IMG/VR virus record: IMGVR_UViG_3300042863_002246
Length of the DNA: 58,695 nucleotides
Source of the DNA: an uncultured virus (IMG/VR IMGVR_UViG_3300042863_002246)
Taxonomy: Duplodnaviria > Heunggongvirae > Uroviricota > Caudoviricetes
Direction: 5' to 3' (one strand)
Part shown: positions 1 to 58,695 of the stretch, piece by piece
How the letters are laid out: every line of letters starts with the position of its first letter
How positions within the stretch are numbered: the first letter of the stretch is position 1
Made by a program: the position numbers and the translations under genes
Notes under the pieces: generated by a model
What the model was told of the DNA's origin: nothing
Database searches by the model: none
The model's input: only the letters and a program-made list of their open reading frames with translations

Positions 1-3000
1 TATTTACGGTTGGTTTTATTACAAAAACATTTGCCATCGATGGTTGTAAAGTCCATATAGATTTGTCTTCTGGGTTGTATAGTATTCTTTTACTTATGGC
101 TGGCGTCGTTTCTGTATGAACCACTACTCCATTTGCAGAATCCACAACACAAACTGTGCTTGTTGTATCCGATGCTAAATATACACCACCATCATATTGG
201 TTTAGTGCCATTCTACCATATATTGATGGATTTCTATCTATGTTTATGGTATTGTCTGTAAGATTCAAAGATCTGAATCTAAAAGTCTTGTCAGAAACGT
301 TCATCTCGCCTGTAAGGTTGTTGTAAATTACATCCACAAACTCACTCATGGTCATTCCTGGTACTGATGCAGTCAGTCCATTATCTATTCTCCAAAGTTG
401 TGCATCTGCATAAACATATACAGATTCGTTTACTGGTTCATAGAATATAGAAGATTGTGCAAGATCAGGAATATTGTAAGATGTTTGTATATCTCTCGTT
501 GCACCATTTACTCTAATCAATAAATCTGCGTCGGTAGTTATGTATATGTCTTTTTCAAACTCGTTGTATACCATTTTCCCTGTTTTTGTGTCTGTAGGTG
601 ATGGTGTTGTGAGATTTGTTATTAAAACGTTTTTATAACTGAATATTGATATTGTCGGGCTATTTTCGTAAGTAACGTAGATATCACCGTTGTCTGTGTT
701 TATCAACATGTCCGCTGCCGTGTTGGTTAATGTTATAGATGTTACTATTATGTTTAATACAGGATCGACAACCCATAATTTGGTTTTTGATAGACAATAT
801 AGGAAGCTATTGAAAGTATTGAATTCTATCTCTATACTATCAGTGTTTCCTGTAAGATATATTGTAGATAGATATACTCCGGTATATGCATCCATTGCAC
901 TAAGATTGTCTCCTAACACAAAAACAGAGTTGGATAGCTGTATGTATTTCATATCAATAAGATTTGAAACTCCAGGCTGTCCACTTATGTTATAGTTTAT
1001 TGTTTCGTAGTCGTTGAAGTTATAGTTTACACCAAACATCTCTTGATTATGTTGTATAGGGTTGAATGGCCCTCCTTGTCCTGTTGGTCCTACCGCAGGA
1101 TCACACGTAGTCTGTCCAAATCCTATAGTGAATGCTAAAGTTATGAATCCAGATGATCTACAAGGTGCACTTTCTAATCCCCAGAAAGGTCCTTGGTAGT
1201 TAAGACTCATAATCTTTGGATCAACACTAAGAAGATTATATTTTACGTCTTGTAAAGGATGAGGTGTACTATTTACACCAATTACTCTTCCTGTTCCAAA
1301 CCCCGCATCTTCAAAAGATGAATTTGCATCGGATTTTATTAGTCTTACTTCATTTCCAGTAACAATAGTTCCTTTGTTTCCTTTAATCTTTTTAGTTATC
1401 ACATAGTCTGTCTGACCAGGTAGCATAATCTTACCGGTCTTTATGGTATAGTCAAGTCTTCTGTCTGTTCTTTTGACATCAAACTTCAATAGATTATTTA
1501 TACTTTTAACTATTATTCCGTATGTTTCTAATACTGGAGCATGTTCTTCTGTCCATGCTACCAATGTTGCGGGAATATCCGGTAATTTCACGGTTGCGGT
1601 TGATGATGTTGATGATACGGTCGCACCTGTGTTGTCAAGGAAGGTTCCGTATATTGTCTGCATCTCATATGGTTTGCTGTTTATTGTAAACGATAGATTT
1701 CCACCTATTTCATTGAATAAAACTTTAGAGTGTTCTATATGATAATCTGCGGTTGTTCCTACTTCTATTCGATTTATTTCTATAGGTATGTTAGGATATT
1801 CCGATCTTATTACAATGGCGTTGTAGAATGGTGAAACATAACTTCCTAAGTATTCTAAATCTGCTGTGATTCCTAATGCACGAAGTCTGACAAAGTTTCT
1901 AGATAACCAGTTTCTTAGAGTTCTATCTATAGTTCTTTGCATATCTGGTGCCGCACCTGAATATATCCAAGCCACTTCTTCTTCATATACTTGTTTGTTG
2001 ATTACTAACTTTATTCCAAACTCATCTATATCTGTAAAGACTATATTATATTTGTAGTTTTCTGAGTAGTCGTAGTTTAACTCTTGTGTGAACTTTTCTT
2101 TTATCTCAATAAGTCTTTCATTAGTTTGAAATTGCTTACCTATCAAATAAGAGCTACAATTTGCGACCTCTGTATCGTATAGATTTGATAGAAACAAATA
2201 GTTATTTGATGGTATAGAACTCGATGATGATAAATCTGGTGGCATCGAAAAAAGTTCTATTGCTTTTCTAATGATGAATGCTTCTCTATCTCCTAAATTT
2301 GCCAAACATGTACTTACGGTCTCTGTGTGGTAGAAATTAACTTCTGCATACTTACTTGGATACATCAAATCTGCTTTCAGTACTCCCTTATTTAAGTATA
2401 AATCTATATTTAATGAACTAAAATCGTCTTTATATTTTTCTGCAGCCATTGCTAATGTAACAGAACTACTTTGTGTATATCCCTGTTCAAAATATAGTCT
2501 ATCTGTTGTTAAATAGATTTGACAATTGTTTACTATTTCATCAGTAAGTACTTGATCAACTGAAATATATGTTGGTTTTCCCCAATACTCTTTTGAGTTG
2601 GCGGGAGTGACAAATTGTGTGTTTACATTTGAATAGTCTTGTGTGTATGCCTTTATACATTGGTATACGTTGTTGTTATATAAAACCTGAGACTTTTCTG
2701 TATACACAACAAGTTCTGTTATGTTAGCAAAGTTGGGTACGTTACTAACTGTAAGAAAGTTTGTATTTAATGTAGATCCAATTATTTTAAACTCTCTACC
2801 CGATTTTAATATTTTTGGAAATGCATTCAGATTTTTGAATGTTATTCTACCATTTGCAATGGTTATTCCTCCGTCGTATATTTTAGGAACATCGGTTTTA
2901 GATATAAGTTCAATAAGAAGATTTTTATCAGTCTCAATATTTTTAAGGTAGTATTCAAAATGTACTGCATCAGTCACTTCGTTTTCTTTAACTGTATAGA

Positions 3001-3673
3001 CACCATCATTTTTTTCACTATTTACTATATTTAGTTTTTTACCTGCGTAGTATTTGTCGTAAAAGTTTGGTTCGTTCCATTCCGAAAGGTTGTTTTTGTA
3101 GTCTGCGTCTATATAGTTGTATATTCCTAAGAGATTTGAACCTCTAAGTGTTACATCTTTTATCGATCCATTTGTGTATTCGACATAGTACATTGATTCA
3201 AACGTCGCGTTATCTACGTCTGTTAGTATCATTACTGCACCTTTTTTAGAACCGATTACTGCATAAGTCTTTTTAGTATCTTGAAACTCCAAAAACTCAC
3301 TATCAAACATTATAAAAGTTCCAATAGGGAAAAATCTTTCAAAATCCACACCGTATATCCATTTAGAATAGAAGCTTGGATCATTATTTACAGGTTCTAT
3401 TGCAGCCATAGAAAATGTTCCTAATCTTGCTCCATAGAAGTGCATTCCCCATTCGTTGAATATCTGAAACTTACTTAGAGTTAAATCTCCAGAAACTGCA
3501 TATTCAAATGCCGGAAGATATTCCATTGTATATAGACCAATTGTCTTATAGATGTCTGATGAACTTTGGTGAAAAAGTAAATCTCCTTCGAATCTATCGA
3601 CAGTGTTGTTGTACTTTATGTTTAGGTAATCGCCTTCCTTATTGAAGAAAACTAAGCTTTTATGGTTAGACAT
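1..3673 (-). CDS. Large (>1220 aa) probable virion structural protein with a C-terminal beta-propeller-like region; 3' end lies outside the window
   Basis: Absent from the ORF track because it has no stop in the window. Manual translation from ATG at 3673 gives MSNHKSLVFFNKEGDYLNIKY...KPTVN with no stop seen. The last ~330 aa have blade-like repeats (IFYEPVNESVYV, VIYNNLTGEMNV, ILYNPEDKSIWT). A TAATATATA motif lies upstream on the minus strand. Confidence 0.8.
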   Translation of the reverse strand, partial: MSNHKSLVFFNKEGDYLNIKYNNTVDRFEGDLLFHQSSSDIYKTIGLYTMEYLPAFEYAVSGDLTLSKFQIFNEWGMHFYGARLGTFSMAAIEPVNNDPSFYSKWIYGVDFERFFPIGTFIMFDSEFLEFQDTKKTYAVIGSKKGAVMILTDVDNATFESMYYVEYTNGSIKDVTLRGSNLLGIYNYIDADYKNNLSEWNEPNFYDKYYAGKKLNIVNSEKNDGVYTVKENEVTDAVHFEYYLKNIETDKNLLIELISKTDVPKIYDGGITIANGRITFKNLNAFPKILKSGREFKIIGSTLNTNFLTVSNVPNFANITELVVYTEKSQVLYNNNVYQCIKAYTQDYSNVNTQFVTPANSKEYWGKPTYISVDQVLTDEIVNNCQIYLTTDRLYFEQGYTQSSSVTLAMAAEKYKDDFSSLNIDLYLNKGVLKADLMYPSKYAEVNFYHTETVSTCLANLGDREAFIIRKAIELFSMPPDLSSSSSIPSNNYLFLSNLYDTEVANCSSYLIGKQFQTNERLIEIKEKFTQELNYDYSENYKYNIVFTDIDEFGIKLVINKQVYEEEVAWIYSGAAPDMQRTIDRTLRNWLSRNFVRLRALGITADLEYLGSYVSPFYNAIVIRSEYPNIPIEINRIEVGTTADYHIEHSKVLFNEIGGNLSFTINSKPYEMQTIYGTFLDNTGATVSSTSSTATVKLPDIPATLVAWTEEHAPVLETYGIIVKSINNLLKFDVKRTDRRLDYTIKTGKIMLPGQTDYVITKKIKGNKGTIVTGNEVRLIKSDANSSFEDAGFGTGRVIGVNSTPHPLQDVKYNLLSVDPKIMSLNYQGPFWGLESAPCRSSGFITLAFTIGFGQTTCDPAVGPTGQGGPFNPIQHNQEMFGVNYNFNDYETINYNISGQPGVSNLIDMKYIQLSNSVFVLGDNLSAMDAYTGVYLSTIYLTGNTDSIEIEFNTFNSFLYCLSKTKLWVVDPVLNIIVTSITLTNTAADMLINTDNGDIYVTYENSPTISIFSYKNVLITNLTTPSPTDTKTGKMVYNEFEKDIYITTDADLLIRVNGATRDIQTSYNIPDLAQSSIFYEPVNESVYVYADAQLWRIDNGLTASVPGMTMSEFVDVIYNNLTGEMNVSDKTFRFRSLNLTDNTINIDRNPSIYGRMALNQYDGGVYLASDTTSTVCVVDSANGVVVHTETTPAISKRILYNPEDKSIWTLQPSMANVFVIKPTVN

Positions 3674-3754
3674 TTATATTGAATACTTTTTGATATATAT
3701 TAAAAATGTGTTTCTTGATAATAATATATAGAGTATAAAAATCTTAAATAAATT

Positions 3755-4738
3755 ATGGCCAAAATAGATAAAGTGGAAAAATTCTTAAAAGAAGAAAAAC
3801 CAAAGAAAATAAAAAATCTTGAAGTAGGTTTTGACATAGATTCTTTTGAAAAAGAAGAAGATACGGATACTCTTGGATTTAGATCAGAGTTTGAACCAAT
3901 CGCTAAAGGTAAAGAAAAAACTCTTAAAAAAGAAATACAAGTTACTACACCAGGATTAAAAAAATCTATCAAAAAGTTTGAGGATTTCAAGATTTCTATT
4001 TCTATTGATGAAGTAGAACCAGAAGAAGGTGTTCTTATGGGTGGTTTAACACCTAATGATGATGAAACTTGTTCAGATTGTGAATCTAATCCATGTGGGT
4101 GTGGATGTTCTGATTGTGATTGTGATCCTTGCGAATGTGGTGTTGGTGAAGAAGATGTTGCAAAGTTTTCTAACTTTAATGATGTCATTGGAGACTTATT
4201 TTCAGAGAGTTTAAAGTATCATTTGAAAAATAATAAACCAATCACTGAAAACATATTTAGACCAGGTTCTGAGGCTTTCTATGATGTTCTTAAAGAAGCT
4301 AGAACACATTTTGATTCTAATAGAGTAAATCTAACGGGATTGGATAAAGATTTGTTTGAGTCTACTGAAATAGGAAAGTTTGCTAAGTTCAATGGTGAGA
4401 TAGTTCCTTTGGATCTTCCAATGGAAACGATTGAAGAAATGAATGAGGCCGAATACAAAGGTAGAGAAGTTGAGTTGAATCATCCAATGAGAGGTGGTAC
4501 TAAGAAGTATCATGTTTATGTTAAGAATCCTAAAACAGGTAATGTTAAAAAGATTGCGTTTGGTGATGTTCACGGTGGATTGACCGCAAAGGTTAGTGAT
4601 CCTAAGGCTAGAAAGTCTTTTGCTGCTAGGCACAAATGTGATATGAAGAAAGATAAGACTAAGGCCGGATATTGGGCTTGTAGAATAAACAAATACGGAC
4701 ATCTTTGGGGTGGAAAAACTTATCCTGGATACTGGTAA
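3755..4738 (+). CDS. Phage protein with a Cys-rich cluster and a C-terminal DUF6321-like basic domain; probable internal head protein
   Basis: C-terminal KKYHVYVKNPKTGNVKKIAFG...ARKSFAARHKC...AGYWACR is a motif common in T4-like/jumbo phages. Internal CSDCESNPCGCGCSDCDCDPCECG. Late-type promoter at 3722. Confidence 0.7.
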   Translation: MAKIDKVEKFLKEEKPKKIKNLEVGFDIDSFEKEEDTDTLGFRSEFEPIAKGKEKTLKKEIQVTTPGLKKSIKKFEDFKISISIDEVEPEEGVLMGGLTPNDDETCSDCESNPCGCGCSDCDCDPCECGVGEEDVAKFSNFNDVIGDLFSESLKYHLKNNKPITENIFRPGSEAFYDVLKEARTHFDSNRVNLTGLDKDLFESTEIGKFAKFNGEIVPLDLPMETIEEMNEAEYKGREVELNHPMRGGTKKYHVYVKNPKTGNVKKIAFGDVHGGLTAKVSDPKARKSFAARHKCDMKKDKTKAGYWACRINKYGHLWGGKTYPGYW

Positions 4739-4741
4739 AAT

Positions 4742-5011
4742 ATGACACTTCCATATAAAGAAACTAAAATAAGTGATAATACATTTATCAGAGAATTTAG
4801 TCAAGATACTGACTCTGGTGAGTTTATGTGGCATCGTGATAGGGAAGATAGAATAATCGAATCTATCGACGAAACTGATTGGATGGTGCAGATAGACAAC
4901 GAACTACCAAAGAAGATAGAAGGTGAAGTTTTTATACCGATGGGTATTTATCATCGGTTGATAAAGGGAACTAACAATCTTAAAGTAAAGGTAATAAAGT
5001 TAAAAAAATGA
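4742..5011 (+). CDS. Small cupin-like conserved phage protein
   Basis: WHRDREDR...IPMGIYHRLIKG His motifs resemble a cupin metal site; starts 3 nt after the previous gene. Confidence 0.6.
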   Translation: MTLPYKETKISDNTFIREFSQDTDSGEFMWHRDREDRIIESIDETDWMVQIDNELPKKIEGEVFIPMGIYHRLIKGTNNLKVKVIKLKK

Positions 5012-5050
5012 TTTTTTTTTTAATATATACTCTATAAAAAAATACTAAAT

Positions 5051-5434
5051 ATGAAACACTTAAAAAAATTTAATGAAGGATTCTTTTCGAATCTTTTTAA
5101 AGGAAAAGAAGATGAAACACCAGTAACTCCTGAAGAAGTTAAATCAAAATCAACATCAGGTTCGGCTTTTGATAGAGATGAATTAAAAATTGAAGCGGAA
5201 GAAAAATTTAATTCTCTAGTAAAAGAATTAGATAGTAAGTTAAGAAATACAACTGAAAATTATATTGAAGTAAAACAAAATCCTGCCTTTAAAACCAAAA
5301 GTACAAAATCGGTAAACTCTTTTTTATTGAAAATGATTGAAGATCATTATACACAAAGAGGATTTATAACCAATAGATCGTATGATGGTAGAGATAATGC
5401 TAAACATGATTGGTTTAGAATAATCGCTGACTAA
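5051..5434 (+). CDS. Hypothetical protein with a capsid-targeting-like N-terminus (MKHLKKFNE)
   Basis: ORF with TAATATATA at 5021-5029 and a terminator downstream. Confidence 0.65.
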   Translation: MKHLKKFNEGFFSNLFKGKEDETPVTPEEVKSKSTSGSAFDRDELKIEAEEKFNSLVKELDSKLRNTTENYIEVKQNPAFKTKSTKSVNSFLLKMIEDHYTQRGFITNRSYDGRDNAKHDWFRIIAD

Positions 5435-5455
5435 ACAATACTAAAATAAAGTAAT

Positions 5456-5489
5456 AAAAAAACCACTCTAATGAGTGGTTTTCTTTTTT
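5456..5489. terminator. Bidirectional intrinsic terminator
   Basis: A-tract, CCACTC-TAAT-GAGTGG hairpin, T-tract, between convergent genes. Confidence 0.8.
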
Positions 5490-6612
5490 AGTCAATCTTT
5501 GACTTATAGTTTTCGTTGTAGAGTCTGATTACTTCGTCATACTCGCTTAGTATTCCATCTTTGAAATCAGAGTTCTCATATTTCTGTCTATCAATATATT
5601 CTCTGATATAAGTTTCATATTCAAGCTTTATAGAGATGTCCATAGATTCTTCATCTATCTCAACTGCTTCTGAGATAATATCTTCTCCATCTTCATTCTT
5701 TTGTACTATGTCGTCTATATACTCAACAGATGCGAAATTACCTTTCTCTAACATCATTTCAAGCTTTCTACGAAGCTTTCTATTATTGATAAGTAGATTG
5801 TTTGATATGGCTAAATCTATGTAGTCCTTCGTGTCCTTAATCTCATCTAATCTATCAATATCCTCTTCAGTTATTACTCTGAACTTTCTGAATACTGGTG
5901 AGTAGTTGTTTGCATGAAAAGATACTTCATTTGTATCTAAATCTAATATAGTGATTCCTTTTTGGTCTCCCGTATCGTTTCTATCCATTTGGTACAAAGA
6001 CCCTATGAATCTAAAATTTTTGTTCTGTTGAACAAGATGAATATGGCCCGAAAATACATCTTTGTATCCACTAAAGTTCTCTACATCAATCTTATCTGCG
6101 TTTCTATGTGCAACAGAGTTTAGGTGCATTTTACAACCATTTAAGTCTGAGTGGCAAAATAGATAGTCTCCTGGATTACTACCAAGTTCTTTAATCATAT
6201 CGAGTCTTTTCTCTACCCATGGTATTAGAACAAGCTTTTGATTGTTTACTTCGATTGTGGTAGTTTTTTCATATACGGTTATGTTTTTGTTCATATAACT
6301 GAACAATCTAACAGAGTTGACTTCGTTTGATCCTTTGTTAAATAAATCGTGGTTTCCAACCATTATATGAATTGGTATAATATCAGAGATATCTTTAAGT
6401 ATTTTTTCCACTTTATTTGATATGTTTATAGGAATGGATGTTCTATTATCGAATAAATCACCTAAGTGAATCAGTATGTCACCAGGCTTCGCGTTTTCTT
6501 TTAGATAGGGGATTACATAGTTATAGAATGTTGATTCCATCATATTCATCCATTTATCTAGGTTGTTTAGATAGATACCAAAATGGGTATCTGTTATCAT
6601 ATATACTTTCAT
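5488..6612 (-). CDS. Recombination nuclease subunit, T4 gp47 / Mre11 / SbcD-like metallophosphoesterase
   Basis: DTHFG, GDLFD, GNHD and SGHIH phosphoesterase motifs. Confidence 0.9.
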   Translation of the reverse strand: MKVYMITDTHFGIYLNNLDKWMNMMESTFYNYVIPYLKENAKPGDILIHLGDLFDNRTSIPINISNKVEKILKDISDIIPIHIMVGNHDLFNKGSNEVNSVRLFSYMNKNITVYEKTTTIEVNNQKLVLIPWVEKRLDMIKELGSNPGDYLFCHSDLNGCKMHLNSVAHRNADKIDVENFSGYKDVFSGHIHLVQQNKNFRFIGSLYQMDRNDTGDQKGITILDLDTNEVSFHANNYSPVFRKFRVITEEDIDRLDEIKDTKDYIDLAISNNLLINNRKLRRKLEMMLEKGNFASVEYIDDIVQKNEDGEDIISEAVEIDEESMDISIKLEYETYIREYIDRQKYENSDFKDGILSEYDEVIRLYNENYKSKID

Positions 6613-6807
6613 TGAAAATGATAATTTTTTGTATGATTTATATGATTTTTATGTATTTAAGTTTAAATAAGTGAAAATGGAAAAAAATTGCTTTTTTAAT
6701 ATAATATATACATTATAGTTAAGCCTTTAAAAAAACAGAAGGTAAAAAAATATTAATATATACATTATAATTGTTTACCAATTACATAAAAAATAAATAA
6801 AAAAAAT

Positions 6808-7431
6808 ATGCCATTACCACATTATACGCAGATTTCCAATGTTGGTTCTCCAGGTGGACCTGGAACACTACCAGATGAAGTAGTATACCTAAACTTGTTT
6901 GAGGTAACATTCGTGTTACCAGTTATCTTACAGGCACAAAAAAGAGATGCTCTTTTATTGTTAGAAAACGCTACTAAAATAAGTTTAGCAAACTTAACAG
7001 AGTTTGATACTGCTGCCAAAGAGCAAAGATTCAAATACTCTACAAGAGTTTTTCAAACAACTCCTACTAAGACTAGTGGTACGTTGGCAATACCTTTCCA
7101 GGTAAATGTTAATAACAATGGTTCTATGGAAGTTTGGAATACTTTGAAAGCTTGGTATGACTTACTTTTTAACTCTCAAAATGGTTCTCTTCACTACAAA
7201 AGTGATATGATTGGAACTATTATCGTAAATCAACATGATAAAAAGGGTGTTGTATTGAGAAGGGTTACTTTCCAAAACTGTCAAATGTCGAAACTTGCAG
7301 GTTACGAACTTGATTGGGCATCAAATGATATCATTCCAACAGTTAGTGCTGATTTTGTATATGATTACTTCATTGATGAATACATTGACTCAGGATTCTC
7401 TATTAATCCTCCACTTATTTCAGGATATTAA
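6808..7431 (+). CDS. Tail tube protein (T4 gp19-like)
   Basis: NLFEVTF...WYDLLFNSQNG...YK...IIVNQHDKKG...ELDWAS pattern typical of gp19-type tubes; close to the sheath gene. Confidence 0.8.
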   Translation: MPLPHYTQISNVGSPGGPGTLPDEVVYLNLFEVTFVLPVILQAQKRDALLLLENATKISLANLTEFDTAAKEQRFKYSTRVFQTTPTKTSGTLAIPFQVNVNNNGSMEVWNTLKAWYDLLFNSQNGSLHYKSDMIGTIIVNQHDKKGVVLRRVTFQNCQMSKLAGYELDWASNDIIPTVSADFVYDYFIDEYIDSGFSINPPLISGY

Positions 7432-7442
7432 TACTAAATATA

Positions 7443-7521
7443 AAAACCCACTCAATCGAGTGGGTTTTTTTATGTCTATTTTTATAACTAAAAAACCCAC
7501 TCAAAATTTGAGTGGGTTTTT
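7443..7521. terminator. Tandem pair of bidirectional terminators
   Basis: AAAACCCACTC-AATC-GAGTGGGTTTT and AAAAACCCACTCAAA-A-TTTGAGTGGGTTTTT between convergent genes. Confidence 0.8.
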
Positions 7522-7524
7522 CTA

Positions 7525-7779
7525 TTAGAATTTTGGCATGCTTATATTGCTTGTCATACTCGATGCGTTCTTCATCATCGAACCTGTATCTGGCATTCCT
7601 TTTTGTTGCTCTCCTTCGTCTTTCTTTCTTTGATTGTCTTCTTCTTCGACAATTTCGTTAACAAGTTTGATGTTTTCTTCAAACATCCAGAAAGGCCAAT
7701 CATCCATTGACACTTCCTGTGTGTGAAAGTGTTTTTGGAGCATTAATTTATTCTTTAATATATGCTTCAAAGGCATCAT
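7525..7779 (-). CDS. Small baseplate hub assembly / chaperone-like protein (gp51-like); start uncertain (7779 or 7743)
   Basis: MLQKHFH...MDDWPFWMFEENIKLVNE resembles the short ORF that follows gp26 in T4-like phages; overlaps the end of the gp26-like gene. Confidence 0.55.
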   Translation of the reverse strand: MMPLKHILKNKLMLQKHFHTQEVSMDDWPFWMFEENIKLVNEIVEEEDNQRKKDEGEQQKGMPDTGSMMKNASSMTSNISMPKF

Positions 7780-8689
7780 GAATAACGAAAATACTTGAGG
7801 CTCCGTTGGGAAATTGCATATCTGTGTGGACCTCCTCACCACACTGGCATAACTTTTTAAGTTCTTTTATTCCAAATGTCATCTTGCCCACAGCTGCATT
7901 CAAAAATTGAAATGAGATATCATCCATTTCTTCAAATTCTTTAACTTTTGCTTTTACTCCGTCATATGTTATAGAAGTTCTACCATTCATCATAAAAGGA
8001 ATGATTTTTAAGAAAGCTAAATTAGGATTTCTTTTTTCATTATTTTCTTTCATAATGTATTCTGTGAAAGCCTTTTGAAGTCCAATGTTAGGTGGAGTCA
8101 ATTCAAAGGCTTTACCATTAACTGTTTTGAAATGATATGATCCTGAATTTCTGTTGTAGAATCTTTCAAGTTTTTCATCTATTTCATGGAAAACAAAGTT
8201 TTCTTTGTTTAGTGAGATTGCCACTTCTTCGCCACAACTACATTTTGCATTTACTGATAATGAATTTCCTGATTGGAAAGTAAGTTCTCTGATAAGAAAA
8301 ACTAAGAATAGTCTATCTTGATCTTTGATATCTAAATAAGATCCTATTTTACCATCAGAATATTTAACTCTAACACATGATTGTAAAATATCATTCATTT
8401 TTTCCACTATGTCGTAGAAGTTCTGGTCGTCTACCATAGAGTATGCTTGAATCTCTTTTACTTGTGCTGGTCTTACCATGAAAAGAGTTCCTGTTGGATA
8501 GAATTGTCCACAAGGTAATTCTCTGATATCGAAGTTGAAGTATTGTAAGTCACTTACTCTAGTTCCCTCTACTACAGGTTTTTGTGCGGTTGTATTGTCA
8601 TTAAAGTTGTTCTGATTCTTACTTGGATCGATATCGTTTAGATGTCTCTTTAGGTAGTCCTCTTCACTCATTTCTTGTTCTTTAGACAT
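7748..8689 (-). CDS. Baseplate hub protein / tail assembly chaperone (T4 gp26-like)
   Basis: LPCGQFY...VRPAQVKE...D..FLVFLIRELTF...CSCG and a C-terminal CQCG. Confidence 0.7.
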   Translation of the reverse strand: MSKEQEMSEEDYLKRHLNDIDPSKNQNNFNDNTTAQKPVVEGTRVSDLQYFNFDIRELPCGQFYPTGTLFMVRPAQVKEIQAYSMVDDQNFYDIVEKMNDILQSCVRVKYSDGKIGSYLDIKDQDRLFLVFLIRELTFQSGNSLSVNAKCSCGEEVAISLNKENFVFHEIDEKLERFYNRNSGSYHFKTVNGKAFELTPPNIGLQKAFTEYIMKENNEKRNPNLAFLKIIPFMMNGRTSITYDGVKAKVKEFEEMDDISFQFLNAAVGKMTFGIKELKKLCQCGEEVHTDMQFPNGASSIFVIHDAFEAYIKE

Positions 8690-8774
8690 AATGTTATTTG
8701 TTATTTTTTAAATATATATTAGATATATCTCTCTTCCTTATATCTTCAAATAACTATAAAGTTTTCATAAAACA

Positions 8775-8805
8775 AAAAAACCTCAAATTTCTTTGAGGTT
8801 TTTTT
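8775..8805. terminator. Intrinsic terminator after the sheath gene
   Basis: AAAAAACCTCAAA-TTTC-TTTGAGGTTTTTT. Confidence 0.75.
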
Positions 8806-8819
8806 ATTTTTAGTGTATA

Positions 8820-11800
8820 TTATGCGAATCCACCTGCTGCAATAGCTCCTGTTCTTAGTATAGTTACATTGTTAACAATGATTCCCATACCTTTGATAGG
8901 TTCTACGTAAGTATCAAGTACACCGATTTGGTTATCGATAATCTCAGTCGTATTGTTTTCCTCATCCATTTTATTGAAGTAGTTGTACAATCCATTTTTA
9001 CTTACATATGTTTCACAGATTACGTCAGCTCTAAGTTTGATTTCAGCTCTGATGTCTGGTGTGTTATATCTCCATTGGAAGTCTAACAACATTCTTGATA
9101 ACTCTCTTTCAAGCTCGATAAGTACCTCTCTAACGTGAATGTAAGAAAGTGCCGATTTGTAAAGAGTTTGTGCTGTATTCTCAGTCTCAATAACGTTTCC
9201 TCTATTTCTTTTGAAAACGATTGGGTTGATTTGAGCACCATTTAACCACTCTATGTCAGATGGAGTAAAGTCCATTTCTAATCCAGCGATGTTTGTGATT
9301 CTACCGTTAGTAACACCCGCTGCGATTGTCCAAGGAGTAATAGATCCAACATTTGATGTATGTTTTCTCATATACGTTGTTGCTGCATGAGATGCTGGTG
9401 GCATATCTAATGGTCTTCCATTGTCATTTACTGTTAAGTAAGGCATGAAGTAACCAACACAAGTTGTACCTGCTCCGTCACCGAATGAGTAAAGGAATGC
9501 TGGTCCACTTTCAGGATCTCCACCTTTGGCAATAAACTCTGCTTGAAGAACTCCTTCTGCGTTTACGAATGTTGGAGAGCTTGAGTTTTTGAATGACTTC
9601 ATAGAAGGCATATTCAAGAATCCAAATGCGTCTAATCTATCTCCACAGATGTCAACTAATTGTTGTTTAGATCTTTCTGTCAATCCTAATCCAAATGAAT
9701 CGATTAAGTATCTGAAGTCTAAAGCTTCTTTGTTAGTTATTGCTTTGAACAATGGTGTTCCTTTTGAAACAAGATTTAATACTGCATTTTGTCTAGCTTC
9801 AGTTCCATCAGGTAATGATGCTTCTCTTACTCTGAATCCTTTTAAAGAGATTGCTTTGTAAGTTGTTGCATAGTTATCAACAGTTTTGTATCTTGTTGTT
9901 TGCCAGTCTCCACTAAAATTAACCTTTTTGATTTCAGAATCACAAGTTATTTCAACTAAGTCTGCGTTTCCAGTGTATTGTCTTTTTGAAACAATTCTTG
10001 TTAGTTTTCTTGGATATTGACCAATGTTTAGTGTTAGTTCATTATACTTAGCCTCTAAGAAGTCTCCAACTTTTACTTCAGTATATCTAGCTCCCGCTAC
10101 AAGAACTTTGTTAGGAACTTCAACATATCCAGCAGGATACTCAATCTCTAAAGATTGTTTGTAGTTTGTTATTGCAGAGTTTATTTCGAATGTTCCTGCT
10201 GTTTCGATATCTACATCCTCATATGAATTAAATGTTTCATCCATAAAAGATACATTTAAAACTTCTCCATCAACATACATTTTAAGGTAGTGTTTAGTGT
10301 TGAAGTCTGATATTATAGAAACGTTTTGTACTCTTTCGTAAGAAGTTTCTTCGTTTACTTTATATACGTGTGTGAATATTCCAGCACCATTATCCATAGT
10401 ACCAAAAAGATTATCTGATATGATTGTGAAAGTTCCTGTGTTTGTAACCGCACCTTTTATAGAAATCACGTCGTATAAAGAAAGCTCGTCTAAATCTGCT
10501 GCGTTAAATGCGATATAATCGTATCCTGCTGCAGAAGAAGTAGGTCCTACGTTTACTCCAGCAGTTAATCCAAATACAGTAACTGCAGATTCACCATCAA
10601 AGAAGTAAACATCAGATATGTATTCAGCACCCGCTACATAAGGAGTTGCATTTGCTTTTTCTAATATTGTTTTAGATGTTTTGTTTGCATAGAAGAAATC
10701 TCCAGTGTTTACAACACCATCATAGTATCTTCCGTATAGTTTAGAGTATTTTCCAACTACACCAAAACTATTTCCATCAGCAACTTCTACTTGTGTTTTT
10801 ACACCTTTGGCACCTAATATAAATTCGTTATCTACTGTATAGAATACTAAGAAACCTTTTAAGATGTCTTGTAAATCTGCTAGTTCGAAAGGAAGTTTAA
10901 GTTCGAAAGATTTATCTTGTGTAGAAGAAGTAACAATATTTGATATTGAAACGTCTGCTAAACTAATCTTATCTCCTTTGTAGTTGTTAAGACCTTTTTT
11001 AAAGCTTTTAAGCATTGCCATTTTAACTTTGTTAGGACTATCGATTAGATCAACAAGTCTGTTAAACATTTTGAATCTTCTGTATTGTGCGTAGTCTTTA
11101 ACGTTTATAGAAGAGTCTGTATCTGTAAAGGTTACTTTAATAGATCCTGTTGCTCCAGTTACTGCTTCTATGAAGTAGTCTGCACCTGATGCCGTACCAA
11201 ATACGAAGTTGTTAAATCCACCTTGTTTAAGGTTTACGTTTGTCCAAACTGGAGTTCCTGTTATTTGTTGTTCTAATACTCTGAACTTAACAGATGCTAA
11301 TACAGTATCTGTAGATGCTACTGAAGGATTGTTTGCGTTTGTACTATTTACAACTTTAAATTTTCCTGTAGAGTCTACTACGAATGCAGATGAATATGTT
11401 GCTGCAGTTGAACTGTATACGTAGTTACTTCCTAATATACTAAGTGTTGCAGTTCCTGAAATAGGTACTTGTTTGTCTCCAACAACAACAAATGCGTCAT
11501 AGTCTGGATACATAAGTGAGTAAGTAGCTACGATTGATGCAGTTGAATAACTAAATGTTGCAGCAAGTTCTACGTTATAGATATATCCTTCTGAGAAGTA
11601 TGATGTTCTTTCATCACCATTAGTAACCCATCCTTTTACTTTAGGAGTTTCATATGCGTGGTGTGTTCCAGTCTCATATGCCCAAGATGCTGAACCACCT
11701 AATAAAGCAGTTACGTTTCCTGGTAAATCTAATGGATTTGAAACGATTTCAATCTCTTCTGATATTACTTCTTGGTAAGAAAGGAAATCAATATTAGTTT

Positions 11801-12752
11801 CATTTTTACCTGCGATTGTATGGCCGATTAAGTCAAGTCTTCCGTTGAAGAAGTCTGTTTCTACTAAGTCACTATTAAACGCACAAAATATACCAGTTCT
11901 GTCTGTATCTCTATTTACTACTGTTTCGATGAAGACGTTTCTACCGTTTGCATCTCTAAAATATGGAATTAAAGAAAGTCCTTCGTAGAATGCTAAAAGC
12001 GTAATGTTTCTATCATTTGCGAATTCTCTAACTTTGTCTTTTCTAAGTCCTGTAGCATTGAAGTAAGCACTCCATCTAGAATCTACTGCTAAAGTTTTGT
12101 AGTCTGACCAATCACCACCAACTACAACAACATCAACCATATAGTCAGATGCGTAATCATTAGTGCTAACATAAGGAGGCATTTTTTCTGCCGAACCATA
12201 CCATTCGATAAGAGTTCTGTCAAATCCAGCTACTGCTGATTTGAAAACAAATACAGTTACGAATTTATCAGATAAGTTTGTTAAACTGAATGCTCTTTCA
12301 GAGTATCCTGTGTTATTTTTAGTAAGATTTATGAAAGACTCAGTGTCTCTTTTCCAGAAACCTGTAGTGTCAAAAAATCTTCTATAAGGACCAGTTCTTT
12401 CCACGTCGTTTAAAGTATCTGCAGAAGTAGATAGAGACTTATATTCAATAACGTCTAAATTATCGTCTGTAAGAAGCAAGTTTATTGCATAAACTGGGGC
12501 TGTCTCCAACATTTTAGAAACTGTTCTATGAAAGAACGAACCCTTTCTCTCCAATCCTCTATCCAATTGACCGAATATTGCTTCTAAGTCAGTTGTGTTA
12601 CTAACCATTATCGGTGTATTGACAGGTCCTTTTTTAGACACGCCTATTACCAAGTTTGTAAGTCCTTCAACAACTGGAGTCGCGATAACGGAGTTATCAT
12701 ATTCCTCTAGGAATATTCCTGGTCTTTTGTATTTTCCAATTTGAATTGCCAT
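8820..12752 (-). CDS. Contractile tail sheath protein (T4 gp18-like), 1310 aa with large insertions
   Basis: N-terminal RPGIFLEEYD...GVSKKGPVNTP...FG. C-terminal PWTIAAGVTNG, INPIV, SALSYIHVREVLI, DEENNTTEIID, VEPIKG. Confidence 0.93.
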   Translation of the reverse strand: MAIQIGKYKRPGIFLEEYDNSVIATPVVEGLTNLVIGVSKKGPVNTPIMVSNTTDLEAIFGQLDRGLERKGSFFHRTVSKMLETAPVYAINLLLTDDNLDVIEYKSLSTSADTLNDVERTGPYRRFFDTTGFWKRDTESFINLTKNNTGYSERAFSLTNLSDKFVTVFVFKSAVAGFDRTLIEWYGSAEKMPPYVSTNDYASDYMVDVVVVGGDWSDYKTLAVDSRWSAYFNATGLRKDKVREFANDRNITLLAFYEGLSLIPYFRDANGRNVFIETVVNRDTDRTGIFCAFNSDLVETDFFNGRLDLIGHTIAGKNETNIDFLSYQEVISEEIEIVSNPLDLPGNVTALLGGSASWAYETGTHHAYETPKVKGWVTNGDERTSYFSEGYIYNVELAATFSYSTASIVATYSLMYPDYDAFVVVGDKQVPISGTATLSILGSNYVYSSTAATYSSAFVVDSTGKFKVVNSTNANNPSVASTDTVLASVKFRVLEQQITGTPVWTNVNLKQGGFNNFVFGTASGADYFIEAVTGATGSIKVTFTDTDSSINVKDYAQYRRFKMFNRLVDLIDSPNKVKMAMLKSFKKGLNNYKGDKISLADVSISNIVTSSTQDKSFELKLPFELADLQDILKGFLVFYTVDNEFILGAKGVKTQVEVADGNSFGVVGKYSKLYGRYYDGVVNTGDFFYANKTSKTILEKANATPYVAGAEYISDVYFFDGESAVTVFGLTAGVNVGPTSSAAGYDYIAFNAADLDELSLYDVISIKGAVTNTGTFTIISDNLFGTMDNGAGIFTHVYKVNEETSYERVQNVSIISDFNTKHYLKMYVDGEVLNVSFMDETFNSYEDVDIETAGTFEINSAITNYKQSLEIEYPAGYVEVPNKVLVAGARYTEVKVGDFLEAKYNELTLNIGQYPRKLTRIVSKRQYTGNADLVEITCDSEIKKVNFSGDWQTTRYKTVDNYATTYKAISLKGFRVREASLPDGTEARQNAVLNLVSKGTPLFKAITNKEALDFRYLIDSFGLGLTERSKQQLVDICGDRLDAFGFLNMPSMKSFKNSSSPTFVNAEGVLQAEFIAKGGDPESGPAFLYSFGDGAGTTCVGYFMPYLTVNDNGRPLDMPPASHAATTYMRKHTSNVGSITPWTIAAGVTNGRITNIAGLEMDFTPSDIEWLNGAQINPIVFKRNRGNVIETENTAQTLYKSALSYIHVREVLIELERELSRMLLDFQWRYNTPDIRAEIKLRADVICETYVSKNGLYNYFNKMDEENNTTEIIDNQIGVLDTYVEPIKGMGIIVNNVTILRTGAIAAGGFA

Positions 12753-12821
12753 ATTTTTTAGTTTAATTTTTTATAGTTAAAGTATATATAAAATGTAAAA
12801 AGCGATATTTTTCTCTTTTTT

Positions 12822-13364
12822 TTAAAAGGAGGTTATTTTTTTAGAAGAATCTTGCATTTCTTTTTTTATTTCCTCCATTTTCTTTTTTTGTTCTGCGGTT
12901 GCAGTCAATAGGGCTTTTTTTAAATCGACAATCTCCTGAGTCTTTATCTTTTGATTAGATTTTATGTCGTTTACGGTCTTTAATTTGGCGGAAGTGTCTA
13001 CTTTCTGACTTGATAGTTGCTTTAAATCTTCTTCGTTTTTATAAAGATCATCATTGTACTTCATCAACTCATCTTGAACATACTTTATTTTCATTTGAAG
13101 GTTCATCATTCGTGTGTACTCTTCTATGAATGGATTATTCAAAAACTTTTTATTTATTTCCTCTATCTTTTTATTTAATAACTCATTGTCTTTGTCACTT
13201 TTTAGATTCATGAAAGCTTTATCAAGTTCTGCCTTTACTGCAGGAAAATCTTTTAAACTTTTTTCAAGGTTATTAGTTTCTTCTTTGGCAAGTTTTACGT
13301 CAGGCTCATCAGTTATTTCGACTTCCACGTTTTCAAAACGTTTAAAATTCTTTAGATATTTCAT
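12822..13364 (-). CDS. Coiled-coil protein with a capsid-targeting-like N-terminus (MKYLKNFKRFE)
   Basis: Heptad-rich ORF lying in the same orientation just downstream of the 1141-aa gene. Confidence 0.65.
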   Translation of the reverse strand: MKYLKNFKRFENVEVEITDEPDVKLAKEETNNLEKSLKDFPAVKAELDKAFMNLKSDKDNELLNKKIEEINKKFLNNPFIEEYTRMMNLQMKIKYVQDELMKYNDDLYKNEEDLKQLSSQKVDTSAKLKTVNDIKSNQKIKTQEIVDLKKALLTATAEQKKKMEEIKKEMQDSSKKITSF

Positions 13365-13381
13365 TTTTTAAACACTTTTAT

Positions 13382-16300
13382 TTAAGCTCTGGTGATTTCA
13401 ACTTTGCTCGCGTCACTTCCGTTAATCATATTTACGATCGTGGAAATTCCCGCCACTTTGGCTATCTGCTTGTTTAGTTTTTCGACCTTCTCTTTGTCTT
13501 TACCTATTTCTTTTCCAAATTCTATCGCGTTGAAAAGAACGTTTTTGCCATCCACCTCTTTTGTGATCCAATATGCTCCGATCACTTCTATTTTTTCGGT
13601 GGTGATTTTTTTCTGACCGTCCGCACTCATCATTCCGACTTCTATAGTACCTGGTGATAATAACAATTTCAAGAAATCATCTCTTTTAACTTTGGTGAAA
13701 TGTGAAAGTGCTTTAGATTCTTTTACCTGTAAATCACCACCTACTAAATTATTAGCATGTCCTAAAACAGAGGCGTCTAGAAGAGGATTGAATGTGCCAA
13801 AGTTTTTACTACACTGCATATATGCATATGCACCATCTATCTCTTGAATGTAGAATGCTCTCTGTGCCTCGTTGCCATCTTTGTCTTTTATCTTCAATAC
13901 AAAAAACGTGTATTTTACAGGATAAACGGCTTTTTTACCATCGTCACTAACCGCGTTTTCACTTTTTGTGGCCTTTATCTTAGTAGCGCTTGCTTCTATC
14001 CCTTCTACAATCTCTTGGTTATTTTCTTCATCTTTTTCCAAAAATGTTCCTCCTTTGTTGATTGCAGTACCTATCTTCTCGTCCGGTTTTCCAAAGTATT
14101 CGTCTAAAAGCTCTGCTTGTTTTCCTCTTCCTGAATCACCATATCCACTTTTAGATTTGTAAAGACTATCACCATCTAACATATCGGTCATGAACTTTCT
14201 CAGATTGGCACCACCGTTTGGTCTGATTTCGTTTCCTACTCTTAGGTTTGTCTTCGGGTCGAAGATGAATTCGTATTTTCTATCTTTCATTAAATCCAAA
14301 ACTGCATTTTCCCAAACATCGAATATTTTGTCGTTTCTATAAGGACCTTTGTCTCCAAACGAAGTATATTCTGCTTCGGTACTTACACCAGGTCCGGTAC
14401 TTCTTTTTGTTATGTATTTTGCCATATAAAGCTTGTATGCTCTGTTGAACAATTTCAATATCTCGATTATTGGATCGTATCCGTCTATTATGAATCCGTC
14501 TTTGTCTTTTTCTAACTTTTCGAAGTTTGCTCTAACTTTCTCAAACTCTGTTTTATCCATTGTGTAGTCTTTTACATTTCTACACTTTCTCTCAAAGTAG
14601 TCTTGTATCCTTTCGACTCTAGACATACTAGATCTTGGATCACTTGCACTTGTACTTCCTTGAGTTTCTGTTGACTCTGGAGTCTCTTCTGTAGTCACTG
14701 GTTCTTCTGCTTCTTTTATGTAAGACATGAATCTGTCGAATTTAAGCAATCTTCCTACAGGTTTACTACTGCTCTTCAATGCTTCGTTTAATTCCAACAT
14801 AATAACACGCATTCCAGCTTGTATCTCCATTAATTTTGAGATATAAACACTTTCGTTTACCGATTCGTCAAGCTTGTCCAGGTCGGCTTTCATTTTATCT
14901 ATGTTTGCTAGTATCTTCGCTTTTTTTGGGTTATCTTTTTTAAGTTCCAATGCTTTTTTAGTCGCACTTTCTATATCTTTTATAAGCTCGTCCTTTTTAT
15001 ATTTGGTCTCTCTTGCCTTTTGGTCTACATAAGGTGAAAGATCTGATTTTGAAACTCCAAAAGAAATTTTCGAATCGTCGTACACAACAGATAGTGTATC
15101 TTCCTTTGGAAGTTTTCCACCTTCTGCGTCGTCTTTAGTTGCCCACTTTTTATCATCGCCCATTTTCATTACATGAGTCTTCGAAACCAAAGTCACAACT
15201 CTCTTATCGCCTTTTCCGTCTGTGTATATGTATTTTTGACCAACGTTGTATTTGCTTTCCTTTTTCTTTTCCTCGCTTTGCTCTGAATACTCTGTCTTAA
15301 CATTGACAATTGGATTTTTCATCAAAACCTTTAATGTCTCAACAAACTTTTTAAGCGGATCTGCCAATTCTCCTAAACCACCATAAAGATTCTTCCCATC
15401 AAACTGTAAAGCTCTCTTTGCGAATCTTGCGATTTTTTCCGCAACAACTTCAATCTTACCACCATTTGGATTTTTCTCACTTCTTGGCATTAGATATTCG
15501 TAAGACTCTTTATATAAAGAATCTTTTTCTTGAATCGTTTGCTTTTTGTCACCTACCAAATACCTATTTATATTGTCGTATAAGGCCATTATGAGTGTAT
15601 CGTTTTTACCATCTTTATGTTTGGCTAATAGTATTCTGACAAACTCTTCACTTATTGGTAGCTTTTGGTCTTTTGTATCTATAAGAGATGTTATATCTTT
15701 TGTTAATTTTCCAAATGCTTGAGTCAAATGATCTTCTTCTTTATAGACATTATTTCCATCTACACTATTTCCTTGTTTCTCTAATACTAATTCAAGTCCT
15801 GCTTTTAAAGTTATCTTTTCCTTTTTAGTGTTAAGTTTCGTAGCAGCAGCGAGTGTTGCTTTCAATTCTAGTTCGTTTTTGGCAAAAATTTTATCAATAT
15901 TTGCACTTGAAAAAGTAACTCCTTTGTTTATATCGGAGTTGTTCAGTATCGATGTTAATGTGTCACCTGCTACAGTTACATAAGGAACTGGTTTCTTTGC
16001 ATCTGCCTCTTCTTTTTTGTTGAAGTTTAAAAGATTTACACTTTTGTAATTTTTTAAGATATAGTAAAGTGCACTTAGATTCTTAATCATGGTTGGAAGG
16101 CTTTCTTCTAACTTTGAATATTTATCCTCATTCTCTTCAGAATCTTCTTCACTTTGACCCTGTCCTTGACCCTGTCCTTGACCTTGTGCTTGACCCTGTC
16201 CTTGACCTTGTGCTTGACCTTGTGCTTGACCTTGTGCTTGACCCTGTGCTTGACCCTGTGCTTCTATTTTTTTTAGTTCCTCTAAGAAACCCTCAAGTTC

Positions 16301-16807
16301 TTCAAGTAATTTAGCCTTTACTGTAGTATCAATATCGGTTTCTTTCATCTCTTCTGTTGCTGTGATTGCACTTTCTGTAAGATTTATTATAATATTAGTC
16401 TCAGAACCATTTTCAACGGCCTCGTTCAATGCAAAAAAGAATGAATACAAAATACTTTTTGCATAAAGTTTCTTATCTTCAGGATTCATGTTGTATGCAA
16501 ATCCAGATGCTGCTATCCTATCAAATTCACCTTCTAGTCTTGAGATTAATGGCTTTATTCTTCTAAGGTTGTTAGCGACTTTTGCTTTTCTAACAAGGTG
16601 ATTTAAAAACCTACCTACTAATGAATCATGCCATCCAATATCATTCGCCATTGGTCCTGATCCGTGGTTGCTGGCATATTCACTTTCTTTTATAAGTTCT
16701 TGATATAGTTCATTTCCTGATATTTTTGCGTCTCTTAGAAATTCAGATTTTTCGTCTAATCTTTTGGCTTCTCTTAAAAAGTCATTTCTTTTAATAAGAT
16801 ATTTCAT
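13382..16807 (-). CDS. Large (1141 aa) probable internal head / ejection protein with a GQAQ low-complexity tract
   Basis: Long ORF with a late motif upstream, N-terminal MKYLIKRNDFLRE, internal LLKFDRFMSYIKE, and several xNE motifs. Confidence 0.65.
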   Translation of the reverse strand: MKYLIKRNDFLREAKRLDEKSEFLRDAKISGNELYQELIKESEYASNHGSGPMANDIGWHDSLVGRFLNHLVRKAKVANNLRRIKPLISRLEGEFDRIAASGFAYNMNPEDKKLYAKSILYSFFFALNEAVENGSETNIIINLTESAITATEEMKETDIDTTVKAKLLEELEGFLEELKKIEAQGQAQGQAQGQAQGQAQGQGQGQAQGQGQGQGQGQSEEDSEENEDKYSKLEESLPTMIKNLSALYYILKNYKSVNLLNFNKKEEADAKKPVPYVTVAGDTLTSILNNSDINKGVTFSSANIDKIFAKNELELKATLAAATKLNTKKEKITLKAGLELVLEKQGNSVDGNNVYKEEDHLTQAFGKLTKDITSLIDTKDQKLPISEEFVRILLAKHKDGKNDTLIMALYDNINRYLVGDKKQTIQEKDSLYKESYEYLMPRSEKNPNGGKIEVVAEKIARFAKRALQFDGKNLYGGLGELADPLKKFVETLKVLMKNPIVNVKTEYSEQSEEKKKESKYNVGQKYIYTDGKGDKRVVTLVSKTHVMKMGDDKKWATKDDAEGGKLPKEDTLSVVYDDSKISFGVSKSDLSPYVDQKARETKYKKDELIKDIESATKKALELKKDNPKKAKILANIDKMKADLDKLDESVNESVYISKLMEIQAGMRVIMLELNEALKSSSKPVGRLLKFDRFMSYIKEAEEPVTTEETPESTETQGSTSASDPRSSMSRVERIQDYFERKCRNVKDYTMDKTEFEKVRANFEKLEKDKDGFIIDGYDPIIEILKLFNRAYKLYMAKYITKRSTGPGVSTEAEYTSFGDKGPYRNDKIFDVWENAVLDLMKDRKYEFIFDPKTNLRVGNEIRPNGGANLRKFMTDMLDGDSLYKSKSGYGDSGRGKQAELLDEYFGKPDEKIGTAINKGGTFLEKDEENNQEIVEGIEASATKIKATKSENAVSDDGKKAVYPVKYTFFVLKIKDKDGNEAQRAFYIQEIDGAYAYMQCSKNFGTFNPLLDASVLGHANNLVGGDLQVKESKALSHFTKVKRDDFLKLLLSPGTIEVGMMSADGQKKITTEKIEVIGAYWITKEVDGKNVLFNAIEFGKEIGKDKEKVEKLNKQIAKVAGISTIVNMINGSDASKVEITRA
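16153..16262 (-). repeat. 12-bp/6-bp tandem repeat encoding (GQAQ/GQGQ)n
   Basis: Repeated CTTGACCTTGTG / CTTGACCCTGT units on the + strand. Confidence 0.9.
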
Positions 16808-16912
16808 GTAGTTATGATTATATTTTGTTTATATATTAAAAGTGTAATCTCTATTTTATTTGTATTTTTGTATCTGAAAGATTGATATTAGTATAAATAA
16901 AAGATAGAATAA

Positions 16913-16944
16913 TTTGTGTGAATAGAATAAATGTCTTATATTTG
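16913..16944 (+). promoter_or_regulatory. Bacteroidota primary-sigma promoter (TTTG-N20-TATATTTG)
   Basis: TTTG at 16913-16916 and TAnnTTTG at 16937-16944, upstream of ATG 16970. Confidence 0.7.
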
Positions 16945-16969
16945 TAAAACAAACAAACAAACAGAAACT

Positions 16970-17506
16970 ATGAAAATCAACTTCGATAAAATAATCTGCA
17001 TAAACTTGACATCATTGAGCTCTCAACAACTATTTGCAGTATGTGAGACTTACTTTATAGGTTTTGAAGAACTTTATAGAAGAAAAACAGAAACAAAAGT
17101 ATCTATGTACTGGATTTCAGAAGGTAAAATTGTTGCTTTTATTATCGGTGGTTTCTTTCGTTTAGGTACAGACTTTGCTTCTCTTTCTAAAGAAGATCAA
17201 GATAAAATAAAAGCCATCAAACCGGTGAAAACTCCAAAGATGCCAAAAACTGAACAAACTCTTAGAAACTACAAAGCTTTTTTAGCAGAAGGTTATGACA
17301 TACGAACTCCATCTATGGATTCAAAGTTGTATAACTTAGAGTCTCGAAAAGATTCTGTTTATGTTAAAGATGTTGTTAAAGATGTTGTTGAAGTTAAACA
17401 AGATTTACCTGTTGTTTTAGAAGTAGATGCAATCTTAGAAAAAATATTCAAATACGGAATAGCTTCTATCACTGCAGAAGAAAAAGATTTATTAGATAAT
17501 CAATAA
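16970..17506 (+). CDS. Probable early protein with a C-terminal DUF6576-like domain
   Basis: EVDAILEKIFKYGIASITAEEKDLL resembles the C-terminal helical tail of Bacteroidota rhomboid proteases; start moved to the ATG downstream of the promoter. Confidence 0.65.
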   Translation: MKINFDKIICINLTSLSSQQLFAVCETYFIGFEELYRRKTETKVSMYWISEGKIVAFIIGGFFRLGTDFASLSKEDQDKIKAIKPVKTPKMPKTEQTLRNYKAFLAEGYDIRTPSMDSKLYNLESRKDSVYVKDVVKDVVEVKQDLPVVLEVDAILEKIFKYGIASITAEEKDLLDNQ

Positions 17507-17527
17507 TATAACTTTGTTTGTGTGTGT

Positions 17528-17553
17528 GCCTCGGATAAATCCGAGGCTTTTTT
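17528..17553 (+). terminator. Intrinsic terminator
   Basis: GCCTCGGA-TAAA-TCCGAGGC followed by a T tract. Confidence 0.75.
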
Positions 17554-17705
17554 ATTTAGCAAATATTTAATACCATTTTTCTCTTTAGAATCAACACTTT
17601 TAAATTTTATTTTTTTGGTAGTTTAAAAAATCCGCCATTAAATCGATTTCGGTTTTTTTCCTTACCTAAAATTAAATATATAACGTATAAAAAAAATCTC
17701 CAAAC

Positions 17706-17990
17706 ATGAGATACCTAGAGTTGAAACAAAATGGTAAGGTCTTTACCAATGAAAGAGAAATAAATCAAATATTACTATCTAACAAATTTTACTGGCTTAT
17801 AGATTCCGAATTTGAGAACGCAGTTCTTGAGTTGAAAAAAGAAACTATAATTTGGCATAGTGGTGACTTCTATTCCGGAAATTGGCATTATGGCATATTC
17901 AAAGGTGGGTCTTTCCATGGGACCTGGGAAAACGGAATTTTCGAAAACGGAAACTTCACCGGTGAATGGAAAGACGGCATCAAATTATGA
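17706..17990 (+). CDS. Hypothetical protein with short [W/F]xxG repeats
   Basis: WHSGDFYSGNWHYGIFKGGSFHGTWENGIFENGNFTGEWKDG. Confidence 0.65.
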   Translation: MRYLELKQNGKVFTNEREINQILLSNKFYWLIDSEFENAVLELKKETIIWHSGDFYSGNWHYGIFKGGSFHGTWENGIFENGNFTGEWKDGIKL

Positions 17991-18017
17991 GTGACGACAA
18001 AAAATAAAATAACAACT

Positions 18018-18473
18018 ATGAAAAGGAGAAAACTAGCTCTAAAATCAGTAGGCAAAAACGATGTTTATAACAACGGTATTGTGAGAGTAACAAAAGAAGA
18101 AGATTCATACTTCTTTGAAATTGGAAACGAACTAACCAGTGATATCGCCGAAGCAGTTGCCTTGTTGATGAGAAAAGTGGATTGGAATGATGGAATATGG
18201 GATATGGAATTGGAAGATATAAATATAGATAACATCACACCTGAGAAATCATTGTTTTGGTTAACTGGTGGATATACAGAATGGAGAACATTAGAAAACT
18301 ATAACAAGCCTTGGTGTGACTGTTACCTTGATTTTCAAGAAGAGTTTGGAATGTTAATATTCAACATAGTAAAAAGAAACAAAAAACTAAAAGAAATAAG
18401 AAGCAACTACTATAAATACTTAAACTTACCGATACTTTATGATTTTGCGTTAAGTAAGAACATGATAAAATAA
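18018..18473 (+). CDS. Hypothetical protein
   Basis: ORF 17991-18473; the ATG at 18018 after an A-rich leader is the likelier start. Confidence 0.6.
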   Translation: MKRRKLALKSVGKNDVYNNGIVRVTKEEDSYFFEIGNELTSDIAEAVALLMRKVDWNDGIWDMELEDINIDNITPEKSLFWLTGGYTEWRTLENYNKPWCDCYLDFQEEFGMLIFNIVKRNKKLKEIRSNYYKYLNLPILYDFALSKNMIK

Positions 18474-18477
18474 AAAG

Positions 18478-18508
18478 AAAACCCATCATTTGATGGGTTT
18501 TCTTTTTT
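18478..18508. terminator. Intrinsic terminator
   Basis: AAAACCCATCA-TT-TGATGGGTTTT inverted repeat followed by a T tract. Confidence 0.7.
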
Positions 18509-18520
18509 TATATATACTAT

Positions 18521-18760
18521 ATGGAAAAATTAATGAACGTTTGTAAGAGTCCTTGGTGTAAGGCACATTTCGAATATTTTGAAAATGAGATTACAATTGT
18601 TGATGGTAATGGAGTAGTACCCAAAACATGTCCAAAATGTAGAAGCTTTGATACAGAGCTTAGTGGTGGTGTCACCTGGACCGACAAAGAATATGAAGGT
18701 AGTAGATTTGACGGAAAACCACATGAGATAAAATACAAAATAACGAATTTTAAACTATGA
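18521..18760 (+). CDS. Small zinc-ribbon protein
   Basis: CKSPWC...CPKC. Confidence 0.65.
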   Translation: MEKLMNVCKSPWCKAHFEYFENEITIVDGNGVVPKTCPKCRSFDTELSGGVTWTDKEYEGSRFDGKPHEIKYKITNFKL

Positions 18761-19602
18761 GAGCACACTTCTTCGATATAGAAACCATTTTAGTCATGGA
18801 TAGTAAAGTCTGGATAGTAGATAAATCAAATCCAAAAGTACCTATTATGAAAATATCTAGATCAGATTTTAATCTGATAAAGAGTGGAATATACAAAAGT
18901 CAAAATAATTCTATTTATTTTGGTGGTGCCACCTATTGGGTTCCTGAAAAACTGATGAACACTCTAAAGATTAAATGTAAGAATCTAAAAATAGATATTA
19001 CAAAACTTATATTTTCTATGCAGGAATACATGAATCCTGAGATAATAGAAACACTTGACTATGATATAAACATAGAAAACTTACAACATCTTAAAAACAC
19101 GACTGATGACATATACTTTATTTGCTCAAAGAACACTAAAAACAACTATGAGAAGATAATAAAGAAAATAGAGGAAAAGCTTGAGAAGATAGGATTGACT
19201 GTTAAAAAATACTATTTCATATCTGATACTTTTTACAATAGAGACTTAGATGAAGTTTCTCATAAAAAAGTAAGACTTCTTCTTCAACATCTTATTGGTA
19301 TGAAAACAGAAGGTGATAAGTTTATAGAAGAAGAACTTCAAAAATATGATGAGATTGAATTCTATGAAGATGATGAAAAGACTATTAGTCTTGCAATAGA
19401 TTGTAATAAACTACTTCAACTTCTTATAGATAATAGTGAGTCTAGTATAAAGTCTAATCTAAAAAATCTTCTTAAATCAGAAACTCTACTTTATGTAAAC
19501 TTTGTGAGTCCTAATAAGGTTAAAAGATTTTCTAAAACAAAAGTCGTGGTTGAATATCACAATCTTATAAAGACTTTTGAAAGATTTAACTTCAAAAAGT
19601 AG
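18757..19602 (+). CDS. Hypothetical protein, possibly a degenerate HAD fold
   Basis: HFFDIE near the N-terminus and IEFYEDD resemble HAD motifs I and IV; ATGA overlap with the upstream gene. Confidence 0.55.
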   Translation: MRAHFFDIETILVMDSKVWIVDKSNPKVPIMKISRSDFNLIKSGIYKSQNNSIYFGGATYWVPEKLMNTLKIKCKNLKIDITKLIFSMQEYMNPEIIETLDYDINIENLQHLKNTTDDIYFICSKNTKNNYEKIIKKIEEKLEKIGLTVKKYYFISDTFYNRDLDEVSHKKVRLLLQHLIGMKTEGDKFIEEELQKYDEIEFYEDDEKTISLAIDCNKLLQLLIDNSESSIKSNLKNLLKSETLLYVNFVSPNKVKRFSKTKVVVEYHNLIKTFERFNFKK

Positions 19603-19603
19603 T

Positions 19604-20224
19604 TTATTTAATCTTATCCTGAGCTTTGTTCAACATTGCCTGCTTTATCATCTCGTTCAATTCTCGATTTGTTGTAACTTCACCTTCTGGACTTTTATTT
19701 TCCGATTCAATAGGTAGTGCTTCCTGTTCTATTTCGTTGTATCCTAAGTCTTTTCTGAGTGTCTTATAGAACTTTTCAAGTTCCGTCTTTTGGCCTGATA
19801 AAAATTTAGCATTTTCTCTAATTTGACCGACTGTCTGATTAACTACTTCATGCATTCTTGCAGAGTTATCACCATTATCTACCTGTCTCATCTGTGTAAG
19901 AAGGTTCTTTCTTGTCATCTTAGTCAGAAATATAGCTTCGGCGTAAACCATAGCATCTTCTTTCATCTTGCTTTTTATATAAGGGTGTTCTTTTAACTTA
20001 GGTACGTCACCTAGGTATAGATCCACAAGTGGTTCTAATACGTCCATTGCTTGTTGACTGGCTACAGTTAGATCTGAGTCATAGTCATATATTTCAATCT
20101 CACCTAAATCCGGTAAGTCTTCTGGTCTGGCTAGATGTTTAGAAAAATCAAAGTCTCCGTTTTCCGATTGTATTTCATCGAACTCGTATTTTATTCTGTT
20201 TTTTTCGTTTTCTTCTTTAGACAT
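19604..20224 (-). CDS. Probable terminase small subunit (T4 gp16-like)
   Basis: SARMHEVVNQTVGQI...TTNRELNEMIK matches the 'PRAYEV...STAELQKLL' pattern; divergent from the large terminase. Confidence 0.65.
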   Translation of the reverse strand: MSKEENEKNRIKYEFDEIQSENGDFDFSKHLARPEDLPDLGEIEIYDYDSDLTVASQQAMDVLEPLVDLYLGDVPKLKEHPYIKSKMKEDAMVYAEAIFLTKMTRKNLLTQMRQVDNGDNSARMHEVVNQTVGQIRENAKFLSGQKTELEKFYKTLRKDLGYNEIEQEALPIESENKSPEGEVTTNRELNEMIKQAMLNKAQDKIK

Positions 20225-20226
20225 GT

Positions 20227-20409
20227 TTAAACATAATTATTTTTGGTAAGTTTGGCGTCTTCTCTTTCCAAGAAGCCTTTTAATATCTTGTCTATTAGTT
20301 TAGACTTGTTTATAGAGTTCTCTTCGCAATACTGCTCGAACTCTTTATAGGTCTCTATATCAATAGAGAAACCTACTTTTAGCTTGTTGACACCTGATTT
20401 CCTTCCCAT
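20227..20409 (-). CDS. Ribbon-helix-helix (CopG/Arc-like) DNA-binding protein
   Basis: KVGFSIDIETYKEFEQYCEENSINKSKLIDKILKGFL has the beta-alpha-alpha RHH pattern. Confidence 0.75.
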   Translation of the reverse strand: MGRKSGVNKLKVGFSIDIETYKEFEQYCEENSINKSKLIDKILKGFLEREDAKLTKNNYV

Positions 20410-20488
20410 ATAGTATATATAAATAGAAAAAAATGTATTTTTTCCACTTTTACCCTTTTATATATACAAAAAACAAAAAATACTATAT

Positions 20489-22642
20489 ATGGCTGTAAAA
20501 GCAAACGAAACCGAAAGGCAGATGATTTTTACCACCAAATTTGTCGATGAGGCAACTGATAAGATAAACGACGGTATAGTCGTCAAAAGATATCAGAATC
20601 CTTGGATGAAGAGCGAAGTCGGTATCAGAAGAGCAGGCGTCTCTTTTAGAATGACTCCCGAAGAACAACAAGAATACGTAAGATGTGCATTAGATATACA
20701 TTACTTTACTGAGAAGTATTGTAAGACAAAAAGAGAAGATGGTTCTGTTGGTTCGATAACTCTTAGAGATTACCAAAAAGAAATCTTAGACAACTTTGTC
20801 AACAACAGATTCAATATACTTATGGCATCGAGACAGGTTGGTAAAACCGTGTCTTCTGCTATTTTCATACTACATACGATATTATTCAGTAATGATAAGA
20901 ACTGTATGATTGTTGCCAACAAAGGTGATACTGCAATTGAGATTGTGGATAAAGTAAAATCGATATACACACTTCTTCCATTCTTCTTAAAACCAGGTGT
21001 AAAGACTTGGAATCAAAAATCTCTTACATTTGAGAATGGTTGTAGAATAAAAACATCTGCAAGATCTAAGACTCCTGCGATTGGTTTTACCATTGACGTT
21101 CTTTACTTAGATGAGTTTGCACATATTCCATCGAATATCATCGAACCATACTATACCGCTGCGTTTCCGACCGTTTCTGCGGTACAAAACTCAAAGATTA
21201 TCATTACATCAACACCAAATGGTATGAACTTATTTCATAGGTTATTAACAGATGCTGAAAGACCTGATGGTGATCCAATGAAGAATAACTACAAACCTAT
21301 GAGGGTTTACTGGTATCAGGTTCCTGGTAGGTTTGTGACTTATATAAGATTGAATCCACACAAACTTTATGAATATGGTGTTACAAAAGACGACATATTT
21401 AAATTAGTACAAGATACGTTTGGTGAAGTCACAAAGACAAAGATTGAGTTTAACTTAGACCAGCAGAAAGATGTTATTCATGTATTTAACAATGAAAAGT
21501 GTACAGATGAAGAAGTTAAATCACTTCATTTTATAGACAAAAATGGATTTGAGACTTCTATATTAGCCATTGCAGAGATGACAACGTGGAAAGACGAAGC
21601 TGTGAAGGATATTGGTGGAGAAGATGCGTTCAATCAAGAGTATGGACTTAGATTTATTAACTCAAGTAAGTCTCTTTTGAATGAGGCCATAATAGATGAA
21701 CTTTTAAAATCTAAAAAGAACTATATCTATGAAGAAATATTTGAGTTTAAGAACAAACTGAGGTTTATGTATGAAGACTTAAAATGGATTGATGATGATG
21801 AAGTACATATGCCATTAAAAAGAAAAGAATATAAATATGTTCTTTCTGTCGATATATCCGAAGGTTTAGGACAAGATTACTCTATCATAAACATATTTAA
21901 AGTTTCTGAAAAACCTGTAGATTTAATAGAAACACAAAAACACAAATACAAGGCCATTACTGATTTCTTCAGACTTGAACAGGTTGGATTATACAGAAAC
22001 AACTTTGTTTCTGTCAAACAATTAGCAGAACTTCTTTATCTTCTTGTTTTTGAATATTTGAATCCTGATAATGTAAGAGTAGTTCTTGAGTTAAACAACT
22101 ATGGAAACACACTATTGGCGGAGATGCCGCACGTTTTTGATGGTAACAACAACTATGGTTCATCGGTGTTTGTTAGGTATAAACATAGAATAGATTCGAC
22201 TGAAGAAAAACTTGGACTAAAAGTTGGTGAGAATAAAAACATGATGGTTAAAGACTATCAAGAACTTATGTATAGTAGAGGATTTCATATTACAAATGAG
22301 GATAATATTAGAGAAATAACAACTTTTGTTAAGCATGTCACTACCGCAGGTAACGTAAGATATGCAGCAGACGTAGGACATGATGATACGGTTATGACCG
22401 TGGTCAATGCCACTTCTATTTTTGCCAAATCAGAATTCAAAGAGATGGTCGAAGAGTGGGGTAATAAATATAGTCCTAAAGAGTTTATGGCTTATGTCAA
22501 CGACTGTATGAAAAACATGGATTATGTACAAGGAATTGACTATAGTCAGGTTCTTAGTGTTAGAAGACAGGTTATGTCACGAAATAAAGTGTCTAATGTA
22601 GGATCTAATCCGAATGGAATAAACTGGTTCAATAGACCTTAA
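20489..22642 (+). CDS. terL: Terminase large subunit (T4 gp17-like)
   Basis: LRDYQ, ASRQVGKT (Walker A), LYLDEFAH (Walker B), ITSTPNG, FNQEY, VDISEGLGQDYS, HDDTVM. Confidence 0.97.
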   Translation: MAVKANETERQMIFTTKFVDEATDKINDGIVVKRYQNPWMKSEVGIRRAGVSFRMTPEEQQEYVRCALDIHYFTEKYCKTKREDGSVGSITLRDYQKEILDNFVNNRFNILMASRQVGKTVSSAIFILHTILFSNDKNCMIVANKGDTAIEIVDKVKSIYTLLPFFLKPGVKTWNQKSLTFENGCRIKTSARSKTPAIGFTIDVLYLDEFAHIPSNIIEPYYTAAFPTVSAVQNSKIIITSTPNGMNLFHRLLTDAERPDGDPMKNNYKPMRVYWYQVPGRFVTYIRLNPHKLYEYGVTKDDIFKLVQDTFGEVTKTKIEFNLDQQKDVIHVFNNEKCTDEEVKSLHFIDKNGFETSILAIAEMTTWKDEAVKDIGGEDAFNQEYGLRFINSSKSLLNEAIIDELLKSKKNYIYEEIFEFKNKLRFMYEDLKWIDDDEVHMPLKRKEYKYVLSVDISEGLGQDYSIINIFKVSEKPVDLIETQKHKYKAITDFFRLEQVGLYRNNFVSVKQLAELLYLLVFEYLNPDNVRVVLELNNYGNTLLAEMPHVFDGNNNYGSSVFVRYKHRIDSTEEKLGLKVGENKNMMVKDYQELMYSRGFHITNEDNIREITTFVKHVTTAGNVRYAADVGHDDTVMTVVNATSIFAKSEFKEMVEEWGNKYSPKEFMAYVNDCMKNMDYVQGIDYSQVLSVRRQVMSRNKVSNVGSNPNGINWFNRP

Positions 22643-22654
22643 TGATTGAAAATA

Positions 22655-22684
22655 AAAAATCCACTCATTGAGTGGATTTTTTTT
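22655..22684. terminator. Bidirectional terminator
   Basis: AAAAATCCACTC-ATT-GAGTGGATTTTT. Confidence 0.8.
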
Positions 22685-22685
22685 A

Positions 22686-22964
22686 TTAGTTAGCTTCCAT
22701 TGTTACTGAAAGTCCTGCAGTTTTTAGTTTTTCTTTCATTGTAGAGATTGTATCGTAGTCTCCATATTTCACATCACATTTACCTCTAAAGTGAACTATA
22801 TGTGCACACTGATTTGCTTGTTCCTGCTCATGTTTACATATTTTCATAAGACACGTTATTACCCAATCAAACGAGTTGTAGTCATCATTGTGAAGGTCTA
22901 ATCGATAAGGCTTTGACAGAATTTCTTCAACTTTCGATTCTACTTGTTCTTTAATTTTACCCAT
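22686..22964 (-). CDS. clpS: ATP-dependent Clp protease adaptor ClpS
   Basis: LHNDDYNSFDWVITCL...EQANQCAHIVHFRGKCDVKYG is a ClpS signature of the Bacteroidota-like type. Confidence 0.9.
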   Translation of the reverse strand: MGKIKEQVESKVEEILSKPYRLDLHNDDYNSFDWVITCLMKICKHEQEQANQCAHIVHFRGKCDVKYGDYDTISTMKEKLKTAGLSVTMEAN

Positions 22965-22993
22965 AGTGTATTATCTTATTTTTTGATTATATA

Positions 22994-23527
22994 TTATATA
23001 CTAGATCCTTGAATAGTTGTTTCTGTTTTGTTAACAACGTCTACTATTGTACTTTTGATATCTTGCTCTTTTGCCCATTCTACGAATTTAGGCAAGTGTG
23101 CTTCTCTATCGTCGTAGAACTTCAATTCTTTCACTCCTAATTTTTTGATTGTTCTTTCTAATAAGTTGCATTTGAAAATAAATGTGTCACTTCCCCAGTT
23201 TAAGTGAACTTCATCAAATTCTATGTTGTTGTCTCTTAGAATCTTTTCAACGCCTTCTCTCATACCGGGAACTTTGTCTAATCTACCAGTTGCTAAAATT
23301 ACATAAGCGTCTGGGTCAGCTATTGCTTCCAGATATTTTTGGTAAGTCCATTCGTTTCTTGGAATGTTGAATATCTCATCATCGATAGATTCTGGTTTAC
23401 CCCACCAACCTCTATGTGGCCAATCTGTTCCTGTTTTTTCTTTCCAAACTACTTTTCCATCTTCTGGAAGTGGAGTGTGAAATAATGTGTCGTCAAAATC
23501 AAAACAGATAAGTCTTTTATACTGCAT
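22994..23527 (-). CDS. HAD-superfamily phosphatase (HAD_SAK_1 / RNA-repair-like)
   Basis: FDFDDTLFHTP, WW..PES, LATGR and FYDDR motifs; TATATTTG promoter upstream on the minus strand (23551-23558). Confidence 0.8.
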   Translation of the reverse strand: MQYKRLICFDFDDTLFHTPLPEDGKVVWKEKTGTDWPHRGWWGKPESIDDEIFNIPRNEWTYQKYLEAIADPDAYVILATGRLDKVPGMREGVEKILRDNNIEFDEVHLNWGSDTFIFKCNLLERTIKKLGVKELKFYDDREAHLPKFVEWAKEQDIKSTIVDVVNKTETTIQGSSI

Positions 23528-23600
23528 AATGGTTCGTTTTATTTTATGTACAAATATATATATAATATTTTGATATATAAATTAAAATAGAAGAAAAATT

Positions 23601-24011
23601 ATGAAAATAGATTTAAAAAAGACACTTTTGTATTTTATCGGTGCTTGTTTATTAGTTTCTGTGTTTCTAAACTTCAAAGGTTGTAACAGAGAATCTTTTG
23701 ATAAATTGGAGGAAAAAAACAGATTGTTAGAGAAGACAAGAGATTCTCTTAAATATACAAACCAAAATCTTAAAAAAGAATTTGATAATATTCAAGTGAT
23801 TATTGATAAAAGAGATGCACGTATAGCAGATCTACAGATACAGATAGAAGTATCTAAGCAAAATGTTATGGATTATAAGAATCGCGCGGATAAAGCAAAC
23901 AAAGATTTGATAGAAACGAATAAAAAACTTGAAAATCTTAGAAAGAACCCAATCAAAAGAGACGATGATGACCTTATCAACTCTTTCAAAAACAAACTTA
24001 AAACCCCATGA
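23601..24011 (+). CDS. N-terminal TM + coiled-coil protein (i-spanin-like)
   Basis: Hydrophobic residues ~8-25 followed by a long coiled coil; ATGA overlap with the next gene. Confidence 0.55.
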   Translation: MKIDLKKTLLYFIGACLLVSVFLNFKGCNRESFDKLEEKNRLLEKTRDSLKYTNQNLKKEFDNIQVIIDKRDARIADLQIQIEVSKQNVMDYKNRADKANKDLIETNKKLENLRKNPIKRDDDDLINSFKNKLKTP

Positions 24012-24493
24012 AAATAATATTGAGTATAATGCTTGTTCTTATTTCTTTCCTATCGTATTCTCAGGAATATCCTAAGATTGAACTAAATCAAAAAGGTGAG
24101 AAAGTTGTCATCTTCACTTTAAGTCAGGCACAAAAAATAGACAACGATTTAGAAATACTAAATATTTTAGAAAAGTCTAAAATACAATGTGATAGTTTAA
24201 ATGTTTCCTATATTAAGATAGTTGATGCACAGAACCATCAGATAGTATTACTTGAAAAAAACGTTTCTGAACTAAATTTACAAGTAAATGATAAAGACTC
24301 TCAAATAAACAACCTATCTACTCAGGTAAAAAATCTTGAAGAAAGTAATAAGATATGTGATGAGCAGAAATGTATAAAAGATAAGCAGATGGATGGTCTC
24401 AAAGATGATTTGAAAAAAGAGAAGATTAAAAAGTGGTTATTTGGAGGTGTAGGTCTCGCGGTCGGAATATTGGCAATCTTAATAGCACATTAA
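24008..24493 (+). CDS. Signal peptide + coiled coil + C-terminal hydrophobic anchor (putative spanin partner)
   Basis: MKIILSIMLVLISFLSYS|Q signal peptide; C-terminal WLFGGVGLAVGILAILIA. Confidence 0.55.
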   Translation: MKIILSIMLVLISFLSYSQEYPKIELNQKGEKVVIFTLSQAQKIDNDLEILNILEKSKIQCDSLNVSYIKIVDAQNHQIVLLEKNVSELNLQVNDKDSQINNLSTQVKNLEESNKICDEQKCIKDKQMDGLKDDLKKEKIKKWLFGGVGLAVGILAILIAH

Positions 24494-24553
24494 AAGTGTA
24501 AAAAATGATATTTTTTACTTAATATATAACTATATAAAAAATTAAACCAAAAC

Positions 24554-25252
24554 ATGAAACATATCAGACAATTTGAAAGTTTTAGAGTTCAGAAAAACAG
24601 ACAAGAAATAATCAGCGAAGCTGTTCTTCAAGTGAACGATATCTATAAGGTTAAAACTATGATCGATATTCCACAATCTTTAATCAATTCTTATGTTAAG
24701 AAAGTTAAAGATACTACAGGAAAAAATCTTCGTCAGTTTTTCGGTGATGTTGACATCGCGGAAGAGATTGTAAAATACATAACTCTTAACAATACAGACG
24801 TTGAGAAGATTCCTGGAAACGCTTTAATGGGCGGTGCACAAGGACAAGTTCAAGGACAGGGTCAAGGACAGGTTCAAGTTCAAACTGAAGGTGAGGCACA
24901 AACTCAAGGACAGGAACAAGCTCAACCACAAGCTCAACCACAGGGTCAAGGTCAAGAACAAGCTCAACCACAAGGACAGGGTCAAGAACAAGCTCAACCA
25001 CAAGCACAATCACAAGAAGGTGATTTTGAAGAGCCACAAGCTCAACCACAAGGACAAGGACAGGAACAAGCTCAACCACAGGCACAAGGACAAGCTCAAA
25101 CTGGTCAAGGACAAGCTCAAGGACAGGGTCAAGGACAAGCTCAAGGACAGGGTCAAGGACAAGGACAGGGACAACCACAAGGACAGGGTCAAGCTCAAGG
25201 ACAAGGACAGGGTCAAGAAGAAGATGAAGATGAAGAAGAACTTCCAGCTTAA
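24554..25252 (+). CDS. Probable internal head protein with a long Q/G-rich disordered tail
   Basis: MKHIRQFESF N-terminus; about 125 aa of QG/QA/QP repeats; late motif at 24520. Confidence 0.7.
   Translation: MKHIRQFESFRVQKNRQEIISEAVLQVNDIYKVKTMIDIPQSLINSYVKKVKDTTGKNLRQFFGDVDIAEEIVKYITLNNTDVEKIPGNALMGGAQGQVQGQGQGQVQVQTEGEAQTQGQEQAQPQAQPQGQGQEQAQPQGQGQEQAQPQAQSQEGDFEEPQAQPQGQGQEQAQPQAQGQAQTGQGQAQGQGQGQAQGQGQGQGQGQPQGQGQAQGQGQGQEEDEDEEELPA
24836..25215 (+). repeat. Imperfect tandem repeats encoding GQGQ/EQAQPQ
   Basis: Repeated CAAGGACAGGGT and CAAGCTCAACCA units. Confidence 0.9.
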
Positions 25253-25277
25253 TCAAAAATACTAGTATCTAGAAATT

Positions 25278-25307
25278 AAAAACCTATCAGAAATGATGGG
25301 TTTTTTT
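25278..25307 (+). terminator. Intrinsic terminator
   Basis: AAAAACCTATCA-GAAA-TGATGGGTTTTT. Confidence 0.7.
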
Positions 25308-25323
25308 ATTTAATATATAAAAT

Positions 25324-25971
25324 ATGAAAAAAATCATTACATGGGAAGAGTTTAATGAATCTTATAATAAACCAAGAGTAGGTGGTAAAAAGAGATGGTC
25401 TGTTAAATATAAAAAAACAATAGACTGTAATAATCCTAAAGGTTTTTCACAAAAACAATATTGTAAGAGAAAAAGAAAAGGTGGTAATTATAAGTCTGTT
25501 AAAGAAAACTTTGGTCTATCTGACCAAGAAATAGAAAATAAGATAATGGAAGTATGGAAAGTAGATCCATATGAGTTTAAAGACTACATTACTTCATCTA
25601 TGGATCATGGTGACTTATATGGAAGTTGTAATTTGACTTTTGTTCTTTGGTATCCTTATCCAGATTCTAATGTCGAACCATGTGCCATATTTATGTTAGA
25701 AGATAACGAATGGAAGAAAGGACCTTGGTATGACAATATGGATGCTATATTGAAAAGTGAAAGATATGAAGTTGGTATAGAAGCTTGGGTTCCGGATGTT
25801 GGTGGTAATCATGAAAAGATAGAGAAGTTTTACAACTACGCAAACAGAGTTCTACAGGAAGCGGATATACCATACATTGCATCTTATCCAGATGTTCGAC
25901 ACGAAGGAAAGATACTTTTAGAGTATGGCTATACCTGGGGTTATAAAACAAAATTCATTGGCGACGAATAA
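25324..25971 (+). CDS. Phage protein with a basic 'WSxKYKxxIDCxNPKGFSQ' module and a capsid-targeting-like N-terminus
   Basis: Motif is common in T4-like/jumbo phage proteins; begins MKKIITWEEFNE. Confidence 0.65.
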   Translation: MKKIITWEEFNESYNKPRVGGKKRWSVKYKKTIDCNNPKGFSQKQYCKRKRKGGNYKSVKENFGLSDQEIENKIMEVWKVDPYEFKDYITSSMDHGDLYGSCNLTFVLWYPYPDSNVEPCAIFMLEDNEWKKGPWYDNMDAILKSERYEVGIEAWVPDVGGNHEKIEKFYNYANRVLQEADIPYIASYPDVRHEGKILLEYGYTWGYKTKFIGDE

Positions 25972-25999
25972 ATCTAAATGAGAAAATAATATATAGTAA

Positions 26000-26650
26000 A
26001 TGAGATACCTAAAAACGTTCGAAAGCCACAGCAGTAAAGACATTCTTATTGTTGTTGATGTTCAAAAATCATTCAAAAAATTCTTCAATGAGATTTATCT
26101 TCATGAGTTGAAAAAGTATTGTAATGAGTTCAGTAAGGTATATCAAATCTGGGACAACCACGTAGATGGAAAGAACGTCGATAAAGACTATCTATATGAT
26201 GAAGATCCTGAAATACCTGTTCATAAAGATCTTTATCACTTTCCTAACCAAACTGACTTGATTGAGAAAAGATACAACTATGACGTTGATGCAGACTTCT
26301 ATAAAAAAGTTCTTACACCGGAAACCTATGAAGAAGTTAAGACTAAAGAAGATGCAAACGAATTGAAAAAGGGAGATTTCTTTCCTACAGAAGAAGGAAC
26401 TCTTATTATATATGTCGGAAATAACCACAAATGGTATCATATGCCAAAGAAACTTCACGAACTTTTTACAGAAGTTGCAGAGGCACAAAATATGAATGAA
26501 GGATTGAGTGAGGTTAAAGATGTGATTCTTGTAGGTGGTGCAGATGGAGAATGTCTTACAGATGTTGAAACTGCAGCAGAGGCAATGGGTGTAAAACTGA
26601 GACTTAATCACAAATATATCTATAGTGCTAGCCACTGTCCAATAAAATAA
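26000..26650 (+). CDS. Cysteine hydrolase (isochorismatase/nicotinamidase-like) with a capsid-targeting-like N-terminus
   Basis: ILIVVDVQ (catalytic Asp), IEK, LVGGADGECL (nucleophile Cys). Confidence 0.7.
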   Translation: MRYLKTFESHSSKDILIVVDVQKSFKKFFNEIYLHELKKYCNEFSKVYQIWDNHVDGKNVDKDYLYDEDPEIPVHKDLYHFPNQTDLIEKRYNYDVDADFYKKVLTPETYEEVKTKEDANELKKGDFFPTEEGTLIIYVGNNHKWYHMPKKLHELFTEVAEAQNMNEGLSEVKDVILVGGADGECLTDVETAAEAMGVKLRLNHKYIYSASHCPIK

Positions 26651-26659
26651 GATTTATAT

Positions 26660-27040
26660 ATGAGACTTATATTAGAGTTTGATAAATATAGTGTTATTGA
26701 AGATGTTGTTGCTGAGATGTCTAAGATATTTCCTCATGTGAAAATGAAAGGAAGTGTTCTATATGCTTCTTCTATTTTAGACAAAGGTGGAAATCCTCTT
26801 GTGAGAATAGACTCAAAACAACCATTGATGGCACTTTTGATTCAATTTATTGGTGATCATATTGTTATAAAATCATTTGTAAACTCTGTAAGAGAACCTA
26901 ACTTCTCAAAAAGATTTATGGATGGTCTTTCAAATGTTTTAGAACCAAAATATACCATAGTAGTTGATCAAGATGTGAGTCAAGGATATTGGGACCATAT
27001 AATCGAAAAGTATCCTCAATTTAATTGGATTAAAAAATAG
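26660..27040 (+). CDS. Hypothetical protein
   Basis: ORF in an operon-like run; N-terminus MRLILEFDKY. Confidence 0.6.
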   Translation: MRLILEFDKYSVIEDVVAEMSKIFPHVKMKGSVLYASSILDKGGNPLVRIDSKQPLMALLIQFIGDHIVIKSFVNSVREPNFSKRFMDGLSNVLEPKYTIVVDQDVSQGYWDHIIEKYPQFNWIKK

Positions 27041-27049
27041 TTTCATTTC

Positions 27050-27256
27050 ATGCCAGCAAAGTCAAAACAACAATTCAAATATGTTTACGCAATGCGTAAT
27101 AAATATGGTTCTAAGAAAAAGGCTCCTAAAAACATGAAGTGGGTATTCAACAAAGAATGGACTGATGTGAGTTTTAAAGATTTACCCAAGAAAATAAAGG
27201 AAAAGTGTATATATGATTATGTAAACTTTTTGAATGAAGTGTATTTCAAATACTAA
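27050..27256 (+). CDS. Small basic phage protein (MPAKSKxQ type)
   Basis: MPAKSKQQFKYVYA...DLPKKIKE. Confidence 0.6.
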   Translation: MPAKSKQQFKYVYAMRNKYGSKKKAPKNMKWVFNKEWTDVSFKDLPKKIKEKCIYDYVNFLNEVYFKY

Positions 27257-27630
27257 CCAACCACCAAATATACATCTAAGTCTCTTATCTGGAAAAATAC
27301 TTCCATGTATTCTTGATATCTTTCTGGATCTTCAAAAAATGATACAGTTAATGTATATTCTATTCCGTTTATTTCTGGAATATAGCTACCAATCTGTTGT
27401 TTAAGATCACTTTCTATACTATCCGAAGAAAGTCTCGTCTGGTGAAGATAGAAAGGAAGGTCTCCTCCGAATTCAGTATCAAAAAAAACCTCACCTTTGT
27501 TCGTAAATAGAATCATCTCCCATTTTTGAACGATTACTCTTATTACATCGTCTTCTATGAGATCTAATGCTCTGAATCTTGGATGTCCAGGATATCCTAA
27601 ATAAAAGTCTGTGAAATTAAAGTTCGCCAT
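27253..27630 (-). CDS. Baseplate wedge protein (T4 gp25-like)
   Basis: MILFTNKGEVFFDTEFGGDLPFYL...QIGSYIPEI. Confidence 0.85.
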   Translation of the reverse strand: MANFNFTDFYLGYPGHPRFRALDLIEDDVIRVIVQKWEMILFTNKGEVFFDTEFGGDLPFYLHQTRLSSDSIESDLKQQIGSYIPEINGIEYTLTVSFFEDPERYQEYMEVFFQIRDLDVYLVVG

Positions 27631-27658
27631 GAGTTATATATTAACTTTGGCATATCCT

Positions 27659-28618
27659 TTATTTTAAAATATCTCTAAACTTCCCTATTATCGTCATACC
27701 TAATACAATCGGATCTGTGTTTGTTTCCAGCTTACTTGTATAGTCTGCTATGACATAGTTACATTCAAACAGTTTATCGATATTTTTACCATTTTCAATA
27801 GACCAGTCTATGAATGGCTTACCTAATAACTTAATCATTGAATCAATCTTCTCTGCACCAAAGTTTGACATAAGAAAATGATAAACACTTTCATAGTTTC
27901 CACTTTCATAGATAAAGTTGTACAAATCTTTTTTTACTTTATTGGATACGTTACTTACTCCATTGTTTATATCTCCTGTCTCTAAAAAATCCTGTACTTC
28001 TACAAGAATACCTCTAAAGTCTGGGAACTTTTTGTTTATTATAGAAACTAAATTTTCTTTAGATATTTCTCGTTCTTCTTTTGGTAAAATAGTGTCTTGT
28101 ATTCTTTTGTACAACTCCATTTTTAGATGTTTTTCTTCTTCCACATCTATACAATCAAAGTTTACAGTCTTTATTCTAGACTTTAATCCGTCTGAAATTT
28201 TGTTGATGTGATTCGTCGTGATTATAAATCTTACACTATTGTTATATTTTTCTATGAATGCTTTGAATGCGTCTTGGAATTGTGCAGAAACTCTTTCAAA
28301 CTCATCTAAAAAAACATATTTTATATCGGAACTTGACTCAAACATTGGAGTGAACTTACAGAAATTCTGTATTTCTTCTCTAAGAACATCTATAGAAGTA
28401 TCTAAAGAACAGTTAAGTTCTAAGTATGGTGTTTCTTTTGTATATTTTCCAACAAGTATTCTTGCCAAACTGGTTTTCCCAGTTCCATAGTGACCATAGA
28501 AAATATAATGTTGGTTGATACCGTTTTCGAATTGTTTCTTTATTCGTGGAAGAAGTATGATGTCTTCTAGACGTTTTGGTCTCCATTTCTCCCAAAGCAA
28601 TAAGTTTTTAACTGACAT
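27659..28618 (-). CDS. Sliding-clamp loader ATPase (T4 gp44 / RFC small subunit-like)
   Basis: WEKWRP, GHYGTGKT, LDEFE, LKSR, FPDFR. Confidence 0.93.
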   Translation of the reverse strand: MSVKNLLLWEKWRPKRLEDIILLPRIKKQFENGINQHYIFYGHYGTGKTSLARILVGKYTKETPYLELNCSLDTSIDVLREEIQNFCKFTPMFESSSDIKYVFLDEFERVSAQFQDAFKAFIEKYNNSVRFIITTNHINKISDGLKSRIKTVNFDCIDVEEEKHLKMELYKRIQDTILPKEEREISKENLVSIINKKFPDFRGILVEVQDFLETGDINNGVSNVSNKVKKDLYNFIYESGNYESVYHFLMSNFGAEKIDSMIKLLGKPFIDWSIENGKNIDKLFECNYVIADYTSKLETNTDPIVLGMTIIGKFRDILK

Positions 28619-28683
28619 ATTAAAGTTTTTTTACACATGATATATTGTCGGGTAGAAAGAAAGTTTATTTAATATATATTGAT

Positions 28684-29832
28684 ATGATTGGAGATAGTTT
28701 TAATTTCGAAGATGTCTTTTTTAGAGACCTTACCGTCTGCGTATTAGATACGCTTGAGGGACAAATAAAGTGGACAAATCGATTCACATCAGGTGATGTG
28801 TTTGTTCAGGTTCCTATATACTACTCTCTTACAGGAGATGAAAGGTTCTTATTGGACTCATTTTCAGATGATATTGTTTCCGAAAACAGGTTCATTGAGT
28901 TAAATACTGATTTGATACCAAGAGGTCATCTTACTATGACAAGCTTTAATATAAAGTCTGACGAATTTGCCAATCCAAATGTTTGGCTTAGAATGGTTGT
29001 TGAGAATGATTTTGAAATAAGAAAGGTTCTTGGAAAAGTTAGAGCTATTCCAATAACGGTCAACTACGACTTAGAAATCACACTATCAAGTGAGATTGAT
29101 ACATTCAAATGTAGTCAAGCTATATTAGATACTCTTTGGATTTATAAGTTTATGTACTTCGAGCACAACTTCATGAACATAGATGCTGTTCTTGTTATGC
29201 CAGATTCCAACACAATAGAGATGAGTAGAGATAAGAACTTGACGAGTGATAACAATATCAAATTGAAATGTTCCTTTACCGTTGAGACTTACTATCCGGC
29301 TTTTAGAAGAGATAGAGTAACATCTACTGGATATCCAAGAGAATATGGATCTGGTATGAAAGATGGTAATGGTTTTGCACTTACGGGTGGAGTATCTGAC
29401 TATTTTGAACAACCGAGTCAGGGTGGAACTATAAATACGGGTAGTGTAAATACAAATGAAACTGTTGGTGTTGATCCAAATTCACCAAATGGTGGAGGTG
29501 GTGCTTCAAGACCGGTCTTTCCATCCACAGGACCTGCAGGAACTACTACAGGACCTAATACCGGACCTAATGGTAAACCATGGATAAATGGACCATTTAA
29601 TCCAAACAATCCATTACCTGGATATGGTCAGACTGGTACTTTTAACAATACTGGAGGTAGCACGAACCCTTCGGATCCTTACGGAACTTTTGGTCAAGAC
29701 GGATATGCAATAGAGCCAAAAAGAACAAGATGGTTCAATAATATACTTAGATCTAGAGAGAGAGCGGGTGGTAGTTCGACTGATCCAGTAACCGGACAAC
29801 AGAATGTAACACCTCGTACGCCAAATCAATAA
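28684..29832 (+). CDS. Tail sheath stabiliser / tail terminator (T4 gp15-like) with a G/P/N/T-rich C-terminal extension
   Basis: VPIYY...ERFL...IPRG...IPITVNYDLEI...QAIL; start at the ATG after the late motif. Confidence 0.75.
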   Translation: MIGDSFNFEDVFFRDLTVCVLDTLEGQIKWTNRFTSGDVFVQVPIYYSLTGDERFLLDSFSDDIVSENRFIELNTDLIPRGHLTMTSFNIKSDEFANPNVWLRMVVENDFEIRKVLGKVRAIPITVNYDLEITLSSEIDTFKCSQAILDTLWIYKFMYFEHNFMNIDAVLVMPDSNTIEMSRDKNLTSDNNIKLKCSFTVETYYPAFRRDRVTSTGYPREYGSGMKDGNGFALTGGVSDYFEQPSQGGTINTGSVNTNETVGVDPNSPNGGGGASRPVFPSTGPAGTTTGPNTGPNGKPWINGPFNPNNPLPGYGQTGTFNNTGGSTNPSDPYGTFGQDGYAIEPKRTRWFNNILRSRERAGGSSTDPVTGQQNVTPRTPNQ

Positions 29833-29897
29833 AAATAGAAAAAAATGGCTTTTTGTAGTTAATATATACTCTATACATAAAAAAAATATCAAAAAAT

Positions 29898-31181
29898 ATG
29901 AAGAATCTTAAACTTGAATTGTTTAACTTTAAAAAGAATCTTTCTCTAGAACAAGATGAGATTTCTACGATAGTTGAGGGACACATGAATGCTTGTAATG
30001 AAGCTTCTGAAAAATCCATCGTAATTTCGTTAAACGAAAGACTTAAACCTTATACTTACGATAAAAGCGTTAAATCTCTTTTAGAGGGATTGAATGATGA
30101 CATGAAGAACTTTGAGTTACTTTATGAGTTGAAAAACCTTTATAATGTTCTTAATACTAAAAATAGTGGTGAACTTTATAGACAACCTATCAACGTACTT
30201 TTACAAACTATCAACCTTGAGACTGATCAAGACAGAATGTCTAAAGTTTTGAACGAACTTGCTATTTATGACTGGGTTCCTGAAATCAAATTATTCGTAC
30301 ATAACTTAACAAAATCACCTGAGCAAAGAACAAACTTATTAAGTGGTGGTAAAGGTGAATCTATCTTTACAATCGTTGAGTCTGTTGAAGATGGACACAT
30401 TGCTTTGGTTAGAGATTCTTGGTTTCTTTTAAGTGAAAACGTAATCGAAAAAACATTGGTTGAAAACCACGTTAAAGACGAAGAGTCTTTAAAATCATTG
30501 AGAATGTTAGAAACTGCAATGAAATATGCTTCTGTAACAGAAGATAGAGTTAACTTCAGAATTTCTGAATATTTAACAATCGGATTATCTGTTGCTAAAA
30601 AAGGTAAAGTATTCATCAATGATGATGAAATGAATGACGAAACTACATTAGAAAGTTTATTTAACTCTCCAATCGTTCCAATCGTTAACAAAAACTTTTA
30701 TCCAATCTTACTTGAGGTTTCTAAAAACTTAGATAAGTTTGTTGAGTTAGACGTAGTTAAAAGAGTAAACAACTTGATTAATCCATTTTTAGAGTGTTTT
30801 GCATTCAACTATAAAAAAGCTACTTTCTTATACAGATGTGACGAAAGATATGGTAACTCATTCTTCAAATACGAATCTGCTTTAGAGTTAGTAAACGAGG
30901 TAAGAAACGAGCTTAACTATGACTTGACTTACTTCTTCGAAAATAAATTAGGAAAAGAATTAGTTGTTAAAAGAAAGTTAGAAGACAAAGAAAGAGAAAT
31001 CACACTTAAATTAGAAGACGTTAGTTTCAACATTGAAAAACTTAAAGGATCTATGAAGATGATTGGAGAATCTGAAGTATTGACAACGGCACTTAAAAAC
31101 TTAGAAAAAAGAAAAACGGTTTTAGACGCAGAATTATATGGTGTTAAAGAAGTACAGTATAAAGAAAGATTAAGATCTTAA
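29898..31181 (+). CDS. Hypothetical 427-aa late protein with a C-terminal coiled coil
   Basis: Late motif at 29860, its own terminator, and several LNE/VNE motifs. Confidence 0.7.
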   Translation: MKNLKLELFNFKKNLSLEQDEISTIVEGHMNACNEASEKSIVISLNERLKPYTYDKSVKSLLEGLNDDMKNFELLYELKNLYNVLNTKNSGELYRQPINVLLQTINLETDQDRMSKVLNELAIYDWVPEIKLFVHNLTKSPEQRTNLLSGGKGESIFTIVESVEDGHIALVRDSWFLLSENVIEKTLVENHVKDEESLKSLRMLETAMKYASVTEDRVNFRISEYLTIGLSVAKKGKVFINDDEMNDETTLESLFNSPIVPIVNKNFYPILLEVSKNLDKFVELDVVKRVNNLINPFLECFAFNYKKATFLYRCDERYGNSFFKYESALELVNEVRNELNYDLTYFFENKLGKELVVKRKLEDKEREITLKLEDVSFNIEKLKGSMKMIGESEVLTTALKNLEKRKTVLDAELYGVKEVQYKERLRS

Positions 31182-31203
31182 TATTTATTTATTGATAATT
31201 TTT

Positions 31204-31229
31204 AAAAATCCCCTTTATGGGGATTTTTT
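31204..31229 (+). terminator. Intrinsic terminator
   Basis: AAAAATCCCC-TTTAT-GGGGATTTTTT. Confidence 0.8.
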
Positions 31230-31313
31230 GTTTTATAAACTTTTTCATGTTCGATGTCTATAACATGAAAGCATGAAAATCCTTTATGGATACCAAAAAA
31301 TAAATGCTTATTA

Positions 31314-31679
31314 ATGTACTTAAATAATAGAGAACTTTACATAGAATTAGTAGTCAGCAAAGCACAGGGAAGACTTACAAGGCCCGCTCAAAAAATGCTA
31401 GAGCTTTTAGCAAAGAAAACAATCAAAAAAATGAGATATTGGTCGAATGACGACAAGATGGACTGTTACCAAAGTGGACTTCTATATGTATTTCAAAACT
31501 GGTATAACTTCAACGAAGAGAAATCAGTAAATGCCTTCGCTTATTTCACCGAAATCTTTAAAAGGGGAATAGCCAAAGGATATAACGATCTTTATAAAAA
31601 GAAAGGTGACAACGAACATCAAATAAGACTTATTTCCATAGAAGGATCTAATGACGGAATGGGTCTACACTCTTTATAG
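31314..31679 (+). CDS. Late-transcription sigma factor (T4 gp55-like)
   Basis: YLNNREL...WYNFNEEKSVNAFAYFTEI matches the gp55 pattern YVNNKE...NFD.EKS.NPFAYFTQI. Confidence 0.88.
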   Translation: MYLNNRELYIELVVSKAQGRLTRPAQKMLELLAKKTIKKMRYWSNDDKMDCYQSGLLYVFQNWYNFNEEKSVNAFAYFTEIFKRGIAKGYNDLYKKKGDNEHQIRLISIEGSNDGMGLHSL

Positions 31680-31829
31680 ATGATATCAACAACAAAAATA
31701 TTTACATACGACATAGTCGCCGCTCCTAGTTTTGGAATGGCTACTATGTCTTTTAATATGACTATAAATCCTTCGAGGAGAACTCTTAGAAGAAGCAAGA
31801 TCAAGAAGGTATTTCTACAATCTTTATAG
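31680..31829 (+). CDS. 49-aa micro-ORF resembling the catalytic-Asp segment of the phage prohead protease
   Basis: Manual translation: MISTTKIFTYDIVAAPSFGMATMSFNMTINPSRRTLRRSKIKKVFLQSL. The ATG directly follows the gp55 stop. Below the ORF-track length cutoff. Confidence 0.65.
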   Translation: MISTTKIFTYDIVAAPSFGMATMSFNMTINPSRRTLRRSKIKKVFLQSL

Positions 31830-32001
31830 TTATCTCTATCTCTACATTCTTATCTTTGAATTCTGCTAATTTTGCGTCAACAAAATCTGATGGATTGTGA
31901 AGGCTCACATGATTTTTCTTAATACGGGTTTCAATACCAAAATTGTCTTTTGCTTCAAATACTCGTCCTTGGTATTTTTCTGTGTTGCTTGATGAAATCA
32001 T
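31801..32001 (-). CDS. Small hypothetical protein
   Basis: Part of ORF 31801-32046; likely start MISSSN. Confidence 0.45.
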   Translation of the reverse strand: MISSSNTEKYQGRVFEAKDNFGIETRIKKNHVSLHNPSDFVDAKLAEFKDKNVEIEITIKIVEIPS

Positions 32002-32063
32002 AATATCTATTTTTATGCTAATATATGTATTATTTATTACATCCACAAATTTATATATACTAT

Positions 32064-32747
32064 ATGGAGAGAATAGATAGATTTAATGTATTTGAGGCCA
32101 AAATTGTTCCTTTGAACAGAATGCCCAGAAGTAGCCGAAAACCAGAGAGATCCGGAAGATCCGGAAGATTACTTACTGATGAACAAAAATACTATGATGA
32201 AAACCAAATAGAAGATACAAGTGGTCCAAAACCCGCTATGTTATTTACAGATGTTGTAGGATCTTCTAAAATGTGGTCCGACGATCCACAAACTATGAGC
32301 ATACAACTCGATAAACATTTTAAGATTATGGATAATCTTGCTAGAAAGTATGGTGGTTTTGTGGTTAAAACAATCGGTGACGCCTTTATGGTATATTTTC
32401 CAAAAAACGAAAAGTCATTAGAAAATGCTGTTGATTTTGCGGTAGAGGTAATCAAAATTGAAGAGCTTCCACTTAGAATAGGAATATGCTCTGGTAATAT
32501 GACTGCCAAAAAATGTAGAATACAGAATGTTGAGCTTGTAGACTTTTTTGGAGATGTTGTGAACACTGCATCAAGAATGGAGTCCAAAGTTGCAGAGCAG
32601 GGTGGTATTGCATTTACCTCTGTTGATAATATTGATAATCAAATGGAGTCTATTTCAAAAAAATACAAATTGGTTAAGATAACTGGTAAAGGTATTCCAG
32701 ATTTAAAAGGTGTGAAAGTCGAATTTGCTTATAAGTTAAAAGTATAA
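32064..32747 (+). CDS. Class III adenylate/guanylate cyclase
   Basis: LFTDVVGSS, VKTIGDAFM, LRIGI, DFFGDVVNTASRME; the Lys and Asp specificity residues suggest ATP. Confidence 0.92.
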   Translation: MERIDRFNVFEAKIVPLNRMPRSSRKPERSGRSGRLLTDEQKYYDENQIEDTSGPKPAMLFTDVVGSSKMWSDDPQTMSIQLDKHFKIMDNLARKYGGFVVKTIGDAFMVYFPKNEKSLENAVDFAVEVIKIEELPLRIGICSGNMTAKKCRIQNVELVDFFGDVVNTASRMESKVAEQGGIAFTSVDNIDNQMESISKKYKLVKITGKGIPDLKGVKVEFAYKLKV

Positions 32748-32775
32748 AAAAACCCACTCAAATGAGTGGGTTTTT
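32746..32775. terminator. Bidirectional terminator
   Basis: AAAAACCCACTCA-AA-TGAGTGGGTTTTT. Confidence 0.8.
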
Positions 32776-32779
32776 AGTT

Positions 32780-33853
32780 TTAGTTTTCTTCCAAAACTTC
32801 TTCGTCTTGTAGAATAGTTCTTACCATTCTATCAACTATTAAATATGGATCTCCGTTAGATGCTGGTCTTCTATCTTCGATATAACCAATCGCATTTGGA
32901 TCGTTTATCGTAGAAGGAATTCTAATAGATTTAGTTCTATCTCCAATACCCCATCCAAAGTCTTTGATAGACGATGTTTCGTTCGCACCGGTTAGTCTTT
33001 CGTCATTGTTCTCTCCATATACCGCTATATGTTCTGCATGAGTCTTCTCAAGCTTCTTACACATTTCGATTGCAATCTCTTTTTTGTTTACTTTGTCTTC
33101 TCTAATATTTTTTGTCGAAAAGTTTACATGCATACCTGAACCATTCCAATCATTTCCTTTAAATGGTTTTGGATCTAATTCGATTCTATAATCAAACTCT
33201 TCACTCAATCTATGTAAAATGTATCTTGAAATCCATAGTTGATCCGCACCGTCTTCTGCAAATACAGTTCCTACTTGATATTCCCATTGTCCTAAAGCAA
33301 CTTCTGCATTTGTTCCGGATATAGAGATTCCTGCATTAAGACAAAGGTCTGTATGTGCTTCTACAAACTCTCTTCCTACTACATTGTTAGCACCAACTGA
33401 ACAATAGTATTCACCTTGTTCTCTTGGCTCATCTTCTGTTGGCCATCCTAATGGTCTATTTGTTTTGTTATCAAAGATAAAATACTCTTGTTCCCATCCA
33501 TACATAGTTTCATCGTCATATTTTTTTAACGATTCGGTCATTTTAACTCTTGTATTACTTTCGTGTGGAGTACCATCAATATTATAAACCTCACAAAGAA
33601 CTAAAATAGAGTTTGTTGTAAATGGATTATGAAAATAGTTTTTAGGAACTAATAGTAATTCTGATTTAGATGTTTCTGCTTGGTATGTTGAAGATCCATC
33701 AAAGTTCCATACTGGTGCTTTTCTCAAACCATTTTTGTATGAATCTAAAATATTTGTTTCATCTTCGATGTGTTTCAGATTTACGACTTTTGTTTTTGTA
33801 CGTATTTGTTGTGTTTTGGCACCATCCAACCAAATATATTCTAACTTTTGCAT
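32780..33853 (-). CDS. glnII: Glutamine synthetase, type II-like
   Basis: LEYIWLDG, WNFDGSSTYQA, EQEY, NAEVALGQWEYQV, DWNGSGMHVNFS, RLTGANET, SIRIP, YIEDRRPASNGDPY. Confidence 0.93.
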   Translation of the reverse strand: MQKLEYIWLDGAKTQQIRTKTKVVNLKHIEDETNILDSYKNGLRKAPVWNFDGSSTYQAETSKSELLLVPKNYFHNPFTTNSILVLCEVYNIDGTPHESNTRVKMTESLKKYDDETMYGWEQEYFIFDNKTNRPLGWPTEDEPREQGEYYCSVGANNVVGREFVEAHTDLCLNAGISISGTNAEVALGQWEYQVGTVFAEDGADQLWISRYILHRLSEEFDYRIELDPKPFKGNDWNGSGMHVNFSTKNIREDKVNKKEIAIEMCKKLEKTHAEHIAVYGENNDERLTGANETSSIKDFGWGIGDRTKSIRIPSTINDPNAIGYIEDRRPASNGDPYLIVDRMVRTILQDEEVLEEN

Positions 33854-34009
33854 AATGTGTATGTTTTTTCTTATATTTATTAAAAAAAAGCTGTTCCGTT
33901 TTGCACATGGCCCCTATTTTTTAGGGCCATGTTGAAAAAAAATGTATTTTTATTTAAAATAAACTTTTACTATATTTGAATATAAAATCTATAACTATTT
34001 TTTAATATT

Positions 34010-34312
34010 ATGAACAAGGTTATTTTACAGATTTGGGAAGAATCAGAGAGAGGCTGGGGAACACGACCAGATGGTTGCTCTATGCACATAGACTTAAAAG
34101 AAAGAGAAAACTACATACAGACTATCTATGATAGTAGAAAGTCTGATGAATCTATACCTAATGAGTATGATAGGATTGTTGGTGAAGGTGTTGAAGCATT
34201 CATCGAAGATGCACTTTTCAAACTTGTGGAAAAAGACAAATCTGTTAGACTTACTCAATACCAGATGAACAATCTTATGGGTATGGAAGAAATAACAATA
34301 AAAGAAGCATGA
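34010..34312 (+). CDS. Hypothetical conserved phage protein (WEESERGWGxRPDG)
   Basis: ORF preceded by TATATTTG at 33971-33978. Confidence 0.65.
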   Translation: MNKVILQIWEESERGWGTRPDGCSMHIDLKERENYIQTIYDSRKSDESIPNEYDRIVGEGVEAFIEDALFKLVEKDKSVRLTQYQMNNLMGMEEITIKEA

Positions 34313-34656
34313 TTACAGGATTTTACGCGATGTTATTCGCATTTATATTTTCGGAAATATACCATTTTTTCAACAAAAAAAGACTTGATTTAATTTTCAA
34401 GAACAAAGACACTAAAACTATAAGAAAGGTTGACATTGTTTTTTACATGTCAAAACTTTTATCTATATTTTGGCCGATTGTGGGATTGTTTTCCAGTTTT
34501 AGTCATCTATTCCTATTGATAATAGTGATGAATCTAATGAAGTTTGTTTTTTATCATTTAAACGACCACATATATAAAGTATATATTAGTGCTCTTCCTT
34601 GGATGAACGTTGTAGTTTATATAACGATATTATCTTTTAAATTCTTTATACACTAA
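34309..34656 (+). CDS. Small membrane protein (3-4 TM)
   Basis: Several hydrophobic segments; ATGA overlap with the upstream gene. Confidence 0.65.
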   Translation: MITGFYAMLFAFIFSEIYHFFNKKRLDLIFKNKDTKTIRKVDIVFYMSKLLSIFWPIVGLFSSFSHLFLLIIVMNLMKFVFYHLNDHIYKVYISALPWMNVVVYITILSFKFFIH

Positions 34657-35173
34657 AGTTTTTAAGATTTTCTTCAGTTATTATAATGAAAGAAAATCCT
34701 TTTTTGTTACACCAGTTTATCATAGTCTCCCATTTTTGTTTGTTCTTATAAGCCATCTTTAGATCATACTCAAAACTTTTAAGTTTCTTCATTCCTTTTT
34801 CAGGAACTGTAAGTTTACCTTCTGTTAAAGCGATTACCATTTTGTATTCTTTCATAGGCTTAACCTCAACCACTACTTCTTTTAAAACGCCGTCTGCACC
34901 TCTCATTCTATAAAAGAAGTCTGGATAGTATCTATGTGCTTTTATACGTGTATCTCCATTTTCAAAGTGTGTCATCTGATAAGGTATTTCTAAACATTCT
35001 GCACCCCATTGAAATATCTCTTCTTTTAAATCAAGCCATACCATTATCTTCTGTTCCCAAGAACTTCTATAATATACACCACCCTGTGTGTTTAACTTTA
35101 AAACCTTGTCTTTATTGGTTGGTATGAAGTTTCCACCGTGATATCTACTATTGTTAGGTTTAGAATTTATCAT
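34646..35173 (-). CDS. Head completion nuclease (T4 gp4-like, TnsA-type fold)
   Basis: YRSSWE, W.AE...IPY, HRYYPDF, VEVKP, NKQKWE, FIIITE. Confidence 0.9.
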   Translation of the reverse strand: MINSKPNNSRYHGGNFIPTNKDKVLKLNTQGGVYYRSSWEQKIMVWLDLKEEIFQWGAECLEIPYQMTHFENGDTRIKAHRYYPDFFYRMRGADGVLKEVVVEVKPMKEYKMVIALTEGKLTVPEKGMKKLKSFEYDLKMAYKNKQKWETMINWCNKKGFSFIIITEENLKNFSV

Positions 35174-35218
35174 GTATTTGATTCTTTTTATTTATATATA
35201 AAAGAAAAAACTTTACAT

Positions 35219-35914
35219 ATGAGTCCATTAGAAGGAAGAGTTCGATTGAGTCTATTGGTTTATGGTAATAGTATAGAAGATAACTTTAAAAACAATTCTT
35301 TTTTCTTTGCCGAAAAATATTCCAAAAGTGATGAAATGGTCACTGCAAAACGTACAGAAGACATACAGATTGGTGGTTTTTACTTTCTACATTACCTTGA
35401 TGACTCCAACTGGATGAAGTATTCTCCAGTATTTGTAGTGGAACAAAAGAATTTTGGAAATCAAATCATATTATTTGCAGTAAACTTAAACTTTATACCT
35501 CTTCAGATAAGAGCTCTTATATTCGACCAATATATAGCCGAAAATTATTTTGAAAATGATACTTTTTTGAAAGTAGACTATGTCGGTATGTATAAAGAGC
35601 TTGTCAAGTTTGGATTCGAATATGCTCTAATGGAGTATAATGTTATTCAGATAAAGAAAGTTCATAAGATTCACATGGAAATACTTCCGCGTTTCTTCTT
35701 TTCACAGCACCCTAAGGCAACGTATGATCCAAAGAAACTGATGGATATATGGCATAAAAAACTCGAAACAAAATCTGCCAGAAATCAAGAGATGATGAAG
35801 TCTATGGTAGATGAATTCTATGATATAAACAACGAAATATCAGAGAAGTATAAGGTTATGAAAGGTCATATAGAAAGAATTCAAAAAAGCTTAAAAAAAT
35901 ATGGTGGAAAGTAA
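35219..35914 (+). CDS. DNA end-protector protein (T4 gp2-like)
   Basis: GGFYFLHY...YSPVFVV...AVNLNFIPLQIR; divergent from gp4-like. Confidence 0.65.
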   Translation: MSPLEGRVRLSLLVYGNSIEDNFKNNSFFFAEKYSKSDEMVTAKRTEDIQIGGFYFLHYLDDSNWMKYSPVFVVEQKNFGNQIILFAVNLNFIPLQIRALIFDQYIAENYFENDTFLKVDYVGMYKELVKFGFEYALMEYNVIQIKKVHKIHMEILPRFFFSQHPKATYDPKKLMDIWHKKLETKSARNQEMMKSMVDEFYDINNEISEKYKVMKGHIERIQKSLKKYGGK

Positions 35915-35964
35915 AAAATGAGTATCTTTGTAGAGTAAATAAAAACAAAAAAAACTCTCTCTCT

Positions 35965-36414
35965 ATGAATTACTCAACTTACATTTCTGCAGCAGAAAAG
36001 CTATCAACTTTTGGTCAAAAACAAAAAGCATTGGCTCTTATTAACCATGCCAACGATTTGGAAAGAAAAAAAATAAACGAACTAAAATTCAATATTTTAG
36101 TTGGTGAAGTAAGACCTTTTAAAGATGCAAAGTTTCACTCCGTACAGGTTATAAGAGAAAGAGAAGCAAACACAATCATGTGTATCTTCCAATCTGATAT
36201 GGTTAATACTCACAGAATCAACGCAAAGATAAAACCGGGTGGTGAGGTTCAGTGGTCTGATGGTAATCTATTCATGGATAGACAATCTGTTAAGTCTTAT
36301 CAAAGACTATTAGACTATCTAACTAACTATCAAAGTGAAGTTCAGAAACTTCTTGGAGAAATTGAGATAAAGCGAGACGATATTAAGGTCGTAAATCGAA
36401 GCTTTTATATTTAA
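35965..36414 (+). CDS. Hypothetical probable early protein
   Basis: TATCTTTG at 35923-35930 upstream; its own terminator at 36418-36445. Confidence 0.65.
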   Translation: MNYSTYISAAEKLSTFGQKQKALALINHANDLERKKINELKFNILVGEVRPFKDAKFHSVQVIREREANTIMCIFQSDMVNTHRINAKIKPGGEVQWSDGNLFMDRQSVKSYQRLLDYLTNYQSEVQKLLGEIEIKRDDIKVVNRSFYI

Positions 36415-36519
36415 AAATAAAGGGTAGTTTTTGCTACCCTTTTTTGTTTTCCTATACCACCACTCTTAAAAGAGGTACGTCATATTTTATATATACCTTA
36501 AAATTTTAAATAAATTTTA

Positions 36520-38232
36520 ATGGCATCGTATAACTATAACAACAATCAAGAAGGACAGGGCATGGGCTTTGTAAATTCTGCAGTAGAGAATAAAGGTCTT
36601 TTTAGTAGAATACTTAGAACTCTTTCAAACTACGGAATGAACTATGACGATATGATAATTCGAAACCAAGTAGGTATTGGTATAAACGAAGATCCATATG
36701 CAGCCAAAGGAAACTCTATGTACGACTTCTTTTCACAAAGAGCTGTTGCATCGGTTTTAAATAGAAAGTCTATTCCTTACTTAGATAAGGCTTATGCTGA
36801 CAAAAGAAGGATTCTTAGAGAATATTCTATCAAAGACGAAATTCGTGATATGATTAGTGCCGTTGCGGATGAATGTATCGTTTACAATGATGATAGAGAC
36901 TTCTGTTCTCCTAGAGCAATATCAAACGATTATTCTCAAGAAATAAAAGACAAATACCAAGAGTATTTTGAGAAAATCTATAATAAATATGGATTTTCAG
37001 ATAGTATCACTGCTTGGAATATGATAAAAGACTTTCTTATTGATGGTTATGTTGCAGTAGAGATTGTTTATGATGATAAAAAGAAGAATATCATTGCATT
37101 CAACAGACTTAGACCTGAAAGTTTAGTTCCTGCATATGAACCAAATGTAGGACATTTATGGATTCAGTTTCCTGAAGATCCTCAGCTTAGAAGAATATTT
37201 TTGGATTCACAGATTGTATTCATTTCTTATTCTACACAAAATGATTATTCAGAGACTTCTTATATTGAAGGACTTATTAAACCATATAACCAGTTAAAGA
37301 TTCTTGAACAAACTAGAATCATGTTCAACGTAATCAATGCAACTATTTATCAAAAGTTTACTATTCCAATTAAAGGTCTTTCTAGACAAAGAGCGGAAGA
37401 ACAGATTGGTCAGTTGATACATGACTACTCTGAGGAAGTTGAATGGGATGACACACTTGGTACACTTACCTTGAATGGATCTAAACATCTTCCTTATAAC
37501 AAACAAGTTTGGTTTCCTGATGGTGATGCAGGTACTCCTAATATGACATTAGAATCTCCACAAGGACATGACTTAAATGAAGAATCAATGCTTAAGTGGT
37601 TCCACCAGGCACTTAAAAGAGCTAGTAAAATTCCATTGACACGTTTCGAAGGAGAAGGTGGTGGTGGTAATCTAATATCAGATGCTGCTGAGATGACAAG
37701 AGATGAGATTAAGTTCCATAACTTTATATCTAGAATACGAGCAAACTTTAAAGAACTTATAGTTAAACCACTTAAACTACAGATGCTTATCGAGTTTCCT
37801 GAGTTGAAAGAAGATGAGATTGTTCTTAATCAAATGGATATAATCTTCTACACTAATCAAATATTTGAAGAGTGGAAAAAGATAAACAATTTGTCTAAAA
37901 AGGCGGAAGCACTTGGAACTCTTACTGCAGTAATGAATGGTGAGAAACCTTACTTCCATATCGAATGGTTGATGGATAATGTCTTCAAACTTACTCCTGA
38001 AGAGAAAGCGGAAAACCAAAAATACTGGGCAAAAGAGGCTGCTGGTGCCGGTGCTGGACCTGCGGGTGCTGCTGGTGCCGAAGGTGGTGCCCCTGCACAA
38101 GGTGGTGAAGGTGGTGAAGCTCCTGCTGAAGGTGGACAAGCAGCCGCTGAAGCTCCTGCACAGGGTGGACAAGCAGCTCCTGAAGCTCCTGCCGAAGGTG
38201 GTGCCGAAGGTGGTGCAGAATTTGAATTCTAA
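36520..38232 (+). CDS. Portal protein (T4 gp20-like) with an A/G/E/P-rich C-terminal tail
   Basis: FLIDGY, KPYNQLKILE, ASKIPLTRF, EMTRDEIKFHNFISRIR..F. Confidence 0.95.
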   Translation: MASYNYNNNQEGQGMGFVNSAVENKGLFSRILRTLSNYGMNYDDMIIRNQVGIGINEDPYAAKGNSMYDFFSQRAVASVLNRKSIPYLDKAYADKRRILREYSIKDEIRDMISAVADECIVYNDDRDFCSPRAISNDYSQEIKDKYQEYFEKIYNKYGFSDSITAWNMIKDFLIDGYVAVEIVYDDKKKNIIAFNRLRPESLVPAYEPNVGHLWIQFPEDPQLRRIFLDSQIVFISYSTQNDYSETSYIEGLIKPYNQLKILEQTRIMFNVINATIYQKFTIPIKGLSRQRAEEQIGQLIHDYSEEVEWDDTLGTLTLNGSKHLPYNKQVWFPDGDAGTPNMTLESPQGHDLNEESMLKWFHQALKRASKIPLTRFEGEGGGGNLISDAAEMTRDEIKFHNFISRIRANFKELIVKPLKLQMLIEFPELKEDEIVLNQMDIIFYTNQIFEEWKKINNLSKKAEALGTLTAVMNGEKPYFHIEWLMDNVFKLTPEEKAENQKYWAKEAAGAGAGPAGAAGAEGGAPAQGGEGGEAPAEGGQAAAEAPAQGGQAAPEAPAEGGAEGGAEFEF

Positions 38233-38247
38233 AAACATATCAGATAT

Positions 38248-38278
38248 AAAAAAAGCCACTCATTTGAGTGGCTTTTTT
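38248..38278. terminator. Bidirectional terminator
   Basis: AAAAAGCCACTCA-TT-TGAGTGGCTTTTT. Confidence 0.8.
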
Positions 38279-38280
38279 AT

Positions 38281-38757
38281 TTATGCTGCTGTTTCATATG
38301 TGTCTACATAGAAGTAAACTACTTTATTATCTATTATATGCGGCCTTAAATCGACGGTCATTGAATTTTCCATAAGTTCTTTTACTACTTTACCCATAGG
38401 AGTTGACAAAACTTTACATCTTAAAGTTAGTTTTTCCACTTTGTTTTCTTTTAAAATAAAAGACATTGATTTTATTGTAAGTACACTCATTTGTAGTGAA
38501 AGAATATTTCCACTATTTCCAAGCTGAGCAAACATAGATATTGATTCTATATCGAATTGTATTTTTTTACCAGATTCTAAAATACTTGTTAGTCTAATAT
38601 CTCTTTTGAACGAAGTCCACTCTTTGTATCTAGACATCAAATCTTCAAATTGATCCAAAGTATTGTTTTGTAACAATACTTCGTAATCAAAATATTCTAG
38701 ATTATCATCTGATTCAGAAGGATCTAAATGAGACCAATCTTTGAATAACTGTCCCAT
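38281..38757 (-). CDS. Degenerate, catalytically inactive paralogue of the gp21-type prohead protease
   Basis: KVLSTPMGKVVKELM matches gp21 ILxTPxGKxxKxL. The His and Ser catalytic positions are replaced (FAQLGNS vs YGEFDHP; DLRP vs SSRA). Confidence 0.6.
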   Translation of the reverse strand: MGQLFKDWSHLDPSESDDNLEYFDYEVLLQNNTLDQFEDLMSRYKEWTSFKRDIRLTSILESGKKIQFDIESISMFAQLGNSGNILSLQMSVLTIKSMSFILKENKVEKLTLRCKVLSTPMGKVVKELMENSMTVDLRPHIIDNKVVYFYVDTYETAA

Positions 38758-40640
38758 TAGAATCTCATGAAGTTTATCTGTTTCTTCTCTAAATCTACTG
38801 ATTTAACAACCGCTTTAATAGGATCTCCCAATCTAATCTGTTCTCCAAACTCATTGTATGCTAAATATTTATCTACATCTGCAGTCCATTTCCCATTAAG
38901 AGTTTCTAATCTTATCAAACCTTCACATTTGTTTTCTGTAATCTCTACATAGATTCCTCTATCCATTACTCCGGTAACAATACCATCGAATACCTGACCG
39001 ATTCGGTCCTGAAGATATTCAGCTTGTTTGTATTTGATAGAATCTCTTTGTGCTCTGGATGCCACAAGTTCTCTAGCAGAACACCATTTTGCTTGTTCTT
39101 CAATCTTTGTAGGATTTCCTTGCTTTCCAGTCGTTAGTTTATCAAATAATATTCTATGTGTTATTAAATCTGGATATCTTCTGATTGGAGAAGTAAAGTG
39201 TGAATAGTGTGTGAATCCTAATCCATAGTGTCCTATGTTCTTTATAGTATATACTGCCTTCGACATTGATCTCGTAACCAAAGTCTCAATCATATTTTCT
39301 TCAGGAGATCCTTTTATCTCTTTTAAAAGGTGATTAAGGTTATTTTTCAGTACATCTCCTTCCTCATCTAACTCAAGCTTGTAACCAAAATTGGTACATA
39401 TACTTTGAAGAGATGCTAGCTTGTCACCGTTTGGTTTGTCGTGTACTCTATATACGTTGTGCCATTGGTCTTTTGCTAAAAGTTTGGCAACTGATTTGTT
39501 TGCCAATAACATATATTCTTCAATCAATTTGTTTGCATCTTTCTGTTCTTTGAAGTAGACTCCGATTGGTTTTTTGTCATCTTCTGCAAGTTTGAACTTT
39601 ACTTCAATACCACCCATTTCGATAGATCCATTTTTTATTCTAGTTCTTCTGATTTTTTTAGCCAATGTGTCTAATTGTCTAATCTCTTTATGATAGTCTC
39701 CATCTAATCCTTCGATTATCTCTTGTGCTTCTTCGTATGCATATCTTCTGTCAGAGTGTATTACAGTCTTTCCGTGCCAAGTATCTTTTATCTTTCCGTC
39801 TTTATCTAATGTAAATACTGTTGAAAATGCCAATCTATCCACATTTGGTTTAAGTGAGCATATTCCATTAGAAAGTCTTTCGGGAAGCATAGGTACACAT
39901 CTGTCTACTAAATAAACTGATGTTGCTCTTTTGAACGCTTCTTTATCTAATTCTGTTCCAAACTTTACATAGTGTGCAACGTCTGCAATATGTACTCCTA
40001 CTTTTATGTTATTAGGATCTCTCATATCTATTGAGATGGCATCATCAAAATCTTTTGCGTCTACAGGATCTATTGTTATAGTAGTCACGTCACGCATATC
40101 CTTTCTTGATTTAATTTCTTTTTCGGATATTATCTCAGGAACAAGTTCTGCTTCGTTAAGTACTTCTTGTGGAAATTCAACAGGTAGTCCATATTCGTAC
40201 ATAATGGCATTCATTTCCGTATTGTTATCTCCAACAAATCCAAGTATCTTAGTAATCTTTCCTCTTGGTGATTTTTTGTCAAGATCCCAGTCTAAAAACT
40301 CTACTAACACTTTTTGTCCATTTTCAACATCCGACTTTCCTTTTATGTAGAAGTCTACCGCCATTTTAGAACTATCGGGTACTACAAAGATTGTATCGTT
40401 TTTTACTTGAGCAGTTCCCACAAACTCTGTTTTAAATCTTGAAGTTGTTTCTAATACTTTACCTTCTAGTTTTTTTTGTCCTTGGAATATCTCTACTCGA
40501 GCAGTATCTAAGTGAAGTGCATTAGCAGTCTTCTTTTTATGTATAAAGATTTCTTTACCATCTACTTTTATATTGGCGTTTCCTGACGTGGAGAATTCTA
40601 CTTGCGTTTCGAATATGTCTCCTTCTTTAATTTTATTCAT
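38757..40640 (-). CDS. rnr: Ribonuclease R (RNB family: CSD-CSD-RNB-S1)
   Basis: TIDPVDAKDFDDA, GVHIADV, RATSVYL, HFTSPIRRYPD and a C-terminal S1 domain; start moved to MNKIKEG. Confidence 0.93.
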   Translation of the reverse strand: MNKIKEGDIFETQVEFSTSGNANIKVDGKEIFIHKKKTANALHLDTARVEIFQGQKKLEGKVLETTSRFKTEFVGTAQVKNDTIFVVPDSSKMAVDFYIKGKSDVENGQKVLVEFLDWDLDKKSPRGKITKILGFVGDNNTEMNAIMYEYGLPVEFPQEVLNEAELVPEIISEKEIKSRKDMRDVTTITIDPVDAKDFDDAISIDMRDPNNIKVGVHIADVAHYVKFGTELDKEAFKRATSVYLVDRCVPMLPERLSNGICSLKPNVDRLAFSTVFTLDKDGKIKDTWHGKTVIHSDRRYAYEEAQEIIEGLDGDYHKEIRQLDTLAKKIRRTRIKNGSIEMGGIEVKFKLAEDDKKPIGVYFKEQKDANKLIEEYMLLANKSVAKLLAKDQWHNVYRVHDKPNGDKLASLQSICTNFGYKLELDEEGDVLKNNLNHLLKEIKGSPEENMIETLVTRSMSKAVYTIKNIGHYGLGFTHYSHFTSPIRRYPDLITHRILFDKLTTGKQGNPTKIEEQAKWCSARELVASRAQRDSIKYKQAEYLQDRIGQVFDGIVTGVMDRGIYVEITENKCEGLIRLETLNGKWTADVDKYLAYNEFGEQIRLGDPIKAVVKSVDLEKKQINFMRF

Positions 40641-41025
40641 TATCTTTTTTCTTTTTTGATATATTGTCGACTCCGTATTTTTCAATCAGAGTGTTTTTCA
40701 TTTTTGACAATACTTTTTTATTCTGTATGGGATAGTCTACTCCGAAGTTTTTTCTTAGAGTTTCTTTTCGTTTGACCTCTGAGCATTTTCTACACGAATA
40801 GTCTCCCCAGTTTTTGTTGTCGTATTTTAAGTAGTTTTTGTAGATGACTTCTTTTTCAGTGCCACATCCATCACATTTGCATTTTACTTTATAATGTGAT
40901 CCGTTTGGTAGAAGTCCAACGGGAATGATTATTATCTCACCTATTGAAATATCGTATCCTAAGTCCTCATAGTATTGGTAGTTGGACTCGTTTATTTTAA
41001 TTTCAATTTCTCTTGTAAGTATCAT
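40633..41025 (-). CDS. Zinc-finger / 'KYGVD' repeat DNA-binding protein of the homing-endonuclease-associated type, with no nuclease domain
   Basis: GSHYKVKCKCDGCG...CRKC...KETLRKNFGVDYPIQ...KNTLIEKYGVDN. Confidence 0.7.
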   Translation of the reverse strand: MILTREIEIKINESNYQYYEDLGYDISIGEIIIIPVGLLPNGSHYKVKCKCDGCGTEKEVIYKNYLKYDNKNWGDYSCRKCSEVKRKETLRKNFGVDYPIQNKKVLSKMKNTLIEKYGVDNISKKKKDNE

Positions 41026-41222
41026 GTTTCTATTTTGGTGGATATAAAAAATCCACCCATTCTTTTTATAAAAAAACATGATTTAGTTTTGTTAATGGTG
41101 ATTTTTTTTTATAAAAAAATAAAAATAAGACACTTCTATAAAAAATCCACCTTTATAATTTCTACGGTTTTGAAGGTTTATATATACTCTAATAATTATA
41201 CAAAAAAAAACACAACTATTTC

Positions 41223-43325
41223 ATGAAACCAGTTCTAATTGTAGAAAATTCAACGAACTCTCTTATAAGAGAAAGTTCAAGCACTGGTAAGAAGGACTAT
41301 ATTTTGGGTGGTACATTCACTGAATTCGGCGTTAAAAACCGTAATGAGAGAATCTACACTGCTGCAAAATTCCTTCCTGCTTTAGAGGAGATGAATGAAA
41401 GAATGAACAATCTTGGAATTGTCTACGGTGAATTTGATCATCCAGACGTTTTCGATACTTCACTTTCAAGAGCTTCTCACGTAATTACGAAAGCTAATTA
41501 CGTAAAAGAATCAAACTTGGTAGAAGGTGAAATCAGATTATTAAGCACTTATTGGGGAAAAGAGGCAAAATCGTTAGTAGACGATGGTTGTCCTATTTTC
41601 GTTTCATCTAGGGCTGCAGGTATTACTGAATCTGATGGCACTGTATCATTAAAAAAACTATTTACTTACGACATCGTTGCTGACCCAGGTTTTGCATCGG
41701 CTAAAATGAGTGTAAAGGTTCTTAATGAGTCACTTGGTTATGACAACCCAAAATCTAACTTTAGGATATATGATTTATCCAACGAGTCAAAAACGGAAGA
41801 GTTATTTAATATGAACAACAACGAATTTGTTACTAAACAACAACTAACTGACTACTCTCAGTATTTGGTTAAAGAGTTGGCATCAACTAAAAAAGAAGTT
41901 AAGACTGCCATTACTAAAGGGAATATGAACCCTAAAAAACTTGAGCAATTGCTTGAGTATTACGATGAATTGAACAACACTAATTCACAAGTAGCTAAAT
42001 ATTTAGATTACTTAGCTGAGAAAGTTCAAATTATGGTAAATGAAAACAAGTCTTTGAAAGAAACTACAGAGAAATTAATCAAACATAACGATTATTTAGC
42101 TGAAAATCTTGAAAAGGCTGTAAACTATTCTGAATACTTAGCAGAAAACTTAGATAAGAACATTGCTTATTCTGAATATGTTGCTGAAAACTTAGACAAA
42201 AACATTGCTTATTCTGAGTATGTTGCTGAAAACGTAGACAAAAACATTTCTTACACAGAATATGTTGCTGAAAACTTAGACAAAAACATTGCTTACTCTG
42301 AATACTTAGCAGAAAACTTAGACAAAAACATTGCTTACTCTGAATACATTGCTGAGAGCTTAGACAAATCTATTGCTTATGGTGAGTATATCGCAGAACA
42401 CGTTGATAACTCTATTGCTTACTCTGAATACTTAGCAGAACACGTTGAAGGTAACATCGCTTACTCTGAATACATTGCTGAACATTTAGATGATAATATT
42501 GCTTACTCTGAATACATTGCTGAAAATTTAGACAAATCTATTAACTACCAAGGATTAATCGTTGAGAAGTTAAACGGTGGTAAATTGAACGAATCAGAAG
42601 GAGCATTCCCATCATTAAATGCTGCAGGATTTGAAGATCTTGAAGATGAAAACGATGATGAAAATGAAAATGCATATGGATCTGAAGAAGAAGACGAAGA
42701 TGAAAACGGAATCGCAGAAATGACTCCTAATCATGCATACGCACACGAAGATAATGAAGATGAGAATGAAGATGAGGATTGTGGCCCAGGTGTTACAGGA
42801 AACTCAGATTCAGAATTATCAGAATCTATTGATAAATTAATCGAAGAAGCTAAAAAACGTAAAGTTTCTGAGACATCAGATTTGAATTTCTTGAAATTCA
42901 TGTCTAAATCACAAGTTGATAGCTACTATGCTTTAACTAACGAAGAACAAGAGACAGTAAAACTACACATAAACGAAAGTAGCTACTTCACACAAAAAGA
43001 AGTATTGTCTTTAATCTCTGAAGCGTTATCAACTAAAAACGAATCTCTTGAAGAAAGAGTAATCAGAATGATGCCTGAGAACACAAAGGCTATCTGGAAT
43101 CAGTTAAATGAGTCTGCAAAAAAATCTATCATTTCACAAGCTAGATTATATCCTGCAGAAGTATTAATGACTGAAGGTCAAGTTGAACATTTTTGGGCAA
43201 CAAGAAACCTAAAAAAGAATGAATCTGTATCTAAAAAACTTGTTTCTCACGAAGCTCTTATCCAAGAAGATAAGTTGTCTGATAATGACGTAACAGCTAT
43301 TATGGAAAGATTCAAAAACATTTAA
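41223..43325 (+). CDS. Prohead protease (T4 gp21-like) fused to a scaffold-like repeat/coiled-coil region
   Basis: KNRNERIY, GEFDHP (His), VSSRAAG (Ser), TYDIVADPGF (Asp), then ~520 aa of helical, repeat and acidic sequence; directly upstream of the MCP. Confidence 0.9.
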   Translation: MKPVLIVENSTNSLIRESSSTGKKDYILGGTFTEFGVKNRNERIYTAAKFLPALEEMNERMNNLGIVYGEFDHPDVFDTSLSRASHVITKANYVKESNLVEGEIRLLSTYWGKEAKSLVDDGCPIFVSSRAAGITESDGTVSLKKLFTYDIVADPGFASAKMSVKVLNESLGYDNPKSNFRIYDLSNESKTEELFNMNNNEFVTKQQLTDYSQYLVKELASTKKEVKTAITKGNMNPKKLEQLLEYYDELNNTNSQVAKYLDYLAEKVQIMVNENKSLKETTEKLIKHNDYLAENLEKAVNYSEYLAENLDKNIAYSEYVAENLDKNIAYSEYVAENVDKNISYTEYVAENLDKNIAYSEYLAENLDKNIAYSEYIAESLDKSIAYGEYIAEHVDNSIAYSEYLAEHVEGNIAYSEYIAEHLDDNIAYSEYIAENLDKSINYQGLIVEKLNGGKLNESEGAFPSLNAAGFEDLEDENDDENENAYGSEEEDEDENGIAEMTPNHAYAHEDNEDENEDEDCGPGVTGNSDSELSESIDKLIEEAKKRKVSETSDLNFLKFMSKSQVDSYYALTNEEQETVKLHINESSYFTQKEVLSLISEALSTKNESLEERVIRMMPENTKAIWNQLNESAKKSIISQARLYPAEVLMTEGQVEHFWATRNLKKNESVSKKLVSHEALIQEDKLSDNDVTAIMERFKNI
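42099..42550 (+). repeat. About 11 tandem 42-bp (14-aa) repeats, AENLDKNIAYSEY[LVI]
   Basis: Visible in both DNA and protein. Confidence 0.92.
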
Positions 43326-43410
43326 TCTATAAAAAATCCACACCTGTAAAAATAAGGTTTTTGGACGATATATATAGATTATTACAAAAAACAAAAAAAT
43401 AAAAAAAATT

Positions 43411-45174
43411 ATGTCACACATTAGAATAGACAAAGCGAAAGCTACAAAGAAATGGGCTCCTGTTCTTGAGAACATGGGAGTTACTGGTGATAGAGTTGAA
43501 TGGATGGCGGAATACGCTGAGTTTCACTCAATCAACGAAAACGCATACGTAAACGCATCTAACGTTGCTGGTATGGGTGGTGTATTTGCTGCACAACCAG
43601 GAAGTTATGCTGGACAAACAAACGGTGGTACTTTAGCTACTGCAGCTTCAGTTGGAACAATCGGTTCAGGTGATGTTGGTCAAAACTTATTGCCAGTTGC
43701 AATGAAAATTGCTGCTCAAACAATCGGTTTAGACTTAGTTGCTGTTAAACCAACTCCAGGTCCGAAAATCGATTTACTTTACATCGATTTCCAATATGAT
43801 GATACTAGATTAGGTGCATCTGACGAAAGACCACAAGTTTTCAAATTAAATGTTGGTGCATCTGCATCTGTATTTAATGCTGCAATCCAAACAGGTGTTG
43901 GTTCAACAATCGCACAAAATCAAGGTGGATTACAAAATGGTAGATATTTCTACTCAATCAATGGTGCTGGTACTCAGTCATTAGGTAACCCAACAATCTT
44001 GAGCGGAAACGTTGCTGGTGCAACAGTTTCAACTACTGAGCCTTTACAAAAAACTGGTGTTGTTGAGTTCTTAGGATTCTCTAGAATTGATGGTTTCCCA
44101 ATGTTCAGAGCGTTTAGACAAGCTAACACTGCACACACTGCAGTTGATCAAGCTAACCTTGCTTGGACATTAGATCCATCAAGAAACACATTTACTGCTA
44201 CTGCATCTATGACTTCTCAAATCACTCACCTTGCTGGTCTTACTATTGCATCTGGAACTGTGACTATTGAGTTAATCTCTGCATTAGAAGATCATATCCC
44301 AGGTTTCTCAACAAACTTTGGTGGTGTTCCTTCTGGATCTGCACAAGGTTCTTACCCAATGTCAAGAAAAGAAGATGATGATACTTATGCTGGTGTTATC
44401 GGACCAAAAATCTCTTCTAAAACTATCGCAGTTGGTACTATCGAAGTATCTTCAGCTTTAAGAAGAACAGAAATCGAAGATATCAAAGCTAACACAGGTA
44501 TGGATATCGTTCAAAAAATGGAATCTATCCTTGTTAATGAGTTGTCTCAAACAATCTCTAAACAAATCGTTGCTAAAATCTTCGAAATGGGTGCTTTAAA
44601 CAGAACTCTTGCTCCATTAGCAAGTGGGAAAATTGCAGTTACTGCTACTGCTTCTACTATCTTTGACTTAGATACTGCTTATGTTGGTGCTATGAATGGT
44701 GGTGAAACTACTCACGCTGTACAAAGAAAATTGATCACGAAAATTGCTCATGCTTCTAACTACATCGCAACAGAAGGAAGGGTAGGACCTGCTCAATATC
44801 TTGTAACAAACGGAGGTTTGGCTGCGGCACTTCAAGATATCGCTGGTTATACTGTAAACCCAGTTAAATCTAAATTAAACGGACAAGGTCAGTTGTACCC
44901 TGTAGGTTCTATCGGAGATATCGCTATCTATGTTGATCCTTACATGAAATATAACGACAACAGAATCGTTTTAGGAAGAAAAAACAACCCAGATCAACCA
45001 GGTATCATTTTCGTACCTTATTTGATGGCTCAATCTATCTCAGTTATTTCTGAAGCGACTTTCGCACCAAGAATGTTACTAAGATCTAGATATGCAGTTG
45101 CTGAAGTTGGTTGGTTCCCACAAAAACAATTTATGACTTTAGTTATAACTGATAACTCTCAGTACTTAAACTAA
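43411..45174 (+). CDS. Major capsid protein (T4 gp23-like)
   Basis: KKWAPVLE, DLVAVKP, NELSQTISKQI, IYVDPY, GIIFVPY, TFAPRMLLRSRYA. Confidence 0.95.
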   Translation: MSHIRIDKAKATKKWAPVLENMGVTGDRVEWMAEYAEFHSINENAYVNASNVAGMGGVFAAQPGSYAGQTNGGTLATAASVGTIGSGDVGQNLLPVAMKIAAQTIGLDLVAVKPTPGPKIDLLYIDFQYDDTRLGASDERPQVFKLNVGASASVFNAAIQTGVGSTIAQNQGGLQNGRYFYSINGAGTQSLGNPTILSGNVAGATVSTTEPLQKTGVVEFLGFSRIDGFPMFRAFRQANTAHTAVDQANLAWTLDPSRNTFTATASMTSQITHLAGLTIASGTVTIELISALEDHIPGFSTNFGGVPSGSAQGSYPMSRKEDDDTYAGVIGPKISSKTIAVGTIEVSSALRRTEIEDIKANTGMDIVQKMESILVNELSQTISKQIVAKIFEMGALNRTLAPLASGKIAVTATASTIFDLDTAYVGAMNGGETTHAVQRKLITKIAHASNYIATEGRVGPAQYLVTNGGLAAALQDIAGYTVNPVKSKLNGQGQLYPVGSIGDIAIYVDPYMKYNDNRIVLGRKNNPDQPGIIFVPYLMAQSISVISEATFAPRMLLRSRYAVAEVGWFPQKQFMTLVITDNSQYLN

Positions 45175-45194
45175 TATCTTAAAGATAATAAAAA

Positions 45195-45223
45195 GAAAGC
45201 CACTCTTAATGAGTGGCTTTTTT
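45195..45223 (+). terminator. Terminator after the MCP
   Basis: AAAGCCACTC-TTAAT-GAGTGGCTTTTTT. Confidence 0.8.
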
Positions 45224-45264
45224 GTTTTTGGTACTTTTTGCTTTTAAAATTTAATATATAACCT

Positions 45265-45663
45265 ATGAGAAATCTAAGTACATTCAAACGATTCTTAAAT
45301 GAAGGTAAAAAAGATAAGTTTCCAGATATTAAAAAGTCTGAAATAGATGGATTTATAGTCTATTTAGGTAGAGATGCGAAATCAAATGACCATCTTACTT
45401 TCAATGTTGCAGACGAAGAAGATATATGGATGCACGTTAAAGGTGTACCAGGTAGTCACGTAGTTATTAGAGTAAGAGAGAATCTTCCTACAGAAACAAC
45501 TATTAAAAAGGCAGCAGAACTTGCTAAGAAGAATAGTAAAGCAAAGGATAAAGAAAATGCGATTGTTGTTTATTGTCAAAGAAAATTCGTTAAGAAAGAT
45601 CCTGGTATGAATGATGGACAAGTCAAAGTTGACTATGTCAATGCTCACGATATTAATATATAA
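45265..45663 (+). CDS. Stand-alone NFACT-R (RqcH/FbpA C-terminal RNA-binding, DUF814) domain protein
   Basis: IVYLGRDAKSNDHLT...DIWMHVKGVPGSHVVI...AAELA..NSKA...VVYCQRKFVKK.PG...GQV. Confidence 0.9.
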   Translation: MRNLSTFKRFLNEGKKDKFPDIKKSEIDGFIVYLGRDAKSNDHLTFNVADEEDIWMHVKGVPGSHVVIRVRENLPTETTIKKAAELAKKNSKAKDKENAIVVYCQRKFVKKDPGMNDGQVKVDYVNAHDINI

Positions 45664-45680
45664 ACAAAATAAAAAAGAAT

Positions 45681-47051
45681 ATGGCAGAACAAAAATTACC
45701 TAAAGTAGAGTTTTCCAAAGAGCTTACAGATATGTTAAAAACACTTGAAAAGAAAGGAAACTATCTTGCATTTGAGCTTATGTGGATGACAGAACCTGAT
45801 GCTAAATATTTCAATGGTTTAAAAATAAAGAAAGTAGATGTTTCTAAAGTAGACTGGTGCTTTAACGTAACATTGGAAAATGGGAATAAAAACGATATGA
45901 AGATTGGAAAGTTCATCAGATATTTCTTTCAAAATATTATAAACGAATATGAGATAACTAAATTCTCAAAGTTATATAATAGTATGAAAGGTGGTGGTAA
46001 ACCTCATGAAGATGGTAATCCTATTGAAGTAGAGAAGTTTGTTTATAGTCCTAAGAATCCAAGAAAGACTTTCTTATCACTTGTTACTAAAACATATCCA
46101 CACGGAAATGAAGATGAAGTTCTTCAATTTTTACCAACATTACAAAAAGATGTTGTTGGAAACTACTACACTATTATAGGTGGACACACAGAAACAATGT
46201 TTACTTGTCACTTAGATACTGCCGATAGAACTCAAATGACAACCACACTTTTTAGTATAAAAGAAGGAGAAGATGAGATTATCGTAACAGATGGCACTAC
46301 CGTATTAGGTGCAGATGATAAATCTGGAACTACCGTAATGCTTTATATGATGGAACATAACGTACCAGGATTATACTATTTCTTCATTGGTGAAGAAAGA
46401 GGTGGTATTGGTTCACATGCACTTGCAGATGTTTATGAAAGTGTAGACTATTTAAAAGACGTTAAAAGATGTGTTTCTTTTGATAGAAGAAACTATTACT
46501 CTATAATAACATCACAAATGGGTACTGATTGTTGCTCTCCAGAGTTTGCAGATGCTTTATGTGCGGCTTATACTGCAAATGGTTTAAGTATGAAACCAGA
46601 TGATACAGGTATCTATACCGATTCTGCATCATTTTTAGATGATATTCCAGAATGTACTAACGTTTCTGTTGGTTATTTCAATGAGCATACCGGAAAAGAA
46701 AGACAAAATATGACTTTCCTTACTAAACTATGTGAGGCATCTGTTAAGATAGATTGGAAATCACTTCCAACTAAAAGATCATTAGAAGAACAGATTTCTT
46801 ACAAAAAACAATCTTTAGAAGCAAAAGCTAAACATAAAGACCTTTTAGAAGATGTTAAGAAATCAATCGTTTCTTTAGACAGACTTATTTCTGTAGATGG
46901 TGGTGTAACTTATATGTGTCTTGATTTAGAAGGATCTGATATAGGAACAATACACGATTCACTTGTTTCTCTTTCTATGATATTAAAAAAACATGGTGTC
47001 GACCAAGAGGTAGTCTTTGATGAGACATATTTAAAAATAGCACTTAAATAA
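45681..47051 (+). CDS. M28-family zinc peptidase with N- and C-terminal extensions
   Basis: CHLDT, LGADDKSG, GEERGGIGS, SFDRR, YTDS, NVSVGYFNEHT. Confidence 0.88.
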   Translation: MAEQKLPKVEFSKELTDMLKTLEKKGNYLAFELMWMTEPDAKYFNGLKIKKVDVSKVDWCFNVTLENGNKNDMKIGKFIRYFFQNIINEYEITKFSKLYNSMKGGGKPHEDGNPIEVEKFVYSPKNPRKTFLSLVTKTYPHGNEDEVLQFLPTLQKDVVGNYYTIIGGHTETMFTCHLDTADRTQMTTTLFSIKEGEDEIIVTDGTTVLGADDKSGTTVMLYMMEHNVPGLYYFFIGEERGGIGSHALADVYESVDYLKDVKRCVSFDRRNYYSIITSQMGTDCCSPEFADALCAAYTANGLSMKPDDTGIYTDSASFLDDIPECTNVSVGYFNEHTGKERQNMTFLTKLCEASVKIDWKSLPTKRSLEEQISYKKQSLEAKAKHKDLLEDVKKSIVSLDRLISVDGGVTYMCLDLEGSDIGTIHDSLVSLSMILKKHGVDQEVVFDETYLKIALK

Positions 47052-47052
47052 G

Positions 47053-47463
47053 ATGAAACTAAAAAAATATAACAACTATCTTAACGAAGATAAGTACGAA
47101 GACGAATACTTTGACGAATATGGTTCTCAGGATGATTATGAAGGACAGGATGATGCACAAGGTGATGATGATATGGAACACCTTTTGTATCTATTAAGAA
47201 CGTTTTTAAAGGATTCTGGTATAAACAATGTAAGTTTGAAGAACTCGGACTCTAGTATAAAATTAGAGATTGTTTTAAAAACAAAAGAAAGATTGACTGA
47301 TGTAATAAAAACTTTTGCAGTTCTTAAAAAACTATCAAATGATATAATGGCAGATTATGATGCAGAGTTTGATATCTGGGAAACCAAACAAGGAGATCCG
47401 TTGTTGATTATCGATTATTATTCACCAGAATATGGTGATGATGAAGATGGAGCACCTTTTTAA
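47053..47463 (+). CDS. Acidic hypothetical protein with a capsid-targeting-like N-terminus
   Basis: MKLKKYNNYLNE followed by a D/E-rich tract. Confidence 0.65.
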   Translation: MKLKKYNNYLNEDKYEDEYFDEYGSQDDYEGQDDAQGDDDMEHLLYLLRTFLKDSGINNVSLKNSDSSIKLEIVLKTKERLTDVIKTFAVLKKLSNDIMADYDAEFDIWETKQGDPLLIIDYYSPEYGDDEDGAPF

Positions 47464-47474
47464 ATAAAAAAAGT

Positions 47475-47513
47475 AAACTTTTTTAGGTATTTAGAATATT
47501 ATATATATCTTTG
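47475..47513 (+). promoter_or_regulatory. Overlapping promoter elements upstream of the tmRNA
   Basis: AAAC-N18-TATTA, TTATATATA and TATCTTTG (47506-47513) overlap. Confidence 0.55.
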
Positions 47514-47539
47514 TTAAAAGAAATAACAATTACAAACAT

Positions 47540-47899
47540 GGGGGTGTCATAGAATCGCCTAGCAGAGTAGTGGTAGTTATGCAGGTATCGGGTTGTCTAG
47601 TGTCCGATTAACAAATTAAGAGGTAACGTCGTAAATGGCAAAACAAATGAAGTAGGAACTCGTGAAGATTTAGTAGCGGCCCTAAAAGCAATTGGAGCTA
47701 ACACTCCAGAATTAGTTTAATAAGAGAACTAATCAAAAAAATTCTCCGACTGTATCACGCAGTAAATGTGAAAACCATTTTGTTAGAGTTTGGGTTAAAA
47801 CTAAATATTTTGTGAGTTTAGAAAAACATCAATAAGCCTGTGAATGAATGATTATTGTTAACTGTATAGTACATGCCGGGCAGTGCGGCATCACTTCCA
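47540..47899 (+). ncRNA. ssrA: tmRNA (one-piece)
   Basis: 5' GGGGGTG pairs with 3' CACTTCC (G3:U70), followed by discriminator A. T-arm ATGCCG-GGCAGTG-CGGCAT. P2 pairing GCAGG/CCTGT. pk1-like pairings TCGGG/TCCGA and GTTGTCT/AGGTAAC. Resume context TAAAT-GGC, tag ORF 47637-47720. Length 360 nt, terminator immediately downstream. Confidence 0.9.
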
Positions 47900-47906
47900 C
47901 AAAAAG

Positions 47907-47936
47907 AAAACCCACAAAGATAATTGTGGGTTTTTT
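47907..47936 (+). terminator. Terminator after the tmRNA
   Basis: AAAACCCACAA-AGATAA-TTGTGGGTTTTTT. Confidence 0.85.
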
Positions 47937-47999
47937 ATTTTAAATATTATGAAAAAATTATTAGACAGATTGTAAGTAAACAAAAAATAACTTACAATC

Positions 48000-48296
48000 A
48001 TGAACAAACATCACAACAAACACTGGTTAAGAGAAAAGGAATACCGTTCTCTCAAGAATTCCTATTACTACGATTTTTATTGCACCAGAACATCTACAGA
48101 GGCTGAAATGGAAGAAAGACTTTATTCAAAATTCTGGAACGAGTTTTGTGGATTCTTCCATACCGCACCAAAACACTACAGAAAGACTCTTAACAGAATA
48201 CAGAGAGCAAAATCAAAACAAACTCTTTTTAGAGAACTTAAAGGATATGACGTATCCTATGAAGACAATTACAAAGATTGTAACTGGTATTGGTAA
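48000..48296 (+). CDS. Hypothetical basic/aromatic protein
   Basis: ORF with an APKHYRKTLNRIQRAK..WYW pattern. Confidence 0.6.
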   Translation: MNKHHNKHWLREKEYRSLKNSYYYDFYCTRTSTEAEMEERLYSKFWNEFCGFFHTAPKHYRKTLNRIQRAKSKQTLFRELKGYDVSYEDNYKDCNWYW

Positions 48297-48329
48297 AAAC
48301 AAATCACTACTTTTTTAATATAAGTATCT

Positions 48330-48848
48330 ATGATAATAGATAAATTTGATGGTAGATGGAGGTTTTTATCCAACTTCCACCCATGTGAGGTAGAACATCA
48401 AGGTATAATATATCCTTCAGTAGAACATTACTATGTTGCAATGAAATGTAACAACGAGCAAATGTTAAATGGTAGACATTATACTATTGGTGATTTCAGA
48501 GAAATGATTGCTCGTATTCCAAATGCTGCGATTGTTAAATCTCTTGGTAAAAAAATGCAGGTTAGAAAAGATTGGGATGAAAAGAAACTTGACTTCATGC
48601 TGTATGGTGTCAGAGAAAAATTCAAAGATTCGGGTCTTGCGGAACTTTTACTATCAACAGAAGATTCTTCCTTGGTTGAAGGAAACGATTGGAACGACAA
48701 GTTCTGGGGCGTGTGTCAAGGAAAGGGTTTAAACCATTTAGGTCGAATACTTATGAAAGTCAGAAAAGAAGTAAAAGAAAAAGAAACTGGTGTTGTAGCA
48801 AAACCAAATTCTTTAGATGAATTCTTCAAACAAAGCAGACAAAACTAA
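48330..48848 (+). CDS. NADAR-family (YbiA / T4 gp30.3-like) ADP-ribosylhydrolase
   Basis: FLSNF, YPSVEHYYVAMK, DWD, KF...LLLST, LVEGNDWNDKFWG, GLNHLGRILMKVR. Confidence 0.92.
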   Translation: MIIDKFDGRWRFLSNFHPCEVEHQGIIYPSVEHYYVAMKCNNEQMLNGRHYTIGDFREMIARIPNAAIVKSLGKKMQVRKDWDEKKLDFMLYGVREKFKDSGLAELLLSTEDSSLVEGNDWNDKFWGVCQGKGLNHLGRILMKVRKEVKEKETGVVAKPNSLDEFFKQSRQN

Positions 48849-48871
48849 TATAAAAACAAATAAATAAATAT

Positions 48872-49801
48872 ATGTCAATAATTTCATACTTCGGGGGTAA
48901 GGCGAACTTCCAATCATTCATTACGCCAAAAATACCAAAAGATTGTAAAACATACATCGAACCATTTTCTGGTTCTTTCGCAATCTATATGGATTCAGAC
49001 TTAGAGTTTGAAAATGTTATCTTTAATGATAGAAACAGACACCAAGCAAATCTTATGAGATGTTGTGCGTCTCCAGAAGAGTTCTTAGTTGAAATAAAAG
49101 CACTTTTGGCACCAGGTGGTGAGTTACATACTACAGAAACAGAAGCTGATAAAAAGTGGGATTTCTTCAAAGCTATCTATCACAAATATGTTAAGAATGA
49201 TTTCTTAGATAATATGGATTTTGAGATTGGTGATTTCAAAGTAGGTGCAATCTATGCATTTCTTATCACATCTTCTTTCTCTAGTGTTTATCCAAGAGGT
49301 GGAGGATTCACAGGATATAAGAAAAAGAAAGACAAATTGAACCTTTCAATCTTAATCAACAAGCTTGAAAAAAACAAATACACAAAAAGACTTCAAAACA
49401 TCTCCGAGTTCAACAACTCAGATTTTGAAGAAGTAATCAGAAGACATGATTCAGAAGATACTTATATCTATTTAGACCCACCATACGCTCGATTTAACGA
49501 CGTTAAAAACGATGATGATGGTAGACGTTTATTTTGGTACGGATGTGACACAGAGAACACTTTTGGTGTTGCTTCTCACAGAAGATTATTAGAGTTATTG
49601 AAGACTACAAAGTCAAGATGGTCTTTATCTTACTACTACTTTCCTTTATTGGAAGAAATCTTACCAAAAGACAAATATATCTGGACTTCTAAAGAGTTTC
49701 ATAGACCATCTGCGGTTATTAAAACAGAAGGTGTTGAGAAAGAAAAAGGTATTGAGCTTTTGATTATGAACTACGATCCTGAAACTGGAGAAAGAGTGTG
49801 A
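48872..49801 (+). CDS. D12-class (Dam-like) DNA adenine methyltransferase
   Basis: YFGGK, EPFSGS, YLDPPY, ELLIMNY. Confidence 0.92.
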   Translation: MSIISYFGGKANFQSFITPKIPKDCKTYIEPFSGSFAIYMDSDLEFENVIFNDRNRHQANLMRCCASPEEFLVEIKALLAPGGELHTTETEADKKWDFFKAIYHKYVKNDFLDNMDFEIGDFKVGAIYAFLITSSFSSVYPRGGGFTGYKKKKDKLNLSILINKLEKNKYTKRLQNISEFNNSDFEEVIRRHDSEDTYIYLDPPYARFNDVKNDDDGRRLFWYGCDTENTFGVASHRRLLELLKTTKSRWSLSYYYFPLLEEILPKDKYIWTSKEFHRPSAVIKTEGVEKEKGIELLIMNYDPETGERV

Positions 49802-49804
49802 AAA

Positions 49805-50527
49805 ATGGACGATAGAGAGATTCTTGATTTGATAAATACCGGAAAGGTCGAAATGTTCGACTATTCCGGTTTTTTCAAAAATAACATACATCTTCGTTGT
49901 TTTGAGACTAAAATAATTTCAACAAACTTTCCTATACATCTACCATCAAATGATATAGATGTCTGGACACAATGGATAAACACTATAAAAGAAGACTTTA
50001 GAAGATCTATACATTCTATGTCTATGAAGAAGATATTCGACTCTGAAATTTTCTCGATACTCGACTATAGAGGAATCTCGGATAGAGATTATCCTATTGA
50101 TTTAGTTCATGAAATTGCAAAAAGACCATACAAAAATGTTTTGGTTTCACCAAAGATTGCGGCTTTGATACAAGATACTGCCTTTTTCATACCTGATATG
50201 AATAAAGACAGAGGATCTCTTTCAAGTTGTTATAGAATAGGATCAATATTTTCTCATAAAGACATCTATGTAGATCCTTTTCTAAAATGGAACGATATGC
50301 GGATATGTATATTTGAGGATATATTTGTAAACATAGAAGAAGTTTGTGCCAATATTAAGAATGATTCAACTTTTAATCCAAAGATAATGATGGAGTTTGG
50401 ATTTGACTTCAATTGTGGTCCTTCCGAAGTTCTTCATTTACAAGACGACGAATATCCAAATCTGGACCCAGTTGTGACTACTATACTTAGAGATAGAAAA
50501 ATAAACGGAATATTAGATGAAAACTGA
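49805..50527 (+). CDS. Truncated, diverged paralogue of the major capsid protein
   Basis: VLVSPKIAALIQD...YRIGSIFSHKDIYVDPFLKWNDMRI...DSTFNPKIMM aligns with MCP YLVTNGGLAAALQD...YPVGSIGDIAIYVDPYMKYNDNRI...EATFAPRMLL. Confidence 0.72.
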   Translation: MDDREILDLINTGKVEMFDYSGFFKNNIHLRCFETKIISTNFPIHLPSNDIDVWTQWINTIKEDFRRSIHSMSMKKIFDSEIFSILDYRGISDRDYPIDLVHEIAKRPYKNVLVSPKIAALIQDTAFFIPDMNKDRGSLSSCYRIGSIFSHKDIYVDPFLKWNDMRICIFEDIFVNIEEVCANIKNDSTFNPKIMMEFGFDFNCGPSEVLHLQDDEYPNLDPVVTTILRDRKINGILDEN

Positions 50528-50828
50528 AGATTTTGATAGGATACATTCGTTAGGATTCTGGATTACAATAGATTGGAATCTATGTTTTTCTATAGACTAT
50601 ATGGTGGACGACGATCAGATAAACATTTTGGTTTGTTCCTATGAAGAATGGTCTCCGAATATTAAATTTGATGATGTTATAGAGCTATCCTGTGATATTT
50701 TTTATGAATGGTACAATGAAAATAAAGATAAGATAGACAATCTATCTCAGAATGATTTTGATGATATTGTATTAGGTAATATTACCAAACGGGTAAGAAG
50801 AAATCTAAACCTAGACAAACTTCTATAA
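50517..50828 (+). CDS. Hypothetical acidic protein ending RRNLNLDKLL
   Basis: ORF overlapping the upstream gene. Confidence 0.6.
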   Translation: MKTEDFDRIHSLGFWITIDWNLCFSIDYMVDDDQINILVCSYEEWSPNIKFDDVIELSCDIFYEWYNENKDKIDNLSQNDFDDIVLGNITKRVRRNLNLDKLL

Positions 50829-50830
50829 AC

Positions 50831-50859
50831 AAAAAAAGAGTCGTTTGACTCTTTTTTTT
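50831..50859. terminator. Bidirectional terminator
   Basis: AAAAAAAGAGTC-GTTT-GACTCTTTTTTT. Confidence 0.8.
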
Positions 50860-50862
50860 ATT

Positions 50863-51075
50863 TTATTTTTTAAATTCTTCAAACCATTCTCTTACTTCAT
50901 CTTCACCATCAAAAGTAGTAGGCCATTCATTCATTTTTACCAATAACTCTAAAACTTCTTCTTCGTTATAGGATTTTTCATCAATATATCTCTCACCATT
51001 CATTCCAGCGTGACCCTCATCAGAGAATATACCTTCGTTTTGAAAGTCTTCAAATCTTTTAACTTTCTTTACCAT
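50863..51075 (-). CDS. Small acidic protein with a capsid-targeting-like N-terminus
   Basis: MVKKVKRFEDFQNE. Confidence 0.6.
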   Translation of the reverse strand: MVKKVKRFEDFQNEGIFSDEGHAGMNGERYIDEKSYNEEEVLELLVKMNEWPTTFDGEDEVREWFEEFKK

Positions 51076-51076
51076 A

Positions 51077-51772
51077 TTATTTGTTTTTTAATTTTCTATC
51101 CAATAGCTTGGCTATGTTTGATCCTATGAAGTAATGTAAGTTCTTCAAAGTATCCGCTTCTACCGTTTCAATCTCGTCCATGAATCTGAACTGGTATCTA
51201 TAAGTATCTTTTTCGTCTTTATCATCCGCATCTATTTTTGAGATTGATAGTTCCATATGATAGTTGTCGTTGATGTTTATTTTAAAATCGAATGTGGTCT
51301 TATCACACGGTGTTGTTTTGAATTTAGGTTCATACTCTACATCAAAGATAGAATAGTCTGTTATCTTAGCTCTTTTCATATAGTAGTTCAAAAACATTGC
51401 AGGAGCTTCAATAAAGTCGGACAGTATTTGTAAATCCTCACCAAAGTTTTTTGATTCTACGACATCTTCAATCTTCTTTTTAAGATCGATTATCGTAGAA
51501 AACTCTATTTTGTGATAGATACAGTTTATGTCATATAAGTAAATAAAAGAATTATCAATAATATTTCTTTTCTCTAAATCTGTTTTGAATATGAATTTCG
51601 TGTGTATGATTGAAGTGTCTTCGGTTGCAAGTCCGTGTACAGATATTACAAGCTTTAGAAAGTCTTCTTGATTAGACATTTCATAAATCGTCTCGATGGT
51701 GTTCACTACTCCTTTTTCTTCATCGAATACTTCTTTGAATACTTCTTCTATTTCGGATATCTTTATGTTCAT
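51077..51772 (-). CDS. Hypothetical protein
   Basis: 231-aa ORF tightly packed between its neighbours. Confidence 0.65.
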   Translation of the reverse strand: MNIKISEIEEVFKEVFDEEKGVVNTIETIYEMSNQEDFLKLVISVHGLATEDTSIIHTKFIFKTDLEKRNIIDNSFIYLYDINCIYHKIEFSTIIDLKKKIEDVVESKNFGEDLQILSDFIEAPAMFLNYYMKRAKITDYSIFDVEYEPKFKTTPCDKTTFDFKININDNYHMELSISKIDADDKDEKDTYRYQFRFMDEIETVEADTLKNLHYFIGSNIAKLLDRKLKNK

Positions 51773-51773
51773 A

Positions 51774-52538
51774 TTATTTGAATTGTTTATCGTATGATTT
51801 GTTTTTCAACTCCATCACTTTGTTGATGTATCCATTTCTTCTCAAAAGTTTGAACACTAGGTTTCCAGTAGAATATTCACCACTTTCACTTTCTAAACCA
51901 CTTTTTCTAAAGTCTTTAACTTTTTTCCAAACTTTATCAAGTTTTTCTTTAAAAGCTTTATATTGATCTTCGTTTACTTGTTCTTCAAGTTCTTCAATCT
52001 GTTCCATAACAGGTTTTGCTTTCTTACGAATAATCTTTTCATCTGGTTCAAAGTCTGCCTTTTCTGGTCTTTTGATCCATTCGTTATTCATTAACGAAAA
52101 GGCACCACCCATTCTTCCAGTTTTTATTGCAGTTTTTAAATCTTCTTTATCTTGAATAGCAACTTCTACTTCATATCCTTTGATTTTAATATCGTGTTGT
52201 GCATTCCAGATTTTCTTAGCAAGGTCACAAACGGTTTCTGCCAACTCTAAATCATCATCGATATCTTTTTGATTAACTATTATATGAAGGTCATAATCTG
52301 AATATTTTTCAGACCAGTTGTAGTTACACAAAGAACCACAAAGAACTATATCAAGTACATCTACTTGTATATTACTTCCATCGAAGAAGTCTTGTCCTAT
52401 TTGAAGAAGGTCTCTTCTTACTTCCTCATCTAACTCAAAGTTGTCCCACAACTTTGTATTAAGTTCGTCTTTTAAATAGAACGACTTTATTGCCTCAAAG
52501 TCTGCTTGAACAAATTCGTAAAATTTTCTAAGTTTCAT
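51774..52538 (-). CDS. Pol-beta-superfamily nucleotidyltransferase
   Basis: hGS (LCGSLCNYNW), SDYDLH, third acidic residue in EVEVAIQD; start moved to MKLRKFYEF after the late motif. Confidence 0.8.
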   Translation of the reverse strand: MKLRKFYEFVQADFEAIKSFYLKDELNTKLWDNFELDEEVRRDLLQIGQDFFDGSNIQVDVLDIVLCGSLCNYNWSEKYSDYDLHIIVNQKDIDDDLELAETVCDLAKKIWNAQHDIKIKGYEVEVAIQDKEDLKTAIKTGRMGGAFSLMNNEWIKRPEKADFEPDEKIIRKKAKPVMEQIEELEEQVNEDQYKAFKEKLDKVWKKVKDFRKSGLESESGEYSTGNLVFKLLRRNGYINKVMELKNKSYDKQFK

Positions 52539-52573
52539 AGAGTATATATTAAAATATATTTTCAATATTTTGA

Positions 52574-52792
52574 TTAAACTATATTATCAATCACATCAAA
52601 TATAAAGTAAAAACCAAACGTGAAATACTCTTCATATTGATCCTCTTTTATTAAAGTAGAATCAAATTTTCTAACTTCATTATATTTTGCACCACCAAAT
52701 GCAACCTTAGGTACTGATATCTCAATTATAATATCTTTAAATTCCGGTTTAAGTACCAGTGTCTGTGTTAATGGATTAAAATCTGTAGCCAT
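52574..52792 (-). CDS. Small hypothetical protein of the tail-fibre cluster
   Basis: ORF overlapping the upstream gene. Confidence 0.55.
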   Translation of the reverse strand: MATDFNPLTQTLVLKPEFKDIIIEISVPKVAFGGAKYNEVRKFDSTLIKEDQYEEYFTFGFYFIFDVIDNIV

Positions 52793-53660
52793 AATAATAT
52801 CTATAAAAATTTTCTATTCTGATTTGTTCAGATGTATTCAACCAATAGTTAAAAACAATTCCACTTGCCATATGACAACCGGCCGATGTTGCAGAAGAGT
52901 TATTACCAAAACTATATCCGGTATTAGGCATAGTTGATGTTGATGAACCAAAGGTTGTTGTTACTGGTGTCATATTCAATTTACCATTAAGATATATTTC
53001 CATTTCAGAGCCGACTCCAGTTGGTTGATACATTCTAAGCTTAACTGTTAATATAGTCCAAGAATTATTGTTAGTTCCTGCAAGTGTTGCATCGTATGTA
53101 TCATAGACCGAACTTGTTGATGTAGGATTTCCAATAAAACTTACTCGTATTTTCGTACCACTCTCTGCGGTTATCAATATATCGCCAATTGTATTAGCAA
53201 TCGTAGTTGATACTCTATAAAACAATACACGACCCGCAGTTAGTGTTGATAGTCTAACAACTAACATAACCGTTAACTCTGCAGTTCCGGTGTATGTACT
53301 TGATGTTGAAATTCTATCGGCTGCAGAGTTGAAGTCAATATATGCCTTATCATTTAAAACACCTGGTTTAGTGTATGCCGGTGATGAACCACCTGTTAAA
53401 AATGCGGCACTATTCATCAAGTTATACATAGTCGTAACACTAGTTCCAGATACTACACAGTAATCCGCCAACCAAAAAACCTGAGCTTTTTTACTACCTA
53501 TTAAACCAACGGTAGGATCTTGAACCTTATCATGACTTCTTATACCATTTAATAAACCCTTTTTAAATCCACTTTCCATTCTAGAAAAGCCCAATCCGGT
53601 TTTAAAACCCTGTAAAACTCCGGTTGTAAGTCCACTACTCATTTCTCCTTTACTACTCAT
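52776..53660 (-). CDS. LamG/concanavalin-like beta-sandwich virion protein
   Basis: FWL.AD, W.ILTV, MEIYLNG, IVFNYWL...EQIRIENF...YY pattern. Confidence 0.6.
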   Translation of the reverse strand: MSSKGEMSSGLTTGVLQGFKTGLGFSRMESGFKKGLLNGIRSHDKVQDPTVGLIGSKKAQVFWLADYCVVSGTSVTTMYNLMNSAAFLTGGSSPAYTKPGVLNDKAYIDFNSAADRISTSSTYTGTAELTVMLVVRLSTLTAGRVLFYRVSTTIANTIGDILITAESGTKIRVSFIGNPTSTSSVYDTYDATLAGTNNNSWTILTVKLRMYQPTGVGSEMEIYLNGKLNMTPVTTTFGSSTSTMPNTGYSFGNNSSATSAGCHMASGIVFNYWLNTSEQIRIENFYRYYYGYRF

Positions 53661-54513
53661 ATGTATCTCCGAATGATTTTATGGTTATTGTTGAACCTAT
53701 TGCAATGGCACCTGTTATGGCACCTGTTATAGCCCATCCTGTCGGTAGATTAAAATAATATCCACCATCTGGTTCATATGTTTTTGCGAAATAAGGCACT
53801 GAAAATGAGTTAACATCATAAAATATATCATATGGTGCAATCGCTGTCGTATTTCCACTATTTGCTAAAACACTCACCGTATATAATAAATAACTCGTTG
53901 ATCCATTCTTTAACTTAATCGATAATGTTCTCGCAGTTACATCTGTACTAACAGCACTTATACCATATACTCTTCTGTCATAAGCAGCACTACTTATTAA
54001 ATCTATCTCTGTTGAACCCGTTGCGTTGTTTAAAACAACCGACTTTTCAAATGTGTTTGATGTAAATTCATGTGTAACACCATCATAGATTTCACCGTGT
54101 GATGTGAAAGTAATTGCTTCTACTCCCGATAACTGAGTACCTGTATATAATGCCTTTAATGACCAAGTTTTCGGAAGATTAAAATACGAAACACCCATAA
54201 CATCTATTCTTTTTGCCAAAATAGGACTTGATAGTGAACTACTTTGTAAATCAAGTGGTGAAACACTTATCGAGTTACCAGAATTTGCAGAAAGTGCGGT
54301 ATATAAAACAACATAAGATTTTACACCATCACTAAAAAATAACCTTATATTTTGTGTATTTGCATCAGAAGTAGATATCGCAAGTCCGTATATCCTTCTA
54401 TCGTAATTAGAATTCGCAGTTAAAACGGTATATTCGGTATTAGGTGCCGCAGATGCCGTAAGTGATACACACTCTAAGTGTAATGAATTTGTTAATTTTA
54501 GTGTATTTCCCAT
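53653..54513 (-). CDS. Tail-fibre-associated protein with two tandem copies of a ~140-aa beta domain
   Basis: Duplicated YDRR[IV]YG...YFNLPx.W...G[ED].Y. Confidence 0.7.
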   Translation of the reverse strand: MGNTLKLTNSLHLECVSLTASAAPNTEYTVLTANSNYDRRIYGLAISTSDANTQNIRLFFSDGVKSYVVLYTALSANSGNSISVSPLDLQSSSLSSPILAKRIDVMGVSYFNLPKTWSLKALYTGTQLSGVEAITFTSHGEIYDGVTHEFTSNTFEKSVVLNNATGSTEIDLISSAAYDRRVYGISAVSTDVTARTLSIKLKNGSTSYLLYTVSVLANSGNTTAIAPYDIFYDVNSFSVPYFAKTYEPDGGYYFNLPTGWAITGAITGAIAIGSTITIKSFGDTYE

Positions 54514-54516
54514 TTT

Positions 54517-54945
54517 TTAATATATTTCTCCAAATATGTGTGTTGTTATAGTTTCTGTGGAAGTGCTGAATGTTGTATTATATTGCATTTGTATAGACCA
54601 TCCTGCTAATAAGTTAAAGTATGCTAGTCCATTTGTATCTCTCATCTTTTGAAATACTGCTTCTCCCATTGTGCTACCAAAAACATCAACAACAACTGCA
54701 GTACCATTTGTTCCAGAAGATGCCGGAATACTAACTGTGTATATTTGACAAACGTTAGTACCATCATTTAGATATATTTTAATTGTTTGTATGGCATTAT
54801 CCGAACTCAAAACTGCAAAACCATATACTCTTCTATTACTAACAGAACTTGTTAGTACATCAAAATTAGTATTTGGTGGAATAGAAGAGGTTATACCTTT
54901 GCTTTCCATAAAACATTCATTGGTAAAAGTTAGACTATTTGCCAT
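54517..54945 (-). CDS. Paralogue of the ~140-aa beta-domain family
   Basis: RRVYGF...QKMRDTNGLAYFNL.AGW...FGEIY. Confidence 0.7.
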   Translation of the reverse strand: MANSLTFTNECFMESKGITSSIPPNTNFDVLTSSVSNRRVYGFAVLSSDNAIQTIKIYLNDGTNVCQIYTVSIPASSGTNGTAVVVDVFGSTMGEAVFQKMRDTNGLAYFNLLAGWSIQMQYNTTFSTSTETITTHIFGEIY

Positions 54946-54959
54946 TTTTTAATTTATTT

Positions 54960-55391
54960 TTAAGCATATGTTTCTCCAAATACAAGAACGAATAAACCCT
55001 CTGCTGCCAATAGTGCGGTATTGTATTCCATCTGAATCTTCCATCCCGCAGGAATATTAAAGTAAGGAACTCCATTTGCATCTCTTTGTTTTTGAAAAAC
55101 TGATGCACCATAGACACTACCGAATGCGTCAACTGCGGCCACCGTTGTCGAGTTTCCCGAGTTCAGTGGTATGTTTAATGTGAAAATTTGATATGTCGCA
55201 CTACCATCATGTAAATGAAACTTCAGCGTCTGTGCACCGGCATCGGTTGAGGTTACTGATAATCCGTATATTCTTCTAGTGTATGTAGCATCCGAAGATA
55301 ATATGTCGTATTTCGTGTTGGCGGAAGTATTGACACTATAGGTACTACCCTGCATGAATCCCGCACTTGTGAATGTTAAGCTTGTTGCCAT
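54960..55391 (-). CDS. Paralogue of the ~140-aa beta-domain family
   Basis: RRIYGL...QKQRDANGVPYFNIPAGW...FGETY. Confidence 0.7.
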   Translation of the reverse strand: MATSLTFTSAGFMQGSTYSVNTSANTKYDILSSDATYTRRIYGLSVTSTDAGAQTLKFHLHDGSATYQIFTLNIPLNSGNSTTVAAVDAFGSVYGASVFQKQRDANGVPYFNIPAGWKIQMEYNTALLAAEGLFVLVFGETYA

Positions 55392-55438
55392 AATATAAAC
55401 TTTTTTGTTTGTTTATATATTTAAACATTGCTTCTTCT

Positions 55439-58400
55439 TTAGCAGTTATTAGACAGAAAAAGTAATACGGTTTGTGTTATCGCATCCGCGGATACATAGT
55501 TATTATTAGATCCTGAGAATGTTCCTGACATTTTCATTGATCCTGTTAGTCCAAGTTGATTTCCGTCAAAAGTCATGTTTGTTTCACCAACCAAACCAGT
55601 TGTTGTTCCGTCTGACGTTATTACTCTATTGTTTCCGTAGTTTGTTATTGTCGCACCACCGCCTCCGCCCCCGGTTTGATCAACCCATTGAGTGTTATAG
55701 TCGGTTGTATCTATTTTTGCCAATACCTGACCGCTTGTTCCGCCTGTTGGTATTCCAAAACCGGATGTTCCTGATGTTCCGTTTACACCCGAAGTTCCTG
55801 ATGTTCCGTTTACACCCGAAGTTCCTGATGTTCCGTTTACACCGCTTGTTCCTGATGTTCCATCAACACCCGAAGTTCCTGATGTTCCGTTTACACCGCT
55901 TGTTCCTGATGTTCCGTTTACACCGCTTGTTCCTGATGTTCCGTTTACACCGCTTGTTCCTGATGTTCCGTTTACACCCGAAGTTCCTGATGTTCCGTTT
56001 ACACCGCTTGTTCCTGATGTTCCATCAACACCCGAAGTTCCTGATGTTCCGTTTACACCCGAAGTTCCTGATGTTCCGTTTACACCGCTTGTTCCTGATG
56101 TTCCAGAAGTTCCATTTACACCCGAAGTTCCACTTGTTCCATCAACACCACTTGTTCCAGAAGTTCCATCAACTCCAGAAGTTCCGCTTGTTCCATCAAC
56201 ACCACTTGTTCCAGAAGTTCCACTTGTTCCATTTACACCACTTGTTCCAGAAGTTCCTGATGTTCCGTTTACACCGCTTGTTCCTGATGTTCCAGAAGTT
56301 CCATTTACACCCGAAGTTCCACTTGTTCCATCAACACCACTTGTTCCAGAAGTTCCATCAACTCCAGAAGTTCCGCTTGTTCCATCAACACCACTTGTTC
56401 CATTTACACCACTTGTTCCAGAAGTTCCCGTAGTTCCTGAAGTTCCTGATGTACCATCAACACCACTTGTTCCGTTTATAACACCAACCGATGTCATAAC
56501 ATAAGAGTAGTCATCTGTACCTTCAGTATGCCATTGTACAGTTCTTGAATTTGAATCCTTATTATCTAAATAGATATTCGCAATCATTCTATTGGTTGGG
56601 TCAATACCAGTTGTTGGTAGTGTAAGATCAACTAGTGTTTCTACTGTTGTGACTGAATCATTCCACCCAATATAGTTTTTCCCAGTAGATAAAGTTGGTC
56701 CAATAGGTGTTCCTGCACTATTTGCTAACCTAATTTGAACATATGCTTCTATATCATGTCCTGTCGCACCTTTTAAGAAGTGAAGGTGGAATCTTTGTAC
56801 ACCTGCTGGTATTATAGAAAATCCTAAAGGTTCCGTGATAAATGATTCAACTAAATGACCTGTTTCATTACCAGACATTGTCTCAATAGAGTATGTTCCA
56901 CCATTTGGAAGAGGTGTTGTTGAAAGGTCTCTATAACCATTCACAGAGGCAGTTGCTGATAGATTGAAATAATACATCTGACCTGCTGATATACCCTGTG
57001 GTCCTTGTGCACCAGAAGTTCCTGATGTTCCGGAAGTTCCAGAAGTTCCTGTAGTCCCTGATGTACCAGAAGTTCCCGATGTCCCAGAAGTTCCACTTGT
57101 TCCTGTTGTACCTGATGTTCCAGAAGTTCCTGATGTCCCAGAAGTTCCTGATGTCCCAGAAGTTCCTGAAGTCCCTGATGTTCCTGTTGTACCTGAAGTT
57201 CCAGAAGTCCCAGAAGTCCCTGATGTTCCTGATGTTCCATTTACTCCAGAAGTCCCTGAAGTTCCCGATGTCCCGGATGTTCCTCTTGTTCCTGAACTAC
57301 CCGATGAACCATTTACACCGTTTATTACGATTGTAAGTGCACAAATATCATTTAAAATTAAATCACTTTCAACTCCACTAGAGAAATCTAAACCAAATAA
57401 GTAATATCCTGAGACTAATGTAACATTTGTGAAAGGGAATACAGTAGCTCTTGCAATACTATTTGAATTATTAGTTATGTAAATATAACCACTTTTACCT
57501 ACTAATTGCGAAAAATATCCTCCGTTGTTAGTTCCAATTCTATCAGTTACATTTATTCTTAAATCAAAAATAACACCTTCACTTGCATATACTGTAAACT
57601 TTCCAGTAAGCGGTGCAAAACCATTCATATCACCAAGAGTATATTGTAATCCTCCTTTATCACCTTGCGAACCAGTTGTTCCAGACGTTCCACTAGTTCC
57701 GGTAGTTCCACTCGTTCCTGAAGTTCCTGACGTACCAGAAGTTCCGGTAGTTCCCGAAGTTCCAGAAGTCCCAGTAGTTCCTGAAGTCCCTGAAGTACCC
57801 GAAGTTCCAGAAGTCCCAGAAGTTCCTGATGTTCCATCAACTCCCGATGTTCCAGAAGTCCCTGACGTTCCATCAACTCCCGATGTCCCTGAAGTCCCTG
57901 ACGTTCCATCAACTCCCGATGTTCCAGAAGTCCCTGACGTTCCATCAACTCCCGATGTCCCAGAAGTCCCTGATGTTCCATCAACTCCCGATGTTCCAGA
58001 TGTTCCCAATGATGATAACCAAACATTACCGTCGAATCTATAGATACTATCGTCTGATGTATTATAGTATATCTGACCTTCATACGTTCCTGTTGGTTCT
58101 GTTGAAGAAGTATGTATTTTCGTACCATATCCATCAGAAACTATACCGTTGTTATCAATGAATATTGCATCCGGAAGATTTGTACCATTGTTTATGTTAA
58201 GATGTATATTGGCTGCCGCAACACTATAAGTAACATAGCTATTACCATCATAATCAAGTGCATCATTTGAAACACCAAAGCTTTCATTACCAACACCTAT
58301 AGCAAACTGACTACCCGTACCATAAACACGAAGAACATATTCTGCAGTAGGAGCCGTTCCATAAAAATTCACATTACCCGTAACATTAAGTGTATCACCA

Positions 58401-58695
58401 TCAACAAATGTAAAATTTGGTTCAGCAACCGCCCCGGTTGAAGTACCATCACTTGTTAATACTCTATGGTTTGCAGGATCTGCGACTGCGTTAAATCCGG
58501 TTCCTGAAGTTCCACTTGTTCCATCAACTCCTGAAGTTCCACTTGTTCCATCAACTCCTGAAGTTCCACTTGTTCCATCAACTCCTGAAGTTCCACTTGT
58601 TCCATCAACTCCTGAAGTTCCACTTGTTCCATCAACTCCTGAAGTTCCGCTTGTTCCATCAACTCCTGAAGTTCCGCTTGTTCCATCAACTCCTG
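55439..58695 (-). CDS. Collagen-like (Gly-Thr-Ser)n tail fibre protein; 5' end lies outside the window (>1085 aa)
   Basis: The frame of the 977-aa ORF stays open past 58372 to the window end (...[29 protein letters not shown]...). Four G-X-Y blocks are separated by globular domains. Confidence 0.85.
55762..56473 (-). repeat. 9/27/36-bp tandem repeats encoding GTSGTSGV[ND]
   Basis: Near-perfect repeated units such as GTTCCTGATGTTCCGTTTACACC. Confidence 0.92.
57011..57319 (-). repeat. (GTS/GTT)n repeat block
   Basis: Repeated [AT]GA[AT]GT[TC]CC 9-mers. Confidence 0.9.
57671..58007 (-). repeat. (GTS)n / GVD repeat block
   Basis: 36-bp units encoding [12 protein letters not shown]. Confidence 0.9.
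58501..58695 (-). repeat. About 7 near-identical 27-bp repeats encoding GVDGTSGTS
   Basis: TCCTGAAGTTCC[AG]CTTGTTCCATCAAC repeated to the window end. Confidence 0.93.

Follow-up and report, generated by a model that had tools for sequence, protein, structure and literature searches.

A variant tmRNA gene with a conserved local gene cluster in a huge T4-like phage lineage, and its probable trans-translation system

The closest described counterpart of the RNA analysed here is the one-piece SsrA tmRNA (RF00023), which acts with SmpB; by established knowledge, tmRNA and SmpB are the only mechanistically coupled pair among the genes discussed below. The nearest solved counterpart of the adjacent protein is the NFACT-R domain of Bacillus subtilis RqcH, of the RqcH-RqcP alanine-tailing system. 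Yeast Jlp2, a protein with only an NFACT-R domain, releases peptides from peptidyl-tRNA and requires H44, according to a preprint (bioRxiv 10.1101/2025.09.04.673968). Three papers report tmRNAs in huge phages (Al-Shayeb et al. 2020, PMC7162821), in phage G, with the tag AKLNITNNELQVA (PMC12484599), and in Mar_Mega_1 (PMC9723777). Our literature search found no paper describing a hidden tmRNA with a solo NFACT-R.

The window (the whole analysed stretch, 58,695 nucleotides) is a piece of a huge T4-like ("Mahaphage"-type) phage. A sequence-only reading had placed ClpS, RNase R, NFACT-R, a peptidase and a tmRNA in it, and protein profiles and comparative RNA evidence locate all five where that reading put them:

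22686-22964, minus strand: ClpS adaptor, 92 aa (Pfam PF02617, 8.7e-19, 67.5 bits, cut-off 23)
38757-40685, minus strand: RNase R-type 3'-5' exoribonuclease, 642 aa, short at both ends (634.3 bits with NCBIfam TIGR02063 RNase_R, above the cut-off of 597.85)
43411-45174, plus strand: major capsid protein (MCP), gp23 type, anchoring the conserved gene order (Pfam PF07068, 2.3e-29)
45265-45663, plus strand: stand-alone NFACT-R protein, 132 aa (Pfam PF05670, 3.6e-17, 63.3 bits against a cut-off of 29.8)
45681-47051, plus strand: clan MH metallo-aminopeptidase, 456 aa, M42/M20-like (phrog_4191 "peptidase", 5.9e-66)
47053-47463, plus strand: ORF136, an acidic N terminus and an alpha/beta core of about 95 aa, of no known family
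47540-47902, plus strand: variant one-piece tmRNA gene, 363 nt counting discriminator A47899 and the CAA of 47900-47902 (48 distinct homologues aligned)
47905-47936, plus strand: intrinsic-terminator-like hairpin plus trailing T run, just 3' of the RNA end (terminator-site scan)

We consider it likely that 47540-47902 encodes an unusual one-piece tmRNA that trans-translates with a phage SmpB, that NFACT-R, the peptidase and ORF136 form a conserved local cluster with it, and that RNase R and ClpS stand apart.

The RNA gene and its tag reading frame

ARAGORN found no tmRNA gene in the window, and Rfam returned no tmRNA match at gathering score in the window and no tmRNA-family match at E<=10 in 47000-48400. 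Among 80 related loci retrieved through the MCP, ARAGORN was negative at 79 and Rfam at all 11 tested; the exception, the L125 homologue, was labelled tmRNA in the same reading frame. Both programs miss the RNA because its T-loop lies off the usual consensus and CCA is un-encoded in most members. Despite these negatives, comparison among homologues, which occur in LR745206.1, LR756502.1 and IMG/VR contigs, places the start exactly at 47540, as had been claimed. The parts of the RNA are as follows.

47540-47546, plus strand: 5' strand of the acceptor stem, GGGGGUG, pairing with CACUUCC at 47892-47898; pair 3 is G:U (48-sequence alignment)
47587-47624, plus strand: pseudoknot PK1, with P3 at 47587-47591/47604-47608 and P4 at 47595-47598/47621-47624 (covariation)
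47637-47723, plus strand: tag frame, with putative resume codon GGC at 47637, 27 codons (GKTNEVGTREDLVAALKAIGANTPELV), stops TAA TAA at 47718-47723 and no start codon (48-homologue alignment)
47873-47891, plus strand: T-arm analogue, a 6-bp stem (47873-47878/47886-47891) with the 7-nt loop GGCAGUG (covariation)

All seven acceptor pairs form in 48/48 homologues, and G3:U is present in every one; six acceptor variants occur, and pairs 5 and 6 show compensatory changes. Structure counts were taken on 16 of the 48 distinct homologues. The named structure with PK1 and PK2 has 80 pairs, with 94% of cells paired, and 35 pairs changed on both sides, compared with 4-10 in slid controls and with 0/500 shuffles as high. 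RNAalifold predicted 58 pairs, 22 compensatory. Within PK1, P3 was invariant in 16/16, and P4 had both-side changes in three of four pairs with 95% of cells paired. The long P2 helix covaries, as does the T-stem, with both-side changes in five of six pairs and 96.9% of cells paired. The RNA holds at least one pseudoknot beyond PK1. The T-loop departs from the usual form, and the 3' ends read ACAA in 39, ACUA in 7 and ACCA in 2 sequences, leaving CCA un-encoded in 46/48.

In 48/48 homologues the tag frame runs for 27 codons or more without a stop, compared with 0/48 for either of the other two frames. Its length varied from 27 to 29 codons, solely by 3- or 6-nt indels, giving 34 distinct tags; the last residue was V or A in 47/48, and a local hairpin enclosed the stop codon in 44/48. 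The putative resume codon, 13 nt past PK1, is GGC in 36, GGA in 11 and GAC in 1, and the frame stays open for 4-32 codons upstream of it. In L125, ARAGORN puts the tag start at a GCC further along this frame; the tag would have 27-29 residues, or 13-15 if that later codon is correct. Over the first 16 codons, variable sites numbered 10/8/11 by codon position, with no clear third-position excess. RNA helices also constrain these 16 codons.

Compared with SsrA, the phage RNA shares the G3:U acceptor, the P2 helix, a PK1 immediately ahead of a tag frame that has no start codon, a hairpin around the stop codon, a hydrophobic tag end and, in the relatives, SmpB in the same genomes. It differs in its atypical T-loop, its mostly un-encoded CCA and an SmpB gene that is not adjacent, and its tag matches none of the listed tags (ARAGORN gave "Tag not identified" for L125). 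The view that this phage lineage carries a ribosome-rescue RNA of its own is supported.

The region has four terminator-like sites, whereas shuffled versions average 0.3. Metatranscriptome contigs confined to the RNA gene had word depths of 1025-2342 (X2), 195 (X3) and 9-116 (X4), and flanking-ORF contigs among those listed for X2 and X3 had 2.8-13. Depth in a contig is no measure of expression, and contigs, the sole evidence of this kind, do not show the RNA ends; they give a hint of expression only.

Partner genes in large relatives

We searched for partner genes in five relatives of 385-642 kb, all from a single clade, so a count of 5/5 does not stand for five independent events. The tmRNA was present in 5/5, and a canonical tmRNA over the Rfam cut-off in 0/5. 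SmpB was encoded in 5/5 (E 1e-50 to 1e-54); it lay more than 100 kb from the RNA where positions were compared (W01, G002, G003 and W02), and the W01 open frame has a basic, K/R-rich C terminus. Pfam scans of the window's ORFs found no SmpB, in agreement with the sequence-only reading, nor was any detected in G001, the nearest 73-kb record (CheckV completeness estimate 16); SmpB for the source phage is therefore taken from its relatives. A member of the CCA-adding enzyme family was also present in 5/5.

Beyond the genes, RNA structure, frame, synteny and pattern of presence or absence in relatives, which the data show, we infer how the RNA is charged, how it tags proteins, what becomes of these and that NFACT-R acts as a hydrolase. 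With a phage SmpB and a phage CCA-adding enzyme family member, the RNA would most likely perform trans-translation: its alanine-type acceptor stem with G3:U would be charged with alanine. The charged RNA and phage SmpB would enter stalled ribosomes, where a phage-specific tag of 27-29 residues with a V/A end would be added to the unfinished protein, freeing the ribosome and marking the incomplete product. By analogy with yeast Jlp2, NFACT-R may act as a hydrolase on peptidyl-tRNA that remains on large subunits after splitting.

The sequence-only reading went further, treating tmRNA, NFACT-R, RNase R, ClpS and the peptidase as one co-selected kit that seizes both rescue branches, trans-translation and RqcH alanine tailing, and protease targeting, perhaps to keep translation going against host toxins cutting mRNA or tRNA. 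All five genes are real, and the relatives carry NFACT-R, ClpS and a ClpA/C-like two-AAA Clp ATPase in 5/5, as they do tmRNA and SmpB, and RNase R and ClpP in 4/5 each; NFACT-R, peptidase and tmRNA are adjacent in 47/57 RNA-bearing loci. However, because the relatives form a single clade, this joint presence may equal plain inheritance. The claim that both rescue branches are rewired is not supported by the phage protein, which has NFACT-R without NFACT-N or a coiled coil and so cannot add alanine tails alone; with NFACT_N in 0/5 relatives, alanine tailing is not encoded. Searches for peptidyl-tRNA hydrolase (Pth) and the RNA ligase RtcB gave 0/5 each. At L102, L080 and L098 the NFACT-R homologues lack the invariant histidines, and at L097 and L110 no NFACT-R was found, yet the tmRNA is intact at all of these loci.

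RNase R passes the equivalog cut-off and has the CSD-CSD-RNB-S1 architecture of bacterial RNase R (Pfam OB_RNB, CSD2, RNB and S1), but it aligns only to positions 93-723 of 813 of the E. coli-type model PRK11642, so both model ends are missing. The C-terminal end is the part that ties the enzyme to trans-translation, and a direct link of this protein to rescue is not supported. G004 has no RNase R, and in W02 the gene and the RNA are about 160 kb apart. ClpS retains the N-D-D and V-H positions of E. coli ClpS (1mbu) within the fold family that serves ClpA/ClpC-ClpP, with two pocket positions changed, T to N and M to F; it lies about 25 kb from the RNA among unrelated genes. Both genes come and go or move independently among relatives, and in our reading they are, at 7-25 kb from the RNA, accessory genes in their own right that serve RNA turnover and Clp proteolysis, rather than components of a single machine. 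For protease targeting, proteolysis genes do accompany the tmRNA, but a joint kit is unproven. Patchy distribution, named earlier as a sign against the idea, is seen for RNase R, ClpP and NFACT-R. The single-toolkit reading is thus unproven, and we regard it as unlikely.

It is quite unlikely that the RNA derives from a tmRNA but no longer trans-translates, serving as a decoy for host SmpB, AlaRS or EF-Tu or as a regulatory or stable RNA whose "tag" is untranslated. The non-canonical T-loop, the un-encoded CCA, the failure of the window to match RF00023 or ARAGORN and the lack of third-position excess would suit such an RNA, but a frame kept open in every homologue while 34 differing peptides change length by whole codons only, together with the V/A end, the hairpin-loop stop codon, the universal G3:U and a phage SmpB in five relatives without other tmRNA, argues for translation. 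We therefore hold to the trans-translating tmRNA: most likely, this phage runs trans-translation of its own, with a private tag.

The cluster after the capsid gene

Across the MCP loci compared, the conserved order is MCP-(NFACT-R)-peptidase-(ORF136)-RNA-(ORF98)-NADAR. The RNA was found at 57/80 loci, and these carried the peptidase in 57/57 and NFACT-R and ORF136 in 47/57 each. NFACT-R, peptidase and tmRNA had been said to lie within 2.7 kb just after the MCP; from the NFACT-R start to the RNA end (45265-47902) we measured 2.64 kb. The physical cluster consists of NFACT-R, peptidase, ORF136 and tmRNA only. That the RNA, NFACT-R and peptidase share a permissive post-capsid slot for mobile or accessory genes with no functional tie is the least likely explanation, for although inserted DUF7487/homing-endonuclease-like genes follow the MCP in L080, L097, L102 and L110, the RNA-ORF98-NADAR segment is inverted in L070, and NFACT-R and ORF136 are variably present, the peptidase adjoins the RNA at all 57 RNA-bearing loci, the order holds down to 68% MCP identity, and a ribosome-rescue protein family is an improbable chance neighbour of a tmRNA.

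The stand-alone NFACT-R gene stood up as annotated. Its best solved match is the RqcH NFACT-R domain (2.5e-17; CCDC25, 2.2e-6), with which it shares the motif D-I-W-x-H...P-G-S-H-V-V-I; unlike RqcH, it has no NFACT-N, HhH or coiled-coil parts. All 48 distinct phage homologues keep D-x-W-x-H and G-[ST]-H unchanged. Like Jlp2 and CCDC25, the protein is small and consists essentially of a single NFACT-R domain, whose conserved cavity motif contains an invariant histidine, but it is closer to bacterial RqcH NFACT-R and lacks a CCDC25-type C-terminal coiled region. By way of the CCDC25 sequence, this histidine is the putative equivalent of Jlp2 H44. By this analogy, phage NFACT-R may be a peptidyl-tRNA hydrolase candidate.

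The "M28 peptidase" is a real peptidase, but its family label holds at the level of clan MH only: Pfam M28 scored 13.9 bits against a cut-off of 21.3, and the best folds are M42 TET and M20 PepT. Foldseek on the model (pLDDT 85.5) ranked TET1 2wyr (4.8e-10) and tripeptidase 3rza (7.5e-10) at the top, with the M28 enzyme LapA at rank 49; PepT 3gb0 matched at 6.5e-6 over the HxD...GADDK...GEE segment. H177, D179, D212, D213, E238, E239, D268 and H336 do not vary across 35 sequences. Fold, metal and catalytic motifs are those of TET (M42) and PepT (M20), whereas the phage peptidase scores below Pfam cut-offs and differs in its extra N- and C-terminal domains and in a separate or fused partner domain, ORF136.

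ORF136 had no Pfam, NCBIfam or PHROG match and no PDB fold match at E<=1e-3. At L059 it is fused to the peptidase (614 aa; ORF136 profile 1.6e-25), and it is probably the peptidase's partner. The modelled peptidase-ORF136 complex scored 0.74, a mark attained by 116/157 solved complexes and 2/215 mismatched pairs, against 0.00 for the best control; three runs shared at least 66% of contacts, with partner pLDDT of at least 77.

A tmRNA-like RNA whose structure and tag frame are conserved

47540..47902, plus strand: variant one-piece tmRNA gene ("the RNA")
47905-47936: terminator-like hairpin 3' of the RNA

We collected homologues of the RNA by two routes. A search with a conserved 16-mer returned 37 viral loci; 12 chance matches and the incomplete locus L003 were dropped before alignment. 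We also fetched 80 loci via the capsid protein, and an nhmmer profile found the RNA in 57 of them. Locus L082, which a contig end cuts, was excluded from the homologue alignment (A3); alignment width was 391-408 columns.

In a single-sequence fold, GGGGGUG at the 5' end (47540) base-pairs with CACUUCC (47892-47898). The layout follows the order of a one-piece tmRNA: P1, a long interrupted P2, PK1 (P3 and P4), the frame, PK2, two covarying hairpins, and a 6-bp T-stem. RNAalifold predicted 58 pairs from 16 distinct sequences, 22 of them with a compensatory change. For the named structure, which includes two pseudoknots, 94% of cells were paired in the 16 distinct sequences, and changes on both sides occurred in 35 of 80 pairs, versus 4-10 when the 3' partners were slid by 1-3 columns. 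None of 500 shuffles matched the observed values.

All pairs of the 7-bp acceptor stem form in each of 48 distinct sequences. Pairs 5 and 6 show compensation among its six variants, and G3:U (G3:U70) is present in 48/48; a G3:U70 pair in the acceptor stem confers alanine identity. Within PK1, P3 is invariant and P4 changes on both sides in three of its four pairs. PK2 (47750-47771) is supported by covariation, as are two further helices (alignment columns 262-289 and 299-321); an attempt to resolve PK3 and PK4 gave no structure. Five of the six T-arm stem pairs covary, and the T-loop is GGCAGUG or GGCAGUA, a departure from the usual T-loop consensus. The bases after the discriminator A are CAA in 39, CUA in 7, and CCA in 2 of the 48, and thus CCA is mostly not encoded.

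The tag frame starts 13 nt after PK1 (P4), with GGC in 36, GGA in 11, and GAC in 1 of the 48 sequences. It is open for 27-29 codons in all 48, and neither of the other frames is open in any of them. The tag peptides take 34 different forms, with length differences of 3 or 6 nt, a last residue of V or A in 47 sequences, and a stop codon enclosed by a local hairpin in 44. No conserved start codon was seen before the frame among the aligned homologues. The tag in the window is GKTNEVGTREDLVAALKAIGANTPELV. Because the frame is also open for 4-32 codons upstream, the exact resume codon is one that we infer.

Standard detectors did not recognize this RNA. ARAGORN called no tmRNA in the window, in loci L001 and L002, or at the SmpB loci. 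Rfam at the gathering score left the RNA in the window without any match, and at E<=10 on 47000-48400 it gave only chance-level leader and sRNA matches around the terminator. There was likewise no Rfam match on 11 RNA loci. With the tmRNA model RF00023, none of five relatives reached the cut-off, the sole match being the copy in relative W02 at 8.6 bits. The tmRNA that the sequence-only reading had placed at 47540 is nevertheless borne out by the acceptor stem, PK1, the tag frame, and covariation.

Across the family, ARAGORN misses 79 of 80 copies. The sole homologue that it calls a tmRNA is L125:10110-10476, which has a T-arm (UCCGG-AUCGUUA-CCGGA) unlike that of other family members. Its PK1, tag, and remaining RNA fit the family profile, and the tRNA-like ends alone differ; ARAGORN accepts L125 because these divergent ends pass its test. 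The L125 RNA may be an intermediate form. ARAGORN sets the resume point there at a GCC further along this frame, which leaves 13-15 residues, in place of 27-29, as a possible tag length.

Phage tmRNAs and SmpB were already reported for huge phages (Al-Shayeb et al. 2020, PMC7162821), in surveys that relied on ARAGORN. Our literature search returned no description of this detector-evading tmRNA variant; the supplementary tables of that paper may list ARAGORN calls for these genomes. Since ARAGORN misses 79/80 copies, a tmRNA may lie unnoticed in genomes with a seemingly orphan SmpB, and phage trans-translation systems are undercounted.

Metatranscriptomes gave a hint of expression. Four runs carry parts of the window, one marine and three from lake water, the latter possibly from one campaign. 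Contig depth measures expression poorly, and with that limit the word depth of those listed contigs that lie wholly within the RNA gene was 1025-2342 (run X2), 195 (X3), and 9-116 (X4), versus 2.8-13 for listed contigs on flanking ORFs (X2 and X3). Window stretches lacking contig cover are uninformative. The X3 and X4 contig pieces show 0-3 letter differences from the window. One X4 contig begins at 47530 directly after adapter letters, at most a hint of the RNA end, as contigs carry no information on RNA ends. The depths hint that the RNA is abundant and stable, and we consider it probably abundant.

The RNA is clustered with a peptidase, usually with NFACT-R and ORF136

45265-45663: stand-alone NFACT-R gene, 132 aa, NFACT-R domain only (63.3 bits versus a cut-off of 29.8)
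45681-47051: peptidase, 456 aa, phage peptidase family phrog_4191 (5.9e-66)
47053-47463: ORF136, a small phage-only protein
48330-48848: NADAR-domain gene

Relatives carry these genes in the order MCP-[NFACT-R]-peptidase-[ORF136]-RNA-[ORF98]-NADAR, where MCP is the gp23-type major capsid protein and ORF98 a gene after the RNA. All 57 RNA-bearing loci have the peptidase, 47 have NFACT-R (tblastn, E<=1e-5), and 47 have ORF136. The 23 loci with no RNA match are mostly cut by contig ends; four (L058, L064, L065, and L118) have no RNA in the fetched span despite ~5.9 kb of downstream sequence. L070 (RNA at 13193-13578, minus strand) has its RNA-ORF98-NADAR block in the opposite orientation to the capsid block, and the same inverted NADAR lies at the end of the fetched span in L058, L064, and L065.

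We checked six of the ten seemingly NFACT-R-less loci with a family HMM. A divergent homologue with both histidines kept is present in L059, homologues that have lost the histidines are present in L102, L080, and L098, and L097 and L110 have no homologue by this HMM. Thus, NFACT-R is dispensable for keeping the tmRNA, as it is decayed or missing in some RNA-bearing loci.

DUF7487/homing-endonuclease-like genes lie between MCP and the peptidase in L080, L097, L102, and L110, the same lineages in which NFACT-R is decayed or absent; in the window, such genes lie beside RNase R (40633-41079). In most relatives, the NADAR gene comes after the tmRNA. Its further matches are the NCBIfam riboflavin-intermediate N-glycosidase domain and, below cut-off, an anti-phage NADAR family.

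The best solved match of the phage NFACT-R protein is the NFACT-R domain of Bacillus subtilis RqcH (2.5e-17), with CCDC25 at 2.2e-6. All 48 distinct phage homologues, down to 32% identity, keep its motifs D-x-W-x-H and G-[ST]-H without exception. RqcH and NEMF combine NFACT-N, a coiled coil, and NFACT-R in one protein, whereas the phage protein is NFACT-R alone. The stand-alone gene proposed from sequence holds by Pfam, but the alanine-tailing branch attached to it does not, based on the single domain and on the lack of NFACT_N in the five relatives. Like Jlp2, the phage protein is a stand-alone domain. Its first invariant histidine, H57, is a putative equivalent of Jlp2 H44 and CCDC25 H41, a lead only.

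Yeast Jlp2, also an NFACT-R-only protein, is reported to free peptides directly from ribosome-bound peptidyl-tRNA, with an essential H44 (CCDC25 H41) (10.1101/2025.09.04.673968). The same preprint asks if further NFACT-R domains that carry the histidine act as release factors. By analogy, the phage NFACT-R may be a hydrolase. Our literature search found no description of stand-alone NFACT-R genes in phages.

The neighboring gene had been read as an M28 peptidase. The peptidase assignment holds, and the family does not: the protein scores 13.9 bits against Pfam M28 (PF04389), versus a gathering score of 21.3. A shorter relative in L110 does reach M28 (25.9 bits versus 21.3). The protein matches PepT across the H-x-D...G-A-D-D-K...G-E-E segment, and all 35 sequences compared keep residues H177, D179, D212, D213, E238, E239, D268, and H336. 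With a structural model (pLDDT 85.5), the closest Foldseek matches were the M42 TET and M20 PepT aminopeptidases (E 1e-9 to 1e-10); the M28 enzyme LapA ranked 49th among the fold matches. The protein is thus a clan MH metallopeptidase, with H-x-D, a bridging D, E-E, and distal D and H ligands in an aminopeptidase fold; the assignment of residues to metals is putative.

ORF136 has an acidic N terminus and an alpha-beta-beta-alpha-beta-beta core (core pLDDT ~90). It matched no family in Pfam, NCBIfam, or PHROG and no PDB structure by Foldseek at E<=1e-3, and the ESM Atlas gave only viral hypothetical clusters, all under 0.9. A likeness to the peptidase was rejected by hhalign (probability 0.4%). 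In L059 (8484-10325), ORF136 is fused onto the C terminus of the peptidase. A model of the ORF136-peptidase complex scored 0.74, versus 0.00 for the best control; 116 of 157 solved complexes attain that mark, as do 2 of 215 mismatched pairs. Three runs shared at least 66% of contacts, with a partner pLDDT of at least 77, and the contacts fall in the C-terminal domain of the peptidase. ORF136 is thus predicted to bind peptidase residues 416-453.

Partner genes in the window and in larger relatives

A tmRNA acts together with SmpB to rescue non-stop ribosomes and tag the nascent chain. SmpB was found neither in the window nor in the nearest record, the 73-kb G001 (CheckV completeness estimate, 16). 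We searched for partners in five relatives (W01, W02, G002, G003, and G004).

Partner genes in five relatives of 385-642 kb (CheckV completeness 95-98% for three). The five genomes come from a single clade, and the counts are therefore not independent events.
SmpB: 5/5 (E 1e-50 to 1e-54)
CCA-adding enzyme family: 5/5
ClpA/C-like ATPase, ~710 aa: 5/5
ClpS: 5/5
NFACT-R: 5/5
RNase R: 4/5
ClpP: 4/5
Short RF-1-domain ORF: 2/5
Canonical tmRNA over the Rfam cut-off: 0/5
Pth: 0/5
RtcB: 0/5
NFACT_N: 0/5

Looking beyond the window thus recovered SmpB in every large relative, and the searches for a peptidyl-tRNA hydrolase (Pth) and an RNA ligase (RtcB) came back empty in the same five. In the four records compared (W01, G002, G003, and W02), >100 kb separates SmpB from the RNA, and the W01 SmpB open frame has a basic, K/R-rich C terminus. 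The short RF-1 (GGQ) domain frames, of 174-178 aa, occur only in the two largest genomes (W01:48139-48459 and W02:107309-107629) and may encode ArfB-like rescue factors.

Two further partners are encoded in the window:
38757-40685, minus strand: RNase R, a 642-aa RNB protein (NCBIfam equivalog TIGR02063, 634.3 bits versus 597.85)
22686-22964, minus strand: ClpS (Pfam, 67.5 bits versus a cut-off of 23)

RNase R has a CSD-RNB-S1 architecture. Its alignment to the E. coli-type model PRK11642 spans only positions 93-723 of 813 (345.9 bits versus a cut-off of 982), so it lacks the E. coli-type terminal extensions. The basic C-terminal tail of RNase R couples the enzyme to trans-translation. The gene itself is supported by TIGR02063, but with these ends missing, a direct link to the tmRNA is not. 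RNase R is also missing from G004 and lies ~160 kb from the RNA in W02.

ClpS was correctly called from sequence, based on its Pfam score and an alignment with E. coli ClpS in which the N-D-D and His pocket positions are kept. Adjoining it is a HAD domain protein of the 'Swiss Army Knife' RNA-repair type (22994-23527; PF10307, 1e-9), which also has a weak polynucleotide-kinase PHROG match.

The sequence-only reading had joined tmRNA, NFACT-R, RNase R, ClpS, and the peptidase into one ribosome-rescue and proteostasis toolkit. In the five one-clade relatives, SmpB, NFACT-R, and ClpS each occur in 5/5 and RNase R in 4/5, and NFACT-R has decayed or is absent in some RNA-bearing loci. Given this patchy presence, the absent NFACT_N, and the missing RNase R ends, a five-gene unit, an encoded alanine-tailing branch, and a direct RNase R-tmRNA link are each unsupported.

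A possible route of nascent-chain disposal and its phage setting

The RNA is probably charged and used, and the long tag is a candidate degron read by a Clp-type protease. A broader reading, which we consider improbable as a whole, is a private disposal of nascent chains orthogonal to the host. The divergent tmRNA, co-evolved with the phage SmpB, would add a long phage-specific tag that only the phage Clp machine reads (ClpA/C-like ATPase and ClpP, tuned by ClpS). The adjacent NFACT-R would hydrolyze peptidyl-tRNA on split large subunits in the manner of Jlp2, and the aminopeptidase and ORF136 would recycle the products of tagged-chain disposal. If so, NFACT-R would be the first Jlp2-like release factor outside eukaryotes, and the phage would free ribosomes stalled by its own destruction of host mRNA or by host nucleases, bypassing host quality-control sensors.

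Apart from this reading, the 48 natural variants separate what is free to change (T-loop, encoded CCA, and tag length) from what is fixed (G3:U, PK1, and the tag frame). They can inform SmpB and ribosome recognition models as well as improved detectors. The private 27-29-residue tag poses the question of which protease degrades phage-tagged proteins. With its invariant histidines, the stand-alone NFACT-R offers a candidate for Jlp2-type peptide release in the bacterial world.

The window carries T4-like morphogenesis genes:
20489-22642: large terminase
36520-38232: portal
41223-43325: head maturation protease
43411-45174: gp23-type capsid protein

In the phage collection, the DNA around the RNA matched only LR745206.1 (634,780 bp) and LR756502.1 (642,428 bp), at 69-72% identity. 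Al-Shayeb et al. 2020 (PMC7162821) place all of their genomes of >634 kb in the 'Mahaphage' clade, with Bacteroidetes as predicted hosts; judged by length, LR745206.1 and LR756502.1 appear to belong to this group. Mid structural region, convergent genes encode an adenylate/guanylate cyclase catalytic-domain protein and a glutamine-synthetase-like protein (32025-32747 and 32780-33853). Upstream of the portal gene, amid small unknown ORFs, lies a TnsA-like endonuclease N-terminal domain protein (34646-35173; PF08722, 7.5e-13). A 977-aa protein at 55439-58372 carries collagen triple-helix repeats in six stretches (Pfam Collagen, 3.6e-63).
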